Positions 1 through 51,401 of a stretch of DNA of 51,401 nucleotides are shown one piece after another. The position numbers were made by a program, and so were the translations under genes. This DNA is from Candidatus Omnitrophota bacterium (GTDB lineage Bacteria; Omnitrophota; Gorgyraeia; Aquiviventales; Aquiviventaceae). The notes beneath the pieces were generated by a model. That model was given only the letters and a program-made list of their open reading frames with translations. It did no database searches and was not told the DNA's origin. Numbering within the stretch: position 1 is the stretch's first letter; each line of letters begins with the position of its first letter. The DNA is taken from the NCBI GenBank assembly GCA_016206685.1, contig JACQRB010000060.1, forward strand, positions 1 to 51,401. Direction: 5' to 3'.

Positions 1-28
1 CGTGCTCTACCGACTGAGCTACTCCAGC
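1..28 (-). tRNA. tRNA gene, 5' portion only (continues beyond window start); isotype not determinable
   Basis: Reverse complement of 1-28 reads GCTGGAG-TA-GCTC-AGTCGGTA-GAGC-ACG: a 7-nt acceptor strand, U8/A9 and a canonical D stem-loop. The anticodon and T-arm lie outside the window. Confidence 0.6.
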
Positions 29-203
29 AGAGATCATGCGATGTGGTCACGGTGAAGACACGCCACTCGTCGTCACGTCCCGCGTTCACCGTCGAGAAAA
101 CGAAGACATACCCCCCATCTGTCCCGCAGGCATGCTCGCCTGCGGTCAGGGTTTGGCACCCGACACCACGTGCTGTGTCTTTGGAGGGGAAAAGTAAAGC
201 TCT

Positions 204-232
204 AGTTTATGCGCGAACACGGGTGTTGTCAA
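204..232 (-). promoter_or_regulatory. candidate sigma70-type promoter reading toward the tRNA
   Basis: Minus strand reads TTGACA (232-227), 17 nt, TAAACT (209-204). It abuts the rodA stop codon (237-239) and lies about 170 nt upstream of the tRNA 5' end. Confidence 0.35.
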
Positions 233-236
233 GTAG

Positions 237-1325
237 TTACAAGCGGGTGCCAAACCGGTGGATACTCTGCACCAGGCCCAGGGCCGTCCACGCCGCCACC
301 ATCGCCGAGCCGCCGTAACTGACGAGCGGCAACGGCACCCCGACGACGGGCAGCAAGCCCATCACCATGCCCATGTTGATCACCGCTTGATACCCGAGCC
401 ACGAGACGACTCCCGCCGCCAGGAGTCGTCCCTGCGGATCGGGCGTCAGCGACCCGATGCGGCTCGCCCGCCACACCAGCACCCCGAACAACACCACGAC
501 GAACACCGAACCCGCGAATCCCCACTCTTCTCCGATGACCGAATACAGGAAATCCGCATGGCGCTCCGGGAGGAAGTTCAGTTGATTCTGGGTCCCGGCG
601 AACCAGCCGCGACCCAGCAGCCGCCCGGAGCCGATCGCGATTTGCGATTGGATAATCGTGTAGCCGGCGCCGAGAGGATCCAGATGCGGATCGAGGAAGA
701 CCAGCAACCGCAGGCGCTGGTAGTCCTTCAAGCCATGCCACGCCAACGGGCACAAGGCTGTGCCGGCCGCGATCAGCATGAGGACATGGCGTCTGGACAT
801 GCCTGCCACGATCACCATCCCCAACCAGATCGCGACGAAAATCGAGCTCGAGCCTAAATCCGGCTGGAGAAAGACCAGCAGCGCCGGCACGCCCGCCAGC
901 GCCCCGGAGAGGAACAGCGTGCGCACCGACAGGGGCGTCGGCTGCGCCGCGAGGTAGCGCGCCACGACGCACGCGGTCGCGAGCTTCGCCAGCTCGGACG
1001 GCTGGAGGCTGAAGCCGAAGATCGTCAGCCAGCGGGCGGCCCCCAGCTTGACGGTCCCCGCCACGGCCACCACCGCCAACAGGGCCAGCGCGCCCGCATA
1101 GAGGAAGAGGCTCATGTCGAGCCAGCGCGTATACGGCCCTGACGCGGCCGCGAGACTGATGAGCACCCCGAGCCCGATCCACATCGCTTGTTTCATCGTC
1201 AGCGACGGGTTGAGGGTGGCGCAGGCGCTGGCTAAGGCGACGATGCTGATGAGGCACAGCACTCCCGCGGCAGCGATCAGCGCGCGATCCCAGCTCAGAG
1301 TCTGAATGCGGGTTGAGGACGTCAT
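237..1325 (-). CDS. rodA: SEDS-family peptidoglycan glycosyltransferase RodA
   Basis: 362-aa polytopic ORF with FtsW/RodA-type motifs (LPERHADFLYSVIGEEWGF; GVPLPLVSYGGSAMV). It is the last gene of an mreBCD-mrdA-rodA string. ATG at 1325. Confidence 0.9.
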   Translation of the reverse strand: MTSSTRIQTLSWDRALIAAAGVLCLISIVALASACATLNPSLTMKQAMWIGLGVLISLAAASGPYTRWLDMSLFLYAGALALLAVVAVAGTVKLGAARWLTIFGFSLQPSELAKLATACVVARYLAAQPTPLSVRTLFLSGALAGVPALLVFLQPDLGSSSIFVAIWLGMVIVAGMSRRHVLMLIAAGTALCPLAWHGLKDYQRLRLLVFLDPHLDPLGAGYTIIQSQIAIGSGRLLGRGWFAGTQNQLNFLPERHADFLYSVIGEEWGFAGSVFVVVLFGVLVWRASRIGSLTPDPQGRLLAAGVVSWLGYQAVINMGMVMGLLPVVGVPLPLVSYGGSAMVAAWTALGLVQSIHRFGTRL

Positions 1326-1430
1326 CCCCCCACCTGCTGGCTAGCCAGAGGCTGTCCCCGCCATCGGCGGGGACGTTTCGCCTTCAGCGGGTGTTGAGCA
1401 ATGGGATGGCGAAACCCAGCAGATGGGGGG
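1326..1430. repeat. 105-nt structured intergenic repeat, copy 1 (fills the whole mrdA-rodA spacer)
   Basis: Terminal inverted repeats CCCCCCACCTGCTGG and CCAGCAGATGGGGGG. Inner hairpin GTCCCCGCC-ATC-GGCGGGGAC. Second stem TTTCGCC/GGCGAAA. Same length and architecture as 3157-3261. Confidence 0.8.
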
Positions 1431-1431
1431 A

Positions 1432-3156
1432 TCATCCGTGAGGGGGACGGTCTGCGGGCGCAGCAGGCGCCGCGACCGCTTCGCAGATCACCTTCGCGGT
1501 CGCGGCCGGAAAATCTCCACCCGAGCCGCCGTGCTCAGCGAGCACCACCATCGCGATCGCCGGATTCTCCACCGGGCAGAACCCGATGAACCACGCATGG
1601 GGACGTCCCTGGATGTGGGTCTGGGCGGTGCCGGTCTTGCCGGCGATCCGCACCCGCTCGCTCTGCGCCCGCGCGCCGGTCCCTTCAGGATGATGGACCA
1701 CCGCCAGCATCCCCTCGCGCACGACGGCCAGGTGCGCCGGCGACCACCCCAGCGGCCGCGCATGCGCCTGCCCCACCCCCACCTCGCCAATGGCCTTGAC
1801 CACCCAAGGCTCGACCACCCACCCATGATTCGCGATCGCCGCCGCCATGACCGCCGCCTGCAACGGGGTAATGAGGATATCGCCCTGCCCCATGGCCAGC
1901 AACGCCACCTCCCCTTCGTTCAGGCGCACGCGAAGCGGCAGATAGCCGGCCTGTTCCTCCATGAGCCATCCGGTCCGGCGGCCGAACCCCATGCCGGCGA
2001 ATCCCGCCCGCAAGCGCTCCTGGCCGAGGCGACGCCCCACTTCCATAAAGTACACATTACAGGAAACCCGCAACGCCTCCCGCAGGGTCATCGGCCCATG
2101 ACCGTCCCGATTCCAGCAATGGAACTTGCGATTCCCAATGGTCAAAAATCCTGGACACTGAATCGTCGTGCCGGGCGTAATGACCCCCTGCTCCAGCGCC
2201 GTCATCGCGGTGAGGGGTTTGACGATGGAGCCGGGCAGGTAGGCCCCGTCGGTGGCGCGGTTCATCAGGGGCGCGCGGGGATCGCGCAGGACCTGCTGGA
2301 TGACGCCGCGTCGTTGGGTCGCGAACGCCTCCGGATCAAACGCCGGAAAGCTGACCATCGCCAGGATCTCCCCGGTGTCGGGCTTGAGCACGATGCAGGC
2401 GCCGGGCTGCTGATGCTGCTGGAACTGCCCCTCGATGAGCGCCTGCAACTTCGCATCAATGGTCAGGAGAACCGATTGGCCCGCCACGGGGTCGCGACGG
2501 CCCACCACCCGCACTTGTCGGGCCACGTGATTGACTTCGATCAACGAGCCGCCGGCGCGGCCGCGCAGATAGGCATCCAGCGTCTGTTCCAAGCCCGCGC
2601 GGCCCACGAGTTCCTGGGGGCTGACCCCGTAGGGTTTGAGGGCCGGCAGCGCGTCGGGATCCGGCGGGCCGACATAGCCCAGCAACGCCGCCGCCACCGA
2701 GCCGAGCGGGTAGGCTCGCGTGATCGCTTGCTCGACGACAATCCCCGGAAGATCCAGACGGGCTTCCTCAATGCGAAGCGCAACGGCTTTGGGGACGCTG
2801 GACACGAGGGTGGCCGGCAGAAACGGAAGGCTGCGATCCTCATCGAAGCGCCAATCCAGCTCACCGGGCGGGAGGCCGACCAGAGGCCCAAGGCGCTTCA
2901 TCGTGGCCCGGCGGTTCGCCACCTCCTGAGGGATCACTGCCACGCGAAACTGGCTGCGACTGGCCGCCAACTGGCGGCCCTGCCGATCCAGGATCACACC
3001 CCTCGCGGCCGCCTGCGGAACCAGCCGCAGGCGATTGTTGTCCGCCAACTGCCGATAGGCGGCTCCGCGCGCGAGCTGCATGAACGCCAGGCGCAACACC
3101 AGCAGCGCCAAGCCCACCACGATGCCACGCCGCAGGAGGGACAGCCGATCCGTCAT
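1432..3156 (-). CDS. mrdA: penicillin-binding protein 2 (elongasome transpeptidase)
   Basis: 574-aa ORF with an N-terminal TM anchor and the class B PBP motifs SxxK (GSIVKP), SxN (SCN) and KTG (KTGTA). Sits between mreD and rodA. Confidence 0.92.
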   Translation of the reverse strand: MTDRLSLLRRGIVVGLALLVLRLAFMQLARGAAYRQLADNNRLRLVPQAAARGVILDRQGRQLAASRSQFRVAVIPQEVANRRATMKRLGPLVGLPPGELDWRFDEDRSLPFLPATLVSSVPKAVALRIEEARLDLPGIVVEQAITRAYPLGSVAAALLGYVGPPDPDALPALKPYGVSPQELVGRAGLEQTLDAYLRGRAGGSLIEVNHVARQVRVVGRRDPVAGQSVLLTIDAKLQALIEGQFQQHQQPGACIVLKPDTGEILAMVSFPAFDPEAFATQRRGVIQQVLRDPRAPLMNRATDGAYLPGSIVKPLTAMTALEQGVITPGTTIQCPGFLTIGNRKFHCWNRDGHGPMTLREALRVSCNVYFMEVGRRLGQERLRAGFAGMGFGRRTGWLMEEQAGYLPLRVRLNEGEVALLAMGQGDILITPLQAAVMAAAIANHGWVVEPWVVKAIGEVGVGQAHARPLGWSPAHLAVVREGMLAVVHHPEGTGARAQSERVRIAGKTGTAQTHIQGRPHAWFIGFCPVENPAIAMVVLAEHGGSGGDFPAATAKVICEAVAAPAAPADRPPHG

Positions 3157-3261
3157 CCCCTCACCTGCTGGTTGGCCGAAGGCCGTCCCCGCCGACGGCG
3201 GGGACGCTTCGCCTTCGGTCGCTTCTCAGACTGGTGACGGCGAAGTCCAGCAGGTGGGGGG
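3157..3261. repeat. 105-nt structured intergenic repeat, copy 2 (fills the whole mreD-mrdA spacer)
   Basis: Terminal inverted repeats CCCCTCACCTGCTGG and CCAGCAGGTGGGGGG. Inner hairpin GTCCCCGCC-GAC-GGCGGGGAC. Second stem CTTCGCC/GGCGAAG, a compensatory change relative to copy 1. Flanks are identical to copy 1 (GTCAT on the left, ATCAT on the right). Confidence 0.8.
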
Positions 3262-3262
3262 A

Positions 3263-3715
3263 TCATGACGGCCGCGGGACGACGAAGCGATGCACGAAGG
3301 CGCGCATGAGCGGCAGACACAACAGCGTGAGCCCCACCCGCAGCCCACCCATCACAATGAGCCCCACCGTCACCGGCCCGGTCGAAGCCAACAGGATGAG
3401 GAGCCCTCCCTGGGCGATGCCGATGACCAGGCGCTCCCGCGAGGGATCCGTCACCTCCCATTGATGCGCCATCCACTTCACCGCCGCCCCTGCGGCGAGA
3501 TACGCCATGCCCATCCAGAGGGGATGCTGCACGGCAAGGGCCATGGCCGCCACGCCGGCCAACCACGCCGGGGTGAGCGGATGTCCGGGAAGCCGGAGGA
3601 TGAGCACCGCCATGCTCAGCAGCGTCAGATCAGGGACGAGCCAGGGCGAGGAGACCCACCGCCCGATGGCCATCTGCGCCAACACTGCACCACACATCGT
3701 TGCGACCGTTTTCAT
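3263..3715 (-). CDS. mreD: rod shape-determining protein MreD
   Basis: 150-aa hydrophobic multi-TM ORF between mreC and mrdA. The call rests mainly on size, hydrophobicity and position. Confidence 0.75.
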   Translation of the reverse strand: MKTVATMCGAVLAQMAIGRWVSSPWLVPDLTLLSMAVLILRLPGHPLTPAWLAGVAAMALAVQHPLWMGMAYLAAGAAVKWMAHQWEVTDPSRERLVIGIAQGGLLILLASTGPVTVGLIVMGGLRVGLTLLCLPLMRAFVHRFVVPRPS

Positions 3716-3732
3716 TTCAATTCAATCGCTCC

Positions 3733-3852
3733 CCTGGCGGGAGGCGAGCCATTCGCGTAGCCGCGAATTCCGAATTTTTCGAGCCCTGGAACAAGTGGGC
3801 GGCGCAGAAAAATTCGCTGAGCGGCGGCGAATGGCGAGACGAACCCGCCAGG
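3733..3852. promoter_or_regulatory. about 120-nt imperfect rod-like hairpin in the mreC-mreD spacer
   Basis: Nested inverted repeats: CCTGGCGGG...CCCGCCAGG; CCATTCGC...GCGAATGG; GAATTTTTC (3772-3780) with GAAAAATTC (3807-3815). Sequence is unrelated to the 105-nt repeats. Confidence 0.55.
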
Positions 3853-3868
3853 CCGACCCCCGGGATGT

Positions 3869-4636
3869 CTAGTCTGAGGATTTCGAGGGAGGCAGGCAGA
3901 GGACTTCCTCCAGTTGGTTCACGCGCACGGCCGGGCGGACCCAGGCGATCACGCGGGCGTTGCGCTCATCGCGCTGGACCTTGGTCACCACGCCCAAGAG
4001 CAGCCCTTTGGGAAACGACCCGCCCAGCCCGGCGGTCACCACGCGATCGCCCGCCTCCACGTCCGCATCGAGGTCGAGGTATTCCAGCCGGCCCTGGAGG
4101 CCGCCCGTTCCCACCAGCAAGGCGCCTTCGCGCGAACGCTCCACCAGACACGCAATGCGACTGTTGGGATCGGTCAGCAGCGAGCCCAGGCTCGTCGTTG
4201 GATGGACTTCCACGATGCGGCCCGCCACCCCCGCGACATCCACCAGCACGCCCTCGCGTGCCACGCCCTCGCGGGAGCCGCGATCCAGCACGATGACATG
4301 TTCCGTCGGGAGGATCGTTCGACCGATGACGCGGGCCACCGGCCCGCGCGTTCCCTCAACCGCCTGCTGCAGGCGCGCGGCACGAGTCTGATGCCGCAGG
4401 GCTTCCTGTAACTGGACGACGTCCAGTTGGCGTTGGGTGAGCGCGGCGCGGAGCCGGGCGAGTTCGATCTCCAGATGCGGCACCTGCGGGAGGTCGCGCA
4501 GGACGCCCAAGGCACGCTCCGCTGTCGTCAACGGCAGGCGAAAGACGGCCAGGCAAGCTCGACGCAGCGGCTGATGCAGCCACACCCCTGCCCCGAGGAA
4601 GAGGATGAGCGCAAGCGAAACGTCAAACCGGCGCAC
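3869..4636 (-). CDS. mreC: rod shape-determining protein MreC
   Basis: 255-aa ORF with an N-terminal TM anchor, a coiled-coil stretch and then the MreC beta-barrel pattern (VIVLDRGSREGVAREGVLVDVAGVAGRIVEV). Immediately downstream of mreB. Confidence 0.85.
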   Translation of the reverse strand: MRRFDVSLALILFLGAGVWLHQPLRRACLAVFRLPLTTAERALGVLRDLPQVPHLEIELARLRAALTQRQLDVVQLQEALRHQTRAARLQQAVEGTRGPVARVIGRTILPTEHVIVLDRGSREGVAREGVLVDVAGVAGRIVEVHPTTSLGSLLTDPNSRIACLVERSREGALLVGTGGLQGRLEYLDLDADVEAGDRVVTAGLGGSFPKGLLLGVVTKVQRDERNARVIAWVRPAVRVNQLEEVLCLPPSKSSD

Positions 4637-4684
4637 GCCGCGTGTCTGTTGGGCCTGTGAGGTCGCCAGGCCCGCTGAGAGGGT

Positions 4685-5770
4685 TTAGACGTCGGGCTGC
4701 TTCGTGGGAATCGCAATCCGCGTGCGCAGGTAGCGGATATTGTCGAGGCTGCGACCGACTCCCATGGCCACTGCGGTCACCGGATTCTCGGAGATGTGAA
4801 CCGGCAAGCCCGTCTCTTCAGCCAGGAGTTTGTCCAAGCCTCGCAAGAGCGAGCTGCCGCCCGCCAAGACAATCCCGTGATCGATCAGATCCGCTGAGAG
4901 CTCCGGCGGTGTTTTCTCCAGCGTCCCCCGCACGGCTTCGACAATGGTCCGGATGGGTTCCGCCAGCGCCTCGCGCACTTCTTCGGAAGTGGTCGTCACC
5001 GTCTTGGGCAGCCCCGTCACCAGGTCGCGCCCGCGGACGTCCATGGTCATCTCCTCATCCAGCGGATAGGCGGAGCCGATCCGGATTTTGATTTCCTCAG
5101 CGGTGCGCTCCCCGATCATGAGGTTGTAGGCTTTGCGCAGGTGCTCGATGAGGGCCTGATCCATCTCATCGCCCGCGATGCGGATGGACTTGGACACCAC
5201 CACCCCATCCAGCGAGATGACGGCCATTTCGGTCGTGCCGCCGCCGATATCCACAATCATGTTCCCGCCCGGCTCGTGGATCGGCAGCCCCACCCCAATG
5301 GCGGCCGCCTTGGGCTCTTCGACCAGATACACCTCGCGGGCGCCGGCGCGCAGCGCTGAATCGCGCACCGCGCGCTTCTCGACTTCGGTGATGCCGGAGG
5401 GAATGGCCACGACGACGCGCGGATGATTGAGCTTGCGCGGCTGGACTTTCTTGATGAAGTAGCGCAGCATGGCCTCGGTGACGTCGAAGTCGGCGATGAC
5501 CCCGTCCTTCATCGGGCGGATGGCGGCGATATTGACCGGCGTGCGGCCGATCATCCGCTTGGCGTCATCCCCGACGGCCAGCACCCGGGAGGACCCGCGC
5601 TGGATCGCCACCACCGAAGGCTCGCACAAGACGATCCCCTTGCCCTTCACGTACACCAGGGTCGTGGCGGTGCCCAGGTCAATGCCCAGGTCGTTGGAGA
5701 AGAGCCCGAAGAACCTATGGCTGGCGCGACGGAGGGCCGATGCGAGCTGCTGCAGGAGTTGCTTCACCAT
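4685..5770 (-). CDS. mreB: actin-like rod shape-determining protein MreB
   Basis: 361-aa ORF with the hallmarks [26 protein letters not shown] and [18 protein letters not shown]. Confidence 0.95.
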
Positions 5771-5816
5771 GCACCCAGGGAGGTTGGTGCCATCCTAACA
5801 ATCAGACGGAGCCTTG

Positions 5817-7142
5817 TCAACCCACTTTCACGATTGAGGAACCGACGACGGACGCCAACAACTCGAAGAAATTTCCCAGCGACTTCGCCACGCACTCCAC
5901 CCCCCGCACGCGCGTCTGCCCCTCTGCCAGCAGGCCCGCCACCGCCAGGCTCATCGCGGTGCGGTGGTCTCCAAAGCTCTCCACCGTCGCATGATGCAAG
6001 GGACGTCCGCCCTGCACGACCAGTGACCCGTCCGGCGAGGCAACCAGGCCTGCACCCATCGCCTTCAAACCCGTGACCATGGAATGCAAACGATCGGTTT
6101 CTTTGACCCGCAACTCTCCAACACCCTCGAAGCGCGTCTGCCCCTCTGCGACACAGGCAGCGACGACAAGGATGGGCACCTCATCGATCAGCAATGGGAC
6201 CTCCTTGGCCGTGACTGTCGTCCCGTGAAGCTGTGCGCTTTCAACCGTGAGCGTCCCTCGCGGCTCCCAAGCCTGGTCGTGGGCTTCCACGTCAATCGCG
6301 GCTCCCATGCGTCGCAGGACCTCAACGAACGCGGTTCGGGTCGGATTGAGGCCGACGTCGCGAATGACCAGCCGGGAACCCGGCAGGCTGGCCGCGGCGA
6401 CGATGAAGAAGGCCGCGCTGGACGGATCGCCCGGCACGGCCAGTTGCGGCACCGCCGCCAGCGCGCGGCGGGGAGGATGCACCGTCAGCCGCGAGCCCTC
6501 ACGCACGAGCTGCACCCCAAGCGCCTGCAGGAGCCGCTCGGTGTGGTCGCGTGTGGGCGCGGGCTCGCTGACCGTCGTGGGTCCATCCGCGTAGAGCCCG
6601 GCCAAGAGCACGGCGGACTTGACCTGGGCGCTGGCGACGGGCGGCGCATAGCTGATGCCATGAAGCGGACGACGTCCCTGGACGGTCAGTGGGGGGTAGA
6701 CCTCGGATGAGGAGGCGCGCGAGGCCCCCTCGATGGTCGCTCCCATTTGCGACAAGGGCTCCACGACGCGACGCATGGGACGTTGGCACAAGGATGCCGC
6801 AGCCGTGAGACGGCCGGTGAACGGCTGGCCGGCCAAGAGCCCGCAACTCAGGCGGATCGTCGTGCCGGATTCCCCGCAGTCAAGCGGCTCGGTTGGCGCG
6901 CGCAACCCATGCAAGCCTACTCCCGCGACTTCCAGCCCCTCGCGCGTCTCGACCATGGGAACCCCCAGCTCTCGCAACACCTCGACGGTGCGACGGCAAT
7001 CCTCGGCGGTGGACCAGGGGATGATCCGTGTCGTCCCGTCGCTGATCGCCGACAGAAGCGCGGCGCGGTGGCAGATGGCCTTATCGGCCGGGAGCCGGAG
7101 GCTGCCTTGAAGGGTGGTGGCACGAGTCAGCGTCGCGTCCAT
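5817..7142 (-). CDS. aroA: 3-phosphoshikimate 1-carboxyvinyltransferase (EPSP synthase)
   Basis: EPSPS pattern LRLPADKAICHRAALLSA near the N-terminus and typical length. I prefer the ATG at 7142 (MDATL...) over the TTG at 7160 used by the ORF track. Confidence 0.9.
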   Translation of the reverse strand: MDATLTRATTLQGSLRLPADKAICHRAALLSAISDGTTRIIPWSTAEDCRRTVEVLRELGVPMVETREGLEVAGVGLHGLRAPTEPLDCGESGTTIRLSCGLLAGQPFTGRLTAAASLCQRPMRRVVEPLSQMGATIEGASRASSSEVYPPLTVQGRRPLHGISYAPPVASAQVKSAVLLAGLYADGPTTVSEPAPTRDHTERLLQALGVQLVREGSRLTVHPPRRALAAVPQLAVPGDPSSAAFFIVAAASLPGSRLVIRDVGLNPTRTAFVEVLRRMGAAIDVEAHDQAWEPRGTLTVESAQLHGTTVTAKEVPLLIDEVPILVVAACVAEGQTRFEGVGELRVKETDRLHSMVTGLKAMGAGLVASPDGSLVVQGGRPLHHATVESFGDHRTAMSLAVAGLLAEGQTRVRGVECVAKSLGNFFELLASVVGSSIVKVG

Positions 7143-7156
7143 GAGATCTCTGATGC

Positions 7157-7184
7157 ACAAAAAATCCCCCGCGGGTGGGGGATT
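7157..7184 (-). terminator. intrinsic terminator-like hairpin plus T-tract
   Basis: Minus strand reads AATCCCCC-ACCCGC-GGGGGATT followed by TTTTGTG. It lies downstream of the coiled-coil gene (stop at 7221) and only about 15 nt before the aroA ATG. Confidence 0.55.
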
Positions 7185-7220
7185 GGGCAGGTCACCAACG
7201 CGCAGCCCGGTTCCGTCGCG

Positions 7221-10170
<2,950 letters not shown>

Positions 10171-11154
10171 GCTCCCGCAACCACACGCCCCGCTTCAGGT
10201 AGCCCAGGGCGGGGCCGATGACGTTCGCCGCCATGGTGGTCTCATCGCCCAGGAGAAAGCGGTGGGTGGCGCGCTTGCCCTCGAAGGTGATCCCGGTCAA
10301 CGTCATCGTCGTCGACACCGGCTTCTTCGCATGGCGCGTGTCCATCACGCCGCCGACCTCGACCTGCTCAGGGGATTGCACGACCCCGACGCGCTGGAGC
10401 AGCACGTCATCGGCGTGCTCCATGTGATGCAGCTCGAGTAACCCGCCGGTCTTCTCCAGAAACGCCTCCACCTCGGCCTCGCTCATCGCCTTGGCGCGCT
10501 CAACCGAATAGCCGGGGACATGGGCGATATCCTCCCGGATGGTCGCCTTGTAGGCCTCCCAGTTGGCGACGCCCACGCCCCACCAGATATCCACGCGCTC
10601 GACCTCAATGAACGATTGCGCGGCCAGCACCGCGGCCGCCGTCAGCAGCCCGGGCGTCGCCCCGCAGCCGGTGAGCACGACGCTGCGCGAGGCCTTGGCC
10701 GCGTCCTCCAGCGCAAACATCTGCTCCACCGCGGCCGTGCGCTTGAGCACATCCACGAACACCGCCCCGTCTGTGGCCTGCACGAACCGCCGGGCCACGC
10801 CGGGGATGAACTCATTGGGCATATTGGGAAGCGTCACCAGCCACGCGTCCACGTCCCCGCCGTGCTCGAGCAGCTCTCCGAGCGGATCCTCGCTGTGGCG
10901 CGCGAGCAGGGCGGTGGCGGTCGCCACGCCGCCGTCGGCATGAGGCCCGGCCGTCTCATGCGCCCGACGCGGATAGCTCAAGACCACATCCCCGCTCCCG
11001 CAAGCCAACGCCTCGCAATCCAACCCGCCGGGATCAACCAGGAGGCCCTTGCTGTCGCAGATCGCCGTCAGCCGAAGCTCGCGCTTCATCCCGATGATGC
11101 GGCACGCCGCCCGGCCCAATCCTCCCGCCCCCAACACCGCCACCTTCATCCTCA

Positions 11155-12180
11155 TCAATGGGGATCCAGCCACGTCTGCCGGCAGGACTGGCGCTCGACC
11201 AGCGCGGTCGGGAGCAGGAGTTTTGTGGGCGTTTTCTTCTTGCCGCGGATCTGTTGAAGAAGGATCTCCATCCCCAGACGCCCCATTTCATCCAAGGGTT
11301 GCCGCACGGTCGTCAAGGCAATGCGCGCCTGTGCCGCGACCGGATTGTCGTCAAATCCCACGACGGAAAGCTCCTCAGGCACGCGCACCCGCTTGGCGAG
11401 GGCCACGTTAATGGCCTCCAAGGCCATGTCATCGCTGGCGACGAACACCGCCGTGGGACGGTGGGCCAGCTTGAGCAGGGCCTCCATGGCTTGGCGCGCA
11501 CTGGGCAGCCCGAAATCGGCGTGGCGGATATACTCATCCTTCACCGACAGTTGGCGCGCCTTCATGGCTTTGATGAAGCCGTCCAAGCGATCCAAGCCCG
11601 CTTGCGTCTTGAGATCGCCGGTGATCGTCGCGATCTCGCGATGCCCGAGCTTGGCCAGATAGTCCACGACGCGCTCGGCCCCGGTCCGGTTATCGATCCC
11701 GACGCAGTTCACCGGCAGATCCTCCAGGTAATGATTGAGGACGACCGCCGGCATGCCGTCGTCCAAGGCGCGATCCACGAGCTCCTCGCAGCCGTAGACA
11801 TCCAGGAAGATGAGCCCATCAACGGCCGGGGCGGTCGGCGCGGTCTTGCCATCCGTGATGTGCAGCAGCAGGTCAAACCGCAGCCGCTCGGCTGCCATCC
11901 CGATCCCCTTGATCGCCTGCAGCGCGAAATAGGAATGGAAGATTCCCTCGTAGCGCGGAATGATCAGTCCGATGGTGTTGGACTTCCCGGCCGCCAGCCG
12001 CTGGGCGCTGGGGTTCGGGCGGTACTTGAGCGTGCGCATGGCTTCCAAGACTCGCCTCCGGTTTTCCTCATCGACGGTCGGCACTCGATTCAGGACGCGC
12101 GAGACGGTGGTGGTGGACACCCGGGCCGTGCGCGCCACATCGGCAATGCTGACGGGACGTCGTTTCATGGTGAGCGCCAT
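11155..12180 (-). CDS. LacI-family transcriptional regulator
   Basis: N-terminal HTH MKRRPVSIADVARTARVSTTTVSRVLN followed by a periplasmic-binding-protein-like sugar-sensor domain. Start is ambiguous among 12180, 12168 and the TTG at 12189. Confidence 0.85.
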   Translation of the reverse strand: MALTMKRRPVSIADVARTARVSTTTVSRVLNRVPTVDEENRRRVLEAMRTLKYRPNPSAQRLAAGKSNTIGLIIPRYEGIFHSYFALQAIKGIGMAAERLRFDLLLHITDGKTAPTAPAVDGLIFLDVYGCEELVDRALDDGMPAVVLNHYLEDLPVNCVGIDNRTGAERVVDYLAKLGHREIATITGDLKTQAGLDRLDGFIKAMKARQLSVKDEYIRHADFGLPSARQAMEALLKLAHRPTAVFVASDDMALEAINVALAKRVRVPEELSVVGFDDNPVAAQARIALTTVRQPLDEMGRLGMEILLQQIRGKKKTPTKLLLPTALVERQSCRQTWLDPH

Positions 12181-12182
12181 CG

Positions 12183-13106
12183 TTACCAACGGTGTTGGGC
12201 CACCGCGTCGCCGACCTGCAGCGGGCCCACGGTGTCCGAGCGGATGATGTCGCAGGCCGACATCTCCGGCCGGACGCGGACCACCCGCACCTGGCCGACT
12301 CGCGCCGCCCCTCGGAGGACGTCCAGGGTCATGTCCAAGAGGATGCCATCCTGGCTGCCTCGATCCACCACCACGAACTGATGCGCCTCATTCACCTCCA
12401 CCACCCTCCCCTCCACCGAACTCGCCACGCCCGCTTGATCTTTGCGCACGACGATCGGCGGCAGCTCAACGGTCTGCGAGGCACCCGACGCGGGCAGCGC
12501 GCCCATCGCCGCCGCCTGCGTGGGGCTTGTCGCGCTCACCTGACTCATCGCAGGGGACGTGTTGGGCATGGTGACCACGCTCGTCCGCTCCCGCTCCACG
12601 AGCTCCAACCGCTGGACGAGCCGTTGGTAATCCCGGTCCAGCAAGGTAAAGCGATCGCGCAACCTGCCCGAGATCCGTTCAAGACCCAGCTTGTCCTCCT
12701 CAAGGTGACGGACGTGCGCTTGAGCGGCATCCCGTTCCCGCGCCAACTCCGTCAGCCGCGCCTCCACCCGGACTTTCTCGCCGGCCAACCCGTCGTAGCG
12801 TCCCTGCGCCTCGGCGACCGCGGCGCGCAAGCGTCCCAATTCCGTCGTGGTGGAGAGGAGCTCTTTGCGCGCCTCCTTCAGGCGCGCCTCAAGATCCTGC
12901 CGGTCCGTCTGCAGGCCGGCCAGCTCTTGCTGCAACTGCTGATTCTGCGCGGTCAAGGTTTGGATGAGGCGCTGTTTTTCCCCAAGCTGCGGCCGCAGCA
13001 GCGCCACCTGCCCCACCGACACTGCGGCCAGTCCCCCGAGTCCCACGAAGACCGTGCTCACCAAGAGCGCTTTCGGAGAACGCCCTCCCAGCGACAGCCG
13101 CGCCAT
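12183..13106 (-). CDS. membrane-anchored coiled-coil protein with a small C-terminal beta-barrel-like domain (paralog of 7221-8141)
   Basis: TM anchor ALLVSTVFVGLGGLAAVSV, then a long coiled-coil-like region, then RVVEVNEAHQFVVVDRGSQDGILLDMTLDVL. The C-terminal region aligns position-for-position with that of 7221-8141. Confidence 0.7.
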   Translation of the reverse strand: MARLSLGGRSPKALLVSTVFVGLGGLAAVSVGQVALLRPQLGEKQRLIQTLTAQNQQLQQELAGLQTDRQDLEARLKEARKELLSTTTELGRLRAAVAEAQGRYDGLAGEKVRVEARLTELARERDAAQAHVRHLEEDKLGLERISGRLRDRFTLLDRDYQRLVQRLELVERERTSVVTMPNTSPAMSQVSATSPTQAAAMGALPASGASQTVELPPIVVRKDQAGVASSVEGRVVEVNEAHQFVVVDRGSQDGILLDMTLDVLRGAARVGQVRVVRVRPEMSACDIIRSDTVGPLQVGDAVAQHRW

Positions 13107-13160
13107 CGCGGTTAGGCTCCGCCGTCACCTGGCTGCCACGCCCCAGGGCCGGCCCGCCGT

Positions 13161-14393
13161 CTAGGCCTGAATGAAGATCTCACGGATCACCCAGCAGGCG
13201 GCACCCAGCGCCACGGCGTTCTCGCCGAGTTTGGCCGGTAGAACGTCCACGAGACTGGCCGGTTCCTCATACGCATAGCGTTTCACCGCCCGCCAGATCG
13301 GCTCCAGCAGCAGCGCGCCCGCCTTCTCAATCCCTCCCCCGATCACCACCACCTCGGGATTCAGGAGGTTGACGATCGAGGCGACGCGGATTCCCAACTG
13401 GAGGGCGCCGTGTTCAACCAATTCTTTCGCCAATTGATCCCCTCCCTGGGCCGCCTGGAGGACCGTCTCCATGGTGATGGCCTCCACGTCGCCCTGCGCG
13501 CGCTGCACGATGGCCGTCGGATGGCCCTCGCTCACCAGCTTCTTGGCTTGCGCCGTCAACCCCAGGTCCCAGACGTTCGAGAGGACAAACGCCGGGCTTT
13601 TGACCCACGTCAAGTAGTCATCCTCTGAGGAGACGCACACCCCCAGTTCCCCTGCGCTCCCCCCGGACCCCCAGTAGACATGCCCATGCAGGATCAGGCT
13701 GGCCCCGACATCCGAGTAGAGATAGACCATGTTTTCGACCGGCCGATCCAGACCCAAGCGGTACTCGCCGTAGCCCGCGAGACTGGCGTCGTTGCCGATA
13801 AACACCGGCATCTTGAACTCGGCTTCCCAGCGATCTTGCAGGACGAGGTAGCTGGTGCGGGTGCCGCGGTGAGAGGTGTCCCGAATGGTCCCGGCCCGCT
13901 CATCCAAGATCCCGCCGACGCCGATCGCGGCCCCGCGAATCTTTTTTGGATCAACCGTGGGCGCATTGAGGAGCTCGCGGATGAGCTCGCCCGCATATGT
14001 GAGGGCATGATCCATGCTGTCTACCGAACGCGACCGGGCGATCCGGTGGACAATCACGCCTTTGAGATCGGTGACGACGCCGGTCATGGTAATCTGCGGA
14101 TAATCCATCGGCCCCAGATCCACGCCGATCGCAAAGCCGGCTTTGGCGCTCAGTTCCACCAGGACCGGCTTGCGCCCTCCCGTCGAGACGTCAAAGCCGC
14201 GCTCCACCACCAAGCCCTGCTTGATGAATTCCCCGACGTAGTTGGAGACGGTGACGATGTTAAAGCCGGTGGCCTGGGACAGTTCCGTGCGGGTCAGCGG
14301 ACCGCGCTGGCGGATGACCTCCAGCAAATCCAGGCTCTTTTGCTCGCGCTCGGTCAGGCGATGATCGTTGAGGAGGGGCCGTCGTCGCAGCAT
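13161..14393 (-). CDS. ROK-family transcriptional regulator (NagC/Mlc-like)
   Basis: N-terminal winged-helix segment (LLEVIRQRGPLTRTELSQATGFNIVTVSNYV) followed by a ROK sugar-kinase-like fold with glycine-rich motifs. Confidence 0.85.
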   Translation of the reverse strand: MLRRRPLLNDHRLTEREQKSLDLLEVIRQRGPLTRTELSQATGFNIVTVSNYVGEFIKQGLVVERGFDVSTGGRKPVLVELSAKAGFAIGVDLGPMDYPQITMTGVVTDLKGVIVHRIARSRSVDSMDHALTYAGELIRELLNAPTVDPKKIRGAAIGVGGILDERAGTIRDTSHRGTRTSYLVLQDRWEAEFKMPVFIGNDASLAGYGEYRLGLDRPVENMVYLYSDVGASLILHGHVYWGSGGSAGELGVCVSSEDDYLTWVKSPAFVLSNVWDLGLTAQAKKLVSEGHPTAIVQRAQGDVEAITMETVLQAAQGGDQLAKELVEHGALQLGIRVASIVNLLNPEVVVIGGGIEKAGALLLEPIWRAVKRYAYEEPASLVDVLPAKLGENAVALGAACWVIREIFIQA

Positions 14394-14409
14394 GAGTGAG
14401 GACTATTGT

Positions 14410-16985
14410 TCATCGGTTTAGGAAGTTTGTCAAGGCGGCGGCCGGCGTCGTAGAGGAGGCGTTGCGCCCGGCGGTCTTAGATGCAGCCGATGGCCGTTCC
14501 ATCACGGCCCGCACACGGTGCGTGCGCCCGTCCTGGTGGGGGCTGATCAGATTCCCCGGGATCGGCCGGCCGTCAACGCTGAGGATCACGCGGCCCTGTT
14601 CGAGCCCGTGGGGGTTGAGGATGTCGATCTCGTAGGTCGCCCCGCGGAACGGCCGCACGATCCGCGCGCGGCGCCAGGTCTTCGGCAGGCAGGGATCGAT
14701 GCGCAATCCCTGGTAGTCGCGGCGCACGCCCAGGAGCCACTCTGAAACCGCCATCAAAAACCAGCCCGCGGTGCCGGTGATCCAGGTAAAGGCGCCTTCC
14801 CCGTAGCGGTAGGGATTGTCGGGTCCGACGAGGTATTCCGCAAACGCGTAGGGCTCGGTCTTGTAGAGCTCGTAGTCGGACTGGGTATTAGGCATGATGG
14901 CGCGCATGCGCGTGTGGGCAAGACTGCCGCGACCGGCCATCAGGTCCGCGACGATCATGAAGGTCGCGGCGTGACAGAACACCGCGGCGTTCTCCTTGGT
15001 GCCTTCCGAGAACATGCTGATGCGCCCCAGCGACGGATCCCACTTGGTGTAGGCCGGGGCGAACAGGGCCAGGCCATGGGGTCCGTCGAGATGGCGATCA
15101 ACGCTCGCCAGGAGTTTCTTCCGACGAGCGGCATCCGGGATGCCGGCGAGAATCGCCCACGACTGGGTATTGAGGTAGAGCGATCCCTCGGCGTTGGCCT
15201 TGCAGCCGAACGGCTGCTCCTCATCGGTGAAGCCATAGAGATACCGGTCCCCATCCCACGCGACGGCGTTGATGCGGCGGGCCATCTCCTCGGCGCGCGA
15301 GTGCGCCTGCTGGGCTTTGTTCTCTTCCCCGACGAGCCGGGCCAGCTCCGCGAAGATCTTCAGGCTGCGCACCAGCGCCATCGCCAACCACACCGTCTCA
15401 CCCTTGCCCTTGATGCCCACGGCATCCAGCGCGTCGTTCCAGTCGGCGTGGCCGATGCGCGGCATGCCGTGCGGGCCGGTGTCGTTGAAGGTGAAGTCCA
15501 GGTTGCGCTCCAAGTGCTCGAGCAGCGAACCGCTCCCCTCGGTCGTGGCTCCTTTGTTCCAGCCCAGGTCAATGTCCCAGCCCTTGATCCAGCGGTCTTT
15601 CAGATAGGGGAGCTCCTCGCGCAGGAGCTTCACGTCTCCGGTCTCTTTGACGTAGCCCGCCACGGTCGCGGTCAGCCAGATCGGGTGATCCTTGTTGGGA
15701 CGATGTCCCGCGGGTCCGCCGGTGTCGGACCAGCCCGGCGCGCAGGTGCCGTCGCGGCGGATGAGGCCGCCGAGCTTGAGGATCTTCTGCCGGGCATGCT
15801 GCGGATTGATGAGGCAGATCGCATCCGCATCCTGGCATGAATCGCGATAGCCCCGTCCGCCGGAGCCCTCGTGGAAGTACGACGGTGAGCGGGACCAGAG
15901 GTTGCAGACGTAGACCTCGTACTTCAACCAGCTATTGACGAAGGCGTTGAGCTGTGCGTCGGGCGTGTCAATCTGCATGTTCTCCACCACGCGTGCGCGC
16001 CAGAGGCGCTGCACCGCGGCGAGTTCCTCGCGGGCCTTCGCCACGTCGCGATAGTGCTGCACGAGCTTGCGCGCGTGCGCCTGGGCCCCATCGGTTTGCC
16101 CCATGACGACGGCAAATTCACAGGCCTGTTTGGGCTTGAGCGTCACGCGATGCCGGAAGGCCGCAATCCCATCCTCGCCGGAGCAGACCGGCACGTCGCG
16201 GAACTCGCCGAGCACCATCTCCGGCGACTCCTCGGTGCCTCGATGGCCGAGAAACGCCTCTTTGACCGTCGCCGCGCCCTCCACCGGCAGGCTGGAACCG
16301 AAGAAGGCCACCCCGACAAACGGCTGGATATTCAGATCGCCCCAGGCGGCGGTTTTCTTGGCAAAAATGATCTGCGAGGCCCGGTCATACCACACGCGGT
16401 TATAGAGGTTCATGATGTTGCGGTAGCGCAGTTCCAAGTGGTAATCCCCAAGCTGCCACTCGACATACGGAAACAGCTCCAGCCCTCGCGCCTTTGCCGA
16501 GCGGTTGGTCAGGCGCACCAGCCACACCTCGCAGGGATCCCGGCGCGGGACGAAATACGTCAGCTCGCTCTCGACGCCGTGGTAGCGGGTGCGCACGATG
16601 GTGTAGCCGATCCCGTGCCGCGCCTCAAACGCCTCCGGCGCGACCCGCATGGGCTGGTAGGTCGCGCTCCACACCCACGTTTGACCGTTCTGCTTTTTCT
16701 GCCTTCTGCCTCCTGTTCTCTGATATACAGGTAGCGCCCAGGGCGATCCACCTTGTAGTTCTCAGGCGCCCAGCGGGTGACGCGGTCGGTCCGGCAATCC
16801 TTGTAGAAACTATAGCCGCCCGCGCAATGGGAGATGATGGCGCAGTACTGCTCGTTGGTCAGGTAGTTGATCCACGGCCAGGGCGTGTCCGGCCGTCTCA
16901 TCACAAACTCGTTGTGCTGCGTGTCGAACGCCCCATACCGTGTTAACGGCGATCCCGCTGTCCGCGTCCTGCGTGCTGAGCCCAT
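14410..16985 (-). pseudogene. GH94 glycoside phosphorylase (cellobiose/cellodextrin/chitobiose phosphorylase family), interrupted by a frameshift near 16694-16698
   Basis: The N-terminal part is in the frame of ORF 16560-17210 (YGAFDTQHNEFVMRRPDTPWPWINYL...AGGYSFYKD...VDRPGRYLYIRE). The remainder is in the frame of ORF 14410-16674 (WSATYQP...). The total span is not a multiple of 3. ATG at 16985, with AAGGAGGG upstream. Confidence 0.8.
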
Positions 16986-17014
16986 CGCAATCCGTCTGCC
17001 CTCCTTGCGCGTTG

Positions 17015-20000
17015 CTACTTCCACAGTTGTTCGTAGAGTCGGTACGCCCGGCGCAACTGCCGCAGATACGGACTCACGCGACCATCCCCTTGACTGGCGA
17101 TGCCGAACCACTCCTCGTAATTCTTCCCGTCGGGAAATGGCCCGGACCAGTTCGGCGTCGTCTCCTGGACCGACGGGGAAAACCGCGGGGGCTGGCCGGC
17201 TTTCCACCACTCATCCGTCCAGGCGAAGACCACCCCGCCCAGCGCATTCCCGACGCCCCGTCCCGCCAGGTGATCCTCCAGATCCACCCAGCTGCCGAAA
17301 TGGTAGAGCATCTGATCCCGCTCGCTGATCTCCGGGGGTTTGTTGGCTTGATAGGCGGGGCACCCGAACTCAGTGATGAGGACCGGCTTATCCAGCCACT
17401 GCTGCACCGCTTCGAAGAAGCTGCGCCCGAAGCCATGCGCGCCCCGATAGACGTTGGCGCCGAAGACATCAATCGCGGGAGCCTGCTGGGCGATGAGGTC
17501 CACATACAGCCACTCTCCATTGGCAATCGCCACCGGGTGATGGGGGTCTTCCTTGTGGATCCACTCGGCGAGCTCGTTCAGAAAGGCGTAGAACTCCTTG
17601 GGGTATTGCGCGGCGTTGCCCCGCCCGCCGATGATCCCATGCACCCCGCCGTAGTTGTTCTCGTTGCCCAGGACCCACATCAGGATGTAGGGCTCGTCCT
17701 TGAACTCGCGCACCATCTGCCGCACGCTCTGGGTCATGCGTTTGCGCTGCTGCGGGTCGAGGTAGTTGGTTCCCTCCTCCCATTTCGCGCCGGAGCCGAC
17801 GGTGTACATCCCCACCAGATCCCCCATCAGCACCATGATGCCGTCCTGCTCATAGAGCTGGCGCAGGAGGGCTTTGTTGGACGCGTGATGGTAGAGCCGG
17901 AGCGTGTTGACGCCCAACTCCTTGAGCAACTGGAAGTCGCCGACCGTCGGCTCCTCCGGATCCTGCCGGTTGTTGGCGTTGGCGTCCACGAAGGTATCGA
18001 AGGGCCCGTCCGGCTTGCCGTTCTGATTGCGGTCCGCGGTCATCCAGTCTTTCAGAGTCCCTTCGTCAGGCGATTCGCCCACGGCGCTGGGTTGATATGA
18101 CATCCCGCGGATCACCCAGACCTTCCCATCCACCAGGAGTTGCCAGTGGCGGTTGGCGTACTGCCGCAGCCGCACCCGCCCCTTGCCAAGCTCCCGGCTG
18201 ACCGGCACCTGCGAGAGATCCTGCGAGGGCGGGTTGACCGCCTCGGGCTGGACGCGGACAAGTTGGCCAGGAGAGGCGCTCACGACATCGTTGTCAACGT
18301 CATTGTCGAAGCCGTGCTCCACGACGATCTTTGCGCCTTCCAACCGCAGCCCCAGCTCTGGATGGAGCCGCAAGAGCGCCTCGAGCTTGTCCCGCGCGAC
18401 CACCCCCACGTACCACGGCGTCTGGAACTCGGTCCACCCCACCGTTTCCGGAAAATGCACCAGCACCGCATCATAGGCTTTCACCGCCTGCTGGAGCAGC
18501 CCGGCGCGCTCCAGCGCCATCGCGGTGAAGAACTGCTTGACGCCGGGGGATTCCTGGGAGGAATCCGCCCATTTGAAAAAGCCCAAGGCGACGTTCGGGT
18601 GATACGTGAAATCCCAGACGCTCCCCGTCAGTTGGTCGGCTTCCAGCGCCGCGCGGTACGCCGGATCACGCAGCAGGCTCTGCTCGTTGGGATAAATACC
18701 CTCCCCCACCGCCGCCGCCAGCCCGTCGCGGTCCAGGATCTCGTAACGGTATTGCGGCGTGCCGATGCCATGGAACTGCCCGTAGCGCGCGTAGTCCACC
18801 ACGGGCTCGCTCCCTGGGTCCGCCAGTTGAAACGCCGGCGTCGCATGGCTCAGCGCATCTTGGATGACCGTCGAGACCTTGCGCTCCCACGCGGAGGGCT
18901 GATGTGTGAGAGCTGCCGGCACCGGCGCAGCAGGACGTCGCTCGACCACCACAGAACGGACAGCGCCGACTCGCCGGCTGGGGCGATAGCGGTCCAGCGG
19001 AGTCCCCGCCGCGATGCTCACGAACCCCGGCTCGCGCAACAGATAGGTCGCCTGCACGATCCCTTGCGCGTCCGTCTGCGCCGAGAAGGTTTGCTCGGTA
19101 TGTTCTTGGGGTTCGGCGACGGAATAGCGCACTGCTCGGTCCGCCAAGGGCTGACCGGCCGTATCTTTCACCGCGATGACGGCTTGCATGGAGACCAGCC
19201 CGTCCCCGTCCACTTCATACTGGTCCAGATCCGTCGAAATCGTCAGGGTTGCGGCAGGCTCATGCAGCCCGACCCAGATGAGGCGTTCCTGCTTCACGAG
19301 CGCCTGACCCTGGCCGTCGCGCGCTTCCATGGTCACCCGCAGCGACTTCGGTGAGCGAGCCGATGGCAGCGTCAACTGGGTCTTCCACCAGTGCGGACTC
19401 ACCTGCGTCACCGCTCGCCACTTGCCTCCGGCGACACGAACCCGGATGGACCTCACGGCGTCCGTGGTGTAGACGGCCACCGGCACGCGGTCCTGGTAGA
19501 CATCCTCCCCTGCCGGACTGAGCAGGATGGCGTGGTTATAGGTTTTCAGGGCGTCGTACAGCGGGCGCGGCTCCGGCTCGGTCTGCTCGGCTGACTGAAA
19601 GCGCATGATCCCGAACCACTCCTCCGGATCTTGCGTATCGTGGGTCTGCTCATCCCCGGTGGACTCTGCCTGTTTCCACCACTCATCATTCCACTCAAAC
19701 ACACATGCCCCTTGGGCGCCAGCCTGAAAGACCGCATCCCAGAGCTTCACGACTTCCCGGGCTTGCTCCTCTTCGGTATGCCCGCCGTAGCCGGATCGTC
19801 GTGCCATCGGCGAGACGGACAGCCCCACCTCGGTCACGATGAGGGGTTTACGCCCGGCGGCGGTGCGCTTGAGATACTCGAGGTAGCCGCGAAACGTGAG
19901 GCTGTGGGAGACGCTGGCAGGCTCATAGGGATAGAGGTTGAGCCCAATCAGATCCCAGAACGACAGGTCCAAGGCCGGCAGTTGCGGCCAATTCGCGTAG

Positions 20001-20557
20001 GACACCGGCCGCTGCGGGTCCGCGTCTTTCGCTGTCTGGTACGCCAGGCGCAACAGCGCATTCGTCTGGGATAAGCCCGCGAGGTAGACACGTTCCGGCA
20101 GCAGCTCATTGCCGACCAGGACGGCCAACACGTTGTCACTCTGCGCCGCTCGTTTCACTTCCCTCCGGACGGTGTCCAGCGTGGTCTTCTGGAACGCCTC
20201 GGAGAGGTAATTGCCCCGCTGGTCCACCCAGATGCCCTGGAGGACCATCAGCCCGTATTGCTTCGCCAGCGCCAACTGCTCAGGCGTCAGGGGCGCCCAG
20301 GTGCGCAGGGTGTTGAAGCCCGCCTCGCGAATCTTCGCGAAATCCTTCGCCATCACCTCAAGACTCACCGGCGTGGTCCATGGCAGCTGTCCTGGACGCG
20401 CCGGTGAATAGCCCACCCCCTTGACGAGGAACGCTTCGCCGTCCACGTACAGCCACTGGTCGCGCACTTCGATCCTCGACTCACTACCCCGCTGGGCGCT
20501 CGCCGGCGCCGCGGCACAAACCATCCCTATCAGCAGGCTCAGAATCCAGGTCATCAC
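17015..20557 (-). CDS. secreted 1,180-aa protein with two clan GH-A-like (GH2/GH5-type TIM-barrel) glycoside hydrolase modules
   Basis: Signal peptide MMTWILSLLIGMVCAAAPASAQ. The N-terminal module has VGNELL / VTEVG / FEWNDEWWK. The C-terminal module has LGNENNY / ITEFG / FAWTDEWWK. These match the acid-base NE and nucleophile E spacing expected for clan GH-A. Confidence 0.65.
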   Translation of the reverse strand: MMTWILSLLIGMVCAAAPASAQRGSESRIEVRDQWLYVDGEAFLVKGVGYSPARPGQLPWTTPVSLEVMAKDFAKIREAGFNTLRTWAPLTPEQLALAKQYGLMVLQGIWVDQRGNYLSEAFQKTTLDTVRREVKRAAQSDNVLAVLVGNELLPERVYLAGLSQTNALLRLAYQTAKDADPQRPVSYANWPQLPALDLSFWDLIGLNLYPYEPASVSHSLTFRGYLEYLKRTAAGRKPLIVTEVGLSVSPMARRSGYGGHTEEEQAREVVKLWDAVFQAGAQGACVFEWNDEWWKQAESTGDEQTHDTQDPEEWFGIMRFQSAEQTEPEPRPLYDALKTYNHAILLSPAGEDVYQDRVPVAVYTTDAVRSIRVRVAGGKWRAVTQVSPHWWKTQLTLPSARSPKSLRVTMEARDGQGQALVKQERLIWVGLHEPAATLTISTDLDQYEVDGDGLVSMQAVIAVKDTAGQPLADRAVRYSVAEPQEHTEQTFSAQTDAQGIVQATYLLREPGFVSIAAGTPLDRYRPSRRVGAVRSVVVERRPAAPVPAALTHQPSAWERKVSTVIQDALSHATPAFQLADPGSEPVVDYARYGQFHGIGTPQYRYEILDRDGLAAAVGEGIYPNEQSLLRDPAYRAALEADQLTGSVWDFTYHPNVALGFFKWADSSQESPGVKQFFTAMALERAGLLQQAVKAYDAVLVHFPETVGWTEFQTPWYVGVVARDKLEALLRLHPELGLRLEGAKIVVEHGFDNDVDNDVVSASPGQLVRVQPEAVNPPSQDLSQVPVSRELGKGRVRLRQYANRHWQLLVDGKVWVIRGMSYQPSAVGESPDEGTLKDWMTADRNQNGKPDGPFDTFVDANANNRQDPEEPTVGDFQLLKELGVNTLRLYHHASNKALLRQLYEQDGIMVLMGDLVGMYTVGSGAKWEEGTNYLDPQQRKRMTQSVRQMVREFKDEPYILMWVLGNENNYGGVHGIIGGRGNAAQYPKEFYAFLNELAEWIHKEDPHHPVAIANGEWLYVDLIAQQAPAIDVFGANVYRGAHGFGRSFFEAVQQWLDKPVLITEFGCPAYQANKPPEISERDQMLYHFGSWVDLEDHLAGRGVGNALGGVVFAWTDEWWKAGQPPRFSPSVQETTPNWSGPFPDGKNYEEWFGIASQGDGRVSPYLRQLRRAYRLYEQLWK

Positions 20558-20571
20558 GATGGGGCAGGCGG

Positions 20572-23265
20572 TTAGAACTTGCTCGAGTAGACGAGGCGCA
20601 CCAGATGCTGGGTATCAAGCGTGGGATAGGAGTCGCCGAACGGATCCACGCTGAACAGCGCCGGGGTGGGCCCCAGCGCCGCCTCGCCGAACTCGAGGTT
20701 CAAGTTGGAGTCGTCAGAAATTTTCCACGCCATCCGTCCATAGAGTCCGTGGTGGCTGCGGAAGTCCGCGCCCGCGCCGGCGTTCTCATTGGTCACGTCG
20801 ATCGCCCAACTGACCACATAGCGCCCGATGATGACCAGCCGTTTCATCGGAGACCACGCCGCCAAGAAACCCACGTGGTTGATGTTGTCATCAATCTGTC
20901 CGGCGTGCTCGAACTCGTTGCGGGTCCAATCCACCGCCAGCTCCAGGCGTTCCGCCGGCGCCGCATACACCCCGGCCCTGAAGACGTCGAAGAACGGATA
21001 CGGCGGCTGCGGGAAGAACCCCTGGCCGAACAGGAACGGGCTCTCGACGCGGATGACCTGCCCGTCCTCGGTGACGGTGGCAAAGCTGGAGCTGTTGAGC
21101 AGCCCGCGCGGAAAATTGCCCGTCGCCGCGGTCGTGTCGTTGGTCCGCTCCCACGTCCCCCACACGGCGAAGCGGTCGCCCGGGGCAAGCTCCGCGCCGA
21201 GGGAGTACGTCAGCAGCGAGGGATCCCGCCCATCCACAATCGCGGCGTTGGCCACCGGCGTGCCCGTATCGGCATCCACGATGAAGGGATCAATGCCGCC
21301 GACGGTCTTGGGCAGATCGTGATAGAGCAACAGGGTCTTCGCCGTCAGCCACGTCATGGGCTTGAGGGTGTTTTCCTGGCGCACCACGGTTTCCACGTAC
21401 GTGCCGTCGGTCCGATGGACGTTCCGGACGTCCACCGACGGCTCCCAGCGCGCCTCCCAGACCTTGCCGCCCAAGCGCACGCCCACGGCGTCGCGCCCCG
21501 CATCCACGCCGTTGCCGATGCGCACGGCGTCCAGGTCGCTCCAGGTGAAGGCGCCCGGCGGCGTGACCTCCTGCAACAGGCTCAACTTGCGCTTCAGATG
21601 CACGTGGCGTCCCCAGAACTGATCCGCTCGCGTATTGCGGTAATTCGCCAGGCCCGGGTCAAAGCCCTCATCCATATGGGTGTAGAACGCGCGGCTGGTG
21701 AGCCGCTCGCCGAACGACTTGATGGTCAGCGCGTTGTGCCACGCCCATCCCCGACGGTCGCTCTTGAAATTGCTCGTGAGATCCTGAACCGTCTTGGACA
21801 GGGCGCCCTCCCCTTCCCACGTGACTCCCTCCACCGGGCTCGCCCGCAGGTCCACGGCATAGACGTTGTTGGTGGCATCTTTGCGCCCGTCGTCATAGCC
21901 CCAGCGGGTCGTGTACACGCCGCCCGCGCTCAGGCGATCCTCAAACCACGTCTGCTTCACACGCGTCATGCCCAGGAAGCTGCTGAAGCGTCCGTAGTCC
22001 TGCCACAGGGTCTTGGGAGACGCCACCGCCCCCTGCACCGACGTGCCCTCGAACGGCTGCCATTGCAACGTGGTGCCGCGCAGGGCGGTCAGGCGGGTCA
22101 GGTCGCTGTCCCTGGTGAAGAACGACAGATCATCCGACCATTCCCCGCGGGTGAAATCCTGCGGCGTCGCGCCGGAATTGAGGCGTCCGGGCAGCCACTC
22201 ATCCAGCCACGGCGAGGGCTCCCAGTAGATATGGTGGTTGGACAGGTGCAAGGGGTCATCGGAGGTGAGCGTCTGGTCCTCGAGCGCCAGGGGAAAGACG
22301 CGGAAATCCACCACGTCGTTGTGATAGCCGGTCCAGAGCCAGCGGATGGGTTGGAACGTGTACTCGATCTCCGCGCTGGGAATGGCGAAGGTGTTGCCGA
22401 AGACGCTCGTCACCGACGTGGGGACGGTGCGCCCCTCGCTGACCTCGATCTCTGGCGTGGCAAATGAATCCCCATTGTTCAAGGTGAAGAAGGTTTCGTT
22501 GATCGCCGTGTTGGTCGGGCTCCACCATTTCAACTCCACCTCGACGCTGTCTGTCGGGGTGCTCCCGACCACGGTGATGGGATTGGTCCTGCCCACGAAG
22601 CTCCAGGGATCCACGGTGAGGTTTGAGTGGAGCTGCCACGGAGTCGTGTCGTTGCTATCCACGTTCACGCGCAGGCGGCTGAACACGCGCGGGTCAAACG
22701 TGTTGTACCGGAAAGGCCCGGAGAAGATGCGGAAGTTGCGTTCGTTCAGATCGCCATTGGCTTCCTGCAGGACGAGGTCATCCCGCCTCACCCCAATGGT
22801 CGAGCGCATCTCCCCGCTGACGGCCAGTGGCGCGATCCGTTCATTCAGCCGACGGATCGGTCCGTAGCCACCGCTCACAGCGGCCTCTCCCGGAGGTTGG
22901 CTCGTGGGCGAGGGCATCAGAGCGCCTGAGAGCGCCTGTTGGATCGCCGCCTCACGGGTGTGCGCCGGCATCGTCGCGAGGCGGGTCAGCGTGTCCTCCA
23001 TCGCGCGGCCCCGCAGCGCCTGGCGTTTCTGCTCAAGGAGGGCGACCTGGAGTTGCGCCTGCCGGTGGGTAGGCTCGAGGAGCAGGAGCTTGTGCAGCTC
23101 GTGGATGGCGTCGGCGTCTCGACCGGTCTTGAGATATTCCTGCGCCAGCTGGTAGAGAAACTCCGCAGGGTGAGTCGGCGAAGCGAGCACGCCGCCGGCA
23201 AGATTCGACCACACCACCATCCCCGCCGTGAGGGAGGTGCACCAGGACGGTCGCGCCATCCTCAT
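20572..23265 (-). CDS. large outer-membrane beta-barrel-like protein with an N-terminal TPR-like helix pair
   Basis: About 897 aa with a signal-like N-terminus. The body is rich in alternating aromatic/Gly/Asp/Asn/Thr segments, and the C-terminus ends ...LVRLVYSSKF (terminal Phe, typical OMP beta-signal). Start is ATG 23265 or 23259; the ORF track uses the TTG at 23280. Confidence 0.6.
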   Translation of the reverse strand: MRMARPSWCTSLTAGMVVWSNLAGGVLASPTHPAEFLYQLAQEYLKTGRDADAIHELHKLLLLEPTHRQAQLQVALLEQKRQALRGRAMEDTLTRLATMPAHTREAAIQQALSGALMPSPTSQPPGEAAVSGGYGPIRRLNERIAPLAVSGEMRSTIGVRRDDLVLQEANGDLNERNFRIFSGPFRYNTFDPRVFSRLRVNVDSNDTTPWQLHSNLTVDPWSFVGRTNPITVVGSTPTDSVEVELKWWSPTNTAINETFFTLNNGDSFATPEIEVSEGRTVPTSVTSVFGNTFAIPSAEIEYTFQPIRWLWTGYHNDVVDFRVFPLALEDQTLTSDDPLHLSNHHIYWEPSPWLDEWLPGRLNSGATPQDFTRGEWSDDLSFFTRDSDLTRLTALRGTTLQWQPFEGTSVQGAVASPKTLWQDYGRFSSFLGMTRVKQTWFEDRLSAGGVYTTRWGYDDGRKDATNNVYAVDLRASPVEGVTWEGEGALSKTVQDLTSNFKSDRRGWAWHNALTIKSFGERLTSRAFYTHMDEGFDPGLANYRNTRADQFWGRHVHLKRKLSLLQEVTPPGAFTWSDLDAVRIGNGVDAGRDAVGVRLGGKVWEARWEPSVDVRNVHRTDGTYVETVVRQENTLKPMTWLTAKTLLLYHDLPKTVGGIDPFIVDADTGTPVANAAIVDGRDPSLLTYSLGAELAPGDRFAVWGTWERTNDTTAATGNFPRGLLNSSSFATVTEDGQVIRVESPFLFGQGFFPQPPYPFFDVFRAGVYAAPAERLELAVDWTRNEFEHAGQIDDNINHVGFLAAWSPMKRLVIIGRYVVSWAIDVTNENAGAGADFRSHHGLYGRMAWKISDDSNLNLEFGEAALGPTPALFSVDPFGDSYPTLDTQHLVRLVYSSKF

Positions 23266-23276
23266 GGGCTGATGGC

Positions 23277-24566
23277 TCAACTCCCGCTTAACGCCAAGAT
23301 CTTGTTGAGCCGGTCACGCGCTCCCACAGCCACTTTCCAGAACCAGCCTCGGGCGTCCCAGCATTGGGCGTACCCGAAATCGTTGATGACGCGCTCAAAC
23401 GCGGCCCGGGCTTCCTGGTAGCGCTTCTGCGCGATGAGGGACTCCCCCAGCACGAAGTAGCAGGTCGCCACGTCGTTGAGCGCCCAGTGCTCAAAGACCT
23501 TCTCCTTGGGAGGAAAACCGCTCAGCGACGCCTGTTGCCGCTTGGCATCGGCCTCATACAGCTCGATGCATTTCTTGACGTAGAGCTCCACGCCCCGATG
23601 GTCGCTCTTGTCGAGCGCCCCCCAGGCTTTCTTGACGAGGGTCTCCGACTTGTAGTCGCCGAAGTCGTAGGGCGTGCCGATGGTGCTGAGCTTGTCGCTC
23701 GCGGCGTCCGCGACGCGCCAGAACCAGCCTTGCGGGTCCCACGCCTGGGCGAACGGGAACTGCTCGATCACCCCTTGAAACGCCTGTTGCGCGTCCTGGA
23801 TCTTCCCCTGCGCCAGGAGGGACTGCCCCCGGATGAAGTAGGCGGTCCCCACGTCGTTGAGCGCCCACAACTTCGGGGCGTCCTCTGCCGAGGCGAAGGC
23901 CTTCAACTCGGCTTGCTGTTGCGTGGCTTGCGCGTGGTAGAGCTCGATGCACTTCTTGGCGTAGAGCTCGACCGCCCGGTGGTCACCCTGGGTCAGCGCC
24001 TCCCAGGCGTTCGTCGTCAGCGTCGAGGATTTATAGTCGCCGAAGTCCACGCCGGTGCCCGCGGTGTCGAGCCTGTCCTGAGCCGCCTGGGCGACCTTCC
24101 AGTACCAGCCCTGCGGGTCCCACGCTTGCGCGTAGGGGAAGCGCTCAATCACCGTCTTGAGCGCGGCGTCCGCCTCCGACGCCTTGCCCTGCGCCGACAG
24201 GGACTGTCCGTGGATCAGGTAGCAGGTCGCCACGTCGTTGAGCGCCCAGTAGCCGGCGGCTTGGTCCTTCGGCGCAAATGCCGTCAGGCCGGAGGCCTGC
24301 TGGACCGCCTTGGCTTCATAGAGCTGGATGCACTTCTTCGTGTACGCCTCCACCGCCGCATGGTCGCCGCCCTTGAGCGCATCCCAGGCTTTACGGGTCA
24401 GCGTCTCAGAGGTCAGATTGCCGAAGTCATACTGCGGCTGACCGGTCTGCGCGACGCTTGCAGGCGCCGTCGGCGCGCTCGACGTCCCCGCTTCCGCTCC
24501 GGCGACGCTGCCCGCCATCGCACTGACCACGACCCAACTCCCCACCGTCCACAGGTATCGTCTCAT
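23277..24566 (-). CDS. secreted protein made of three ~126-aa helical (TPR-like) repeats
   Basis: Signal peptide MRRYLWTVGSWVVVSAMAGSVAGA. Contains three tandem units of the form YDFGDYKSxTL...WALNDVATCYF...AQAWDPQGWFWKVA. The ATG at 24566 is preceded by GGAAGGAGGGAG. Confidence 0.7.
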   Translation of the reverse strand: MRRYLWTVGSWVVVSAMAGSVAGAEAGTSSAPTAPASVAQTGQPQYDFGNLTSETLTRKAWDALKGGDHAAVEAYTKKCIQLYEAKAVQQASGLTAFAPKDQAAGYWALNDVATCYLIHGQSLSAQGKASEADAALKTVIERFPYAQAWDPQGWYWKVAQAAQDRLDTAGTGVDFGDYKSSTLTTNAWEALTQGDHRAVELYAKKCIELYHAQATQQQAELKAFASAEDAPKLWALNDVGTAYFIRGQSLLAQGKIQDAQQAFQGVIEQFPFAQAWDPQGWFWRVADAASDKLSTIGTPYDFGDYKSETLVKKAWGALDKSDHRGVELYVKKCIELYEADAKRQQASLSGFPPKEKVFEHWALNDVATCYFVLGESLIAQKRYQEARAAFERVINDFGYAQCWDARGWFWKVAVGARDRLNKILALSGS

Positions 24567-24588
24567 CGCACTCCCTCCTTCCATTGCG

Positions 24589-25470
24589 TCATCCTTTCAA
24601 CGCGCCGGCGGTGATCCCCTGGATGATGTAGCGTTGCATCACCAGGTAGATCACGACCACCGGCAGGATGGTGATCACCATCCCCGCCATCAACAGCGAA
24701 TAATCCGTCAGGTGCGCCCCCTGAAAGGCCAACAGCCCCCGTTGGAGCGGCATCAGTTCATGCCGCGAAAACACCAGGTACGCCAAGAGGAATTCATTCC
24801 ACGCCGCCAGGGTGGTGCTCAACGCCACGACGGCCAGCGCCGGCTTCGCCAGCGGTAGCATAATATGCCAGAATACCCCCAAGACCCCGCTGCCGTCAAC
24901 CTTCGCCGACTCCTCCAGCTCCTTCGGGATGGCGTCGAAGAACGGCTTCATGATGAAGATCCCAAACGGCAGCCCGCCGTTGATCTGCGGCAAGATGTAG
25001 CCCAGCCGTGGCAGGAATTCGCCCGCTCCTTGGTCAATCAGCCCAAACTGTGTCAGCAGGATGTAGAGCGCGACGAACGCCCCGGGGATGGGCACGAGCA
25101 TCGTCGAGAGCAGCAGCTTGTGCAGGAATCCGGACCCGCGAAAGGCGAACCGCGAAAACGCATACGCCGCCAACGACGAGAGGATCAGCACCCCCAGGAC
25201 GGTCATGAACGTGTACCCCAGCGAATTGAGGAAGTACATGCCGAAGCGCCCCTTCGTCCACGCCAGGAGGTAGTTCCCCACGTGCGCCGGCACCGGCACG
25301 GGCGAGAAGTCCGTGAAGACGGTTTGCTGGGTCTTGAGGCTGGACGACACCATCCACCCCAGCGGGAACAGGCAACTGATCGCCACCGGCAGGCACAGCG
25401 TGTGCGACGCCGCATGGACGGCGAAACGGCGAAGCCGCTGCTTCAGGAGCATCCGTTGCGCCCTGGTCAT
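24589..25470 (-). CDS. carbohydrate ABC transporter permease (MalG/UgpE-like)
   Basis: Six-TM permease with the EAA loop LEESAKVDGSGVLGVFWHIMLPL. The ATG at 25470 overlaps the upstream stop (ATGA). The longer ORF-track N-terminus is shadow sequence. Confidence 0.9.
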   Translation of the reverse strand: MTRAQRMLLKQRLRRFAVHAASHTLCLPVAISCLFPLGWMVSSSLKTQQTVFTDFSPVPVPAHVGNYLLAWTKGRFGMYFLNSLGYTFMTVLGVLILSSLAAYAFSRFAFRGSGFLHKLLLSTMLVPIPGAFVALYILLTQFGLIDQGAGEFLPRLGYILPQINGGLPFGIFIMKPFFDAIPKELEESAKVDGSGVLGVFWHIMLPLAKPALAVVALSTTLAAWNEFLLAYLVFSRHELMPLQRGLLAFQGAHLTDYSLLMAGMVITILPVVVIYLVMQRYIIQGITAGALKG

Positions 25471-26354
25471 GCGGTCGCTCGATTCATTCCTCTTGACAAG
25501 CGCATCTGCAACAACGAGACGGCCAACAGGATGAGCCCGAACACGATGCCCTGCGCGCAGGCGTAGCCCAGCCTGGAGGAGCCCAGCAGGCTCGCCATGA
25601 TCCGGGTGATCGGCACCTCGGTGTGGAAGGCGGGCCCGCCCTGCGTCGTCGCCATGATCAGCGCGAAGATCTGCATCGTGCCTAAGATCGTGAGCACCGA
25701 GACCACCACGCCCACCGGCATCAGCAGCGGCAGGGTGATGTGGCGGAAGCGCAGCCAGGCGTTCGCCCCATCCACCGTCGCGGCTTCGTAGAGCTCCTGC
25801 GGGATGGTCTGCAGACCCGCCAGGAAGATCACGAACCCCCAGCCGAATCCCTTCCACATATGGATCACCGCCACCGCGGTGATCGCCGTCTTGGGATCCG
25901 CCAGCCAGCTCCGGGCAAACTGGCCAAGGCCCAGCGCCTTAAGGCACTCGTTGAAAATCCCGTAGTTGCCGTCGTAGATCCACGCCCAGATCAACCCGAC
26001 GACGATTTCGGAGAGGATCGGCGGGAGGAAGAACAGCGTCCGGTAGAACGTCCCGAAGCGGATGCGCCGGTTCACCGTCAACGCCAGGATCAGCGCCAGC
26101 GAATTCTGAAAGGCCAGCGCCATCGCGGTGATCGTGCCGGCCTGCCAGAACGAGCGCCAGAACACCGCATCGTGCATGACGACCGACCAGTAGTTGCCCA
26201 AGCCCACGAACTGCTTGATGGGGCTGACGCCGTCCCATTCGAACAAACTGAGGTACGTCAGGAGGGAAAACGAATACACGCTGAAGACCGAGAAGAGGAC
26301 GAGCGCCGGGATGATGAACAGATAGGGAACCACAGACTGCTTTCTCAGCGCCAT
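25467..26354 (-). CDS. carbohydrate ABC transporter permease (MalF/UgpA-like)
   Basis: EAA loop LYEAATVDGANAWLRFRHITLPLL. The ATG at 26354 (MALRKQSVVPYLFIIPAL) lies 5 nt after the binding-protein stop. Confidence 0.9.
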   Translation of the reverse strand: MALRKQSVVPYLFIIPALVLFSVFSVYSFSLLTYLSLFEWDGVSPIKQFVGLGNYWSVVMHDAVFWRSFWQAGTITAMALAFQNSLALILALTVNRRIRFGTFYRTLFFLPPILSEIVVGLIWAWIYDGNYGIFNECLKALGLGQFARSWLADPKTAITAVAVIHMWKGFGWGFVIFLAGLQTIPQELYEAATVDGANAWLRFRHITLPLLMPVGVVVSVLTILGTMQIFALIMATTQGGPAFHTEVPITRIMASLLGSSRLGYACAQGIVFGLILLAVSLLQMRLSRGMNRATA

Positions 26355-26358
26355 CACG

Positions 26359-27690
26359 TTAGGGGCGACGGGCTGTGGACGACGCGAGGGAGGTTTGCCT
26401 GGCTTCTTCGCGCTGCTTGACGTCCTGCACCGCCTGCGCCACCTGCAGCGGACTCTCCTCCCCGATGAGGATGGATTGGATGCCTTTGTCAAACGCCTCG
26501 ATCACCGTCGAGCGCTCCTGCACGTCGAAGAGCCTGGGGTGCGCGACGGCGTGCATGTCATCCGCAAACGCGGCGAGCGCCGGCGGCAGGTCGGCCGCCG
26601 CAAGCTCGTTGGCGGGAATGTTGTGGGTCGCCTCCAGGAGGAAACGCTGCTGCGGCTGTGCGGTGAGCCACTGCAAAAACGCGACCGCCGCCTCCTGCTT
26701 GGGGGACTTGGCGTTCACCATGAAGCTGGAGCCCGCCCCGCCCCAGGTCACCATCGTGCGGTCCTTGCGGAGGGGGGGCGGCATCATCACCCCGTAGTCG
26801 AGGTCCGGGTTCATCCCCTGATAGACGTTGACCCCCCAGGTCCCGTTGAAGGCGAACACCGCGCGCCCGTTGGCGAAGAGCTGCTCCGCGCGCTTGTTGA
26901 CCATCGTCACGACGCCCTCAGCCGGCAACCCGCTCGCGCGCAGCTGCTCAAAGACGCCCAGCACCTCCAGCCACCGCGGGTCGGTGTACGGGATTTTCCC
27001 TTTAAAGGTCGCCTCCACCTGCTTCTGTCCCATGACATGGATGGCGTAGTCCGTCGCGAAACAGTCAATGAGCCACAGCTCCGCCCACCCGCTCACAAAC
27101 CCCAGCACCCCGTGTTGCTTGGCGAGTGCGCCCACCCCCAAGAACTCCTCCCAGGTTGCGGGCGGATGCTCCGGGTCCAGTCCGAGCTCCTTCAGGAGCC
27201 GCTTGTTGTAAAACATCTGGATGTTCATGACGTCAAGGGGCACGCCATACATCCCCGGGGGCACGCCGTAGGGGTTGTGGTGATCGAAGGTGTTCATGGC
27301 GAGCGCGATTGGGAAGAACGTGCTGCGCCAGGAGGCGCCTCGGGGGGTCACGGGCTTCGCCATCGCGGCATCCAGCGTCAGGAGGTGCCCGGCCCGGATG
27401 AAGCTGGCGAAATCGCGCATCTCGCCCAGCACCCCGAAGATGTCCGGTAACCCGTTGGTCTGCGCGGCGGCGCGCACTTTCTGGATGTACAGGTCGGAGG
27501 GCGCGTAGAGCTCAAACCGCACCGGGATGCCCTGCTGCTGGGTGTAACGCTTGGCCAATTCCGTAAAGGCCTCTTCCCGATCGGTCATCCAGTGCCAGAT
27601 GCGAAGCGGCCGGTCCGTCGCTGAGCGGTTGGCGCGGCCGCATCCCCCAAGCCCGACGAGCACCGCAACCAGCACCGCCGCGCGTCGCAT
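26359..27690 (-). CDS. ABC transporter extracellular solute-binding lipoprotein (family 1, sugar)
   Basis: Lipobox LVGLGGC near the N-terminus. About 440 aa with a family-1 SBP look. Directly upstream of the two permeases. Confidence 0.88.
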   Translation of the reverse strand: MRRAAVLVAVLVGLGGCGRANRSATDRPLRIWHWMTDREEAFTELAKRYTQQQGIPVRFELYAPSDLYIQKVRAAAQTNGLPDIFGVLGEMRDFASFIRAGHLLTLDAAMAKPVTPRGASWRSTFFPIALAMNTFDHHNPYGVPPGMYGVPLDVMNIQMFYNKRLLKELGLDPEHPPATWEEFLGVGALAKQHGVLGFVSGWAELWLIDCFATDYAIHVMGQKQVEATFKGKIPYTDPRWLEVLGVFEQLRASGLPAEGVVTMVNKRAEQLFANGRAVFAFNGTWGVNVYQGMNPDLDYGVMMPPPLRKDRTMVTWGGAGSSFMVNAKSPKQEAAVAFLQWLTAQPQQRFLLEATHNIPANELAAADLPPALAAFADDMHAVAHPRLFDVQERSTVIEAFDKGIQSILIGEESPLQVAQAVQDVKQREEARQTSLASSTARRP

Positions 27691-27696
27691 CGAGCG

Positions 27697-28077
27697 TCAA
27701 TACTCGATGGTGCCCAGCGCTGCGATATCCGGACTGAACGCCACGGCCAGCCCCAGTAGCGCGTCCTCGGCCTGGCGCTCTCCCTCGCGCCGCCCCACCG
27801 GCAACGGCTCCAGGCGCGTCACCCAGCCCTTCCCCAGCACCCGGGTAAATGGGAACAGCCGCGCCTGCTCAGGCGGAATCGCGATCGAGCAGATCACCGC
27901 GTCCCCGAGCTTCAGGACACACGGGGTCTGCGTATAACAAAAGACGCCGGCGAGGCTGAGGTCTTTCACCTGCCCCGTCACCGGCTCAGCAGACGCGTCC
28001 TGGGTGACCGGCCGGATGGCCACCGGCACATCCAGCTCAGCCCGTCGGAATCGCCGCCGTTCCATCGCCGTTTTCAT
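27697..28077 (-). CDS. stand-alone PilZ-domain protein (putative c-di-GMP receptor)
   Basis: 126 aa with the RxxxR motif (RRRFRRAE) and D-x-S-x-x-G (VKDLSLAGVF) at PilZ-typical spacing. Confidence 0.75.
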   Translation of the reverse strand: MKTAMERRRFRRAELDVPVAIRPVTQDASAEPVTGQVKDLSLAGVFCYTQTPCVLKLGDAVICSIAIPPEQARLFPFTRVLGKGWVTRLEPLPVGRREGERQAEDALLGLAVAFSPDIAALGTIEY

Positions 28078-28119
28078 GAACTCACCCGCTCCGTCTCACG
28101 CAACCTTAAATCTTCCAGT

Positions 28120-28148
28120 ATCCTAACAACTTTAAAGAAGTCTTGCAA
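28120..28148 (-). promoter_or_regulatory. candidate sigma70-type promoter for pilZ and the ABC genes
   Basis: Minus strand reads TTGCAA (28148-28143), 17 nt, TAGGAT (28125-28120), in the A/T-richer 87-nt spacer after the giant gene stop. Confidence 0.3.
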
Positions 28149-28164
28149 CTTTGCGAACGGTGGG

Positions 28165-31100
28165 TTACGCCTGGCTCAGCACGGCTTCCTGGTCGCGGAT
28201 CACGGCTTCGGCGGCTGGGGAGATCGCCAGCTCCGGGATGGTAAAGACCCCGGTGCCGTCTGACACCAGATCAAACTTGGCCCGCACGCGCTCGCTGAAC
28301 TGATCCCCTGCTACCGCGGCTTCCGCCGCCGCCATGATCACGTTCCAATCCAGCACGGCGTGGTCTGACGCCGCGCCCGGTCGCAAGGCGAACGCCGCCA
28401 CCTGCTGTCGCGAACGCTGCTCCAGCGCCAACTTCATGTCGCGCGCCCAGTCTTCAGGACCCACCACGAGTGCCACCTGCGCGCCCGGCACGCCCAGGTG
28501 CTCCAGCCGCCCCGGCAGGCTCCTGAGCAGCCCCTCCACACCATCCGCCTCATCCACCCGGAGGAATTGCAGCGACCCTTTCCAGTCCTCCAGCCCCTGA
28601 ATGCCGGCGGTGCGCAGCGCCTCTTGCAGCACGAGTTGCAGGTCGCGCTCAAGTTCCTGCAACGCGATCGCCAGCGGCACTCCGCGCTCCTTCAGTGCCG
28701 CCTCATGAACGATCACGACGCGTGGGTGGTCCATGTCCACCATGGCTTCCGCCTGCTCCGGGGTGGCGAGCGTATTCTCAAACAGCCCTGACAGGGCAGG
28801 ATCGCGCGCCAATGTCGCCTGCGCGATGAGCCGCTCATCCGCCACCGGCGCCACCGCCCCCGGCTGGGCGCGGCTGCTCAGGAATGCCGCCTCGAGCGCC
28901 TCCGCATAGTCCACGATGGCGCCAAGCGCGCCACGCAAGCGGCTCAATACGCTCTCAACCCGTCCCTGCAATTCTTCCGGGATGTCGCTCCGCTCAATCG
29001 CGGCTGTAACCTCACCCACCACCTCGGTCCATTGTCGCTCGAACTCGCCGGCTCGCTGCGTTTCTTGAGCCAGCGCGTTGCGCTCGCCAACTGGCGGGAT
29101 CGGCTGCGACGCGAACCAGTTCATGGTGTCCATCATGAGGCGATCGTGCTGCTGGGCGATGCGCTCATCAATGACTTCAATCATCTCTCTCGGCGCTTCC
29201 TCGAGTCGCAGGAACGCCTGCATTAGAAGATCGCGCCGCTCCTGGAGGCTCAGCTCCACGCCGCCGCGAGGCGCCTTCTTCGAGGGCGCGGGGCTATGCA
29301 TGGCGAGGATGGCAACGAGGTTCGCATCCACCCATCTGGGCGGCGTAGGTCCCTCGAGGCGACCTGTCATCTCATACTCGCCATTGGACAGACGTGAGAA
29401 CCGGGCTCGAGCGATGGAAAGCACGCTGCCCCGCTCGCTTAAGCCGACGATCTCCTCTGGCCACGCCACCCCGACGCTGAGCACCCGAATCGTTTCTCGC
29501 CCAATCGAGGCGTATCGAAATCGTCCACCCCGCACCAACGCCTCAAGGCGCGCCTCGATGCCCGCGTCGTCTTCTGCTGCCTTCGTCACCGGCGCCCCGC
29601 CGCGGAGCCCGCCCGCCCGCAGCGCGGCGAGCGTGCTGCCAAGATAGGGAACGATCTGCTCTTCGAAATTGTGTTGCCGAAGCAGCCCCCTAGCAAATGC
29701 GTCTCGTTTCTCCGGCGGAATGTTGAACTCTTCGGCGAGCGCCAACGCCTGAAGACTGCGGGATTCCAGGAGGCGTCCCCCCACATCACCTGTGACCTCC
29801 TCCGGCTTCATATCTAGCGCCTCGGCGATGGCACGCTTGGCCCGCGCCGTGATCTCCTCGAGCGTCAGCAACGCGGCGGCGGCCTCGGCTTCAATCAGCT
29901 TCGCGCCCACGACATACACAGCATCGACGACGCGGGCCGAATAGCCCCATTCATTGTCGTACCAGAAGAGCTGACGAACGAGATAGCGGTTCCCTCCGAG
30001 TGGCGTCACCTGCGTCCCCTCCTCGAGCAGAATCGAGGATTCCGAACGTCCCACGATCTGCTGCGAGCCAACCAAACCGGCTTCGACGGCGAGAATGCCT
30101 TGCAGCTGATCGGTGGCGGCCAGTTTGCGAAAATGCTCGTTGACCCCTTCAGCAGTCAACGGCATCCTTTCTGGGACCTCGACAATATTTGTGACCACAG
30201 AAATTGAGCCGGTGCCCGTGGGAACGCGCAGCGCCGTTCCGGATAGTTTGCCCGCAAGATCCGGCAGGATCGGCACGGTCGCCCGGTCCGCGCCGGTCTC
30301 GGTGAGGACCATGTTACGCGGAGCTGCTCGCCCCCGTTCCCGCCGCCTGTCGAAGCCATCGGTCAGGCGTTGCGTCCCGGTCACCGCGTGGGTGGTGCCC
30401 AAGACCCCTGCGAGCACACGGTATGGTCCCTGCTTGGCGATGGACATCGGAGGGGCATAGCTATTCGTCGTGCACGAGGCGCAATCGATCACTTCGGCAT
30501 CAGCCGGAAGCTGGTCCTCGTTGACGCCAAGGAGCAGCGAGAAGTCCGCCTTGTGCTCGTCGGCTTTCTTCGCGTCGCTCGGATTCGTCAAGATGACCCT
30601 TTTCGCGCCGGCTTCAAGATGACCGGCCAGGGCCTCCTTCGAGACAAATTCTCCCGTGGCATCCACCGCAATATCCACCTCGTGCCGGACCCACGGGAGG
30701 CCCTTAAGAATCCGCTGGCTATAGACCCAAATTCGCTGACCCTGGATTTCCAGCCAATCTCCGGTCTCATCTTTGCCCAGCTCTATAGGAAGGGAAAATT
30801 CGCCATGCTCAGTATCATGCTGCAGGGCGTACTTCAAGTACTCGGCAGACCGAGCGTTCACGGCCACAACTTGGATCTGATCAGGCCGATGATGCAGCAG
30901 GAGCTGACGCAAAATCGTCAATCCCGTGCGTCCGCCCGCCCCGTTGATCGCGACGCGAATCGGGCGCTTCAGGTGCAGGCCATCAGCGAATTTGCTCGGT
31001 TCCATCAACGAGCCTCTGACAACGCCGCTCTCGCCGCTATCATAGAAGACTTTCAGGTCGATGAGGCTGCCAAGACCGTCCACTTCCTTCACGACCAGGG

Positions 31101-34100
31101 TATCCGCATCGACCACGGCCGTCGCGTTGACATCCTGCACCATGGATGAAGCCTCTGTCGCTTGGACTTGGATCCCCGCAGCCCGGAGCGCTCCTACCAC
31201 ACGGTAGCCCTCGACTTTCTTCGGAACCAGCAAGGTGAGATGCACAAATGTGGGGCCCGGCGTGACATTTACGCCAATTACGGTCCCCGTAGCCTTCGGT
31301 GAACGCCCGACTACAATGTTATTCGGGGGAACCAGCAGGCGCTTCTCGCCCCGATAGGGCACGAGCGGCATCGGCTGATCGGTCGATGACCGCACGACGG
31401 TCGGGACCAACGCAGTCACCCCGCCGAACTCTTCGGATCGAAACACGTCAATGAGCGGCTTCAAGCGTTCAAGCGAGCCCTCGATCTGTTCAGCCACGAA
31501 ACGCGCTTCTGCACCCTGCTGGACTTTCTCGGGAACTTCTTCATAGGATACAAAATGACCTGCGACATAGGTGTACCGGCGGCCATCAATGTCGATAATT
31601 TTCACCCAGTGTTGAACAAATTGAGCGATCCGCTGAGCCGTGTCCACATAGCTGTCCTGCAGCGCCTGAATCCATTTCGGTGGACGCTCCAACGGCTTGT
31701 CGTTCAGGACAGTCAGTGAGTCATCAGGAAGCGCCTGGGGGACGGTCAGCGCGAGTGAGAGGAGATACTGCATCGCCCGCGGATCGCCTTGCTCGGCCAG
31801 TTGGCCTATTTCTTCCAACACCGCGCGATGCACATTGCTCAGGATCTCACGGCCACGCACTTTACCGTTCTCCTCCGATGAAGGCGCGTTGTACCACCAG
31901 AGCGACAAGATCGCTTCCTGGTGCGTGAGCCCGAAGATGCTTTCAAAAATCGGATGGAGCACTGTTTCGGTGACGGCACTCGTGCCCGTCTGCGGGAAAT
32001 AGGTCTTCACGTACTGCTCCGTCATGTAGATCTTGAGGGTAGCGGAGCTTTCCTCATACTCGGATAGCTCATAGGCCCCCCCTTCAAACAGATCGCCGAA
32101 GTGGGTTTGGGTTCCTAAATCGACCAGCACGATCTCAATATTTTTAATCGGTTTCCCTGCATATTCAGGCATCTGAGCGCTGACCGTCAGTCCCAGCTTG
32201 GCGATGCCAGCGGCACCTTCTCCGTTCGACAGAACCCGACCCAGGGCGCTTAACAATTCGGCCTGCTGAGCCGCGCGTACGTCACCGACCATGAACGGTG
32301 GCCGACCGTGACGGTAGAGGAGGTCGCCCATCCGTTGCAGCCAGCCAGGGTGGCTTTCATCGAGGGAACGCTTGCTGGCGGACGCGATCTGCTCGAGCAT
32401 CGCCCGGTGCGCGTCAGACCCCCTGGGAATGTCGCCCACACCGATGCCAGGCAGCCGTAGCGTAATGGCCTTGCCCACTGGCGCGTCGCCGCGCGGACCG
32501 ACCTGCGGTGCCTTCGTCTGGTTGATGAAGGACCACGTGCGCTCAAGGACCTGTTTAACCGTCGCCGAAGGCATTACGTCACCCAGGAGCCCGTAGAACG
32601 TCCCAAGCTGGTCTGCCGGGATGCCGGACTCTGCAGCAAGCGCGCGGGCGATGTTGCGGGACTGCCACGCCACCCATTCTTCGGAACTAACAGACGCATC
32701 TCCTGAGCCGGTCGTTCTCAGGATCAGCTCCCTTAGACTATCCGTAGCGTTGACGTCCTCAGGCTTCACCTTGAGCACCCCGGCGATGACTTTCTTCCCA
32801 TCGCCCAGGAAGTCTTCCTTCGCCGTGGTCGCGCCGCCGTGAGGACCGACCTTCGGGCGGGCGAGCACCAGCGTGAATCGCCTGGCGTCGGAATCGTAGT
32901 CGGCGTTCACAACCCCCAAGTCAGGCAAGGCTTCACCGTCCAGGAACTGGCGAGGATTCGCCACCCGGCGACCGTCCTCCCACGACACATCCAGTACGAT
33001 GCCCTGCTGATGATCGAGCACCTCATGCAAGAAGCCGCGCGCCTGCCGCACGGTCCAAATCGCGCCAGCCGGCAGGGCGTCCTTGCCGCCCGGATACCTG
33101 GCAAGGAGCTGGTCGGTCTTCGCCTGCACCGCGTCCAGCACGGCTCTCGCCTGGGCGATGAAGGCGTCGGCTTGCTTCTCCGACACGCCGAGTTTCTGAA
33201 GCAACGGGTTGGGTCCTTGGTGGAGGGTGGACGCTTGACGCCAAACGCGTCCCCACTCGTGCAAGACCTCAAGCCCCTCCAGGATGAGGGAGGCGAGCGT
33301 CTCGGGCTTGGCGGCTTGCGGGTTTTGCAGCTCCTGCCGGGTCAGCCACAACAAGGTCTCAGCGTACAACTGACGCAAAGGGGTCTGCTGGATTTGCTTG
33401 GGGAATTGGATGGACAACTGGTTCACGATGGTCACGATGGCATACGCCTCGCTGACTTCACCCGGCGCGCCGCCGCCGACACCAGGCAGGTCATACACCC
33501 CCTGCTCCGAATTCCATATCGCGGTGATGTTGTGGTGAGCCTTTTGCCGAATCCGGGTGGGATCAGTCGGATGCTGCTCCCACTCCTCCGTATTGACTAA
33601 CCTGCCGTCTGCGAAGCGAGCTTCCCCCAGCTCAGGCAGTCCAATCCGTTCCTGCGCCACCTGCTCGAATCGCTGAGTATTCTGGCTGATTTCCGGCGCG
33701 CCGTCCTGTTGGGTCAGGCGCTGGCGCAGGAGCGCGCGCCGCTCCTCGAGGCTCACCGCCGCGGGGGGAGTCGTCTCTGGAGCGAGCGCCCGTCCTTTCT
33801 CAAGGAGCGCCTCCGCCTCCACTCGGTCAATACCAAAGCCTTCAACTTGATTCCAGAACAACCGATGGTTGTCTTTTTCATAGACCGCCAACCGACGCAG
33901 GGCGCTCTCGTTGCCCGCCCTCGCTTGCTCAAGCACTTTCAGGAACTGCTGAGAGCTGAGCCCGCCGCCGGTCGGATCTTTGCGCCCTGCTGGAGTGGCC
34001 GTGTAGAACTGGCCTGCGGTTGAACCCCGCAAGGCCAAGGCGTCGGGTGAAGGGGTGCCAGCCATCAGGCGAATGCTATCCCAGTAGCCAGTTCCAGTTT

Positions 34101-37100
34101 CCCGATTACCATCGAACGCCGTGTAGCCGTGCTCCCTCGCCGCCTGCTCTTTGGCTTGGTGCTCGGCATACGCCACCATCCCTCGCAGTCCGACGTCCAG
34201 GGCGAGCTCGTATGTACTATAGGTAATGCCATGAAACCCGAACGTCGTGATGAATTGATACTTGTATCCCAGCTTGGCCAGTTCTTTTTGGAACGTTTCA
34301 AGCTCTTCTGTTCCTAGATGTTTATCCCACGGCAAGTTGCCCGAGAGGTTGAAGGCCAGGGGTTTGCCAGGGTATTTGGCGTGGATCGCTTCGGCGAATT
34401 GCTTCGCATGTTCCATGGAGATTGCATGGTCCTCAAACCACAGCAAGTCTGAGTAGGGCGCGAACTCGAGCGCCGTGGCAATCGCGCGTTCGATGCCTGG
34501 CCTGACCAGGTAGAGCTGATCGCGGTTCCTCAATGGTGCCCACGTCCCCCGTTCGCCTGCTTTGAGTTCCGTCACAAATCTCCCTGGGGTGATTTCCACC
34601 TCTTTCCACTCCCCGGCAAACCCGTTTGCAACAGCTTGGTCATAGGTCATTTCCTCGCGGTCATTCGTGACTCCCAGAATAAACGACCGGTCCCGAGGAT
34701 CATCCCTGAGGAGGAACTGGGCGTGGAGCGCGTCGGTGCGTCCAATAATCACAAACGGCACCCCCATCACGTCCCCGGCCAATCGTTGACCCTTCAGGCC
34801 GGCAATCATTTTCGTGGTCGTGGTATTGCACGCCCCTTTGAGATGTCCACAGACCTTATCTTCTGGAACTTGATTCTCGTCGTGGCCTATGCCCGCACCC
34901 GCTTTGATGACCGCCCGCGTTTTCACGAAGGCATGCCGCTCGCTGCCAAGCGCTTCAAAATCCACGACATGGAGGGGCCGCCAATCCTTGCGGGTACCCG
35001 GCTGACCTTGCAAGGCGGCTTGACGTGCGGTAAATTGCGCGGCGTTGTTGACCCGACGCACCGTCCTGACCTGCGTCGCCGGTGAGGAGTAGAGACTGAG
35101 GTCAGAGTAGATCTCCTCGTCATCGTTATTATCCGCCGCGTCGTTCCACCCACTCCCGTAAGTCCCCAGAATAGCCTTGGTCTTCCCCATGCGCTTGAGT
35201 TGCTGGCGCGCTTGGAGGACCTGCGCCACTTGTTGGCTTGTGTAGACGCCCAATCCGAAGATGAACTCCTCGGGATCCTTACCATAAACGATCTCCCGGA
35301 ACTGCTCCGCGTTCTCCCTGGCAGTCGCGTAGGTTTCAATATCCAACGCCCCACGCAGCCTCAGGACGGCCTCGGCCATGGACTTCGGGCGCTGCTCCGG
35401 CGGCAGGTCGGCCGGGTAGAACTGCACAAAATCTTCCCAGGTGTAATCGCGCTTGATCCCGTAGAGCGCTTCCTCTTTTTTCCACTGTGCCTCGAGCTCC
35501 TCGGCTTCCCGTTGCAGTTCAGAGGTCGCAGGCACCGGTTGAATGAACGACGCCTCATCGGGAGCTTTGGCCATGTCCTCTTGCATGAGAGAGATCGGGA
35601 TGCCCAGCAGTACCGCCGCGCGCTCCGCCGCCTGCTCGCCTGTCAGCTCTCCGAGATACACCTGCGCCAGCAGCCCACGCAGCACCGGAGCTTTCTCGGC
35701 GCGCTCCGAGAGAATGTTGACTCTGCGCTCAAGTAACGCATCGGAGAACGACGCAACGGCGTCGCGATGCTCTGCCGGCACCCGCGCCAGAGCGTCGGCT
35801 GCCTGCTGGGTTTCTCTCTCCAGAGCCGCCGCGGCGGCTTGTTTCTGTTCTTGATCCCGAATCCACTGGATGTCCTGGCCAATCTTGCCCAGATCAGTTG
35901 TTGACTCGGTTTGCTTGGGGGCGGTTTGCGAATCGCTGCCAAACTTTTCGACATAGGCGATGATCTGATCAACAGTTCTCTGCTCGCGCAAGCCGTGATA
36001 GAACGCCTCGAGATCGACCAGCGGGATGAAGATGCCGAATTCTCCCTCGACCAGATTCGATCCGATGGCCCCGAGATGGGACGCTACCTCTAAATCCCCC
36101 GTCACCGCCTCAAGGCTCAGACCTAACGCGGCGGCAACGGCTCGCTTCACGTTCCCTGCAATGTCTTCTCTGTCCGTCGTCGCGCCGCCGCCGAGCAGTT
36201 TCCCTTGCTGTTTGAGCAGGGCGGTGGCGAGCGTTATGGCGTTCGGATCTGTCGGTTCAGTAGAGAGCCGGCTGATTAACTGCGCAGCCTGGCCCGCGAT
36301 CTCATCTTGTCCGGCGTACGTGGCGGAGGTCTTCAGCCGTCCCAAGTCGCGCAGGAGGACCTTCGGGTCGACTGCCGGCGCGGCGGGCGCTGCAGCCGGT
36401 CCGTAGCTGCTCCGGACGAGCTGCAGGTACCCTTGTCCGGGCTCCTGCGGATTCGACGCGAAGACCAGGGTGTTCACATGGGAGACCGCGCCTTCCGGCT
36501 GCACACCCGGCACATCGAATGGGAGTCTCTGGTCGGTGCGCCCGTCGCTCGCGAAGGTGAAGCTGCCGGCGATAGGCTCGGTGACCTGGCGTGACGAGAA
36601 GATCTTCCCAGCAAGCACCTCATTGATATCCCCATACGCTGCTCGGTAGCCGATGAGCTTCGTTTTAACTTTGGCTGCCTCCGGGTCCGACCAGTCGTCC
36701 TTCAACGCCATGCCTTTCTTCACGTTGGGGCTGACGACCTGAAATCCGGCGTAAGCACCGTCGCCGGTATAGGCTGAAGCGATAAGGGTGTTCCAGACCG
36801 CCTCCGTCATTCCGGAACGCCGCAAGAAAATCCGCAGCGGCCCTCCCTTCACGCCCAGCGTGGCGGCGACCGCCGGCTGGACCGTGCCTTCGGAGATCAC
36901 CTCATACTGGAGTCCGGTCCGTTCGCTGATGGCCTTCAGCTCCGCCACATCACCGGTATCCGCCGTGAGCGTTGTCACGTGCACCCGGCTGAGATCAGCC
37001 TCGCCATTGAGCGCTGCGATTCGTGAAATCAGCGTCTCAATCCCAAGACTTGGGTTGAGAAATTCCTCGATCGACGCAACCTGGTGCAGAGTTAACACCG

Positions 37101-39735
37101 CAGCCTCCAGCGCCGGGTTGACGCGCGCGACCACCATCAGCGCCCGCGCTTCATCCGGGAAGCTGCCAAACAGCTTGGCGCCCGGTCCCACGGCTTTGAT
37201 GGACGACGCGCCGGGGTCGCCGAACACGAAGACCGTCGTCCCCTCGATGGGATCGTCCACGGACCATGTCGGTCTGCCCTGCGGATCGCCGACCACCATA
37301 CCCGCTTCATGCCCACCGGCGATTTCGCCTTTGGTCTCATAGTTCAGCAGCGTCTCCCGACGATGTGAGAGGGCGGCGACATCGTCGTCAACGCGCTGTG
37401 CGACCAGATCGGCGTCGGCTTTGATCTGGTCAATCCGGTCCTTATCCGCTTTCTTATCCAACCCCTCCGCCTGGCCGCGGTAGCCTGCCTGCACTGTCTT
37501 GATTGCCATCATCTGCGTCGAGAGCTGGGAGTAACCGGCATCTTCCAGTGGGGAGAAACCATCACCCGGCAGTCGTCCCGCGAGAAACTGCGTCGTGAAG
37601 TCGCGGTCCACCTCATGACTCAAGGGCACGACGCCGAATTTCTCCTGCAACCGGTTCCGCAGCTCAGCTTCAGCCAACGCCTGGGCGAGCGCCAGCGGCG
37701 GGGAGCGGGGGGCATCCACGAACGCTTCGGTGTGCCGGGCGATGAGGGCTCTGGTGTCAGCCGCCCGCAAGCGCGTGAAGATATCGGCAAATTTCGCTTC
37801 GAGCGTGGTGCTCACCGCTTGCTCCGCGTCGTGGGGCAAGTTCCAGAACAACTGGGTCCGTCCTGGCAGACCCGGGAACTTCTTGATGGCGTCTTTGCGG
37901 ATACTGGCTTGTTTCTGAGGATTCTCGGGTTTGCCCGCTGCTTCCCAATCTTTCTGGAAGAGCTCCTCGCCGACCGACGCGAGGAGCGTCTTCAAGGCTT
38001 CCGGCAGCGCCTCGTGACCAAGAATAAGATTCTGGAACTCGGTAGCGAGGTGGACCTCGGCGGTGTCATGCGCGGGGAAGTTATTGAAGAGCTCCGGCGC
38101 AAGGGTCGAGGCACCATGTTGCACTGACCCCGCCATATCGCCGAACTCTTCCGAGCGAATGAGGTCAGAGACTTGCTGGAGGAGGGGAAAGGCGACCGGT
38201 ACGTCGCGTATCAGCTTGCCTTGGTCATCGAACCGCCCCCCATGAGCGGCGCCTGTCTGGATGCTGAACGCGTCAGGTCCTGCGACACCCCGTTTGGCGA
38301 GCTCGGCTTTGAGCCCTGTCAAGAACGCTCGGACTTGGCTGAGGGTGGTGTTGGTCTCCTTGCCGACTTCACCAACCTCCACGCCAAGGCCAATGTTGTC
38401 ATCCCCGTGAATTTCTTTGGCGTTCGTCCGGGCAAACTCAATGAGCGCTGCCGAGACGGCGATGTTGTCCTTCTGTTGCTCGAGATCGAGCTCAAACTGT
38501 TGACGTTCCCGTTCGGCTGCGTCGGGCACCCCCGCCTCGGTGAGGAACTTTGGTGTGCCTTCAATCGTCGAGGCGTCAATATCAATGTTCCGGAATCCGG
38601 CGCGCAAGCCTTCCACGATGAGCCCCTTAATCCGTCCAATTTCCTTGGCGGGATCGGCTCGGTGGTTCTTGGCATTGAGCTGGGTGTGGTCCATCTTGAG
38701 GAAGACCGGCGCATCATGCCGTTCCAGCACCGCAGCGGCAAGAAGTTCTGCGGCGTAGGCTGCGTACCGACGGCCGGTATAACCCGTTTCGGAAGCCGCG
38801 AGCTCAAACACCATCGCCCCCACACCCTGCTTGTGAGCGGCGCGAAGGGCGGCGCGCGCGGTCACGAGTCCGCCCACGCGGATGTTCATCGCAGGGATCG
38901 TCCGCTGTGTCACCTCGCGTCGGCCCATCGCCTTGTAGTAGTCCCTGATCGAGGCGGAATAGACGCCGTACGAGGGCGCCAATTCGCGGATAGCCCATTG
39001 AGCGGCTTCGCGCACGGTCTGGTCGTCATGGAGCACCGCGTCATACGCCAGGTCGGCAAACACCGGGCGCAAGGCCTCTTTAACCTTGACCCGTTCCTTG
39101 ACGAACTCCGCCTGGTCCTCGCGCACCCGCAGGCGGGTTGCGCCTCGAGCATCCACATATCGCTCGGTAAAGGGTTCGAGTCGTCGCAGGAGGTCCCCAA
39201 CCGTCGCAAACCGCTCTTTATGCACATAGGTGCCGGTTTCAGGGTTGACTGCGTCGAAGACATCCGCCGAGACGAAGCGTGCGAGCGCCTCCTTTGTGGT
39301 AAGTGCCTCGGCGGCGAGGTCTTCAATCTGGTTGATCGTCCTGGCGGGATGTTGGGCGGCGGTCGCGGCGACGACCAGCCCCGCATCCACGGACCGGACC
39401 TCAGCCGCGGGATCCAAACGCTCCCGCAGGAGCGCCTGGAACCGCTGGACGGCGTCCTCAGAGACCTGGTCAACCTTCAGCCGGTGCGTCACGGAGTGCT
39501 GCTCATTCGCCAACTCCTTGACGGCTTGACGGGCGGCTCTCTTGAGCTCATCTAATCGCGGACGCAGGAGATCTGCGCGTAACTGCCAGGTCGTGTTGAC
39601 GTCAGCCCGCGCCGCCGGCGATCGCAAGAGCGTCTGCGCATACGCCAGCGGTTGCGCCTGCGAAACTGAGAACACGACAGCGACGAAGGATGCCCACCGC
39701 TTGGTCCACGCGCCCCTCAACCATAATCTCCTCAT
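28165..39735 (-). CDS. giant 3,856-aa multidomain protein: signal-peptide-like N-terminus, then class II aldolase-like, GlpX-like, ACP-like, isocitrate lyase-like, ACP-like, unknown ~700-aa region, GAPDH, ACP-like and unknown C-terminal region
   Basis: Single uninterrupted frame with sensible protein-like composition throughout. Recognisable enzyme motifs are listed in the sub-features below. N-terminus: MRRLWLRGAWTKRWASFVAVVFSVSQAQPLAYA-Q. Confidence 0.85.
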   Translation of the reverse strand: MRRLWLRGAWTKRWASFVAVVFSVSQAQPLAYAQTLLRSPAARADVNTTWQLRADLLRPRLDELKRAARQAVKELANEQHSVTHRLKVDQVSEDAVQRFQALLRERLDPAAEVRSVDAGLVVAATAAQHPARTINQIEDLAAEALTTKEALARFVSADVFDAVNPETGTYVHKERFATVGDLLRRLEPFTERYVDARGATRLRVREDQAEFVKERVKVKEALRPVFADLAYDAVLHDDQTVREAAQWAIRELAPSYGVYSASIRDYYKAMGRREVTQRTIPAMNIRVGGLVTARAALRAAHKQGVGAMVFELAASETGYTGRRYAAYAAELLAAAVLERHDAPVFLKMDHTQLNAKNHRADPAKEIGRIKGLIVEGLRAGFRNIDIDASTIEGTPKFLTEAGVPDAAERERQQFELDLEQQKDNIAVSAALIEFARTNAKEIHGDDNIGLGVEVGEVGKETNTTLSQVRAFLTGLKAELAKRGVAGPDAFSIQTGAAHGGRFDDQGKLIRDVPVAFPLLQQVSDLIRSEEFGDMAGSVQHGASTLAPELFNNFPAHDTAEVHLATEFQNLILGHEALPEALKTLLASVGEELFQKDWEAAGKPENPQKQASIRKDAIKKFPGLPGRTQLFWNLPHDAEQAVSTTLEAKFADIFTRLRAADTRALIARHTEAFVDAPRSPPLALAQALAEAELRNRLQEKFGVVPLSHEVDRDFTTQFLAGRLPGDGFSPLEDAGYSQLSTQMMAIKTVQAGYRGQAEGLDKKADKDRIDQIKADADLVAQRVDDDVAALSHRRETLLNYETKGEIAGGHEAGMVVGDPQGRPTWSVDDPIEGTTVFVFGDPGASSIKAVGPGAKLFGSFPDEARALMVVARVNPALEAAVLTLHQVASIEEFLNPSLGIETLISRIAALNGEADLSRVHVTTLTADTGDVAELKAISERTGLQYEVISEGTVQPAVAATLGVKGGPLRIFLRRSGMTEAVWNTLIASAYTGDGAYAGFQVVSPNVKKGMALKDDWSDPEAAKVKTKLIGYRAAYGDINEVLAGKIFSSRQVTEPIAGSFTFASDGRTDQRLPFDVPGVQPEGAVSHVNTLVFASNPQEPGQGYLQLVRSSYGPAAAPAAPAVDPKVLLRDLGRLKTSATYAGQDEIAGQAAQLISRLSTEPTDPNAITLATALLKQQGKLLGGGATTDREDIAGNVKRAVAAALGLSLEAVTGDLEVASHLGAIGSNLVEGEFGIFIPLVDLEAFYHGLREQRTVDQIIAYVEKFGSDSQTAPKQTESTTDLGKIGQDIQWIRDQEQKQAAAAALERETQQAADALARVPAEHRDAVASFSDALLERRVNILSERAEKAPVLRGLLAQVYLGELTGEQAAERAAVLLGIPISLMQEDMAKAPDEASFIQPVPATSELQREAEELEAQWKKEEALYGIKRDYTWEDFVQFYPADLPPEQRPKSMAEAVLRLRGALDIETYATARENAEQFREIVYGKDPEEFIFGLGVYTSQQVAQVLQARQQLKRMGKTKAILGTYGSGWNDAADNNDDEEIYSDLSLYSSPATQVRTVRRVNNAAQFTARQAALQGQPGTRKDWRPLHVVDFEALGSERHAFVKTRAVIKAGAGIGHDENQVPEDKVCGHLKGACNTTTTKMIAGLKGQRLAGDVMGVPFVIIGRTDALHAQFLLRDDPRDRSFILGVTNDREEMTYDQAVANGFAGEWKEVEITPGRFVTELKAGERGTWAPLRNRDQLYLVRPGIERAIATALEFAPYSDLLWFEDHAISMEHAKQFAEAIHAKYPGKPLAFNLSGNLPWDKHLGTEELETFQKELAKLGYKYQFITTFGFHGITYSTYELALDVGLRGMVAYAEHQAKEQAAREHGYTAFDGNRETGTGYWDSIRLMAGTPSPDALALRGSTAGQFYTATPAGRKDPTGGGLSSQQFLKVLEQARAGNESALRRLAVYEKDNHRLFWNQVEGFGIDRVEAEALLEKGRALAPETTPPAAVSLEERRALLRQRLTQQDGAPEISQNTQRFEQVAQERIGLPELGEARFADGRLVNTEEWEQHPTDPTRIRQKAHHNITAIWNSEQGVYDLPGVGGGAPGEVSEAYAIVTIVNQLSIQFPKQIQQTPLRQLYAETLLWLTRQELQNPQAAKPETLASLILEGLEVLHEWGRVWRQASTLHQGPNPLLQKLGVSEKQADAFIAQARAVLDAVQAKTDQLLARYPGGKDALPAGAIWTVRQARGFLHEVLDHQQGIVLDVSWEDGRRVANPRQFLDGEALPDLGVVNADYDSDARRFTLVLARPKVGPHGGATTAKEDFLGDGKKVIAGVLKVKPEDVNATDSLRELILRTTGSGDASVSSEEWVAWQSRNIARALAAESGIPADQLGTFYGLLGDVMPSATVKQVLERTWSFINQTKAPQVGPRGDAPVGKAITLRLPGIGVGDIPRGSDAHRAMLEQIASASKRSLDESHPGWLQRMGDLLYRHGRPPFMVGDVRAAQQAELLSALGRVLSNGEGAAGIAKLGLTVSAQMPEYAGKPIKNIEIVLVDLGTQTHFGDLFEGGAYELSEYEESSATLKIYMTEQYVKTYFPQTGTSAVTETVLHPIFESIFGLTHQEAILSLWWYNAPSSEENGKVRGREILSNVHRAVLEEIGQLAEQGDPRAMQYLLSLALTVPQALPDDSLTVLNDKPLERPPKWIQALQDSYVDTAQRIAQFVQHWVKIIDIDGRRYTYVAGHFVSYEEVPEKVQQGAEARFVAEQIEGSLERLKPLIDVFRSEEFGGVTALVPTVVRSSTDQPMPLVPYRGEKRLLVPPNNIVVGRSPKATGTVIGVNVTPGPTFVHLTLLVPKKVEGYRVVGALRAAGIQVQATEASSMVQDVNATAVVDADTLVVKEVDGLGSLIDLKVFYDSGESGVVRGSLMEPSKFADGLHLKRPIRVAINGAGGRTGLTILRQLLLHHRPDQIQVVAVNARSAEYLKYALQHDTEHGEFSLPIELGKDETGDWLEIQGQRIWVYSQRILKGLPWVRHEVDIAVDATGEFVSKEALAGHLEAGAKRVILTNPSDAKKADEHKADFSLLLGVNEDQLPADAEVIDCASCTTNSYAPPMSIAKQGPYRVLAGVLGTTHAVTGTQRLTDGFDRRRERGRAAPRNMVLTETGADRATVPILPDLAGKLSGTALRVPTGTGSISVVTNIVEVPERMPLTAEGVNEHFRKLAATDQLQGILAVEAGLVGSQQIVGRSESSILLEEGTQVTPLGGNRYLVRQLFWYDNEWGYSARVVDAVYVVGAKLIEAEAAAALLTLEEITARAKRAIAEALDMKPEEVTGDVGGRLLESRSLQALALAEEFNIPPEKRDAFARGLLRQHNFEEQIVPYLGSTLAALRAGGLRGGAPVTKAAEDDAGIEARLEALVRGGRFRYASIGRETIRVLSVGVAWPEEIVGLSERGSVLSIARARFSRLSNGEYEMTGRLEGPTPPRWVDANLVAILAMHSPAPSKKAPRGGVELSLQERRDLLMQAFLRLEEAPREMIEVIDERIAQQHDRLMMDTMNWFASQPIPPVGERNALAQETQRAGEFERQWTEVVGEVTAAIERSDIPEELQGRVESVLSRLRGALGAIVDYAEALEAAFLSSRAQPGAVAPVADERLIAQATLARDPALSGLFENTLATPEQAEAMVDMDHPRVVIVHEAALKERGVPLAIALQELERDLQLVLQEALRTAGIQGLEDWKGSLQFLRVDEADGVEGLLRSLPGRLEHLGVPGAQVALVVGPEDWARDMKLALEQRSRQQVAAFALRPGAASDHAVLDWNVIMAAAEAAVAGDQFSERVRAKFDLVSDGTGVFTIPELAISPAAEAVIRDQEAVLSQA
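29641..29862 (-). other. domain: ACP-like module 3
   Basis: AKRAIAEALDMKPEEVTGDVGGRLLESRSLQALALAEEFNIPPEK is colinear with the ACP helix I-II-III pattern (S in RSL at the DSL position). Confidence 0.45.
29900..30969 (-). other. domain: glyceraldehyde-3-phosphate dehydrogenase (approx. aa 2923-3278)
   Basis: IRVAINGAGGRTG (Rossmann motif); CASCTTNSYAP with the catalytic Cys at 30463-30477; TTHAVTGTQRLTDG; TETGADRA; WYDNEWGYSARVVD. Confidence 0.85.
32720..32820 (-). other. domain: ACP-like module 2 with a DSL motif
   Basis: GKKVIAGVLKVKPEDVNATDSLRELIL. The pre-serine helix and D-S-L match the phosphopantetheine attachment-site pattern. Confidence 0.4.
34066..35453 (-). other. domain: isocitrate lyase-like (ICL/PEP-mutase superfamily; approx. 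aa 1428-1890)
   Basis: YGSGWNDAA...YSDLSLYSS; the catalytic-loop signature KVCGHLKG at 34833-34856 (canonical K-[KR]-C-G-H); IIGRTDA; APYSDLLWFE; FNLSGNLPW; GYKYQFITTFGFH; EHGYTAF...TGTGYWDSI. Confidence 0.8.
35938..36170 (-). other. domain: acyl-carrier-protein-like four-helix module 1 (degenerate)
   Basis: NVKRAVAAALGLSLEAVTGDLEVASHLGAIGSNLVEGEFGIFIP...TVDQIIAYVEK is colinear with the ACP pattern (...EEVT...LGADSLD..EL...EEEFD.EIP...AIDYI). Confidence 0.45.
36470..37530 (-). other. domain: class II FBPase (GlpX)-like, divergent (approx. aa 735-1088)
   Basis: SVDDPIEGTTVFVFGDPGASSIKAVGPGA parallels GlpX DIAVDPIEGTRMTAMGQANALAVLAVG. The downstream segments are colinear, but the GEGEIDEAP and GGAPEG motifs are degenerate. 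Confidence 0.5.
37750..39000 (-). other. domain: class II (metal-dependent) fructose/tagatose-bisphosphate aldolase-like (approx. aa 245-660 of the giant ORF)
   Basis: From memory, these segments parallel E. coli FbaA. TIPAMNIRVG matches ALPAVNCVG. PVFLKMDHT matches PVILHTDHC. NIDIDAST matches HMIDLSE. LGVEVGEVGKE matches LEIELGCTGGEED. IQTGAAHGG matches ASFGNVHGV. VQHGAST matches FHGGSGS. Confidence 0.7.
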
Positions 39736-39756
39736 GCGGGATGCTCTCCTATGATG

Positions 39757-41364
39757 TTAGTGTTGCGCAACGTCCGCCGGCGTTGGTCTCAGTGACGCCG
39801 CGACGGCCTGCACGTCCTCGAAACTCCCATGACCGCTTTTATACTTCAACACGGCGCGGTAGAGCCGGTCATCGCTCGTGTGGGTGACTTTCGGAACCAC
39901 GGCGACCACCCCCACCCCGCGATCCGTCAAGCGCTGCGTAATCTCTGGCGCATGGAATCCGCCGGTGATCAACACGGCAAGCGGCTCCCGCGCCTGGGTC
40001 AGCTTGTCAACGGCACGAGCCGCCAGCGCCTCATCGCGCGCCTGCGCGGCTTCATAAAATTGTTGCAGGGTTGGAAGGGCGGTGCTCAATTCAGACAGTC
40101 GGGTGAAGTCCGGAGCGGGCAACCCCTGGAGGGTCAGTTGCTGCGTCAAGAAATTCGTCCAGTGCAACGCCAAACCCGCCAGGGCAAGCTCCTGAACCCG
40201 TTGATACTCCTCTGGCGAGAGTTTCAGCTCGATGAGTTTCTCGACGAGATCGAATTGCTCGCTGATGAGGCGCAACTGCCGGCTGGCTGGCGTCGAGAGC
40301 AGGCGCTGGCGCAGCCGCTCGGCGAGTTGGTCCAGCTCTCCAGCCAGGAGCGTCGGCTTGAGCTGGGCGCTCTCGTTGACGTAGCTGAGATAGCGAGCCA
40401 GGCGAGGATAGGTGTCCAGGGCGATGTGGGCGTGCTGGGCGAGGTCCTCAAGCTGCGCGTAGAACACCTCTCGCCTCACCGTCCCCTCTTGCATCGCCTT
40501 GGCGCGGGCGAGGAACTCGTTGAAGGACGCGGCATCCACCTGGCGTTTGAGCTGCCTCAAGAAGGCTTGCTGCTCGGTTTGGACGCCCTCAGGCTGGATG
40601 GACTCTTCCAGATGACGAATGGCGCGGAAGCGCGTGACGTGAGGCAGGTCGCCGGTCGCGACGCCGGTTCGCGCCGCCAGACCCGCGAGGAACTCGACAT
40701 GCTCCGCCAACCCCATCTGATGGTCCGCAAAGGCGCGGACCTTGGCGTCAAGTTCGCGCACGGCGGGATCGAAGAGCCGGGGCTCCAGCGCGTCAACCGC
40801 CTGACGCGCGGACGCGACGATGGGCGCCAGGCGCTCCCGCAACGACTCCACCTCCAGGAATGCCTGCACGTTGCGATCGTAGAGATCCTGCTGCTCGACG
40901 CCCCAGAGGATCAAGGGAGCGTCGGAGGCGATGTCGAGATATTCCTCCGCGCTGAGGATGCCGAGCTTCAGATACTTCTCCGCCACCTGCTTGCGGTTCT
41001 CCAGGGGACCGTAGCTGCGCAGGTACGAGAGGCTCACGTCGCCCTCGCCCCCTTCCACCAGAATCAGCTTCAGCCCGTGCTCCTGGATCAGCCGCTGCAG
41101 GATGCCGATCAGGTGTTGTTGGGCTTCGGGGTTGGTGTGGGCTTCTTGCACGTGGATGATGGTCGGGGCGCCTGGAGTGGCGGGGGGATGGGTCTCCACG
41201 ACGTAGCCAAGCTCAGCAGGGATCGTCAGGTTGGCAAGTGGAGCGGCAGGGGCGGTAGCGGCGTCCAGAGAGGAAACAAGGAGGATGGCCGCGACCATGG
41301 CCACCCATGCCATGCGGACGCAGTACACTATCTTCTGAGAGCCGTCTTCCCCCATGGACCTCAC
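39757..41364 (-). CDS. secreted 535-aa hypothetical protein; possible Tiki/TraB/ChaN-like fold (weak)
   Basis: Hydrophobic N-terminus MAWVAMVAAILLVSSL. Contains TIIHVQEAHTNPEAQQHL...LILVEGG early and VLITGGFHAPEITQRL near the C-terminus, reminiscent of the GE-H ... G-x-H bipartite motifs of that superfamily. The start is uncertain: GTG 41364, ATG 41355 or ATG 41313. Confidence 0.6.
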   Translation of the reverse strand: MRSMGEDGSQKIVYCVRMAWVAMVAAILLVSSLDAATAPAAPLANLTIPAELGYVVETHPPATPGAPTIIHVQEAHTNPEAQQHLIGILQRLIQEHGLKLILVEGGEGDVSLSYLRSYGPLENRKQVAEKYLKLGILSAEEYLDIASDAPLILWGVEQQDLYDRNVQAFLEVESLRERLAPIVASARQAVDALEPRLFDPAVRELDAKVRAFADHQMGLAEHVEFLAGLAARTGVATGDLPHVTRFRAIRHLEESIQPEGVQTEQQAFLRQLKRQVDAASFNEFLARAKAMQEGTVRREVFYAQLEDLAQHAHIALDTYPRLARYLSYVNESAQLKPTLLAGELDQLAERLRQRLLSTPASRQLRLISEQFDLVEKLIELKLSPEEYQRVQELALAGLALHWTNFLTQQLTLQGLPAPDFTRLSELSTALPTLQQFYEAAQARDEALAARAVDKLTQAREPLAVLITGGFHAPEITQRLTDRGVGVVAVVPKVTHTSDDRLYRAVLKYKSGHGSFEDVQAVAASLRPTPADVAQH

Positions 41365-41370
41365 GCCTCT

Positions 41371-41694
41371 TTAGCGCACCGCGCCGAGCTCTGTGCGCGC
41401 GGCCACCTGCATCGTCTGTGCCAGCAGATGCGGCGCCTTGGCTCTCGCCAGCTCCACGAACGGCTGGCGGATGTACGGCGGCAACTTGTGGTTCTCCAGG
41501 ACCGTGCGCATCACGTCTTCCGGGGTGAACCCGGGAGGGGTCGTGATGGTCATCAAATGCTCACTGGAAGCTTCCTCAAGGTCGTGCCAGCTCACGGCAC
41601 CCTGGCGCTTCTCTTGAGAAAACGCTACCTCGGCTGGACACAAAAAAAGCACCGCGGCAAGCCCCGCTCCCACAAGTCCTCCGGTTCTGCTCAT
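41371..41694 (-). CDS. small (107-aa) secreted hypothetical protein, first gene after the promoter
   Basis: The ATG at 41694 is preceded by GGGAGGAGAGGCG. Signal-like MSRTGGLVGAGLAAVLFLCPAEVAFS-Q. I recognise no family. Confidence 0.55.
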   Translation of the reverse strand: MSRTGGLVGAGLAAVLFLCPAEVAFSQEKRQGAVSWHDLEEASSEHLMTITTPPGFTPEDVMRTVLENHKLPPYIRQPFVELARAKAPHLLAQTMQVAARTELGAVR

Positions 41695-41737
41695 CGCCTC
41701 TCCTCCCATGGTGGTCTGCCTATCGAAAAGTTCACTG

Positions 41738-41766
41738 ATATTAATACATTAACAAAAGTTTGTCAA
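41738..41766 (-). promoter_or_regulatory. near-consensus sigma70 promoter driving 41694 and downstream genes (small ORF, 535-aa ORF, giant ORF)
   Basis: Minus strand reads TTGACA (41766-41761), 17 nt, TAATAT (41743-41738), inside a ~145-nt strongly A/T-rich spacer in otherwise G+C-rich DNA. Confidence 0.55.
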
Positions 41767-41855
41767 GTGTTTTTTTATATGTGCGAGATGCACATTCTCT
41801 CCACGCATATCTCAGTTATAACTATTTTATTATCAATATCTTATATACATACAAC

Positions 41856-44800
41856 TTAGAGTGACTTTACGGTGATTGCTAAGGCTCTGATGGCGTTACT
41901 GGCGCGTTGAGTGATCGTTTCCTCGCCTGGCTGGAGGTGGTGGCGCCGCTTCCATGCCCACCCTGCTAACGCAAGAACGGTGATGGCCAACCCGATGAGT
42001 CCCGCCGCCCACAGCCCCCAGGATGACGCGCTCCCCGCCCCAACCACCTGCCCAATCCCCTGCGCCAGCAGGGGCGAGACGGCAAACAGCCCCGCCACCG
42101 GCGCCAAGAAGAGTGGCAGCACCCACGAGCGCACCGGAGGAGCGGAGGGGCGCTGGTCCTGATACGCCTTCTTGACCTGCGCAACGGCTTGTTGCGTCAA
42201 CGCCACCTGATAGCCAATCTGGTTGAATTGGCTCCTGGTCAACCCGAACCGTCTGGCTCTCTTCAGATGCGCCAGGACGTTGCGAAAGGCGCCATCCACT
42301 CCGGCGAGCAGCTCCTCGGCGGTCTGGGCGTCATCAATCCGGTTGGCGGCTGGCGCCAACAGGTCCACCAGTTGACGCGGTAGCTCGCGCGCGCGCAGGC
42401 GCTCCGTCTGATCCCACTGCGCAAAAAAGTCGCGCAAGGCGGCTTGAGCCCGATAAAGGAACAGCCTCAGCTCGACGCGCAGCTTGCTCACCTGATTCCA
42501 GGAACGATTGGAAACCTCCGACCCTCCTCCGGCTCCTCCCCCTATAATGAAGGTCCCGCGCGCCTGCGGTCTCCATAAGCCCTCCTCCCAGAGCCCGTGC
42601 CGCTGCAGGAACTCCTGCGCCGGCGGATCACCGAAGGTCATGTTGGGGAGGTTCGAGCCATCCCCGCGTGCCGGGCGCCCATTCGCTTCTCCCGTCGTCT
42701 TCGTTTTGACTGTTTTGTGATGGAAATAGAACGCCGACAGGACGGCGAGGGACACGGTGGCTATTCCCATCAGCGTCCACTGCCCATACGCAAACGGTTG
42801 GTCGAAGTATGCGCTATACACGAACTTCACAGCCACTCCCAGAACCGCGACCACACCCCCCCAGAGGAATACACCTTTCGGCGAAAATCGAGGGTGTGCG
42901 TGATACGCGACCGCCGAGCGAAACGCTTGATTCACAAAGCCATAGACAAAGACGGTGAAGATTCTAAATTCGCTCTCAAATAAGTTCTGCGCAAGATCGT
43001 GAACAGCAAAATGAGTGGCAGACCGAGCTATAACACCCGTTAAAACACGGTCCCACTGTTTACCAGCCGTTGCCTGCTCACGGAGCCGCTTTGCCTCCTC
43101 AAATCTCCCTACCTGCTCGTAAGATCTCGCAGTCAGACGCCGGATACCGATTGGTTCAAACAAATCATAGAGCATGCCGGTCGCAAGCCCGATGCCCGTT
43201 GAAACTATGGCGCGCGGCAACGCTGCCAACGACCCAGTACTGGGAAGGAAGTAATCAATGAGCACAAAGACCAGGGACAAAAACACGGCTTGCAAGGGTC
43301 GGTACAACACATAGGAAAATACCATCAAGGCTTGGAACCGTTTCGGTAAATTGGCGCTCGAAAGGTACACGCCGATTAAACGCGCGCCGCCGGAAGTGAG
43401 CGCCGTGAGCGCCGCCAAGGCAAACGAAGTCCAACCGGGATGTTTCTGTAATTCAAAGTAGTTCTGCCAAAACGTCAGCTGACCCGTCACGACCCAATCA
43501 ATCAGGGAAGCGGATACGAGAAGAGCGCCCGCCACAGCAGAATAGGAAAGGACAGTCCTTACTCGACGGTTCAACTCGTTGCTTGCCGGGTCCGTCGCGT
43601 CTTTCCTCTCCTGAATCCTCTGAACACTAGAAGACATGTAAGTCTTAAACAGAGGAGACGTCACCTGAACCCGGAAGCTCGAGCGGGTGGAGCTGAAGAA
43701 GGGCTCCAGGTCCGTATCCTCGAGCAGCACGGCATCCACCGTGATCCCCTGCCCATCGGGGTGCGTCAGCGCCAAGACAAACGGAAGGGACACCGAGCCG
43801 GTCCGGAACCGTCCAATGAGGAAAGCTCCGCGATTGCGATAAAACCGCGATTGGACCATCTCAACCTGGACTTGGCGAGGATCGATGTGATGATGGCGGA
43901 AGGAGGTCTCGACCTCCCCCGCCGCTAACTGCACGTCACGATCCAGGTCCTCGTACGGCACGCGGAAGCGATAATCCGCAAGGATTCGTCTGATCAGATC
44001 CTGAGTCTGGGGACTTGAATCCGCCGGGGCTCGGCCCGCCAAAAACCGCCGCTCCTGGGGATAGGCAAAGAACTCCGGGACCTGCCCGTTTCGCAGTTGC
44101 TCCTGAATCTTGTAATAAGAGCCTGCTGAAAAGAGATCGCCATGAACGGCTTGAAACTCCTCCCAGAACTGCTCCGGGATGTGCGCGGCGAAGAACTCCT
44201 CAAGACTCGGTTCGCCCTGAGGGTCCGTGTACCCCTGGAGCACAATCTCATTCTTTCCAAGCTCTTCGTAATAGAGGTTCGAGGTATCGTCGTCCTGTAC
44301 GCTCAACTGACGCAGCATGTGTTTAAACGTGATGGCTGTCAGCTGCTGCAGATCATCATAGTCATACAACACGACCCGACCATAGGAGGTGACGCCGAAA
44401 TTCCAAAACTTGAAGTTCCACACCTCCCCTGGGAAGATGCCGGCAGCCATCAGGTCCTTGATACCATTGCCGAAATCCATAAGGACGCGACGGATGATGT
44501 CGGGGTTCTGCGCGTTCTGCTCGAGATAGAGCTGCAAGGGCGTGACCTCCCGCTGCACGTACACATGCTTGATGAGCACGAAGTCGCCTTCCACCGACAC
44601 GCTCTCCGCGGCATGGGCGAGCAGGAACTCAAGCAGCTCTTCGCTAAAATAGCGCTTCTCAAGCCGGAGATTCTCATAGGTCGAGGCATCGAGCATCCGT
44701 CCGACGCGATCGTGCTCACGCACGAAGCGGTACTTGTCCTTCACGAATTGCCTGACCGGATCTTTGATGATCTTGAACACATATCCGGAACCAGGAAGCG

Positions 44801-47800
44801 TAAACACCCCCATGACAGAGCCGTGTTCCCAACCCGCCGCAAGGCGGAAGAGTTGTCCGCTCTCCCGGAGATACTTCCTGAGCTCCTGGTAGAAGAACCG
44901 CTTGGCGAGCTCGTAATACCCGATGCCGGTATAGAGGACGGAGCCATAGAGGTGGGATTGTTTCCTCGCAGGAAGGATGGAGTCCAGGAATGTCACAAGC
45001 TCGCGCAACGCGCTCGGCTGGCGCTCATGGTCACCAGCGAAGTCAATCACGTAGACCAACCCGTTCGCTTCGGCACTCGCCACCCCAACAGCTCGACTGA
45101 CGGCGGAATTGAAAAACGACTGAGCCAGCTCAATGTCAGGCTTCAGGACGCCAAGGGACTTGGTGTACGCCTCCTTGATGGCCTTCCACGTCGCGGGGTC
45201 GTTAAACCGCTCGCCGAGCTGCTGTTTGAGCGCGGGCAACGCGTGCTGCAAGACGTAGCGGTAATACAATCCCACCCGATCCTCATCATCGGAGACCACC
45301 CCCGACCACTCGCGCCGCTCGAAGCGCTCCGAAGCCCTGGCAGCAATCCGGTCGAGTCCCCGCTGGTAACCGTCAAACGCGTTGAGGATCGCCCGGGCGC
45401 CCTGGCGCGCCGCCCACCACGACTGCCCGTGCTTGACCCACCATAGGACAAATCCGCCCAGGCGCGCCATGAGCGCCTGCACGCCCGCCCGGAAGGTTCC
45501 CGTCGGCACGGGCATCCCCAACCACATAGCTGCCAAATTCGCGAGGACGGGCGCGTGTACCGTGGCGTGTGTCGTGGCACGATCGCGTGCTTCCCATTCC
45601 CACCGCCATGCCCCATCGTGGCGCACGAGCCGATAGCCGGCCTGACGGTAGAGGTTGTTGAGCCGCTCAATGGTGTTGCGATGCAGCGGGAGCTGCGTGC
45701 TGTCAAAGAGCTGACTGCCGGTTGGCATACGGATCCGGTGAAAGCCCCGCTGTTCTGCGTAGGTCCGAAAGACCCGTTCAGTCAGGTGTTCAATAGAGCC
45801 AATCTGCTCCCGAAGCGTTGGAGGCAACCGATCAATCTGGAGCCACGCCTGTAACTGCCCGATGTGCGCCACGCGCCTATCTTCGTCGTCGAGTTCAAAG
45901 GTCACCGTGCTCAGCAGCAACGGCGCTGTGGGATCGTCTCGCGCCGGGAGATACGGCAACAGCGCGGTGAGCAGCGACTGATCCGCCAGCCACACCGAGA
46001 ATGCCTCCTGACCCTCAATGTCAGGAAGACCAGTCAGGTCATCATGGACCGGACCTTCGCTGAAGCGGAGCTGCGAGGCGTGGAGCGGATCCTGCAGCGA
46101 CCCGTCAGGTAACTCGAAGTCGTGATGCTTAATGCCCAGCATGTCCCCGTAGCTTGAGTACGTTTTGTCACGGTTGCTGAGCAAGGTGGCTGTGGAGTTC
46201 TTCACATCCCATTTGACACCGAGGCGCTCATCGGCAATGGCAGCGATCGAAAGACCATTAGCCAATGCTTGATCGATGGATGGCCAGCGGTCCGGGTTGA
46301 GCAGGTAATCGCCCATCATGGACAGCGCCTCATCCCATCGCTCGCCGAACCGGCTCCGGAGATAGTCGGCTGTCTGAGGAGGCAGCGTTGACAGGGCGTC
46401 CCCGTCAGGCTGTTTCGAGAAGCCCCTGATACGTTGCAGGGATGCAGCCAATCGCTGCGCCATGCGTTGCGGCAAGCCGACGGACCAGGCAAGCCAGACG
46501 GCGCCCGTGAGCATCACGGATGCCTGGAGGATCACACCGGCGGGGCTGTCCGCCAAGCCGGGATGGAACCACTCCATCAGGGGGCGCAGCGCAAACACCG
46601 CCACACCAAGCAGGACGGGACCCTGACGGCGTTTCCACAGCGGGCTCCTGGCTCCTTTGACCACCTGGACGATGGAAATCTCCTGCGCCAAGAGCCGTTG
46701 CGCATCCCCTCCGCGCTTCTCAAAGGCGGCTCGAAGAGCCGCGTTGATGGCTTCGGTGAGCTCCGGATGCCTCAGCAGCGTGTCATGGCTTGGCACCCAT
46801 CCCAGCAGACGGCTGGTATCGTAGAGCGAAAGGACCAGCGTTCCATCGGGAAGCCGGGTGAAATACGCCAGGTCCTCCTTCGTGCCCAGGGCTTGGAGGA
46901 TCCGCGCCGCCAGCGATTCCGCCTGGTGAGCGCTCTTCTGGGCTTTGACGAGGCGGATGCCGGTGATGCCCTGCCTGGCAATCGGATGCGCGGCTTTCCC
47001 GCGTCCCCGCAAGGCGGCTCGAAGAGCTGCGTTGATGGCTTCGGTGAGCTTCGGATGCTTCGAGAGCGTGCTCACGCTCGGCGATCCTTCCAGCAGACGG
47101 ATGGTGTCTTTAATCGTGAGGGTCACCACCCCGTCTGGGGATCGAGTCACGGTGTCGAGCGCGCCGGCAACCTGCAGGGCATCGAGCAGCCGCAGCGCCA
47201 ATGCCTTGGCATACGCGGACAATTGCTTCGGGTCTTTCGGGGTCTGTTGGGGAGGATAGGGTTTCTTGATGGGCGCCGTTCTGAACGAAGCCAGCTGCCC
47301 GGGTGAAAGCTGCGCGGCGAGGGTCAGGTAGTCCGTTCGGACGGTGAGCACGCGGTCAGACGGTTCCTGTTCCTCGTCCCCTCCTTCTCCCTTTTCTTCA
47401 AGCTCAAGACGGGGATTACCATAGAAACGCACCCTCACCAATTTCACCCAGGTGCCCAATGGAGGATTTTCGAGACGCGTCGCCTCCACTGCCTCAATGA
47501 CGCCAAGCCCGAATCCGTCGTGCACCACCTCCACCCCAAGCTGCCAGGGATCTTCCGGCACCGCGTTGACAGGCGCAGGAACTGGCGCGGGGCGTGGGGC
47601 AACCACCTGCTGAACCTTCTTAGGCGCTTCCTCAACGATTGGAGGCGGCTTCTGGATCTTGTCCTTCGCCTTTGATAGCGGTGGTGTGGTCGGAGCCGGT
47701 TGGATGAGCCGATCGTAGGCGTCACGGATGGCGGTCTCGGCTGCTTGGGGCGAGCCGAATGGAGCGAGCACAGAATCGGAAGGGTCGGCCGTTTGCGCTC

Positions 47801-50800
47801 CCGTGGCATCGGAGGAGAAGGACACGCGAGGATCAGTCGTCACGAACCGCGCATCATTGCGATTGCGCTCCAAGTCCACGCCGCGCAGGACGTCCGGTCT
47901 GCTGGAAGCCGCCGGCGGTTCGGGCGTCCTCTCAATGATCTTGCGTGCCACATCGCGCAACCGCTGCCAGAGGTCCCTGTACCAGGCAAGCCCGAGGATG
48001 CCGGCAAGCAGGACTCCCCCAGATGCGGTATCAGATACGGTAGCTGATACCAAGCCCGCCGCGCCCAACCCCAACGCCGAGAGCCCGAGGAGGATGGGCA
48101 GGAAGAGCTCAGTTCGAAGCGCTCCCTCCTCGCGGGAGAACGTCCCTCCACGATGCAGAGGGACGCGGTTCCGAGTGAGGGCGTTGACCGCGCGAGTGAG
48201 ATAGGCCAACTGCTGGCTTGCAGGACCGATCACCCGGTAGCCGATCTCCTCAGCCTCCTCCACGGGCAAGCGTTCCTCCTGTCTCAGCGCGGCGAAGTAC
48301 GCCGTGACATCCTCCCAGAGCTCGGCGACCTCCTTCAGGCGCTCCGGGATGTCCTCCGCGGCGACCGAGCTCATGGGAGGGAGGGCGGACTCGAGCGCCT
48401 CCAGCCGCCTGAGGAGCGTGTAATAGCGCTTGCCGAGGCGGTCAGAACCCGCCAGGGACGTGAGGAGCGGCTCCACCTCCCTCACCAGGAATTGGCGGAG
48501 CGGCTCGCCTATCGCCGCAAGCTGGTCGCTCTTCTTGCGGCGATAGGTCTCGAGGGACTTGAGCATCCCGACGACGAGCGGCAAGAGCTCCACCGGCGGC
48601 AGCGAGGAGAGAGAATCAAACGGGACGGGTCTGCGCTGTGGGTCGCGCTCCTTCCGGCTGGGGTGCGGCTTAATCGGCATCCTTGCCGCTAGCTCCCGCA
48701 GCTTTTGCTGGAGCTCCTTCAGCGCGGGCGGTGGCGAATCGGTTTGCCGAGCCAGCGCGCGAAGCTCCCCAATCCAGGCGCGGATGGCACGGACGGCTGT
48801 CGGCGCGTTCGCCAACCCCTCAAACTCCTTCAGCACGACCGATTCGAGATCGTCCGCAAGCCGGGCGTACAGGGTGCGTGAATGAATCCTCCCTTGCGCG
48901 AAATCACGGAAGTGGATGAGCAAATCGTCCACAGCCACCTTGAGAAGGAACCCGCGCATGTAGGCGCGCGCCGCGTTGCGCCGGTTGACCGGCTTCTCCT
49001 TGAGCGAGTCTTCAGCATCCATGAACCAGGATTCGTGTTCTTGGACGCGAGTAGCCGCAGCCGCCAGCGCCGGCGGTGCCTGAGGCGCAGGCATTGCTAT
49101 CTCAACCTCGGTCGCCCCAACCAACCGCGCCATCGCCACGAAGAACGCCAGCGGCGTCATCCACGCCAACAACCGGAAGCGCCCGCGCGGCTTGAGGGGT
49201 AGGTTCTGTGTTCCGGGCTGAGCAGGGCGGTCTTCCAGCAACTTGGCGTCCTGCCCCGCGCGCCCTGACGGCGGCTCGCTTGCGTCGAGAACCTGGGAGG
49301 CTCGTTGTCTCGGGGCGCGCAGGAGTCTCCATGACCTCCAGAAGATCGCCCCACCAGCCACCATCAAGCCAAGACCAAGGAGGATGTGAAAACGGTCCAA
49401 GATGTCGAATTGCAGGAGCCGACCAATGCCGGTGAGAGCCACAAACGCGCCCAAGCCGAACAACCCAGCTCCGAAAGGCCCGATGTCTGACCGCGAGACG
49501 ATCTGATCAACGCGAAGTATGATCTTGAACTGCGCACGGCGCTTAGCCCACTGCGCCAGATAGCGAAGGGAAACTTTCGAACGCCTGTCTCTGGCGTGTT
49601 TGATCAGCTCGTCTTCACGCTGGTCGAGGCGTTGCTTGATTGCAGTGAGCAGCCGGCTGCGTTCAACCCCCAGGATCCAGTCTCCCAGCCAGCCGAACAA
49701 CCCCAAGGCGAGGAAGGCGCCACCCGCCAGTAACAGCCAATACATCGCAGGGTTGCTGATCCTGAGGTCAGTCGGCGAGCCGAGGTTAGCCTGGGCCGCG
49801 GCAGCCAGGGAGCCGAGATCGAGCCCAAACGCGCTGGCAAGCCCCAACCCCGCCCACTCCGCCGCCACCAGCAGGAGGGTCAGCTTGACAGCGTTCAGCG
49901 TCGTGGGATATACTGACTGGTGCCATGAAACCCATCGAGGCCATCGACTCCCTCGAGGACGGGCAAAATGAAGAACTCGCGTGAGAAGCTCATTCAAGTC
50001 GATCCAGATATCTGTCACGGAAAACCGTGCTTTGCCGAAACGCGGATTCTCGTCTCCGATATTCTGGAGCTCCTTGGAGCCGGGATTGCTCCCACCGAGA
50101 TCACGTCGAAGTACTTCCCCCGACTTCGTCAAGCGCATGTCCGTGCGGCGCTGCAGTACGCGGCTGAGCAGTTGAACAACCGCGAATTTGTGGCGTTCAG
50201 CAACTCCTAGCCCGTCGTGCGGCTGCTGCTCGACGAAAACATCCCGAAGCCGACTGAAGACGCGCTGCGCGTGCTGGGGCATAGCGTCCTCCGCGCCCCC
50301 GTTCGAACGAAGGATGAGACGATCGCTCGAGCGGCGGAAGCCAAGCGGGTGATCCTCCTCACGCGTGACGACGATTTCTTGAATTTTCTGCCCCCGACGC
50401 ACTCGGGCATCGTCGTGATCCGCATCCACCCGCCTGTTGCCGAAGCCATCACGCGAGCCGTCAGGATGCTCCTGGAAGCCCACCCTGAGCGCTGGCTGCG
50501 AGGGAAAGCCCTGCTTTTGCGCCGCGACGGCTACGAGCTCGTCCGGTAATTTCGTGGCTAATCCCGCCTGCATCCCTGCCGTCGCCTTCGGCGGTGTCGG
50601 AACCGTCGTGGCCCACCCCTGCCCGGCCAAAGCCAGGAAGACCGCCACCGCCGCAAGTGTCAGGCCAAGCACGAGCGGCAGCCAGGCATGGAGGGCGGTG
50701 CCGTGCTGATGAACGGGATGAAAGACGATGACGCCTGATGCCTTTGCAATCGCTTCAATCTCCGCCACCCCAACGTCATACATCCTGGTGTCGGGCGTGA

Positions 50801-51401
50801 TGAGCACCTCACCGATTCCGAGCTCGCGACCCTCCCCGGGGTTGCGCCCATCGAACAGGCGATTGTAGTCCCGCAGCGCCTGCGTGAGCTCGCCGAGCCG
50901 CTCACGAACCTGGCGGAACTGCTTGCTCTGTAACGCTTCCTTCGCCGACGCAATGAGCAGCTCGCAGAAACACAACACTATCCCCAACTGCATACGCTCC
51001 TGCCACCCCTGCTCCTTGCCCCGTCTCAGGGATTCCATGGCGCGGTCATGGAGCTGCTCAAGAGGAATCCGGCTGCCGGCACGATGCACAGTCACCATCC
51101 CCAGCGCCATCGGCGTCATGGCGATGCCTGCCGCTCCTGTCGGCGAAGCGGCAAGCAGCTCAACGACAGTGACGACCAGCAGCGCGAGCCACGGATGCTT
51201 GCGGACAGACTGAACCGGGGAGTACCAGAGGGGCGGCAAATGACCACCTGTGTCCGCCGCCAGTTTCGCGAGGGCTCCACCGGCTTCCTGGCGGACGTGC
51301 GGATGGGGGTCTTGTCGGAGCACCCGTGCAAGGGCGCGCCGGTTGACGCGGCGGACCATGCGGTCGCGCGGATCCATCTCGCCCAGCGCCCTGGCGGCTT
51401 C
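41856..51401 (-). CDS. giant polytopic multidomain ORF (at least 3,173 aa, 5' end beyond window): HEAT repeats, TM segments, tandem ~95-aa repeats, AceK-like module, C-terminal multi-TM region. As read it is continuous, but 49968-50549 is antisense to a toxin-antitoxin pair
   Basis: No stop occurs in this frame from the window edge to 41856. Upstream of the ORF-track Met the frame still reads HEAT-like EAARALGE. Composition is protein-like except across roughly 49900-50560. Whether this is one gene or two is unresolved (see findings). Confidence 0.55.
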   Translation of the reverse strand, partial: EAARALGEMDPRDRMVRRVNRRALARVLRQDPHPHVRQEAGGALAKLAADTGGHLPPLWYSPVQSVRKHPWLALLVVTVVELLAASPTGAAGIAMTPMALGMVTVHRAGSRIPLEQLHDRAMESLRRGKEQGWQERMQLGIVLCFCELLIASAKEALQSKQFRQVRERLGELTQALRDYNRLFDGRNPGEGRELGIGEVLITPDTRMYDVGVAEIEAIAKASGVIVFHPVHQHGTALHAWLPLVLGLTLAAVAVFLALAGQGWATTVPTPPKATAGMQAGLATKLPDELVAVAAQKQGFPSQPALRVGFQEHPDGSRDGFGNRRVDADHDDARVRRGQKIQEIVVTREEDHPLGFRRSSDRLILRSNGGAEDAMPQHAQRVFSRLRDVFVEQQPHDGLGVAERHKFAVVQLLSRVLQRRTDMRLTKSGEVLRRDLGGSNPGSKELQNIGDENPRFGKARFSVTDIWIDLNELLTRVLHFARPRGSRWPRWVSWHQSVYPTTLNAVKLTLLLVAAEWAGLGLASAFGLDLGSLAAAAQANLGSPTDLRISNPAMYWLLLAGGAFLALGLFGWLGDWILGVERSRLLTAIKQRLDQREDELIKHARDRRSKVSLRYLAQWAKRRAQFKIILRVDQIVSRSDIGPFGAGLFGLGAFVALTGIGRLLQFDILDRFHILLGLGLMVAGGAIFWRSWRLLRAPRQRASQVLDASEPPSGRAGQDAKLLEDRPAQPGTQNLPLKPRGRFRLLAWMTPLAFFVAMARLVGATEVEIAMPAPQAPPALAAAATRVQEHESWFMDAEDSLKEKPVNRRNAARAYMRGFLLKVAVDDLLIHFRDFAQGRIHSRTLYARLADDLESVVLKEFEGLANAPTAVRAIRAWIGELRALARQTDSPPPALKELQQKLRELAARMPIKPHPSRKERDPQRRPVPFDSLSSLPPVELLPLVVGMLKSLETYRRKKSDQLAAIGEPLRQFLVREVEPLLTSLAGSDRLGKRYYTLLRRLEALESALPPMSSVAAEDIPERLKEVAELWEDVTAYFAALRQEERLPVEEAEEIGYRVIGPASQQLAYLTRAVNALTRNRVPLHRGGTFSREEGALRTELFLPILLGLSALGLGAAGLVSATVSDTASGGVLLAGILGLAWYRDLWQRLRDVARKIIERTPEPPAASSRPDVLRGVDLERNRNDARFVTTDPRVSFSSDATGAQTADPSDSVLAPFGSPQAAETAIRDAYDRLIQPAPTTPPLSKAKDKIQKPPPIVEEAPKKVQQVVAPRPAPVPAPVNAVPEDPWQLGVEVVHDGFGLGVIEAVEATRLENPPLGTWVKLVRVRFYGNPRLELEEKGEGGDEEQEPSDRVLTVRTDYLTLAAQLSPGQLASFRTAPIKKPYPPQQTPKDPKQLSAYAKALALRLLDALQVAGALDTVTRSPDGVVTLTIKDTIRLLEGSPSVSTLSKHPKLTEAINAALRAALRGRGKAAHPIARQGITGIRLVKAQKSAHQAESLAARILQALGTKEDLAYFTRLPDGTLVLSLYDTSRLLGWVPSHDTLLRHPELTEAINAALRAAFEKRGGDAQRLLAQEISIVQVVKGARSPLWKRRQGPVLLGVAVFALRPLMEWFHPGLADSPAGVILQASVMLTGAVWLAWSVGLPQRMAQRLAASLQRIRGFSKQPDGDALSTLPPQTADYLRSRFGERWDEALSMMGDYLLNPDRWPSIDQALANGLSIAAIADERLGVKWDVKNSTATLLSNRDKTYSSYGDMLGIKHHDFELPDGSLQDPLHASQLRFSEGPVHDDLTGLPDIEGQEAFSVWLADQSLLTALLPYLPARDDPTAPLLLSTVTFELDDEDRRVAHIGQLQAWLQIDRLPPTLREQIGSIEHLTERVFRTYAEQRGFHRIRMPTGSQLFDSTQLPLHRNTIERLNNLYRQAGYRLVRHDGAWRWEWEARDRATTHATVHAPVLANLAAMWLGMPVPTGTFRAGVQALMARLGGFVLWWVKHGQSWWAARQGARAILNAFDGYQRGLDRIAARASERFERREWSGVVSDDEDRVGLYYRYVLQHALPALKQQLGERFNDPATWKAIKEAYTKSLGVLKPDIELAQSFFNSAVSRAVGVASAEANGLVYVIDFAGDHERQPSALRELVTFLDSILPARKQSHLYGSVLYTGIGYYELAKRFFYQELRKYLRESGQLFRLAAGWEHGSVMGVFTLPGSGYVFKIIKDPVRQFVKDKYRFVREHDRVGRMLDASTYENLRLEKRYFSEELLEFLLAHAAESVSVEGDFVLIKHVYVQREVTPLQLYLEQNAQNPDIIRRVLMDFGNGIKDLMAAGIFPGEVWNFKFWNFGVTSYGRVVLYDYDDLQQLTAITFKHMLRQLSVQDDDTSNLYYEELGKNEIVLQGYTDPQGEPSLEEFFAAHIPEQFWEEFQAVHGDLFSAGSYYKIQEQLRNGQVPEFFAYPQERRFLAGRAPADSSPQTQDLIRRILADYRFRVPYEDLDRDVQLAAGEVETSFRHHHIDPRQVQVEMVQSRFYRNRGAFLIGRFRTGSVSLPFVLALTHPDGQGITVDAVLLEDTDLEPFFSSTRSSFRVQVTSPLFKTYMSSSVQRIQERKDATDPASNELNRRVRTVLSYSAVAGALLVSASLIDWVVTGQLTFWQNYFELQKHPGWTSFALAALTALTSGGARLIGVYLSSANLPKRFQALMVFSYVLYRPLQAVFLSLVFVLIDYFLPSTGSLAALPRAIVSTGIGLATGMLYDLFEPIGIRRLTARSYEQVGRFEEAKRLREQATAGKQWDRVLTGVIARSATHFAVHDLAQNLFESEFRIFTVFVYGFVNQAFRSAVAYHAHPRFSPKGVFLWGGVVAVLGVAVKFVYSAYFDQPFAYGQWTLMGIATVSLAVLSAFYFHHKTVKTKTTGEANGRPARGDGSNLPNMTFGDPPAQEFLQRHGLWEEGLWRPQARGTFIIGGGAGGGSEVSNRSWNQVSKLRVELRLFLYRAQAALRDFFAQWDQTERLRARELPRQLVDLLAPAANRIDDAQTAEELLAGVDGAFRNVLAHLKRARRFGLTRSQFNQIGYQVALTQQAVAQVKKAYQDQRPSAPPVRSWVLPLFLAPVAGLFAVSPLLAQGIGQVVGAGSASSWGLWAAGLIGLAITVLALAGWAWKRRHHLQPGEETITQRASNAIRALAITVKSL
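43650..45390 (-). other. domain: isocitrate dehydrogenase kinase/phosphatase (AceK)-like, with non-canonical segment order
   Basis: ILNAFDGYQRGLDRIAARASERFERREW ... FFNSAVSRAV (AceK N-terminal region). VFTLPGSGYVFKIIKD, REHDRVGRMLDA, IKHVYVQREVTPL, FGNGIKDLMAAGIFPGE, NFGVTSYGRVVLYDYDD (kinase core). After the C-terminal-like FAYPQERRF come SRFYRNRGAFLIGRF ... VDAVLLED ... FFSSTRSSFRVQV. Confidence 0.75.
46645..47215 (-). repeat. two tandem ~95-aa protein repeats inside the giant ORF
   Basis: ...SPDGVVTLTIKDTIRLLEGSPSVSTLSKHPKLTEAINAALRAAL... is followed by ...LPDGTLVLSLYDTSRLLGWVPSHDTLLRHPELTEAINAALRAAF.... The DNA cores 47011-47060 and 46724-46773 differ at only 3 of 50 positions. Confidence 0.75.
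49885..49914 (+). promoter_or_regulatory. candidate sigma70 promoter for the DUF433/DUF5615 pair
   Basis: Plus strand reads TTGACA (49885-49890), 18 nt, TATACT (49909-49914), about 54 nt upstream of the DUF433 ATG. Confidence 0.4.
49968..50210 (+). CDS. DUF433-family protein (putative antitoxin)
   Basis: 80 aa. IQVDPDICHGKPCFAETRILVSDILELLGAGIAPTEITSKYFPRLRQAHVRAALQYAAE fits the DUF433 pattern (DP-x-I-x-x-GKP, x-GTRI-x-V, IL, YP-L, AL-YA). GAGGA lies upstream of the ATG. Confidence 0.8.
   Translation: MKNSREKLIQVDPDICHGKPCFAETRILVSDILELLGAGIAPTEITSKYFPRLRQAHVRAALQYAAEQLNNREFVAFSNS
50217..50549 (+). CDS. DUF5615-family PIN-like protein (putative toxin)
   Basis: 110 aa with a GTG start. MRLLLDENIPKPTEDALRVLGHSV...RVILLTRDDDF...HSGIVVIR fits the DUF5615 pattern (LLDENLP, G-H-x-V, ILVT-x-D-x-DF, G-V-I-x-L). 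It starts 6 nt after the DUF433 stop, which is the usual pairing. Confidence 0.78.
   Translation: MRLLLDENIPKPTEDALRVLGHSVLRAPVRTKDETIARAAEAKRVILLTRDDDFLNFLPPTHSGIVVIRIHPPVAEAITRAVRMLLEAHPERWLRGKALLLRRDGYELVR
51250..51401 (-). other. domain: HEAT (PBS-lyase-type) repeats at the window edge
   Basis: EAARALGEMDPRDRMV...ALARVLRQDPHPHVRQEAGGALAKL shows the typical D-x-x-x-VR-x-x-A-x-x-AL periodicity. Confidence 0.5.

Follow-up and report, generated by a model that had tools for sequence, protein, structure and literature searches.

The window (the whole stretch analysed, 51,401 nt of a Candidatus Omnitrophota contig) probably carries the 3' half of an unusually compact example of the conserved Omnitrophota giant-gene locus, multi-enzyme (Archaeovorin-like) type, whose products would act as the AceK-linked enzyme array proposed below. 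Loci of this type join ordinary sugar-building enzymes into huge membrane-bound or exported proteins in ultra-small Omnitrophota bacteria. On the minus strand the order is a giant membrane protein gene (G2), an AT-rich spacer with a promoter, a small ORF (s112), a 535-aa protein gene (p535), a giant polyprotein gene (G1), a PilZ gene, a sugar ABC importer and GH2/GH94 genes, the carbohydrate-use genes spanning 11155..20557 (-). The features are as follows.

41856..51401 (-): G2, giant multi-pass membrane protein, 3' part only (at least 3,181 codons); reading frame runs off the window end
51258..51401 (-): G2 truncated N-terminal edge, weak HEAT-repeat match (PF13646, E 0.011, profile positions 19-59 of 88; below the Pfam cutoff)
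46644..47225 (-): G2 tandem duplication of ~95 aa (residues 1385-1482 and 1480-1578, 48% identical)
45561..46385 (-): G2 conserved non-enzyme module (residues ~1665-1939; RFGxRWDEALSMMG, HRNTIERLNxLYRxAGYRLV)
45090..45398 (-): G2 AceK regulatory domain, first part (aligns with residues 10-110 of E. coli AceK, PDB chain 3eps_A)
44040..44999 (-): G2 AceK kinase/phosphatase domain (matches AceK residues 267-570)
43653..44015 (-): G2 AceK regulatory domain, second part (aligns with residues 124-263 of AceK), displaced to behind the kinase domain
41952..43556 (-): G2 C-terminal cluster of TM-like segments (hydropathy)
41710..41855 (-): AT-rich spacer between G2 and s112 (GC 0.308; window 0.64)
41738..41766 (-): sigma-70-type promoter (TTGACA-17-TAATAT, A-tract upstream)
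41371..41709 (-): s112, small protein with a Sec-type hydrophobic N-terminus
39757..41364 (-): p535, 535 aa, with a signal peptide or membrane anchor (gene caller start at 41313)
28165..39735 (-): G1, multi-enzyme polyprotein of 3,856 aa; leader present, internal TM segments absent
39634..39735 (-): G1 leader, family-specific Sec-type (basic residues with Trp, hydrophobic stretch, SQxxPxAxA then xxLR)
38026..38901 (-): G1 class II FBP-aldolase-like module (Pfam E 1.3e-7, 31.9 bits, cutoff 25.5; MDH, AAHGG, VQHGAS)
36496..37503 (-): G1 GlpX/FBPase-like sugar-phosphatase module (DPIEGTT motif; weak GlpX match, E 0.016, below cutoff)
35956..36162 (-): G1 ACP-like spacer domain, copy 1
34003..35376 (-): G1 isocitrate lyase (ICL) module, full-length (Pfam ICL E 3.7e-43; 50-aa insertion)
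32536..32829 (-): G1 ACP-like spacer domain, copy 2
31753..32481 (-): G1 conserved non-enzyme module of the polyprotein family (TLxLPG ... LHPxxE ... GLxHQEA ... YN)
29881..30960 (-): G1 type I GAPDH module (Pfam GAPDH N 3e-17, C 6e-21; ASCTTN and catalytic His retained)
29626..29868 (-): G1 ACP-like spacer domain, copy 3
28243..28764 (-): G1 C-terminal tail, weak conservation at the C-terminal end of the downstream protein in L015 (27.5% identity, 207 aa, E 3e-7)
27697..28077 (-): PilZ-domain protein (Pfam 27.5 bits, cutoff 22.5; both c-di-GMP-binding motifs, RxxxR and DxSxxG)
24589..27690 (-): sugar ABC importer (SBP_bac_1 26359-27690; permeases 25467-26492 and 24589-25857)
17015-20557 (-): GH2-like gene
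14410-16674 (-): GH94 phosphorylase gene
13161-14393 (-): ROK gene
11155-12189 (-): LacI gene

Comparison with other loci supports the view that both giants are members of a single conserved system of co-directional genes, which has its own promoter and secreted partners dedicated to it. There are 105 homologues of p535 in one protein database, of which the six with an organism name all belong to Omnitrophota or Omnitrophica, and 389 relatives in metagenome contigs. The original prediction had called for the arrangement to be sought elsewhere, and a giant (5-47 kaa) followed by p535 and one or more enzyme polyproteins recurs in loci L001-L010 and L015. Homologues and synteny suggest an Omnitrophota origin for the window; the record of L001 reads "uncultured Planctomycetales". 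Wherever a related locus has sufficient flanking sequence, p535 lies between a giant membrane protein and at least one leader-bearing central-carbon polyprotein. The fuller order giant, small ORF, p535, polyprotein, PilZ is common to such loci, the small ORF being present in the window and three other loci. The PilZ gene, correctly placed after the ICL-bearing gene by the original prediction, has counterparts at the equivalent position with 38% (L004) and 53% (L036) identity, and in L004 it is followed by an SBP gene, as in the window.

The secretion-type N-termini claimed for the small ORF and the 535-aa protein were borne out, both being hydrophobic and Sec-type. The product of s112 has 112 aa if counted from the first ATG and 107 aa if counted from the second Met. 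Three other loci conserve it (61% identity in L008, 35% in L007, 39% in L087; four fetched records, of which L013 is the same contig as L007). The AF2 model of p535 (pLDDT 92.5) has a Tiki/EreA/ChaN-like alpha/beta core with a ~300-aa helical insertion. Its best fold matches, EreA-like 3b55/2rad, EreC, ChaN and HopBA1, are individually not significant (E ≥0.05), and PF04187 matches at E 3.8e-4. The residues IQEAH, VEGG, R99, R426 and GGFH are conserved, and p535 is predicted to be hydrolase-like, with a Tiki/EreA/ChaN fold. The 5,223-aa polyprotein P0239 carries a p535-like domain as an N-terminal fusion (E 9e-40).

The spacer is as A/T-rich as had been noted, and the giants are also A/T-richer, with GC 0.616-0.618 and GC3 0.72 vs GC3 0.75-0.88 in most neighbouring genes; no transposase, integrase or phage domain was matched in the region, again as predicted. 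Promoter-like matches in the scanned 15-kb region show no excess over chance (3 found, 2.3 expected). The near-consensus promoter is nevertheless upheld, not by match frequency but because the site is conserved in nine loci, with an invariant TTGACA -35 element, an A-tract upstream and a TAnnAT -10 element. It lies between AceK (G2) and ICL (G1), which are in separate transcription units, and the genes behind it, from s112 to the importer, form a tight series.

Pfam matches confirm that the ICL and AceK families occur in two adjacent giant genes. Within G1, the enzyme modules are spaced by ACP-like and family-specific spacer domains. The leader motif recurs in 11 downstream proteins of other loci, in further fetched proteins and in L015, and SQxxPxAxA and YLR motifs are present on all downstream proteins examined. 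The aldolase-like module is 30% identical to the relative P0229 (E 1e-36), and its MDH, AAHGG and VQHGAS motifs are presumably the sites of three Zn-ligand histidines. The weak GlpX match gains backing because the module is 29% identical (E 5e-17) to the same relative, which is GlpX-positive. The ICL module retains the catalytic Cys and His, with KKCGH reading KVCGH, and other conserved motifs are also substituted (HDENQ, NLSGNLPW). The GAPDH module, the only one that could be tested, is under strong purifying selection: against the L005 homologue, the GAPDH part has a dN/dS of 0.054 and the spacer part one of 0.37. None of the ICL, GAPDH and AceK modules reaches NCBIfam equivalog cutoffs.

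The listed G2 ORF (41856-51377, 3,173 aa) is a lower bound. Positions 51378-51401 contain no in-frame stop and the N-terminal residues lie within the weak HEAT-repeat match, so G2 is the 3' part of a longer gene cut by the contig end. Both giants do exceed 3,000 aa as claimed, but G2 is not a complete 3,173-aa gene. A hydropathy window combined with the positive-inside rule, rather than a trained predictor, gives ~15 TM-like segments, and the AceK module occupies a 975-aa loop between them that is predicted to be inside the cell by the K/R bias of the flanking segments. Residues 252-703 are 45% identical to the L005 upstream giant, and the non-enzyme module recurs in other upstream giants (L001, 62% and 44% identity; L023, 43%). 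Both AceK domains are matched (Pfam kinase 4e-60, regulatory 1.8e-57). The part order is rearranged; in L010 and L011 it is canonical. K336, N462, D475 and D477 are retained, and Glu occupies the position of the catalytic Asp, D457, adjoining a 3-aa insertion.

Relatives carry GAPDH with class I FBA, PGM/PMM, FBPase_3, ECH with GAPDH, PGK with TIM, and PPDK; one combination is malate synthase with ICL, PGK and enolase, and the single chain P0237 joins PPDK, GAPDH, TIM, PGK, FBA-II and enolase. Over all loci the modules include two FBPase classes, FBA, GAPDH, PGK, TIM, enolase, PPDK, ICL and malate synthase, supporting a repertoire mostly of glycolysis/gluconeogenesis in which gluconeogenic and glyoxylate enzymes are prominent. 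Some loci also bear unrelated modules (ECH, acetyl-CoA carboxylase carboxyltransferase, methyltransferases), and relatives even bear PGK, PPDK, acetyl-CoA carboxylase subunit, CsrA and MutS domains. The sets vary between loci and the modules are interchangeable. AceK occurs with a glyoxylate-shunt module in three independent loci: with ICL in the window, with malate synthase in L015, and in L011 where ICL adjoins an ADH-ACAD-AceK protein. Within 10 kb each side of p535, a glyoxylate module is present in 2/3 AceK-positive vs 0-1 of 22-27 AceK-negative loci (Fisher p 0.007-0.03; one of the three AceK-positive loci is the discovery case).

The original prediction of a glyoxylate/gluconeogenesis mega-assembly with its own AceK-type regulator is thus partly supported: it holds for the conserved system, the module classes and the AceK/glyoxylate pairing. 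It does not stand as a dedicated aceA/aceK system, because the modules are interchangeable, malate synthase is missing here (neither it nor isocitrate dehydrogenase, IDH, is present in the window), and AceK and ICL are in different transcription units. The leader, the rearranged AceK and the Glu at its catalytic Asp position also call for changes to the original reading.

We propose that G1 is exported or envelope-anchored through its leader and that p535, fused to the polyprotein in one relative, may assemble or process it. G1 would be a fixed array of active enzymes, converting C2-C4 acids and triose phosphates to hexose phosphates at the membrane or a host-cell interface, coupled to the downstream sugar importer and glycoside hydrolases and switched by c-di-GMP via PilZ. 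The AceK module, on the cytoplasmic side of G2, would be a phospho-switch partnering the glyoxylate-shunt module, as in aceBAK, and its target may be IDH or the array itself. The site of enzyme action and the assembly's function are what we infer here. Some observations sit uneasily with this proposal: NAD-, ATP- and Mg-dependent enzymes behind a Sec-type leader fit poorly with catalysis outside the cytoplasm, and the ICL motif substitutions, the AceK Glu, the displaced regulatory half and the sub-cutoff equivalog scores speak against an array of active enzymes.

G1 could instead be bound to G2 in the cytoplasm as a membrane-tethered metabolon that runs gluconeogenesis and the glyoxylate bypass for the bacterium's own cell, AceK phosphorylating the cell's IDH so that isocitrate passes to the embedded ICL. 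We consider this possible but unlikely. It accommodates the cytoplasmic cofactors needed by GAPDH (and by PGK and PPDK in relatives), the predicted inside location of the AceK loop, the association of AceK with ICL or malate synthase modules and the purifying selection on GAPDH; IDH is reported in 165/176 complete Omnitrophota genomes, and a 2026 preprint (10.64898/2026.06.07.730766) takes TM-only giants as cytoplasm-facing. However, G1 and every homologous downstream protein begin with the conserved Sec-type leader (basic residues, AxA site), which predicts export and makes a simple cytoplasmic metabolon doubtful. The partners s112 and p535 are likewise predicted to be secreted or anchored, module variation means that no fixed pathway is encoded, and the promoter separates AceK from ICL. 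The leader, the secreted partners and the shuffling of modules among orthologous loci would also suit an exported effector polyprotein. Such a chain would reach the surface or interior of a host or prey cell, or a junction shared with it, would find its cofactors there and would redirect host carbon to the small bacterium's benefit, turning isocitrate into glyoxylate and succinate and trioses into hexoses. The exchangeable modules would then be variable cargo, as in multi-effector toxins, and p535, hydrolase-like and fused to the polyprotein in P0239, a processing hydrolase. Omnitrophota are described as host-dependent or predatory, T2SS/T4P-like clusters precede their giant genes, and sugar importer and GH genes lie downstream. 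Yet no translocation, pore or receptor-binding domain and no cleavage site was recognised in G1, the window does not show a secretion cluster, the enzymes are of housekeeping types rather than known toxins, and the GAPDH dN/dS is that of a core enzyme and not of an arms-race effector; we find this improbable.

It is very improbable that the enzyme folds are non-catalytic structural or binding modules of a surface scaffold or adhesin, comparable to glycolytic enzymes moonlighting as adhesins in other bacteria. The leader, the absence of TM segments in G1, the motif substitutions in ICL and AceK, the scores under equivalog cutoffs and the adhesion roles proposed in the literature for Omnitrophota giants would fit, but GAPDH and ICL retain catalytic Cys and His, the aldolase module keeps the motifs in which its Zn ligands are expected, the constraint on GAPDH (dN/dS 0.05) is stronger than a mere scaffold would show, and module sets over the loci form coherent pathway segments. 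Almost no weight can be given to a chimeric assembly or a decaying, functionless pseudogene array. The contig end does cut G2 and GC3 of the giants is somewhat below that of their neighbours, but present evidence contradicts this reading: the frames are uninterrupted over 11.6 kb and 9.5 kb, many independent assemblies, made in different projects, show the same order, one relative is 77% identical (amino acid) with dN/dS well below 1, and promoter and leader are conserved.

In enterobacterial aceBAK, AceK partners the glyoxylate shunt; in the window it is paired with ICL in separate giant proteins. Omnitrophota giant-gene loci are already described in two preprints (West-Roberts et al. 2023, 10.1101/2023.11.21.568195, and the 2026 complete-genome survey), which link them to a host-dependent or predatory lifestyle. 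The genes that the former reports downstream of giant genes match the PilZ, SBP, permease, GH2 and GH94 genes here, and GH2 flanks are reported in the latter too. The layout of the known loci agrees with that of the window, which adds ICL and AceK modules; these, like malate synthase modules, are reported in neither preprint.

All genes of the giant region are carried on the minus strand in the ORF listing. In transcription order, the features of the region are as follows.

41856-51377, minus: G2, first in transcription order; a multi-pass membrane giant with a module of AceK (isocitrate dehydrogenase kinase/phosphatase), listed length 3,173 aa
Between 41856 and 41709: spacer of 146 nt separating G2 and s112
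41738-41800, minus: promoter, conserved in nine loci
41371-41709, minus: s112, a small Sec-type protein
39757-41364, minus: p535, a conserved 535-aa partner protein
28165-39735, minus: G1, a leader-bearing multi-enzyme polyprotein of 3,856 aa
27697-28077, minus: PilZ protein

The intergenic gaps are short: 6 nt between s112 and p535, 21 nt (containing AGGAG) between p535 and G1, 87 nt between G1 and the PilZ gene, and 6 nt between the PilZ gene and a gene for a solute-binding protein (SBP). G2 had been taken as a complete gene of 3,173 aa. The 24 bases separating its first ATG from the window end lack a stop codon, and the translation at the window edge lies within a weak HEAT-repeat match; the contig end therefore truncates G2, leaving only the 3′ part (at least 3,181 aa) of a longer gene. 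The PilZ protein matches PF07238 (27.5 against a cutoff of 22.5) and has both the RxxxR (RRRFRR) and the D/NxSxxG (DLSLAG) motifs. After it come an SBP_bac_1 protein, two ABC permeases, TPR proteins, a GH2-like protein of 1,180 aa, a GH94 phosphorylase, ROK and LacI regulators, AroA, MreB, MreC, PBP2 and RodA; PilZ and sugar-uptake genes are attached to the system. The rod-shape cluster (237-5770, minus, the strand of the giant locus) is complete, with RodA, PBP2, a probable MreD, MreC and MreB, and would be notable if the organism is an ultra-small coccoid Omnitrophota. Between AroA and an aminotransferase lies a 457-aa ORF (7221-8594, minus) with no Pfam match and the lowest GC3 of the window (0.68).

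The near-consensus promoter of the original prediction was borne out by nucleotide comparison. An A-tract, an invariant TTGACA, 17 nt and TAnnAT occur in the window and in eight related loci, although p535 and the flanking proteins of these loci share just 35-56% identity with their window counterparts. The site is located between the upstream giant and the s112/p535 genes and separates the AceK gene from the gene for isocitrate lyase (ICL). Its positions in the related loci, and those of a second conserved motif, GCTGTGGGAGGC, seen directly before the p535 start in five loci without the small ORF, are:

L001: promoter 9880-9922
L002: promoter 9900-9942; GCTGTGGGAGGC 9975-10000
L004: promoter 9800-9840; GCTGTGGGAGGC 9905-9925
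L005: promoter 9905-9950; GCTGTGGGAGGC 9975-10000
L007: promoter 9287-9325
L008: promoter 9550-9592
L009: promoter 9885-9930; GCTGTGGGAGGC 9975-10000
L010: promoter 9870-9915; GCTGTGGGAGGC 9955-9975

The role of the second motif may be that of an extended ribosome-binding site or of a leader element; the spacer of the window does not contain it. No Rfam families were found in the window, and the two spacers showed no inverted repeats of 8 bp or more.

The partner protein p535 identifies a family of such loci. It has 105 homologues in the protein collection, where all six with an organism name are Candidatus Omnitrophota or Omnitrophica, and 389 relatives in metagenome contigs. Two of the loci, L004 and L011, come from Omnitrophota MAGs, and the L001 record is labelled Planctomycetales. 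Exact database look-ups of p535 (GTG start) and of the protein P0226 gave no match. In every locus with enough flanking sequence, p535 has a giant of 5,298 to 47,725 aa upstream and at least one large enzyme-domain protein downstream. The giant ICL/AceK locus first noticed in the window is real, and the proposed search for syntenic arrangements in other genomes found p535 loci recurring widely, in many assemblies. The small ORF s112 is conserved in L007, L008 and L087. The modules downstream of p535 differ between loci:

L002/L003: GAPDH and class I FBP aldolase (FBA)
L004: PGM/PMM, then PilZ, then SBP
L005: FBPase_3, then ECH with GAPDH
L007: FBPase_3, then a 5,059-aa protein with malate synthase, ICL, PGK and enolase
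L008: FBPase_3, then methyltransferase and PPDK
L009: ECH, CsrA, ADH and acetyl-CoA carboxylase carboxyltransferase
L010: PGK and TIM
L015: malate synthase and FBPase_3

In addition, the relative protein P0237 has PPDK, GAPDH, TIM, PGK, FBA-II and enolase on a single chain. The giants also hold domains other than metabolic enzymes, namely the RNA-binding regulator CsrA (L009, about 13700-13860), MutS domains III and V (L005, about 6700-8060), and a PLP-dependent enzyme with a methyltransferase (L007, about 5620-7500); any model based on carbon processing struggles to account for these. L002/L003 have two inserted genes of opposite orientation at 11576-11979, between p535 and the downstream polyprotein: one encodes a HicA toxin, the other a small partner.

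The match of p535 to PF04187 is below cutoff (20.9 against 27.7 bits). Its top Foldseek matches all belong to the Tiki/TraB/EreA/ChaN superfamily and are mutually consistent, each being sub-threshold (E ≥0.05). Across 51 homologues there is almost no variation in the conserved His, Glu and Arg motifs or in the GxxH near the C-terminus. In the 5,223-aa polyprotein P0239, the first 535 residues are a p535 homologue (E 9e-40; p535-like domain at residues 46-535), a fusion that ties p535 functionally to the polyproteins. Regions of P0239 resembling PPDK and a dehydrogenase were judged by eye.

The modules located in the two giants of the window are:

G1 residues 279-570: class II FBP aldolase (Pfam/NCBIfam)
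G1 residues ∼745-1080: fourth module, weak GlpX match (E 0.016)
G1, ending at residue 1910: isocitrate lyase (Pfam/NCBIfam)
G1 residues 2419-2661 (window 31753-32481, minus): conserved 240-aa module
G1 residues 2926-3285: GAPDH (Pfam/NCBIfam)
G2 residues 1994-2575: both AceK domains (Pfam/NCBIfam)

G1 thus contains four enzyme families, each in single copy. A PDB sequence search was concordant for ICL structures (E 4e-69), GAPDH (1.5e-58) and the AceK of G2 (1.9e-62). Nothing useful was obtained by phmmer against the PDB for the aldolase-like and FBPase-like modules, and confirmation of these came via relatives: the GlpX-like module aligns with the GlpX domain of a relative (own match 2e-19) at 29% identity (E 5e-17), and the aldolase-like module aligns with the same GlpX-positive relative at 30% identity (E 1e-36). 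The aldolase-like module keeps motifs at the positions where we would expect the three Zn-ligand histidines.

The ICL, GAPDH and AceK modules all score below their NCBIfam equivalog cutoffs (TIGR01346, 242.5 against 275.9; TIGR01534, 254.8 against 367.2; NF002804, 425.5 against 488, respectively). The ICL alignment is near full-length, covering residues 28-423 of a 433-aa ICL and interrupted by an insertion of 50 aa. Both catalytic residues, Cys and His, are retained, as are the Asp and Glu of DAEAG, which we take to be the Mg ligands, and the equivalents of RTDA and E285; KKCGH is changed to KVCGH, HFEDQ to HDENQ and NCSPSFNW to NLSGNLPW. The GAPDH module, of type I, matches the NAD-binding and catalytic Pfam domains above cutoff and retains ASCTTN, TTHAVT and the catalytic His. 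Its first 150 residues are 95% identical to those of the closest relative, L005, with dN/dS of 0.054, against 0.37 for the non-enzyme stretch preceding it. Thus, GAPDH is constrained like a working enzyme, whereas the linkers evolve faster. Overall, the enzyme modules are interchangeable between loci, and GAPDH, the sole module tested, is under purifying selection.

In G1, three small domains match acyl carrier proteins (ACPs) as a profile (17 ACP sequences, E 6e-5 to 1.5e-4). The phosphopantetheine serine site is not conserved in them, and the L005 homologue has an insertion there. A true carrier function was rejected since the expected site has no conserved serine, and we read these domains from their sequence as probable spacers. 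The 240-aa module has the pattern TLxLPG ... LHPxxE ... GLxHQEA ... YN, and contains an invariant His and Glu that may indicate a metal site. An exhaustive representative search of 1.84 billion sequences found only 14 relatives, and a fold search with its medium-confidence model (pLDDT 74.7) gave no significant match.

By hydropathy, G1 has no transmembrane (TM) segments, only an N-terminal Sec-type leader. The leader consists of basic residues with Trp, a hydrophobic stretch and SQxxPxAxA, followed by a YLR-like motif after the predicted cleavage site. It is common to the window (39634-39735, minus), the downstream proteins of L002, L004, L005, L007-L010 and L015, and the relatives P0228-P0237. 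All of the enzyme polyproteins share this motif, which points to a sorting signal particular to the family and not to a generic signal peptide. P0226 was rejected as an independent copy of G1, as it is G1 with another start. In L011, the gene after the AceK-bearing protein (8627-9274, cut by the contig end) also has the family leader, ending FALRPRS; its product appears NUDIX-like by eye.

G2 has ∼15 TM-like segments by hydropathy. The K/R bias of the segments flanking the 975-aa loop that holds AceK weakly suggests that this loop is inside the cell. In E. coli AceK numbering, the order in G2 is regulatory residues 10-110, kinase 267-570, regulatory 124-263, so that the second half of the regulatory domain is placed after the kinase domain (window 43653-45398, minus). 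The order is canonical in L010 and L011, and L015 has a remnant without a regulatory segment after the kinase domain; from these sequences, the rearrangement seems specific to the lineage of the window. K336, N462, D475 and D477 are kept, while D457 is replaced by Glu with a 3-aa insertion alongside. Asp457 is retained in the canonical AceKs and in the two other giant-borne AceKs that cover the site. Residue roles, including that of D457 as catalytic, are assumed from the E. coli enzyme. Beyond AceK, the visible part of G2 contains only the weak HEAT match, without the GT/MT/GH/peptidase/NUDIX domain set, together with a module common to other upstream giants. Self-BLAST of the giant proteins cut into chunks, used for detecting internal repeats, revealed a tandem 95-aa duplication in G2 (46644-47225, minus; 48% identity) with no Pfam match; judged by eye, the repeat resembles a helix-turn-helix-like unit.

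AceK modules were found in four loci: the window, L010, L015 and L011. A glyoxylate-shunt module lies near AceK in three of these, being ICL in the window and L011, and malate synthase in L015, on the protein immediately after p535. In L011, a 696-aa ICL protein is followed directly by a 2,119-aa ADH-ACAD-AceK protein; this locus represents a distant lineage, coming from an Omnitrophica MAG with 49% GC. In L010, most of the downstream giant is outside the view. When non-redundant p535 loci flanked by 3-5 kb or more on each side are compared, glyoxylate modules occur in two of three AceK-positive loci versus none of 22-27 AceK-negative loci (Fisher p 0.007-0.03), the latter count becoming one if the more distant malate synthase-ICL protein of L007 is included; the association is only suggestive, given the low counts, the inclusion of the window as discovery case and a view limited to 10 kb on each side. 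Domain searches gave no malate synthase match in the window; the enzyme is present in L015 and L007. The aceBAK-like pairing proposed originally holds in part: ICL and AceK adjoin in L011, and AceK and malate synthase in L015, but in the window the promoter would split the two genes into separate units and malate synthase is missing.

When the AceK and ICL modules were used as queries, nearly all homologues retrieved were enzymes of normal length (34-42% identity); the exception, P0245, led to L011. As these searches missed the window's own giants, they do not bear on the existence of giant carriers. A recent horizontal acquisition of ICL or AceK from one particular donor was rejected, as the best matches are only 37-42% identical and come from many phyla. 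A mobile-element or phage origin was likewise rejected: in agreement with the original prediction, no transposase, integrase or phage domains were found in the region. The possibility that the locus is an artefact is excluded by synteny, conservation and dN/dS.

These data define a conserved two-part system, in which a membrane giant is accompanied by a promoter-led operon for the secreted partners and a leader-bearing enzyme chain. In our working model, the leader would export or anchor the enzyme chain, which p535 would handle in some way. Its enzymes would operate as a fixed array leading towards hexose phosphates, located at the envelope or a host interface, with c-di-GMP control exerted via PilZ and the AceK module serving as a phospho-switch for the bypass enzymes. 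The main difficulty is the placing of cofactor-dependent enzymes behind an export signal, and for this reason two rivals are kept, in which the chain is either a cytoplasmic metabolon or a delivered effector. A further reading, which we regard as improbable, is that the Omnitrophota possess an overlooked glyoxylate/gluconeogenic pathway that exists solely as giant-locus modules. ICL, malate synthase, FBPase, FBA, GAPDH, PGK, enolase and PPDK would be carried on leader-bearing polyproteins, a matching AceK-type phospho-switch would sit within the partner membrane giant, and p535 would be a dedicated assembly or processing factor. The whole would form an exported or envelope-bound, c-di-GMP-controlled carbon-conversion machine at the host-cell interface. 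If true, this would be a new way of organising central metabolism.

Omnitrophota giant genes rank among the largest known. In the compact, split version described here, the parts are of a size suited to expression and assay: the enzyme chain has 3.9 kaa and the conserved partner, for which there is a confident structure model, 0.5 kaa, and both the promoter and the leader are defined. Glyoxylate-shunt enzymes and AceK exist in the lineage as embedded modules, though a recent survey scored the shunt as absent, so that metabolic reconstructions of host-dependent bacteria may miss pathways located in giant proteins. That AceK repeatedly occurs with ICL or malate synthase provides a concrete, testable regulation hypothesis.

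Compared with enterobacterial aceBAK, ICL and AceK homologues again adjoin, as AceK does with malate synthase in L015 or ICL in L011, and by analogy the partnership between a kinase/phosphatase and bypass enzymes may have been preserved. Unlike in aceBAK, the modules lie inside giant proteins, probably in different transcription units, AceK is upstream, malate synthase is lacking in the window, ICL is on a leader-bearing chain, and the AceK regulatory domain is split around the kinase domain, with Asp457 changed to Glu. p535 weakly resembles Tiki/TraB/erythromycin-esterase/ChaN proteins in its weak PF04187 match, alpha/beta core and conserved His/Glu/Arg/His (best folds EreA-like proteins, EreC, ChaN and HopBA1, all below significance), but differs from the superfamily by a helical insertion of ∼300 aa. 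MARTX-type toxins and PKS/FAS offer an analogy only, in having several catalytic modules per chain with small helical ACP-like domains between them, and module content that differs between orthologous loci. In contrast to MARTX-type toxins, no homology to toxin translocation or processing domains was found, and in contrast to PKS/FAS ACPs, the ACP-like domains of G1 lack a conserved phosphopantetheine serine.

The closest known systems are described in two preprints. Archaeovorins are Omnitrophota giant genes whose type sequence is the 39,678-aa protein of Velamenicoccus archaeovorus (10.1101/2023.11.21.568195). According to the main text of that preprint, the size criterion is an ORF >20 kb, or at least 30,000 aa in the West-Roberts set, and the proteins have many TM helices, HEAT repeats (the most frequent), and GT, MT, GH, peptidase and NUDIX domains, less commonly with TPI, GPI, FBPase, PGM/PMM, FBA and PPDK. 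The same text describes N-terminal C39/S8 peptidase and SecA_DEAD domains, a T2SS/T4P-like secretion cluster upstream, and pilZ followed by solute-binding proteins, transporters/permeases and glycosyl hydrolases downstream (10.1101/2023.11.21.568195). The window shares a multi-pass membrane giant with HEAT-like sequence (G2), embedded glycolysis-type domains (FBA-II, GlpX-like and GAPDH in G1, FBA and FBPase being named in the paper), and pilZ immediately downstream, then a solute-binding protein, permeases and glycoside hydrolases. Positional homologues of its giants span 5-47 kaa, those of 21-47 kaa having methyltransferase, glycosyltransferase and hydrolase modules; GT4 and HEAT domains also occur among the positional homologues. 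Unlike Archaeovorins of >30 kaa, the window genes are of 3-4 kaa (3,856 aa for G1; no fewer than 3,181 aa for G2, which the contig end truncates), the enzyme array occupies its own leader-bearing gene without TM segments, and the visible parts of the giants contain no GT, GH, NUDIX, C39/S8 or SecA_DEAD domains. Searches of the main text of the 2023 preprint found no mention of ICL, malate synthase, GAPDH, PGK, enolase or AceK modules, nor of the p535 partner, internal promoter or shared leader.

A 2026 preprint, in its available text, distinguishes a class termed ‘multi-enzyme metabolic cluster’ within the Omnitrophota proteins of 10 kaa or longer, with GH2 flanks (10.64898/2026.06.07.730766). 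It reports IDH in 165 of 176 complete Omnitrophota genomes, and ICL and aceB in none of the 176 by KofamScan, the glyoxylate shunt being scored absent (10.64898/2026.06.07.730766). G1 resembles this class in being tiled by many different enzyme Pfams, none dominant by copy number, and in topology, the class being signal-peptide-only or TM; the class is flanked by secretion/pilus and GH2 genes. At 3,856 aa, however, it is below the catalogue threshold of 10,000 aa, and, in contrast to the survey, ICL, malate synthase and AceK occur here and in related loci as embedded modules. The terms isocitrate lyase and AceK were not found in the available text of either preprint. The window is a small, split version of an Archaeovorin-type locus, its visible features fitting except for size and the GT/MT/GH/peptidase/NUDIX set. 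The pathway idea of the original prediction was partly right, with the locus belonging to a kind already described in preprints; its new elements are the modules of the glyoxylate shunt and of AceK, which occur as a pair, the altered domain order of AceK, p535 as partner and as fusion, and the conserved promoter and leader.

What the first reader, a model, noticed from the sequence alone, without database searches (positions are those of the whole stretch)
28165..39735. One 3,856-aa ORF with a signal-peptide-like N-terminus concatenates four central-carbon enzymes (class II aldolase, GlpX-type FBPase, isocitrate lyase, GAPDH)
These four families are normally separate cytosolic proteins of about 330-430 aa. 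Here they lie in one uninterrupted frame in the order aldolase-like (~37750-39000), GlpX-like (~36470-37530), ICL-like (~34066-35453) and GAPDH (~29900-30969). About 1,900 aa fit no family I recognise. Key catalytic signatures are retained: KVCGH in ICL, CASCTTN plus the THA histidine in GAPDH, and the DH/AHG/QHG metal ligands in the aldolase. The modules are therefore probably not decayed relics, although the GlpX part is degenerate. The N-terminus (basic residues, hydrophobic core, AYA-Q) predicts export or an N-in signal anchor. That is paradoxical for NAD- and sugar-phosphate-dependent enzymes. Functionally the set links the glyoxylate shunt to the last steps of gluconeogenesis. I know of no described fusion of this kind.
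Basis: partly seen in the sequence, partly recalled or inferred. Interest (0 to 1): 0.9.

Follow-up and report, generated by a model that had tools for sequence, protein, structure and literature searches.

The report
Exported giant protein of fused metabolic enzymes
A single 3,856-residue bacterial protein with an export signal really does string together four sugar- and carbon-metabolism enzymes; it belongs to a widespread, barely described and fast-evolving family of such giant fusions, so enzymes thought of as strictly cytoplasmic probably work outside the cytoplasm here.

Summary
Window 28165..39735 (-) is one uninterrupted 3,856-aa ORF with a Shine-Dalgarno site, and coding periodicity holds along its whole length. 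An independent assembly recovers it at 99.993% identity. All four enzyme modules hold up:
- Class II aldolase superfamily: Pfam above threshold, zinc ligands kept.
- GlpX-type FBPase: weak in Pfam, but a family profile hits GlpX in PDB, and an AlphaFold model (pLDDT 92) matches only GlpX structures.
- Isocitrate lyase.
- Type I GAPDH.

It is not unique. An exhaustive search found dozens of 1-4.9 kaa proteins that shuffle central-carbon enzyme modules. About 37-40 of 43 begin with the same kind of signal peptide, against 0 of 89 stand-alone homologs.

The family is cysteine-depleted. This protein has four cysteines, all in the ICL and GAPDH active-site stretches.

The gene is hypervariable. Relatives with 95-97% identical flanking genes have a 40-48% identical C-terminus, and one carries an archaeal-type GAPDH module instead.

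The downstream order (pilZ, sugar ABC importer, glycoside hydrolases) matches that reported for Omnitrophota giant genes.

Best reading: a Sec-exported, catalytically competent multi-enzyme protein that acts outside the cytoplasm. The exact role is unknown. It is a new variant of a kind known only from preprints.

The parts
28165..39735 (-). Giant ORF 'A', 3,856 aa, including its stop codon
   Evidence: periodicity. (independent assembly, 99.993% identical).
39746..39750 (-). Shine-Dalgarno-like AGGAG, about 11 nt upstream of the ATG
39637..39735 (-). Signal-peptide-like N-terminus, aa 1-33: MRRLWLRGAWTKRW / ASFVAVVFSV / SQAQPLAYA|Q. It is followed by the family's 'LR.P.A'-type motif (TLLRSPAA).
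   Evidence: hydrophobic core too short for a TM helix; no other TM segment. (the same layout in about 37-40 of 43 related giants and in 0 of 89 stand-alone homologs). No SignalP run was available.
37666..39093 (-). Class II aldolase-superfamily module, aa 215-690 (Pfam core aa 279-570)
   Evidence: Pfam F_bP_aldolase 31.9 bits, above the 25.5 cutoff. A 98-sequence family alignment keeps D349-H350, H498, H540 and H562. The closest curated models match only weakly.
36406..37548 (-). GlpX-type (class II FBPase) module, aa 730-1110
   Evidence: Pfam 14.4 bits, below cutoff. Family profile against PDB hits GlpX at E 4e-8. AlphaFold pLDDT 92.4; Foldseek top 24 hits are all GlpX. Invariant D/E/D-E-T/E metal-site columns.
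35926..36186 (-). First of three short helical elements that resemble acyl-carrier-protein domains by eye (aa ~1184-1270). The others are at aa ~2301-2400 and ~3290-3370.
   Evidence: shared GATT.[RK]ED...K[RK]A[VI]A..L stretch. The similarity to E. coli AcpP is not significant. Unverified.
34003..35391 (-). Isocitrate lyase module, aa 1449-1911. It has KVC(1629)GH and a ~49-aa insertion.
   Evidence: Pfam ICL E 3.7e-43. PDB 7cmx E 1.8e-72, with most of the Mg and substrate residues I recall from published ICL structures aligned. Best database relatives are ordinary ~425-aa ICLs at only 36-42% identity.
30961..34002 (-). Unassigned region, aa 1912-2925. It contains sub-regions shared with other giants: aa 2416-2660 with P0081 and P0087, and aa 2735-2925 with P0153.
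   Evidence: The single-sequence AlphaFold model is uninformative (pLDDT 40.9).
29881..30960 (-). Type I GAPDH module, aa 2926-3285, with C(3085)ASC(3088)TTN and TTHA
   Evidence: Pfam Gp_dh_N and Gp_dh_C. TIGR01534 E 1.2e-75 but below its cutoff. PDB 8wwz E 1.5e-58.
28168..29880 (-). Unassigned C-terminal region, aa 3286-3856. It is hypervariable between close relatives but keeps 'RGGAPV' and 'PRGGVELSL' islands.
27697..28077 (-). PilZ-domain gene immediately downstream, 95-97% identical in relatives whose giant gene differs
   Evidence: The same position is reported for Omnitrophota giant genes.
24589..27690 (-). Sugar-type ABC importer downstream: solute-binding protein and two permeases
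   Evidence: Synteny as described.
39757..41364 (-). Gene 'C', 535 aa: a signal-anchored or secreted protein with a weak ChaN/Tiki-superfamily hit. It ends 21 nt before the giant ORF's start codon.
   Evidence: It is homologous to the N-terminal ~420 aa of giant P0046, which also carries a GlpX-like and a class I aldolase module.
41856..51377 (-). Gene 'B', 3,173 aa: a second giant with about 15 hydrophobic segments and an AceK-like kinase plus regulatory domain. It has only 2 cysteines.

Best explanation
ORF A is a genuine gene for a giant modular protein that is exported by the Sec pathway.

Proposed mechanism:
- An N-terminal cleavable signal peptide carries the chain across the cytoplasmic membrane (inferred).
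- The chain is beads on a string: a class II aldolase-like module, a GlpX-type sugar-bisphosphatase, an isocitrate lyase, a type I GAPDH, and about 2,160 aa of unrecognised sequence.
- The modules keep their catalytic residues and are probably active enzymes (inferred from sequence only).
- The protein therefore works outside the producer's cytoplasm: in the periplasm, on the surface, or in or on another cell. There it likely acts together with the neighbouring polytopic giant B, the secreted protein C, the PilZ protein and the sugar importer downstream.

Family setting:
- It is one member of a large, rapidly diversifying family found in Planctomycetia-labelled MAGs and other uncultured metagenomic bacteria. 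Omnitrophota giants described in the literature share its features.
- In this family, central-carbon enzyme modules are recruited, swapped and replaced like cassettes. That pattern is typical of proteins involved in interactions with other cells or the environment, not of housekeeping metabolism.

Shown: the ORF, the four folds, the family, the signal/fusion correlation, the cysteine depletion, the hypervariability and the synteny.
Inferred: export, catalysis and site of action.
For: 1. Real gene.
2. Four enzyme folds with catalytic residues.
3. Family: 836 hits, with modules embedded in proteins of 1-4.9 kaa. A Pfam survey of 16 of them finds PGK, PFK, GAPDH, enolase, TIM, transketolase, transaldolase, FBA, PPDK, GPI and others. 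P0153 carries PPDK, GAPDH, TIM, PGK and enolase in one chain.
4. Export signal tracks fusion: 37 of 43 giants are signal-peptide-like by a crude rule, plus 3 more by eye, against 0 of 89 stand-alone homologs. The basic residues precede the hydrophobic core, which places the N-terminus inside and the bulk outside. A has no other TM segment.
5. Cysteine depletion:
   - A has 4 Cys in 3,856 aa (0.10%), all in the ICL and GAPDH active-site stretches.
   - Giants overall have 0.23%, against 0.70% in stand-alone homologs; the other genes in the window range from 0.11 to 2.4%, mostly 0.3-1.8%.
   - Five giants of 1.8-3.9 kaa have none.
6. Hypervariable island:
   - L002 is 96% identical at the DNA level from about 16 nt past the giant's stop codon onward, but 68% or undetectable inside the gene.
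   - Three alleles are 40-48% identical in their last 284 aa, while PilZ is 95-97% identical.
   - GC3 of A and B is 0.72, against 0.79-0.88 in four of the other genes checked.
7. Function-preserving swap: the L002 allele carries an archaeal-type GAPDH (PDB 2czc, E 1e-19, SCNTTGL) where A has type I.
8. Downstream pilZ, solute-binding protein, permeases and glycoside hydrolases match the published Omnitrophota giant-gene neighbourhood.
Against: - No signal-peptide predictor, proteomics or localisation data were available. Export is inferred.
- GAPDH needs NAD(P), and related giants carry ATP-using modules (PGK, PFK, PPDK). These cofactors are not known to be available in the periplasm or outside cells.
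- ICL and GAPDH normally work as homotetramers, which is awkward inside a single 3,856-aa chain.
- The ICL signature deviates (KVCGH, not K[KR]CGH). All four modules score below curated equivalog cutoffs, so activity or specificity may have changed.
- P0153 sits among housekeeping genes with no pilZ or importer downstream, which would fit a housekeeping role for some members.
- The organism's taxonomy, and whether the genome also has ordinary gap, fba, aceA and glpX genes, could not be determined from one contig.
Confidence: 0.55

Rival explanations
1. Membrane-tethered cytoplasmic metabolon. The N-terminal hydrophobic segment is an uncleaved anchor, the enzymes stay on the cytoplasmic face, and the fusion channels intermediates of gluconeogenesis and the glyoxylate shunt.
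For: - The catalytic residues are intact and the enzymes need cytosolic cofactors.
- The set of modules is coherent and gluconeogenic.
- P0153 fuses nearly the whole of lower glycolysis and sits among housekeeping genes.
- A 2026 preprint reads many TM-only Omnitrophota giants as cytoplasm-facing.
Against: - The basic residues lie before the hydrophobic core, which is only about 10 residues long and is followed by an AxA site.
- Near-total cysteine loss has no rationale in a reducing cytoplasm.
- Housekeeping metabolism would not be 40-48% identical between strains whose neighbouring genes are 95-97% identical.
- Stand-alone homologs never carry the signal.
Confidence: 0.15
2. Polyprotein precursor. 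The chain is exported and then cut at inter-module sites into separate enzymes. The protease might be the neighbouring Tiki/ChaN-like protein C or a double-glycine (C39-type) peptidase encoded elsewhere.
For: - Many relatives carry a lineage-specific short motif 5-15 times: [ST][AS]GLEE, AGVEQ, RASTSG, GEKSYPAG, DGG[AK].
- In several lineages (GLEE, AGVEQ, DGG) the first copy sits right after the signal peptide, and two copies bracket the GlpX-like module exactly in five proteins.
- C is fused to the N-terminus of giant P0046.
- 'RGGAPV' is conserved in A and the L002 allele and 'PRGGVELSL' in all three otherwise divergent alleles.
- West-Roberts et al. proposed C39 or S8 cleavage for Omnitrophota giants.
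Against: - A itself has no strongly recurrent junction motif.
- GG[AVL] is not enriched beyond my rough composition-based estimate.
- No protease domain is recognised in A, B or C. C's ChaN/Tiki hit is 20.9 bits, below its cutoff.
- There is no experimental evidence of cleavage anywhere in the family.
Confidence: 0.15
3. Surface scaffold or adhesin built from enzyme folds. The modules serve as binding or self-oligomerising units, as in 'moonlighting' GAPDH, enolase and FBA adhesins. Several chains would form a mesh through the homo-oligomer interfaces, and catalysis would be irrelevant.
For: - Signal peptide, cysteine depletion and hypervariability are typical of surface proteins.
- ICL and GAPDH are obligate tetramers and FBA and GlpX are oligomers (general knowledge), so one chain with several such modules could cross-link.
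- HEAT, LRR and WD40 repeats occur in or next to relatives.
Against: - The only cysteines kept in 3,856 aa are in the two active-site stretches.
- Metal ligands and catalytic residues are invariant across about 100 aldolase-like and 11 GlpX-like modules.
- A type I GAPDH is replaced by a type II GAPDH that still has its active-site Cys. This argues for selection on chemistry, not shape.
Confidence: 0.1
4. Assembly or annotation artefact. Ordinary separate genes have been joined by misassembly or by lost stop codons.
For: The sequence comes from a metagenome-assembled contig. The composition of 30-38 kb (GC 0.59-0.62) differs from that of most of the upstream flank, about 0.63-0.70.
Against: - An independent assembly is identical but for 1 nt in 13.9 kb.
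- Coding periodicity is uniform and the ORF has no internal stop codon over 11.5 kb.
- There are no repeats to misjoin.
- Dozens of independent giants share the same architecture.
- The linkers between modules are hundreds of residues of coding-like sequence, not intergenic DNA.
Confidence: 0.02

Closest known systems
Omnitrophota giant proteins: 'Archaeovorins' (West-Roberts et al. 2023, bioRxiv 10.1101/2023.11.21.568195) and the 'multi-enzyme metabolic cluster' class (bioRxiv 10.64898/2026.06.07.730766)
   Same: - Very long single ORFs that tile many different enzyme domains.
- Glycolytic domains (TIM, GPI, FBPase, FBA, PGM, PGK, PPDK) have been noted in them and predicted to be extracellular.
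- Signal peptides and/or TM helices occur in 94% of them.
- Their sequences are almost all unique.
- Giant genes are followed by pilZ, then solute-binding proteins, permeases and glycoside hydrolases. The window has the same order.
   Different: - A is 3.9 kaa, not 10-147 kaa.
- A has no TM helices, and no SecA_DEAD, C39, glycosyltransferase, methyltransferase or NUDIX domains were detected.
- In A, every domain that could be assigned belongs to a central-carbon enzyme.
- A carries isocitrate lyase, which is reported absent from all 176 complete Omnitrophota genomes.
- The host contig has 64-66% GC, and its nearest genome-level relatives are labelled Planctomycetia.
- The conserved N-terminal motif, cysteine depletion, junction motifs and strain-level hypervariability shown here did not turn up in the sections and term searches I made of those preprints.
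Stand-alone cytosolic enzymes: isocitrate lyase (AceA), type I GAPDH (closest to the Gap2/GapB type), class II FBPase (GlpX), class II ketose-bisphosphate aldolases
   Same: Same folds and the same catalytic or metal-binding residues.
   Different: - The modules are fused in one exported chain.
- Each is strongly diverged: ICL 36-42% identical to its best relatives, GlpX-like 15-18% to solved GlpX structures.
- All score below NCBIfam equivalog cutoffs.
- The aldolase module belongs to an uncharacterised clade of about 460-aa proteins.
Known bifunctional fusions of central-carbon enzymes (archaeal FBP aldolase/phosphatase, TIM-PGK fusions; from my own knowledge, not tested)
   Same: Covalent linkage of enzymes from one pathway.
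   Different: Those fusions join two domains, are cytosolic and catalyse consecutive steps. This one has four or more modules catalysing non-consecutive steps, long unknown linkers, an export signal and hypervariability.
Moonlighting surface GAPDH, enolase and FBA of bacterial pathogens (general knowledge)
   Same: Glycolytic enzymes located outside the cytoplasm.
   Different: Moonlighting enzymes are the ordinary cytosolic proteins. They lack signal peptides and are not fused. Here export appears to be encoded in dedicated paralogous modules.

Membership tests
Isocitrate lyase (PF00463 / TIGR01346 / PRK15063) | Significant match to the family profile over the whole domain | tested here: met
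   Pfam ICL 148.3 bits against a cutoff of 26. PDB ICLs E 1.8e-72, covering chain residues 24-423.
Isocitrate lyase (PF00463 / TIGR01346 / PRK15063) | Score above the NCBIfam equivalog cutoffs | tested here: not met
   299.9 against 562 (NF011645) and 242.5 against 275.9 (TIGR01346). Best relatives are only 36-42% identical.
Isocitrate lyase (PF00463 / TIGR01346 / PRK15063) | Active-site signature K-[KR]-C-G-H, plus Mg and substrate residues | tested here: inconclusive
   The motif is KVCGH: the Cys and His are kept, but the second position is V. SGW, D..E, HxE, RTD and N.S align. There is one S-to-N change and a ~49-aa insertion. The residue roles come from my knowledge of M. tuberculosis ICL.
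Type I GAPDH (PF00044 + PF02800 / TIGR01534) | Both Pfam domains above cutoff | tested here: met
   63.1 against 31.7 and 75.1 against 24.4. PDB 8wwz E 1.5e-58 over the full length.
Type I GAPDH (PF00044 + PF02800 / TIGR01534) | Equivalog cutoff | tested here: not met
   254.8 against 367.2.
Type I GAPDH (PF00044 + PF02800 / TIGR01534) | Catalytic Cys in S-C-T-T-N and catalytic His | tested here: met
   CASC(3088)TTN and TTHA are in the translation. The Cys is one of only 4 in the protein.
Class II fructose/ketose-bisphosphate aldolase (PF01116) | Pfam match above the gathering score | tested here: met
   31.9 against 25.5, E 1.3e-7, aa 279-570.
Class II fructose/ketose-bisphosphate aldolase (PF01116) | Membership of a curated FBA or tagatose-BP aldolase equivalog | tested here: not met
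   A has no NCBIfam aldolase hit. Stand-alone homologs reach only 28-32 bits against cbbA's cutoff of 215.6. The family profile hits only GatZ and AgaY in PDB, at E ~1e-3.
Class II fructose/ketose-bisphosphate aldolase (PF01116) | Catalytic Asp-His and the further zinc-binding histidines | tested here: met
   D349-H350, H498, H540 and H562 are conserved in at least 90 of 98 family members and are all present in A.
GlpX-type class II FBPase (PF03320) | Pfam gathering score | tested here: not met
   14.4 against 27, E 0.019, partial profile coverage.
GlpX-type class II FBPase (PF03320) | Profile-level homology and GlpX fold | tested here: met
   All 9 PDB hits of the module-family profile are class II FBPase or SBPase, best E 4.2e-8. 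The AlphaFold model (pLDDT 92.4) has 24 of its top 24 Foldseek hits on GlpX, with E as low as 9e-20.
GlpX-type class II FBPase (PF03320) | Metal-binding and catalytic residues (Asp, Glu, D-x-x-E-x-T, Glu of GGAPE) | tested here: inconclusive
   The D, E, D-P-I-E-G-T and E columns are invariant in 11 modules. In A's subgroup GGAPE has become RSGMTE, and the DGD aspartates are E and T. Substrate specificity is unknown.
Omnitrophota giant proteins (Archaeovorin / multi-enzyme metabolic class) | Length of at least 10-30 kaa | tested here: not met
   3,856 aa.
Omnitrophota giant proteins (Archaeovorin / multi-enzyme metabolic class) | Many different enzyme Pfams tiling one chain, none dominating by copy number | tested here: met
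   Four different enzyme families, one copy each.
Omnitrophota giant proteins (Archaeovorin / multi-enzyme metabolic class) | Numerous TM helices; SecA_DEAD and/or C39 or S8 peptidase domains; glycosyltransferase, methyltransferase and NUDIX content | tested here: not met
   None were detected in A or B by Pfam. A has no TM helix. B has about 15.
Omnitrophota giant proteins (Archaeovorin / multi-enzyme metabolic class) | Downstream pilZ, then solute-binding protein, permeases and glycoside hydrolases | tested here: met
   PilZ 27697-28077, solute-binding protein 26359-27690, two permeases, a GH2-like protein and GH94, compared with the description read.
Omnitrophota giant proteins (Archaeovorin / multi-enzyme metabolic class) | Upstream type II/IV secretion-like cluster; host in phylum Omnitrophota | not testable with these tools
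   The contig ends 24 nt upstream of B. The organism is not in the GTDB representative set. The closest genome loci are labelled 'uncultured Planctomycetia bacterium'.

The most novel reading that the evidence does not exclude
These giants would be a distinct, undescribed class of secreted 'metabolic cassette' proteins. They would be Sec-exported, cysteine-free and strain-hypervariable chains of catalytically active central-carbon enzymes that run sugar-phosphate and organic-acid chemistry outside the producer's cytoplasm. One possibility is that they act inside or on a prey or partner cell, where NAD(P), ATP and substrates are available, and divert that cell's carbon to compounds the producer imports through the adjacent ABC system. 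The short lineage-specific junction motifs would mark processing or cassette-exchange sites.
Probability: 0.2. Interest if true: 0.9.

Novelty: new variant of a known kind. Interest (0 to 1): 0.72.

Why it matters
- Central-carbon enzymes are the textbook example of soluble cytosolic housekeeping proteins. Here dedicated, diverged copies are fused into giant chains behind an export signal, stripped of all non-catalytic cysteines, and exchanged between close strains as fast as surface antigens.
- If the modules are active outside the cytoplasm, this would be an extracytoplasmic metabolic capacity, or a metabolic effector strategy, with no characterised precedent.
- The work links a high-GC bacterium whose nearest genome-level relatives are labelled Planctomycetia to the enigmatic giant proteins of predatory Omnitrophota. 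It offers much smaller members (1-5 kaa instead of 30-150 kaa) that can be expressed in the laboratory to test what those giants do.
- It defines two uncharacterised enzyme clades: the ~460-aa class II aldolase-like proteins, and the divergent GlpX-like modules found almost only inside giants.

Tried and rejected
- Whole-protein homolog search timed out.
- Word-index searches with aa 2001-2900 and aa 3275-3856 returned nothing, not even the query itself. They are uninformative rather than negative.
- A GTDB-genome scan with the whole protein found no relative. The first alignment was too diverse to search with.
- BLAST self-comparison found no internal repeats and no A-B or A-C similarity.
- The acyl-carrier-protein-like impression of three short elements could not be substantiated: Pfam silent, phmmer with AcpP 0-4 bits.
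- The 2,163 unassigned residues gave no PDB sequence hit at E up to 5.
- Single-sequence AlphaFold of aa 1911-2925 failed (pLDDT 40.9), so no fold search was run on it.
- No shared C-terminal domain was found among the giants.
- No curated N-terminal sorting-signal model matches.
- C has no informative PDB relative.
- The JGI locus with a 68%-identical PilZ (L007/L008) carries an unrelated upstream giant with a metallo-beta-lactamase domain, so synteny does not extend that far.
- Cluster look-ups gave no names or taxa.
- Phage, plasmid and defence-system readings were not pursued. The contig is plainly chromosomal: mreBC, PBP2, rodA, aroA, bioDF.


Full report
**1.

The window holds one uninterrupted ORF at 28165..39735 on the minus strand, 3,856 aa.
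- The other two frames of that strand contain 113 and 144 stop codons. The three opposite-strand frames contain 42-130.
- Every 300-codon window shows coding-type composition: GC1 is 0.64-0.72 and GC3 0.65-0.78, both well above GC2 at 0.39-0.49.
- AGGAG lies about 11 nt upstream of the ATG, and the upstream gene's stop codon is 21 nt away.
- The exact protein is also encoded on a 13.9-kb contig of a separate (Logan) assembly of run SRR12113385. That contig differs from window 27494-41400 by one base.
- The ORF contains no long DNA repeat that could cause a misjoin.
- The window is itself a complete 51,401-bp NCBI contig, and nr holds a 3,851-aa version of the protein.
- The contig is chromosomal. 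It carries rodA, PBP2, mreC, mreB, aroA, bioD and a class I/II aminotransferase that I take to be BioF, then sugar-utilisation genes.

**2. The four enzyme assignments**

*ICL and GAPDH.* Pfam finds ICL (E 3.7e-43), Gp_dh_N and Gp_dh_C (3e-17, 6e-21) and F_bP_aldolase (31.9 bits, cutoff 25.5). PDB sequence searches give ICLs at E 1.8e-72 (module searched alone) and GAPDHs at 1.5e-58.
- The ICL module aligns over the whole enzyme.
- It keeps SGW, the D..E and HxE metal residues, RTD, and the catalytic Cys and His in KVCGH. The canonical second Lys is Val.
- It has a ~49-aa insertion.
- The GAPDH module keeps SC(3088)TTN and TTHA.
- The position after '...VVAVN' is Ala, not the Asp of NAD-specific enzymes. 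Its best PDB hits are Gap2 and chloroplast-type enzymes. From my own knowledge this resembles NADP-using, gluconeogenic GapB/Gap2. I did not test it.

*GlpX.* This was the weak point: Pfam gives only 14.4 bits (cutoff 27) when the segment is scanned alone.
- I built an alignment of the module with ten homologs from other giants.
- Its profile hits nine PDB sequences, all class II FBPase or SBPase, best E 4.2e-8.
- An AlphaFold model from that alignment has mean pLDDT 92.4 and pTM 0.92.
- Its 24 best Foldseek matches in PDB are all GlpX-type enzymes (3d1r, E 9e-20, TM 0.71/0.83). IMPase and SuhB follow only at E ~3e-3.
- The D, E, D-x-x-E-x-T and E columns are invariant.

*Aldolase-like module.* It belongs to a family of 98 sequences in my sample. 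D349-H350, H498, H540 and H562 are conserved in at least 90 of 98, and A has all of them.
- The family is only distantly related to curated aldolases: cbbA reaches 28-32 bits against a cutoff of 215.6.
- Its profile hits only GatZ and AgaY in PDB, at E ~1e-3.
- It is therefore a deep branch of the class II aldolase superfamily, with unknown substrate.

*Divergence.* All four modules score below NCBIfam equivalog cutoffs. The ICL module's best relatives among 5.8 billion proteins are ordinary ~425-aa ICLs at 36-42% identity.

*Unassigned sequence.* About 2,160 aa match nothing in Pfam or PDB (aa 1-214, 1120-1448, 1912-2925, 3286-3856). A single-sequence AlphaFold run on aa 1911-2925 was uninformative (pLDDT 40.9).

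**3. It is one of many**

An exhaustive phmmer search of aa 1-1200 against 1.84 billion representatives gave 836 hits, 156 of them below 1e-30.
- The aldolase-like module occurs as stand-alone ~430-480-aa proteins and also embedded in proteins of 1,000-4,900 aa.
- The GlpX-like module occurs almost only inside such giants, at 40-48% identity.
- A Pfam survey of 16 giants found PGK, PFK, GAPDH, enolase, TIM, transketolase, transaldolase, FBA, GatZ-like, PPDK, GPI, glutamate dehydrogenase and FTHFS.
- Individual examples:
  - P0153 (4,729 aa): PPDK, GAPDH, TIM, PGK, enolase and an aldolase-like module.
  - P0014 (3,907 aa): a GlpX-like module, transaldolase and transketolase.
  - P0006: enolase and an aldolase-like module, next to a second giant with a phosphoglycerate-mutase-family domain.
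  - P0046: a C-like domain, a GlpX-like module and a class I aldolase.
- Other giants share A's aa 2416-2660 and 2735-2925 regions and carry GAPDH modules of their own.
- Only two loci turned up in 185,579 GTDB species genomes. Both are in MAGs labelled 'uncultured Planctomycetia bacterium'.
- All the giant clusters looked up have just 1-2 members at 90% identity.

**4. Evidence for export**

*Signal peptide.* A's N-terminus is MRRLWLRGAWTKRW / ASFVAVVFSV / SQAQPLAYA|Q.
- The hydrophobic core is too short to score as a TM helix, and the rest of the chain has none.
- By a crude rule (a basic n-region plus an 11-residue core with mean Kyte-Doolittle of at least 2.0, starting within the first 30 residues), 37 of 43 full-length giants qualify and 0 of 89 stand-alone homologs do. 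Three of the six failures look like signal peptides by eye.
- A few residues after the A-x-A-like site, most giants share an 'L-[RA]-x-P-[SA]-A'-type motif. In A it is TLLRSPAA.
- No curated sorting-signal model matches it.

*Cysteine depletion.* A has four cysteines in 3,856 aa (0.10%). They are C1629 (the ICL catalytic Cys), C1636, C3085 and C3088 (the GAPDH catalytic Cys).
- B has 2 in 3,173 aa and C has 1 in 535 aa.
- Most other genes in the window have 0.3-1.8%. PilZ is higher, at 2.4%; the GH2-like protein and the 902-aa protein are also low, at 0.25% and 0.11%.
- Across the family the giants average 0.23% and the stand-alone homologs 0.70%.
- P0014 (3,907 aa), P0016, P0012, P0017 and P0011 have none.
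- Loss of every dispensable cysteine is what one expects for proteins that live in an oxidising extracytoplasmic environment. Keeping only active-site cysteines argues that the chemistry is still under selection.

**5. The gene is a hypervariable island**

- A Logan contig from another run (L002, SRR22388350) is 96% identical at the DNA level over 1,660 bp covering PilZ and the solute-binding protein. A further 31-nt perfect match starts about 16 nt past the giant's stop codon.
- Inside the giant gene, similarity drops to 68% over 418 bp or is undetectable.
- A third contig (L003) is 87.5% identical through the flank and the last ~175 bp of the giant only.
- At the protein level the three alleles are 40-48% identical over their last 284 aa, while PilZ is 95-97% identical.
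- In L002 the module in front of the conserved C-terminal block is an archaeal-type GAPDH with SCNTTGL (PDB 2czc, E 1.2e-19), not A's type I GAPDH.
- Replacing one GAPDH class with the other at the same position indicates selection for GAPDH function together with rapid cassette turnover.
- A and B also have lower GC3 (0.72) than four of the other genes checked (0.79-0.88), and the region shows a GC dip.

**6. Neighbourhood**

All of the following genes are on the minus strand, with short gaps.

| Gene | Coordinates | Size | Features |
|---|---|---|---|
| B | 41856-51377 | 3,173 aa | About 15 hydrophobic segments; AceK kinase and regulatory domains (E 4e-60 and 2e-57; PDB 3eps, 2e-62) |
| C | 39757-41364 | 535 aa | N-terminal hydrophobic segment; weak ChaN/Tiki hit |
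| A | 28165-39735 | 3,856 aa | The giant fusion |
| PilZ | 27697-28077 | 126 aa | PilZ domain |
| Solute-binding protein, two permeases | 24589-27690 | | Sugar-type ABC importer |
| Further downstream | | | TPR protein, a 902-aa protein, a GH2-like 1,180-aa protein, GH94, ROK, LacI |

Sources. C is homologous (E 6e-21) to the N-terminal 420 aa of giant P0046, a domain-fusion link between C and the family.

**7. Comparison with what is known**

- West-Roberts et al. (bioRxiv 10.1101/2023.11.21.568195) describe Omnitrophota giant proteins of more than 30 kaa ('Archaeovorins'). Less common domains in them include TIM, GPI, FBPase, PGM/PMM, FBA and PPDK, predicted to be extracellular.
[quoted passage not shown] Upstream lies a T2SS-like cluster.
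- They suggest cleavage by C39 or S8 peptidase domains.
- A 2026 preprint (10.64898/2026.06.07.730766) defines a 'multi-enzyme metabolic cluster' class among Omnitrophota proteins of at least 10 kaa. It finds that 94% have a signal peptide or TM helices and that most are sequence-unique. It also reports no ICL in any of 176 complete genomes. Another preprint notes PGK and TIM domains in a 71,949-aa protein.
- The window's downstream synteny and multi-enzyme tiling match this kind.
- What does not match: size, the lack of TM helices, the absence of SecA_DEAD, C39 and glycosyltransferase content, and the ICL module. The composition also differs: in A every domain that could be assigned belongs to a central-carbon enzyme. 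The high GC may differ too (Omnitrophota are, from my own knowledge, usually lower in GC; not tested).
- B, C and A together (7,564 aa; TM-rich part plus enzyme-rich part) may be a split, miniature counterpart. That is conjecture.
- I found no paper describing the 1-5 kaa family, its conserved N-terminus, the cysteine depletion, the junction motifs or the strain-level hypervariability. My search was limited to open-access text.

**8. Mechanism**

The best-supported reading (confidence about 0.55):
- The protein is Sec-exported and its signal peptide is probably cleaved.
- It is a multi-enzyme chain whose modules are catalytically competent.
- It acts outside the cytoplasm as part of an interaction or nutrient-acquisition locus, together with B, C, PilZ and the sugar importer.
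- It evolves by module swapping.

The ORF, the folds, the family, the signal/fusion correlation, the cysteine pattern, the hypervariability and the synteny are shown. Export, activity and site of action are inferred.

The main difficulty is cofactor supply. NAD(P) is needed for GAPDH, and ATP is needed for the PGK, PFK and PPDK modules of relatives. That leaves room for three rivals, plus one effectively excluded:
- A cytoplasm-facing tethered metabolon (0.15).
- A polyprotein precursor (0.15).
- A scaffold or adhesin built from enzyme folds (0.10).
- An assembly artefact, which is effectively excluded (0.02).

**9. Verdict**

The 'paradox' is a reproducible family property. The claim of uniqueness does not hold: it is a new, small, ICL-bearing variant of a kind known only from recent preprints and with no established function.

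Noticed in passing
window 41856-51377 (-): Second giant ORF 'B' (3,173 aa). It has about 15 hydrophobic segments and an AceK-like isocitrate-dehydrogenase kinase/phosphatase. The kinase-domain hit (aa 2177-2441) lies before the best regulatory-domain stretch (aa 2455-2575, profile positions 137-257), the reverse of the order I recall for canonical AceK (regulatory domain first). An AceK-like giant next to an ICL-bearing giant echoes the aceA-aceK pairing. B has only 2 cysteines.
   Followed up: partly
window 39757-41364 (-); P0046 aa 38-418: Gene C (535 aa, N-terminal hydrophobic segment) has a weak ChaN/Tiki-superfamily hit (20.9 bits, below cutoff). It is homologous (E 6e-21) to the N-terminus of a 1,619-aa giant that also has GlpX-like and class I aldolase modules. 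It may be a processing or partner protein. No PDB relative was found.
   Followed up: partly
P0014, P0016, P0011, P0018, P0015, P0050, P0057, P0007: Many related giants repeat a lineage-specific short motif 5-15 times: [ST][AS]GLEE, AGVEQ, RASTSG, GEKSYPAG, DGG[AK]. In the GLEE, AGVEQ and DGG lineages the first copy follows the signal peptide directly, and two copies bracket the GlpX-like module exactly in five proteins. The motifs could be cleavage, modification or cassette-recombination sites. A itself has no clear equivalent.
   Followed up: partly
window ~35926-36186, ~32536-32835, ~29626-29868 (aa ~1184-1270, ~2301-2400, ~3290-3370): Three short helical elements share a 'GATT.[RK]ED..G..K[RK]A[VI]A..L...E.V' stretch and look like acyl-carrier-protein domains by eye, with a Ser at the DSL-like position in two of them. 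Neither Pfam nor phmmer with E. coli AcpP supports this.
   Followed up: partly
window 29225-29260 and 33728-33763: The only DNA repeat inside the ORF is 36 nt at 81% identity. It encodes '(V/A)(E/V)LSL(Q/E)ERR(D/A)LL' at aa ~3496 and ~1992. The first copy follows 'PRGG'. PRGGVELSL is conserved in all three divergent alleles (A, L002, L003), as is 'RGGAPV' in A and L002.
   Followed up: partly
window 28000-51400 compared with 1-28000: The region with A, C and B has lower GC (0.56-0.64) than most of the housekeeping flank (about 0.63-0.70). A and B have GC3 of 0.72, against 0.79-0.88 in four other genes checked (0.79 in C). This fits a separate evolutionary history or frequent recombination.
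   Followed up: partly
L012 10001-24190 (GCA_054039695.1, contig JBPLAK010000010.1): P0153 is a 4,729-aa ORF with a signal-peptide-like start that holds PPDK, GAPDH, TIM, PGK and enolase domains plus an aldolase-like module. It sits between housekeeping genes (ftsH, folP, cdaA, pdxJ, acpS ... ATP synthase) with no pilZ or importer downstream. Whether that genome has separate glycolytic genes would bear on the housekeeping-or-exported question.
   Followed up: no
L006 3029-7921; L010 6853-12558; L004 12405-17438: Other large multi-domain ORFs lie beside related giants: a 1,630-aa DHDPS + response-regulator + mannitol-dehydrogenase fusion, a 1,901-aa protein with a phosphoglycerate-mutase-family domain, and a 1,677-aa WD40 protein. 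Giant fusions seem to cluster in these genomes.
   Followed up: no
window 17015-23280 (-): The GH2-like 1,180-aa protein and the 902-aa protein downstream are also cysteine-poor (0.25% and 0.11%). They may be exported partners in the same locus.
   Followed up: no
window 39829-41859 (+): A 676-aa ORF lies antisense to gene C and has no Pfam match. It is most likely a spurious long ORF of the kind common in high-GC DNA.
   Followed up: partly
L007/L008 96-9909 (JGI Ga0209515_10001776): In a more distant relative (PilZ 68% identical), the position upstream of pilZ is occupied by a different large ORF: more than 2,585 aa with a metallo-beta-lactamase domain, followed by a 716-aa ORF. It shows no similarity to A. 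The slot upstream of pilZ seems to host interchangeable giant genes.
   Followed up: partly

Follow-up and report, generated by a model that had tools for sequence, protein, structure and literature searches.

AceK of E. coli, which phosphorylates and dephosphorylates isocitrate dehydrogenase (IDH) under the control of AMP, is a soluble enzyme of 578 aa (3EPS, 3LCB, and 6K5L) with the order A-B-C. Here A is the N-terminal helical bundle, B the α/β subdomain within the regulatory domain, and C comprises the linker helices and the kinase. The residue roles of Lys336, Asp457, Asn462, Asp475, and Asp477 were taken from PMC6591243, and the definition of the substrate-recognition loop (E. coli residues 484-510), which binds the IDH dimer, from PMC9138534. 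The very long proteins of Omnitrophota carry large enzyme domains in the cytoplasm, anchored by numerous TM helices, and a single chain is tiled with metabolic enzymes (bioRxiv 10.64898/2026.06.07.730766; bioRxiv 10.1101/2023.11.21.568195); AceK, isocitrate lyase, and permuted domains are unmentioned in these two reports. The gene G2 in the window analyzed here (the whole DNA stretch of 51,401 nucleotides) encoded a module with three complete AceK segments at 26-38% identity to the E. coli enzyme, but in the order A-C-B and within a predicted TM-anchored protein of about 2660 aa. G2 resembled the Omnitrophota “multi-enzyme metabolic cluster” proteins in its apparent TM-anchored large soluble regions and in coming from the same or a related phylum as judged by MreB, whereas proteins of at least 10,000 aa are emphasized there, and G2 and its neighbor G1 were much shorter. 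The features of G2 are listed in Table 1.

Table 1. Features of G2 and its AceK-like module, with their positions in the window
Feature	Residues (aa)	Position	Strand	Remarks
G2, giant polytopic protein gene carrying the AceK-like module		41856..49847	(-)	2663 aa as in entry P0050
TM hairpin upstream of the module (predicted)	1586-1633	46479..46622	(-)	Hydropathy scan, K/R counts; Lys/Arg-rich on both outer flanks
Segment A, N-terminal four-helix part of the regulatory domain	1990-2099	45081..45410	(-)	E. coli AceK ~21-110
A-to-C linker	2100-2125	45003..45080	(-)	26 residues, ASAEANGLVYVIDFAGDHERQPSALR; matches no segment profile; pLDDT 28-51
Segment C, last regulatory-domain helices and kinase/phosphatase domain	2126-2446	44040..45002	(-)	E. 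coli AceK 267-570
ATP-binding Lys	2202	44772-44774	(-)	Within segment C
Derived catalytic/metal-binding stretch	2316-2342	44352..44432	(-)	PGEVWNFKFWNFGVTSYGRVVLYDYDD; alignments and loop census
Substrate-recognition loop replacement	2348-2395	44193..44336	(-)	Alignment gaps and mismatches
C-to-B linker	2447-2459	44001..44039	(-)	13 residues, AGRAPADSSPQTQ
Segment B, relocated α/β subdomain	2460-2575	43653..44000	(-)	E. coli AceK ~124-264
First TM helix past the module (predicted)	2608-2626	43500..43556	(-)	Hydropathy scan; NRRVR directly before

Profile searches showed that the module covered aa ~1990-2575, 586 aa in total and about the length of one complete AceK, with essentially the same bounds as the 43650-45390 and ~580 aa given in the initial annotation. 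AceK_kinase (PF06315) matched aa 2177-2441 with 203.9 bits, above the Pfam gathering score of 29.3 (4e-60, profile positions 3-256 of 256). AceK_regulatory (PF20423) also exceeded its gathering score of 25, reaching 195.3 bits (1.8e-57) in two separated stretches, and its B part was located after the kinase domain. Such E-values lie far beyond chance. Segment HMMs were matched at positions 8-115 of 121 for A (86 bits), 1-305 of 309 for C (169 bits against 3eps 267-570), and 2-116 of 117 for B (118 bits, positions 137-257 of the Pfam AceK_regulatory profile), so all three segments were complete and the module was permuted rather than truncated, as had been proposed. The motifs quoted in that proposal (FFNS, ALRELVTFLDSILP, FKIIKD, HDRVGRM, YDYDD, YPQERRF, FYRNRGAFLIGRF, VDAVL, and FFSSTRSSFRV) were all present. 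A phmmer comparison with PDB 3eps aligned module residues 5-97 to AceK 21-110, 128-447 to 267-570, and 438-576 to 124-264, and the same non-colinear pattern recurred with each of the 48 canonical AceKs retrieved in the first search. When the homologues were permuted in silico to A-C-B, their alignment with the window protein ran end to end, with 32-40% identity and 53 invariant columns over all three segments. The module thus did not have the canonical colinear order of A-B followed by C, and the rearranged order claimed initially was borne out by the hit coordinates from Pfam, the segment HMMs, and phmmer. Segment HMMs found the A-B-C order in 165 of the 197 AceK-family proteins, and the A-C-B order was known from a single sequence among them, the window's own protein. 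This protein, deposited in NCBI nr as P0050, was also the sole match to the module in a single colinear stretch among 1.84 billion representatives scanned. The module is a genuine segment permutation with a single occurrence.

The ORF of G2 on the minus strand (41856..51377) was uninterrupted over 3173 aa. The full ORF was rejected as the protein because it was too long: a plus-strand gene pair of the TA type, DUF433 and DUF5615 (49968-50549), was antisense to ORF aa ~276-470 in the 5' part, and with this pair on the opposite strand the 5' ~1.5 kb of the ORF cannot all be G2 coding sequence. P0050 was 100% identical to the window protein, with 2663 aa and a start at 49847, and the G2 gene product was about 2663 aa. 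The AceK families were the only Pfam families in G2, and a homologue search with G2 outside the AceK module detected none. The MreB of the window had its best matches in Ca. Omnitrophota MAGs (86% identity; 69-74% for other Omnitrophota) and was also 83% identical to that of a MAG labelled Planctomycetales, these values being identities for a single marker. We take G2 to be a genuine gene, from an uncultured bacterium that is probably related to Omnitrophota. Since the arrangement came from one contig and one sequence, and neither junction was found in any independent sequence, a misjoin in the metagenome assembly could be imagined as the source of the A-C-B order. We regard such an artefact as very improbable: both junctions were in frame and the ORF around them ran for more than 8 kb without a stop, no assembler-misleading repeats were present at or near them, GC3 was 0.73-0.79 in A, C, and B, corresponding to uniform codon usage, and the breakpoints fell exactly at structural segment boundaries, leaving plausible linkers.

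Structure prediction of the full module with AF2 gave pLDDT values of 82-91 for A and 85-96 for C, and these segments (82-96 together) adopted the canonical A/C arrangement in the model, with TM-scores of 0.63-0.67 to 6k5l/3eps. These scores were close to the ceiling of ~0.70-0.76 that is set by the share of residues in A and C. In the full-module model, B had a pLDDT of 30-55; in the sequence, its usual place in every other AceK was taken by the linker between A and C. The pLDDT of B was a low confidence attributable to the input alignment, which did not cover B. When B was modelled alone, residues 21-120 reached a pLDDT of 88-97, and all 10 Foldseek matches at E <= 0.001 were AceK structures, 9 of the 10 with an rmsd of 2.1-2.9 Å over ~122 columns. 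B alone was therefore confidently predicted to keep an intact AceK-type fold, and the models of A+C and of B could each be superposed on the E. coli AceK crystal structures. The top structural matches were AceK crystal structures only, which supports the assignment to AceK in particular and not to a generic kinase fold. Our favored reading, which we consider more likely than not, is that G2 is an inner-membrane-anchored protein of ~2660 aa and that its AceK-type kinase/phosphatase is complete, the ~115-residue B having been moved from between A and C to the C-terminal end, from where it would dock back. B would dock onto A and C by means of the 26-residue and 13-residue linkers and thereby rebuild the AMP-sensing regulatory domain.

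The position of B after the kinase could also be explained as a leftover of tandem duplication, with A-C as a B-less AceK derivative and B as an orphan remnant of a second copy that is not packed on A/C; the module would then work, if at all, without the canonical regulatory domain and AMP control. The weak placement of B in the whole-module model is in line with this explanation, as are the tandem ABCABC proteins P0051 and P0129 (Ca. Omnitrophota in the case of P0129) and the proteins P0099 and P0165, which contained A and C without B. The only close relative of G2, L001, fits it as well and counts against our favored reading: its similarity stopped at G2 aa ~2455, within the C-to-B linker, and the kinase was followed by a TM helix and an NHL propeller instead of B. 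However, P0099 and P0165 also lacked the start of segment C (~40 positions), so these two are more readily seen as deletion variants or fragments from assembly than as a stable B-less class, and the low confidence of B is explained by the missing alignment coverage. Among positions conserved in at least 90% of 141 canonical AceKs, B retained 6 of 6 (A retained 5 of 5 and C 44 of 52), which together with its confident AceK-type fold would be unexpected for a functionless relic. We consider the leftover explanation unlikely, though it is the strongest of the alternatives.

Permutants that arise by duplication and deletion include the classical circular permutants, and a permuted motif order is found among the DNA methyltransferase classes. 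The module shares with them fold elements that are retained in an altered sequence order, and a tandem precursor state exists in the AceK family. Circular permutation itself was rejected for the module, as A-C-B is no cyclic rotation of A-B-C (the rotations are B-C-A and C-A-B); in contrast to circular permutants, A-C-B requires either deletions both internal and terminal or the direct transposition of the segment that encodes B. The most likely origin would be a tandem duplication of AceK to A-B-C-A-B-C, after which the first B was lost along with the second copies of A and C. Such a precursor is plausible because the ABCABC state exists in other Omnitrophota proteins.

AceK embedded in giant proteins is not unique to the window. 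Over 15 further proteins of long or giant size, several of them from Omnitrophota, contained AceK, always in the canonical order; examples are P0052 (3862 aa), P0112 (4875 aa), P0114 (6037 aa), P0168, P0167, P0175, and P0059, and P0104 and P0129 were annotated as Ca. Omnitrophota. As in G2, AceK in these proteins was surrounded by TM segments and enzyme modules unrelated to it, and their substrate-recognition loops were often divergent. AceK was also tied to glyoxylate-shunt enzymes in both cases, as P0112 is a single-chain fusion of AceK, malate synthase, and isocitrate lyase (ICL), and in the window ICL was found in the neighboring G1. They differed from G2 in their A-B-C order, and none was like G2 outside the AceK module. 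A separate ORF of the window, ORF M, shared homology with the first ~500 aa of P0114, P0112, P0168, P0052, and P0075.

Alignments showed that the equivalents of K336, N462, D475, and D477 were retained in the module as K2202, N2326, D2339, and D2341. The Asp457 equivalent was replaced by Glu (E2318), and the catalytic loop had a 3-residue insertion, of which a profile alignment assigned two residues to the stretch from the Lys to Asn462. In E. coli AceK, D457A abolishes the phosphatase activity (PMC6591243), which weighs against an active module. The replaced substrate-recognition loop was longer than residues 484-510 of E. coli AceK and unrelated in sequence to them and to the DxFPEE motif, and four conserved positions were lost in this region (P2355L, D2377E, F2379V, and P2380L). 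These changes, together with the 8 of 52 conserved kinase positions altered, would suit a catalytically dead module with a structural or binding role in a giant protein that evolves fast, where the permutation would be tolerated because activity no longer matters. The score of 425.5 bits with the NCBIfam equivalog PRK02946, reached over three stretches and below its cutoff of 488, points the same way and away from our favored reading, and the remainder of G2, with no detectable homologues, would mark a fast-evolving protein. Still, such a pseudo-enzyme or scaffold seems quite improbable to us, more so than a duplication leftover, as the Lys that binds ATP was retained, and so were the metal ligands N462, D475, and D477. 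The Asp-to-Glu change is conservative, and a census of 178 homologues found Glu at this position also in the ordinary standalone AceKs P0089 and P0146 and in P0080. The derived catalytic loop was identical in L001, and the replaced substrate-recognition loop was almost invariant between G2 and L001. The dN/dS between the two was 0.22 over 175 codons, which suggested purifying selection on the kinase half; this value bears on the kinase half and not on the A-C-B arrangement, whose single occurrence counts against our favored reading.

The flanking of the module by TM helices, already pointed out in the initial annotation, was reproduced by a hydropathy scan, which placed a hairpin upstream and further TM segments after the first downstream helix, onward to aa 3139 in the numbering of the 3173-aa ORF. 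By hydropathy, the 2663-aa gene was predicted to encode ~17 hydrophobic segments, mostly arranged as hairpins whose outer flanks are rich in K/R, and these multiple TM helices would anchor large soluble regions that bear the enzyme. The topology check suggested at the outset predicted, from the hydropathy scan and the positive-inside rule only, that the module lies on the cytoplasmic face, which agrees with the TM-anchored cytoplasmic-domain phenotype of the long proteins of Omnitrophota. The large soluble regions of G2, tethered by TM hairpins, would thus face the cytoplasm, and the AceK module would be one of them.

The neighboring giant protein G1 contained FBA-II (aldolase), ICL, and GAPDH modules and no TM segment. 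Its ICL module was colinear with PDB 7cmx, so that the AceK module was linked to a glyoxylate-shunt gene (of aceB and aceA); no malate synthase was found in the window. No IDH gene was found in the 51-kb window either, which counts against our favored reading. If the docking of B rebuilds the regulatory domain, the module would retain ATP-dependent kinase/phosphatase activity. Given the Glu at the catalytic Asp position, the larger catalytic loop, and the exchanged substrate-recognition loop, its target would probably be a divergent IDH or another partner, and this partner could be an enzyme of G1 (the isocitrate lyase, GAPDH, or aldolase module).

Pfam analysis of G2, the minus-strand gene for a giant polytopic protein, revealed an AceK kinase domain at residues 2177-2441 (4e-60) and an AceK regulatory domain (1.8e-57) that was split into two stretches, the stronger of which (residues 2455-2575, profile positions 137-257) was located C-terminal to the kinase domain. 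When the module, numbered from residue 2000, was compared with the sequence of the E. coli crystal structure 3eps, it aligned in three non-colinear pieces, and the same three-piece alignment was obtained with each of the 48 canonical AceKs that the initial search for homologues had retrieved. The canonical AceKs were cut into an N-terminal helical bundle (A), an alpha/beta subdomain of the regulatory domain (B), and the final regulatory helices together with the kinase (C), and a separate profile was used for each segment. The profiles placed the segments in the non-colinear order A-C-B, with each of them complete and with a total span of 586 aa (residues 1990-2575), equal to one AceK. Fifteen homologues permuted in silico to A-C-B aligned with G2 over the full length (32-40% identity), and the 53 invariant columns were distributed across A, C and B. 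The initial annotation had proposed, from motifs, a rearranged AceK with the span of a complete one; these motifs were found in G2, and the order, the position and the span were confirmed by the Pfam, 3eps and segment-profile coordinates. Its preference for a permutation over a truncation was supported by the completeness of all three segments. In G2, a membrane-anchored giant protein of an Omnitrophota-like bacterium, an AceK-type module has undergone a genuine permutation of its segments that is non-circular and, so far, unique. Judged by sequence homology, the module belongs to the AceK family; this membership breaks down on colinearity, on the equivalog score (425.5 against a cutoff of 488 bits) and on the IDH-recognition loop.

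Positions of the genes, modules and aligned segments
Feature	Coordinates	Strand	Remarks
G1	28165..39735	-	3856 aa
G1 class-II fructose-bisphosphate aldolase module	aa 279-570	-	
G1 isocitrate lyase module	aa ~1449-1910	-	colinear with PDB 7cmx, catalytic Cys-Gly-His kept
G1 GAPDH module	aa 2926-3285	-	SCTTN motif kept
ORF M	39757..41364	-	535 aa, N-terminal TM helix, weak ChaN/Tiki-like match
Signal-peptide ORF	41371-41709	-	112 aa, after G2
G2 (as ORF)	41856..51377	-	3173 aa
G2 segment A	aa 1990-2099	-	segment profile 8-115/121
G2 segment C	aa 2126-2446	-	segment profile 1-305/309
G2 segment B	aa 2460-2575	-	segment profile 2-116/117
Aligned piece, 3eps	module 5-97		AceK 21-110
Aligned piece, 3eps	module 128-447		AceK 267-570
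Aligned piece, 3eps	module 438-576		AceK 124-264
G2 ~68-residue repeat, one copy	46707-46913		aa 1394-1461
G2 ~68-residue repeat, other copy	46995-47198		aa 1489-1557
DUF433 gene	49968-50210	+	8.6e-20
DUF5615/PIN-like gene	50217-50549	+	1e-13

A structural model of the whole module, calculated with an alignment of canonical-order homologues, was confident for A and C (pLDDT 82-96), and the pLDDT of B was 30-55 because no row of this alignment covered B. The top Foldseek matches of the model were AceK crystal structures, with TM scores of 0.63 (query-normalised) and 0.67 (target-normalised) and an rmsd of 3.6 Å against 6k5l_A; generic protein kinases were the next class at a TM of ~0.2, so that the module proved to be AceK-specific rather than a generic kinase fold. 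Since A and C made up ~70% of the model, these TM scores were near the ceiling, and in the predicted structure A is placed on C as in AceK. The model of B by itself (residues 2440-2600), for which homologues covering B were used, showed a pLDDT of 88-97 for a core of ~100 residues. All ten PDB matches at E ≤ 0.001 were AceK, nine of which superposed at an rmsd of 2.1-2.9 Å over ~122 columns; by this prediction, B is an intact AceK subdomain. We infer that B docks in its canonical place and that the module is functional.

The segment order was classified in 197 AceK-family proteins, which were drawn from 5.8 billion clusters by a word-indexed search and from 1.84 billion representatives by a full HMMER scan (the best 150 of 1281 matches were taken). 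The order A-B-C was found in 165 of the 197, and the remaining proteins were fragments (BC, C), split matches, two tandem duplicates (ABCABC) and two proteins without B; A-C-B was found only in G2 and its database twin P0050. Among the best 150 of the 1281 matches in the representative scan, P0050 alone aligned to the module as a single colinear stretch. A relative with the A-C-B order would outscore a canonical one at equal divergence and would therefore be among the matches listed, and no further A-C-B relative at detectable similarity was present among these best 150. No relatives sharing the junctions of G2 were found in a scan of genome contigs, nor in a metagenome scan, in which the sole match was a 2.2-kb contig (L001) without B after the kinase. 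Neither a permuted AceK nor AceK in Omnitrophota giant proteins was found mentioned in any paper. Two short proteins, P0099 (427 aa) and P0165 (464 aa), contained A and C with an internal deletion that took B (except its first ~35 residues in P0165) together with the ~40 initial positions of C; these proteins could be either variants that arose by deletion or fragments from assembly. Although the case consists of one sequence on one metagenome contig, nothing points to an assembly artefact as the source of the A-C-B order: both junctions were in frame within an ORF that stayed open over more than 8 kb, the junctions had no repeats, direct or inverted, able to mislead an assembler, GC3 was uniform over the segments (A 0.79, C 0.73, B 0.73), and the breakpoints coincided exactly with the segment boundaries, with linkers of 26 residues between A and C and 13 residues between C and B.

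Tandem AceK modules (A-B-C-A-B-C) were present in the Omnitrophota-type proteins P0051 (1228 aa) and P0129 (1034 aa, Candidatus Omnitrophota), and this arrangement is the precursor state needed for a permutation via duplication and deletion. Such a chain would be reduced to A-C-B if B were lost from the first copy and both A and C from the second; alternatively, a ~350-bp piece coding for B could have been transposed directly. The similarity between G2 and L001 (JGI Ga0114945_10051084, positions 3-2105) ended exactly at the C-B junction. L001, a contig cut inside the kinase, contained no segment B after it and continued with a TM helix, an NHL-repeat beta-propeller and a second TM helix, which points to a recent exchange of downstream modules in the lineage.

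Of the positions conserved at 90% or more among 141 canonical standalone AceKs, G2 kept all five in A, all six in B and 44 of 52 in C. The ATP-binding lysine (K2202, equivalent to K336) and the metal ligands (N2326, D2339 and D2341, equivalent to N462, D475 and D477) were retained, and Glu2318 occupied the position of the catalytic Asp457, whose mutation to alanine abolished the phosphatase activity of E. coli AceK (PMC6591243). Glu at this position was also found in the ordinary standalone AceKs P0089 and P0146 and in P0080. The catalytic loop of G2 was enlarged (PGEVWNFKFWNFGVT versus PGDMLLKNFGVT in canonical AceK); a W-N-[FY]-G variant of this loop appeared in P0015, P0037 and P0054. In place of the substrate-recognition loop, residues 484-510 of E. 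coli AceK (PMC9138534), G2 had an unrelated and longer sequence. The one close relative, L001 (protein P0049), shared 77% identity with G2 in the C-terminal half of the kinase, with exactly the catalytic loop of G2 and an almost identical replacement loop, and the dN/dS between the two was 0.22 over 175 codons. The shared loops and the low ratio indicated that the kinase half is under purifying selection and that the peculiarities of the kinase are features of the lineage, not decay. The module is best described as an AceK-derived kinase/phosphatase with an uncertain substrate.

The 51.4-kb metagenome contig represented an ordinary bacterial chromosome, with genes for RodA, MreC, MreB, AroA, an aminotransferase, LacI and ROK regulators, GH94 and an ABC sugar transporter, and two very long minus-strand ORFs, G2 and its neighbour G1, lay in its final 23 kb. 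Among species-representative genomes, MreB matched a Candidatus Omnitrophota MAG best (86%), further ones at 69-74% and one MAG labelled Planctomycetales at 83%; on these best matches, the host is most likely an Omnitrophota relative. The DUF433 and DUF5615/PIN-like genes formed a toxin-antitoxin-type pair antisense within the 5' part of the G2 ORF, whose reading frame ran uninterrupted across them, and ORF residues ~276-470 are not G2 protein because of this pair. In the database version (P0050, NCBI nr) the gene starts at 49847 and encodes 2663 aa. ORF residues 1-260 (50598-51377) still looked like protein, including TM helices and a HEAT-like stretch, without matching any family; the gene pair may be a cassette that entered a longer gene already in place. 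The G2 stop was followed by an AT-rich intergenic stretch (41365-41855) with a TTGACA-17-TATTAAT-like promoter, which suggests that G2 is a transcription unit separate from that of the small signal-peptide ORF, ORF M and G1.

A hydropathy scan of the 2663-aa gene product showed ~17 hydrophobic segments, most of them paired into hairpins whose connecting loops were short and whose outer flanks were rich in Lys/Arg. The AceK module, which had been noted as flanked by TM helices, sat in a soluble stretch of ~975 residues between a hairpin (residues 1586-1633) and a TM helix (residue 2608), both with Arg/Lys at the side facing the module. Under the positive-inside rule, a cytoplasmic location is predicted for the module, as expected of an ATP-using enzyme. 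In the long proteins of Omnitrophota, TM helices are likewise reported to anchor cytoplasmic enzyme domains (2026 preprint). The Pfam content of G2 was limited to the two AceK families, with no Pfam matches and no detectable homologues outside the module; residues 1150-1999 and 2440-3173 used as queries returned no homologues except one canonical AceK matching B. A ~68-residue repeat (...RLPDG..L.L.DT.RLL...HP.LTEAINAALRAA...) occurred in two copies, and small repeated modules resembling it were seen by eye in the giants P0052 and P0114.

Among the best 150 of the 1281 matches in the representative scan, AceK modules recurred in many long proteins (P0052, 3862 aa; P0112, 4875; P0114, 6037; P0167, 4536; P0168, 4574; P0104, 2864; P0175, 2769; P0059, 2461; P0195, 1763) and in further ones of ~800-1200 aa, all in canonical order; P0104 and P0129 were annotated as Candidatus Omnitrophota. 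Embedding of AceK is recurrent, and the permutation is not. In P0112 (JGI), AceK (994-1627), malate synthase (1668-2305) and isocitrate lyase (2364-2892) shared one chain, that is, the whole aceBAK set was fused, together with an aldo/keto reductase, between repeated TM modules. G1 had no predicted TM segments and more than 2000 residues without any match. A permutation of its isocitrate lyase module was considered as well and rejected on account of the colinearity with 7cmx. Five AceK-bearing giants from other metagenomes showed homology to ORF M in their N-terminal ~500 aa (1e-51 to 1e-20). ORF M itself is a separate gene here and lay directly upstream of G1 in the same frame, with a TAA stop between them; a single ORF split by the stop would fit the shared frame but is the less likely reading, as the ATG of G1 follows a Shine-Dalgarno sequence (AGGAG), which makes separate cistrons more likely. 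The P0112 fusion, the isocitrate lyase in G1 and the homology of ORF M indicated that the association of AceK with isocitrate lyase is kept in this class of giant proteins, which argues that the G2 module may still be tied to the isocitrate branch point. Inter-domain motifs recurred in several AceK giants (GARLA, nine times in P0114 and five times in P0175; RSELR, five times in P0059, with a variant seen by eye in P0129; a D-x-AML-type motif in P0167) and may be processing or docking sites; recurring linker motifs of the GARLA/RSELR kind were looked for in both G1 and G2 and were absent. AceK homologues close to the normal length, at 650-700 aa (P0063, P0067, P0115, P0118 and P0149) carried a hydrophobic, signal- or anchor-like N-terminal extension, and therefore AceK-like membrane tethering also occurs outside the giants.

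AceK is the textbook bacterial protein kinase/phosphatase. Its regulatory domain has been described as one domain without structural homologues (PMC6591243). If the A-C-B arrangement folds and works, this domain would consist of a helical bundle and a separable alpha/beta subdomain, and the module would provide an existing test case for the assembly of the AMP-sensing interface, as well as a rare non-circular entry for the catalogue of permuted proteins with its tandem precursor visible in relatives. Against this stands a case of one sequence from one metagenome contig, in which the activity of the arrangement and selection for it are putative. The presence of AceK in membrane-anchored multi-enzyme proteins links a known regulator to the unexplained giants of Omnitrophota and suggests assays. 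It seems unlikely that the module is at once a natural, functional, non-circular permutation of a regulated kinase/phosphatase and a regulator of the G1 enzymes. Were this true, the AceK regulatory domain, regarded as a unique fold, would be two separable subdomains that reassemble regardless of chain order, and the module, tethered to the inner membrane, would have a role instead of, or in addition to, the switching of IDH, its new recognition loop directing control of the isocitrate lyase, GAPDH and aldolase modules of G1. Giants of the Omnitrophota type would then be self-regulating membrane-bound metabolons that evolve via the shuffling of sub-domain-sized pieces.

Follow-up and report, generated by a model that had tools for sequence, protein, structure and literature searches.

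A VapBC-like toxin–antitoxin operon located antisense within a giant open reading frame of Candidatus Omnitrophota

Functional protein genes that are nested antisense in another bacterial open reading frame (ORF) are rare, and such cases are usually contested. GC-rich genes may harbor so-called shadow ORFs, which are long antisense frames that stay open in the codon-complement phase. For the DUF433 class of toxin–antitoxin (TA) systems, VapB45 (Rv2018) is a validated or structurally studied example. TA systems of the VapBC type with the combination PIN-COG2442 (DUF433) were predicted by Makarova et al. 2009 (PMC2701414), and VapBC10 of Synechocystis is a validated or structurally studied representative (PMC3834315). 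The COG4634/PIN_10/Mut7-C group of toxins was classified by Matelska et al. 2017 and was at that time without a solved structure (PMC5499597). Giant proteins of the Archaeovorin type have been described from Omnitrophota by West-Roberts et al. 2023 (bioRxiv 10.1101/2023.11.21.568195); they exceed 30,000 aa and contain many transmembrane (TM) helices, HEAT repeats, sugar/central-carbon enzyme-like domains, and a SecA DEAD-like helicase. Omnitrophota giant genes are also treated in a complete-genome preprint from 2026 (10.64898/2026.06.07.730766). A word search of these two preprints did not reveal any reference to genes located antisense within giant ORFs, and a full-text search of the literature retrieved no description of TA genes in such a position.

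The locus analyzed here is part of a 51,401-nt stretch of Candidatus Omnitrophota DNA, which is referred to as the window. It resembles the PIN-COG2442 systems in that a DUF433 antitoxin gene is followed by a small COG4634/DUF5615 toxin gene in a two-gene operon with its own promoter, the products being 80 and 110 aa long, respectively. Unlike these systems, the operon with its promoter (the cassette) is not intergenic but lies antisense inside a giant ORF. The giant ORF shares with the Archaeovorin type its origin from Omnitrophota, many TM-like segments, HEAT-like repeats, and a central-carbon enzyme-like domain (AceK), but its product comprises at least 3181 aa (cut by the contig end) as compared to more than 30,000 aa. 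Since neither this length nor a SecA DEAD-like domain places it within that type, we call the ORF Archaeovorin-like and not a member. The positions of all features are listed in Table 1.

Table 1 Features of the nested TA operon and of the giant ORF in the window.
Feature	Position	Strand	Basis or remark
Giant ORF, at least 3181 codons, 5' end cut by contig end	41856..51401	-	ORF list, translation
AceK-like region of giant protein, permuted	43653..45398	-	Profile matches
TM-like segment after cassette, giant aa 499-517, LTLLLVAAEWAGLGLASAF	49827..49883	-	Kyte-Doolittle 1.69
TTG, start of P0001 (2663 aa, NCBI nr)	49845..49847	-	GGAG 9 nt upstream
Shadow segment of giant frame, ~aa 273-498, antisense of cassette	49884..50561	-	Stop-free, Arg-rich
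TA-operon promoter, sigma-70-like TTGACA-18-TATACT	49885..49914	+	Promoter scan, 11/12 positions
27-nt (9-codon) deletion variant, TA leader	49926..49952	.	Run X8, another study
Shine-Dalgarno-like GAGGA	49955..49959	+	8 nt before antitoxin ATG, direct reading
Antitoxin gene, 80 aa, DUF433/COG2442, VapB-like	49968..50210	+	PF04255
Toxin gene, 110 aa, DUF5615/COG4634, Mut7-C-like branch of PIN-like superfamily, GTG start	50217..50549	+	PF18480
81-nt (27-codon) deletion polymorphism, giant-gene flank adjoining toxin stop	50567..50647	.	69-nt unitig
TM-like segment before cassette, giant aa 233-251, LPLVLGLTLAAVAVFLALA	50625..50681	-	Kyte-Doolittle 19-residue window 2.54

The toxin–antitoxin operon on the plus strand

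An earlier note on this DNA had assigned the two plus-strand genes to DUF433 and DUF5615, and both passed the respective Pfam cut-offs. The antitoxin matched PF04255 over the full length of the profile (E 8.6e-20; 70.8 bits, cut-off 23.6) and shares 66–74% identity with the antitoxins of two related loci, L001 and L002. The toxin matched PF18480 (E 1e-13; 51.5 bits, cut-off 23.8), and its scores against Mut7-C (22.6 bits) and PIN_10 (21 bits) were both slightly under the cut-off. Each of nine toxin homologues with 55–80% identity is exactly 110 aa long, as is the query, and residues D6, E7, T49, R50, D51, and D53 are unchanged across these ten toxins; the acidic residues D6, E7, D51, and D53 may be catalytic. 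The AlphaFold2 model of the toxin (pLDDT 93.8) has an alpha/beta fold. A Foldseek search with this model against the PDB gave no match with E < 0.02 (an NYN domain ranked 7th), and comparison of toxin and antitoxin with solved structures or by fold search likewise produced no significant match.

The gene order is antitoxin first and toxin second, downstream of a single promoter. The antitoxin stop codon (50208–50210) is separated by 6 nt from the toxin GTG at 50217, and both genes are in one frame. This spacing, the promoter, and the ribosome-binding site had already been reported, and all are present in the sequence. The promoter is the one and only sigma-70-like site on both strands of the region 49300–51401, where shuffled sequences contained 0.2 sites, and the scan detected neither a second promoter-like nor a terminator-like site on either strand of this region. 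The motif TTGAC[AG]-17/18-TAnnnT also precedes the antitoxin gene in five of five related loci, the position being equivalent in all six. By family membership, the plus-strand operon is a complete type II TA system of the VapBC-like PIN-COG2442 class.

Differences between homologous toxin genes accumulate at the third codon positions of the plus frame (e.g., 13/13/45), and the amino acid identity of toxin pairs was higher for the sense translation (59–78%) than for the antisense translation (37–61%) in every pair. These comparisons show purifying selection acting on the TA genes in their own sense frame, and they indicate that the antisense peptide, here called the shadow peptide, is not conserved as a protein. 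The earlier note had named conservation of the minus-strand segment among orthologues as the finding that would make it real coding sequence. Database proteins do resemble the minus-strand translation (P0003 with 39% identity), but this likeness is a by-product of the conservation on the plus strand and does not refute the nested arrangement.

The giant frame and its passage across the cassette

Omnitrophota do possess giant ORFs of this type. Two Omnitrophota contigs of 9.7–9.9 kb with 43–45% GC are each filled by one ORF, and the best named matches of the MreB encoded on the analyzed contig (82–90% identity) are all proteins from Candidatus Omnitrophota/Omnitrophica MAGs. The giant ORF neighboring the one described here encodes domains that resemble FBP aldolase, GAPDH, and isocitrate lyase. 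In the giant protein that spans the cassette, a simple hydropathy scan predicted ~15 TM-like segments. Pfam domains detected over 3173 aa were those of AceK only (a SecA DEAD domain was absent), and they occur in the order regulatory profile positions 1–107, kinase domain, regulatory positions 138–257. Amino acids 753–921 form a conserved domain that is shared with Omnitrophota giant proteins, and the homologues of this module have hydrophobic segments at their end. The segment at the contig end gave weak HEAT_2 and HEAT-like matches. The ATG at 51377 is not the start of the giant frame. No stop occurs up to the contig end at 51401, and the contig-end segment reads HEAT-repeat-like, so that the ORF is 5'-truncated.

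No orthologue of amino acids 1–750 was found in the protein collections searched, except for the contig's own protein. A HMMER search with amino acids 1–1200 against 1.84 billion representatives recovered no cassette-free orthologue; it returned only the own protein (amino acids 511–1200), the domain at amino acids 753–921, and HEAT-like repeats. Looked up by exact sequence, the antitoxin, the toxin, the 3173-aa ORF, and P0001 returned no contig. A word-indexed search with amino acids 1–1000 gave no match, and BLASTP of the two giant proteins of the window against themselves and each other gave no significant match.

The giant frame extends at least 280 codons upstream and 2675 codons downstream of the cassette, with coding signals on both sides. 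In both flanks GC3 exceeded GC1 on the minus frame and the codon log-likelihood preferred this frame; inside the cassette, the GC order was reversed and the plus frame was preferred. The coding nature of both flanks and the TM-like segments on each side, which had been deduced before from the translation, are therefore borne out by GC3, codon log-likelihood, and hydropathy, and the GC3 and codon-usage comparison of both strands that had been suggested as a check revealed a signal that flips from minus to plus within the cassette. This flip is difficult to reconcile with an artefact, that is, either a chimeric assembly or a true minus-strand protein with the plus-strand ORFs as spurious shadows. 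Loose 3' ends of related toxins with different flanks, located at 50531 and 50549, do occur in the same samples and would fit such an artefact, as would the database resemblance to the minus-strand translation. However, the independent Logan assemblies of three groundwater samples span both junctions: an 8729-nt contig covers 48900–50568 with the left junction and the cassette, and the right junction (50539–50688) is bridged at even depth. As the plus-strand ORFs also exceed the curated Pfam cut-offs and the substitution and identity comparisons place selection on the plus frame, we regard an artefact as highly implausible.

Across 49885–50560, the giant frame contains no stop codon, while the two other minus-strand frames contain seven and six. 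As proposed previously, both TA genes share one frame, the giant frame is the exact codon-complement frame of both, and the codons TTA, CTA, and TCA are absent from them; the cassette is consequently free of minus-strand stops in this phase and is crossed by the giant ORF. The shadow segment is also indeed rich in arginine (12.8% as compared to 8.6% in the remaining giant protein) and has a net charge of +8. When the TA genes were resampled synonymously with the codon usage of ordinary genes in this contig, the antisense frame remained open with P ~0.45 for the given phase; with the giant genes' own codon usage P was 0.012. Codon avoidance in the TA genes was therefore dismissed as a sign of selection, being weak at P(open) ~0.45. 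Multiplied by 1/3 for the phase and by an estimated value of ~0.4 for the spacers, an antisense placement at random would remain open in ~6% of cases, so that this locus taken alone is only borderline. Antisense frames that stay open over long distances are frequent on this contig. Among 89 plus-strand open segments within the two giant ORFs of the window, Pfam matches were restricted to the two TA genes, and the two low-GC Omnitrophota giant ORFs contained no antisense genes.

A rival view is that two genes are present, in which a downstream unit begins at an internal start such as the TTG at 49847, the cassette lies between separate units, and the upstream 280 codons represent a decaying remnant or a small gene with a junk tail. 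The frame would then be open only because GC-rich DNA has few antisense stops. This view equals the public annotation, in which the giant gene is cut at the internal TTG and ~280 coding codons are left out: the annotated protein P0001 is 100% identical to the giant protein and begins at amino acid 511, with a GGAG 9 nt before the TTG. The earlier note had found no convincing start codon or ribosome-binding site for a separate downstream gene; the TTG with its plausible GGAG is a possible internal start, but its location within a hydrophobic segment makes it unconvincing as a natural one. Moreover, no promoter-like site was found for a downstream unit, and the upstream segment is coding-like and has no stop of its own, so that ribosomes starting there must cross the cassette. 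On the other hand, no homologue joins the upstream and downstream parts of the giant protein, and the openness of the TA genes (P ~0.45) together with the commonness of long antisense frames on the contig would be expected for two genes. Further evidence on this point comes from related loci.

Recurrence of the arrangement in related loci

In all five other loci of the cassette clade, the antisense frame stays open across the cassette and extends either into long flanks or as far as the contig ends. The ORF at L001, which is at least 1213 aa long, runs across five called genes on the opposite strand (DUF5678, DUF5615, and DUF433 genes among them) and continues into a methyltransferase domain. 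At L002, a 1125-aa ORF passes from a DUF7790 domain first across a DUF433 gene and next across a PIN_3 toxin gene with its upstream partner ORF, both genes being antisense. The frames at L013, L014, and L015 likewise cross the cassette without a stop and reach a scaffold gap or contig ends (lengths of 468, 513, and 482 aa, respectively). These three loci were picked by toxin similarity alone. Three of the relatives are contigs that span only 1.4–2.1 kb. L001 and L002 were found via antisense translations, which is a biased route. Because L002 and L013 as well as L001 and L015 are homologous pairs, the loci represent ~3–4 independent contexts and not six. For the six loci, P(open) under ordinary codon usage amounted to 0.45, 0.036, 0.15, 0.44, 0.059, and 0.115, and some antisense genes in the related loci are stop-free although they lie outside the codon-complement phase.

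As a comparison, a search of the GTDB species genomes using the toxin as query yielded only one distant locus, from Anaerolineae, and a metagenome scan with the antitoxin alignment provided seven relatives with 43–48% identity, which served as controls. At eight more distant DUF433 loci with 58–71% GC, the antisense frame closes after 69–359 codons, and none of the eight shows read-through. The remarkable point is the recurrence in related loci and not the absence of stops within the TA genes. Since the nested arrangement recurs in every close relative fetched, it is probably maintained rather than accidental. The view that two genes are present explains neither the read-through in five of five related loci, partly in a non-complement phase, nor its absence from distant loci of equal or higher GC.

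The 6-nt gap and the single shared frame were found in six of six clade loci. Among the distant pairs, three were resolvable, and each of these has a 4-nt overlap and different frames. L002 and L013 have the cassette and ~250 nt of flank in common at 85% identity, and this alignment indicates that the arrangement persists. In the flank beside the toxin end, differences between the two loci are distributed as 9/6/10 over the codon positions of the long-ORF frame. The flank is thus without a third-position bias and not constrained at the amino acid level, in agreement with a division into two genes.

Between loci, the cassettes are ~80% identical within non-alignable flanks, which fits either mobility or fast drift of the flanks. 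The search for a target-site duplication around the cassette revealed no clean direct repeat (the best local match scored 29 and was equalled by 1 of 300 shuffles), and a weak similarity of the TM-coding stretches is the sole likeness of the borders. No repeat family is shared by the module borders within 28000–51401; attC-like repeats were absent, and no integrase was seen. Hydrophobic segments flank the cassettes of all loci on both borders. An alternative history without any insertion would lead to the same present state: two membrane-protein genes flanking an intergenic TA cassette could have fused after the loss of the upstream stop codon, leaving the C-terminal anchor of the upstream gene and the N-terminal anchor of the downstream gene on the two sides. 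The hydrophobic borders, as found at the ends of membrane proteins, fit such a fusion, as do the missing target-site duplication or shared border repeat and the termination of the homologues of the module at amino acids 753–921 in hydrophobic segments; since TA antisense frames are open about half of the time, stop loss and a phase match would suffice. However, a search for an unfused relative found none, the clade-wide 6-nt same-frame layout suggests that the cassette and not each host gene carries the adaptation, and cassettes of ~80% identity in non-alignable flanks are what mobility, or else fast drift, would produce. We consider a fusion quite improbable.

The lengths of three indels, located within the cassette or next to it, are each divisible by three. 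The first is a polymorphism in two runs, X1 and X2, where an alternative unitig joins 50566 to 50648 with depths of 3 vs. 7.3 and 7.6 vs. 8.35, respectively. The second is found in a 151-nt contig from run X8, which spans 49857–50034 with zero mismatches and one 27-nt gap at 49926, and the third is a 171-nt indel in the toxin of L002. A 3-nt gap at 49850 in run X5 was not counted, as only 55 nt aligned with ~89% identity and probably represent another locus. The multiples of three argue for a frame that must remain continuous and against two separate genes. At the same time, the 81-nt deletion takes out half of the upstream TM-like segment, which would be odd if this segment were a needed membrane helix; that the population tolerates this damage is in line with separate units. 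Taken together, the two-gene reading matches the public annotation but leaves the lack of an upstream stop and the repetition in relatives unexplained, and we regard it as unlikely.

Interpretation and comparison with known systems

With moderate confidence, we favor the explanation that an Omnitrophota giant gene, whose frame continuity is selected, houses a working VapBC-like operon in a linker that joins two of its TM-like segments. The earlier note had distinguished an inserted cassette that is read through from a genuine nested antisense arrangement; both describe this same present-day state, which gained support from the five related loci, the same-frame layout, and the three indels. The cassette may have come to lie there by insertion into a giant gene or by the fusion of two flanking membrane-protein genes. 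The giant gene would be transcribed and translated straight across the cassette, which would add a stretch of ~226 Arg-rich amino acids, free to vary in sequence, to the giant protein. This stretch would probably be a loop on the cytoplasmic side that connects the two hydrophobic segments. Selection may purge stop codons and frameshifts from it, as these would truncate the giant protein or make the downstream part polar. The TA operon would be expressed from its own promoter, convergently with the giant gene, and may serve as an ordinary addiction or stress module with a predicted toxin activity. A search for RNA runs that contain the region listed none.

A more far-reaching idea, which we offer tentatively and deem rather doubtful, is that TA operons of groundwater Omnitrophota have adapted to life inside giant genes as intragenic addiction modules or stress couplers. 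One frame and a fixed 6-nt gap would allow the host ORF to read through antisense, and linkers between TM-like segments would tolerate the shadow peptide. Addiction could protect the giant gene from deletion; alternatively, convergent transcription might couple its expression to stress. If so, a selfish element would reside in a gene in a new manner: unlike an intron or intein, it would not be spliced out, and unlike an insertion sequence, it would not disrupt the gene.

Both partners of the arrangement are independently recognizable, the TA genes by matches to curated models and the opposite strand by its giant ORF with multiple domains, and the arrangement is repeated in relatives. If translation across the cassette, as we favor, takes place, giant genes can carry live, independently transcribed operons in tolerated linkers, which may be a route for the growth or stabilization of giant genes, and selection for openness alone, without conservation of sequence, would shape more than 200 codons. 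Because gene callers allow one gene per stop codon, they must either omit the TA genes or shorten the giant one, and catalogues of Omnitrophota giant genes may undercount gene length and nested genes alike.

TA cassettes in the chromosomal superintegrons of Vibrio stabilize large dispensable DNA. The cassette described here is similar in being a small addiction module in large, costly, and deletion-prone DNA, but it is located inside an ORF, with no integrase seen and no attC-like repeats. An integron-like cassette array was rejected, as border repeats and an integrase were missing and the flanks are non-alignable between loci; a DNA-stabilizing role would be speculation. Compared to distant DUF433/DUF5615 pairs with their 4-nt overlap, the operon differs by the 6-nt gap and the shared frame. 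Its minus strand is exactly such a frame as defines shadow ORFs. Those of ordinary DUF433 loci with equal or higher GC are short and isolated. A chance shadow ORF was rejected since the frame is not confined to the TA genes but extends into coding flanks: in contrast to known shadow ORFs, it is continuous in phase with real coding sequence at both of its ends, as is repeatedly the case in related loci.

A toxin-antitoxin operon antisense to the giant reading frame

The window, a complete contig of 51,401 nt, has a GC content of ~62% and originates from groundwater metagenomes. The earlier note had described a DUF433/DUF5615 gene pair on its plus strand, with its own promoter, a ribosome binding site and a spacing of 6 nt, and all of these elements were confirmed. 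Both ORFs exceeded the respective Pfam cut-offs, and the toxin additionally gave Mut7-C and PIN_10 matches near threshold. A GAGGA motif lies 8 nt upstream of the antitoxin ATG, and 6 nt separate the antitoxin gene from the toxin gene. Within positions 49300–51401, no other promoter-like site was detected on either strand, and no terminator-like sites were found. Pairs of DUF433 (COG2442) antitoxins and PIN-like toxins are predicted TA systems (Makarova et al., PMC2701414), and a PIN-COG2442 pair, VapBC10 of Synechocystis, has been validated (PMC3834315). COG4634, PIN_10 and Mut7-C constitute a reduced PIN-like group, which had no solved structure (Matelska et al., PMC5499597). Consistent with this, the confident structure model of the toxin (pLDDT 93.8) had no significant neighbor in the PDB. 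The TA leader also contains a short upstream ORF.

The minus-strand frame is open up to the contig end. As no stop codon precedes the ATG at 51377 in this frame and its first residues are HEAT-repeat-like text, the giant ORF comprises at least 3181 codons and is 5'-truncated. Its relation to the cassette was as previously described: both plus-strand genes are in exact codon-complement phase with the giant frame, and neither contains a TTA, CTA or TCA codon. GC3 exceeded GC1 along nearly all of the giant frame, with the order reversed at ~50.5–49.9 kb (GC1 0.74–0.79, GC3 0.67–0.68). Codon log-likelihoods, trained on eight Pfam-supported genes from the same contig, favored the minus frame on either side of the cassette and the plus frame inside it, in agreement with the claim that the flanks are coding on the minus strand. 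The antisense stretch (giant aa 273–498), noted before as Arg-rich, contains 12.8% Arg, and the TM-like text reported on both sides of it corresponds to hydrophobic segments at aa 233–251 and 499–517. The giant protein has ~15 hydrophobic segments, as called by a simple hydropathy scan.

Independent read assemblies (Logan) from three samples contained the left junction and the cassette within single contigs and bridged the right junction at even depth; a chimera is unlikely. Approximately 280 coding-looking codons at the upstream end of the giant ORF, with a HEAT-like start followed by hydrophobic and helical segments, lie outside the public protein (P0001, 2663 aa, NCBI nr), which begins at 49847, and probably lack annotation in the source record.

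Positions of the features discussed, in window coordinates
Feature	Positions	Strand	Description
Second giant ORF	28165–39735	-	3856 aa; a single frame with domains of class-II FBP aldolase, isocitrate lyase and GAPDH (N and C)
Giant ORF	41856–51401	-	
AceK-like region	43653–45398	-	giant aa 1994–2575
Tandem ~70-aa modules	46400–47200	-	giant aa ~1400–1560
Promoter	49885–49914	+	TTGACA-18-TATACT
Upstream ORF in TA leader	49925–49984	+	19 codons (MKPIEAIDSLEDGQNEELA); overlaps the antitoxin start in a different frame
Antitoxin gene	49968–50210	+	80 aa; DUF433, 70.8 bits (cut-off 23.6)
Toxin gene	50217–50549	+	110 aa, GTG start; DUF5615, 51.5 bits (cut-off 23.8)
Coding-looking ~280 codons	50562–51401	-	
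81-nt polymorphism	50567–50647		

Open antisense frames at related loci and by chance

When synonymous codons were resampled with the protein sequences held fixed, the probability of an open frame across the two TA genes was ~0.45 under the codon usage of the ordinary genes of the contig and 0.012 under that of the giant genes themselves. Open antisense frames of 235–631 codons are common in the ordinary genes, and openness inside the two TA genes is not beyond chance. We estimate that ~6% of random antisense placements stay open (one third for phase, ~0.4 for the spacers), and thus the window alone is suggestive, not decisive, evidence for a frame that is kept open.

With giant aa 1–1200 as query, a full HMMER search retrieved long database proteins with an antisense-cassette-like stretch, for which the DNA was fetched (loci L001 and L002). 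The long ORF of L001, which has at least 1213 aa, passes through five called antisense genes without a stop and continues into a methyltransferase domain; the crossed genes include DUF5678, a DUF5615 toxin (~65% identical to that of the window) and its DUF433 partner. The 1125-aa ORF of L002 begins with a DUF7790 domain, crosses an antisense DUF433 gene and, further on, a PIN_3 toxin (63.5 bits), likewise antisense, with an upstream partner ORF, and ends in a further domain. Several of these antisense genes are off the codon-complement phase, yet stop-free. Because this route is biased toward read-through cases, further relatives were chosen by the sense toxin alone. In all three readable contigs obtained in this way (L013, L014 and L015; toxins 67–78% identical), the antisense frame was open through the cassette, reaching a scaffold gap in L013 (468 aa) and both contig ends in L014 and L015 (513 and 482 aa, respectively). 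At eight more distant DUF433 loci used as controls (58–71% GC), the antisense frame closed after 69–359 codons, and none had a long coding sequence joined to it. Under a lenient codon model, the probabilities of an open frame at the window and the five related loci were 0.45, 0.036, 0.15, 0.44, 0.059 and 0.115.

The set of related loci is small, its members are short, and some are not independent of each other. L002 and L013 match at 85% identity across the cassette and ~250 nt of flank, and L001 and L015 at ~70% identity across two cassettes; the six loci therefore represent three or four independent contexts. L001 (1–625) and L015 (1047–1446) also contain a second small gene pair that is crossed antisense, partly off the codon-complement phase, and consists of a DUF5678 gene (26–29 bits, above cut-off) followed downstream by a partner whose sole match, a retropepsin-like one, is faint. 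Separately, the 241-aa database protein P0008 begins with a sense DUF5615 N-terminus and goes on as the antisense translation of a TA cassette, suggesting that it stems from a short contig that is palindromic or chimeric.

Signs of constraint on the cassette and the surrounding frame

The distance from antitoxin stop to toxin start was 6 nt at all six loci, placing both genes in one frame; in the three distant pairs that were resolvable, the genes overlap by 4 nt and occupy different frames. A TTGAC[AG]-17/18-TAnnnT promoter precedes the antitoxin in 6/6 loci. Differences between the toxins concentrate at sense third positions (e.g., 13/13/45), and sense identity (59–78%) was always higher than antisense identity (37–61%), and so the TA genes evolve under purifying selection as proteins. 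The antisense peptide is kept open without being conserved.

Three indels within the cassette or next to it have lengths that are multiples of three, with a chance of ~0.04 that all would be: the 81-nt polymorphism (two samples), a deletion of 27 nt from the TA leader (one sample of another study, metagenome run X8), and a 171-nt (57-codon) in-frame deletion in the L002 toxin (L002 1400–1580, compared with L013). Two signals run counter to constraint on the long frame. In the flank adjoining the toxin end, L002 and L013 differ without third-position bias in that frame (9/6/10), and the 81-nt variant has lost half of the hydrophobic segment that precedes the cassette in the giant protein. The 81-nt deletion allele occurs alongside the full-length form, with a depth ranging from ~40% of the full-length unitig's depth to near parity with it. 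The 27-nt deletion begins at base 2 of the ATG of the 19-codon upstream ORF and removes nine codons' worth of sequence. In L002, the DUF433 partner and promoter beside the shortened toxin gene are intact, leaving an apparently orphan antitoxin inside a long ORF.

On balance, we favor the interpretation that a working VapBC-like operon lies antisense within a genuine Omnitrophota giant gene, in a linker flanked by two TM-like segments. This gene would be transcribed and translated straight through the cassette, across which selection would keep its frame open. The main alternative, that the cassette divides two separately expressed units, as implied by the public annotation with its gene start at TTG 49847, appears unlikely to us. 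A nested operon of the favored kind could have come about in two ways, through insertion or through the joining of two membrane-protein genes around a cassette already in place; neither a word-indexed search with giant aa 1–1000 nor the full HMMER search with giant aa 1–1200 yielded a cassette-free orthologue, and neither target duplications nor border repeats could be detected around the cassette. A stabilizing or regulatory role of the nested operon is speculation.

The host gene and known Omnitrophota giants

The MreB encoded on the contig shares 82–90% identity with proteins assigned by name to Candidatus Omnitrophota. Omnitrophota proteins of 3236–3295 aa also contain the domain located at giant aa 753–921; each of them occupies a whole contig (43–45% GC), indicating that such ORFs are real. 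The AceK-like region is permuted relative to Pfam AceK, in the order regulatory positions 1–107, whole kinase domain and regulatory positions 138–257, and its NCBIfam equivalog score of 425.5 is under the cut-off of 488. The AceK-containing giant and the second giant ORF beside it, in which no hydrophobic segments were found, together carry fused enzyme domains of the glyoxylate shunt and gluconeogenesis. Two tandem modules in the AceK-containing giant (...PDG.V.L...DT.RLL...PS..TL.KHP.LTEAINAALRAA...) were recognized by eye and were not reported by a BLASTP self-comparison of the protein.

The Omnitrophota 'Archaeovorin' giants are described as having numerous TM helices together with HEAT repeats and domains resembling glycolytic enzymes (10.1101/2023.11.21.568195). 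In word searches, neither that preprint nor a 2026 preprint on Omnitrophota genomes mentioned antisense genes lying within giant ORFs. The window's ORF is far shorter than the Archaeovorin giants, and no SecA-like domain was found in it; the domain make-up of the window's giant ORFs matches the published description.
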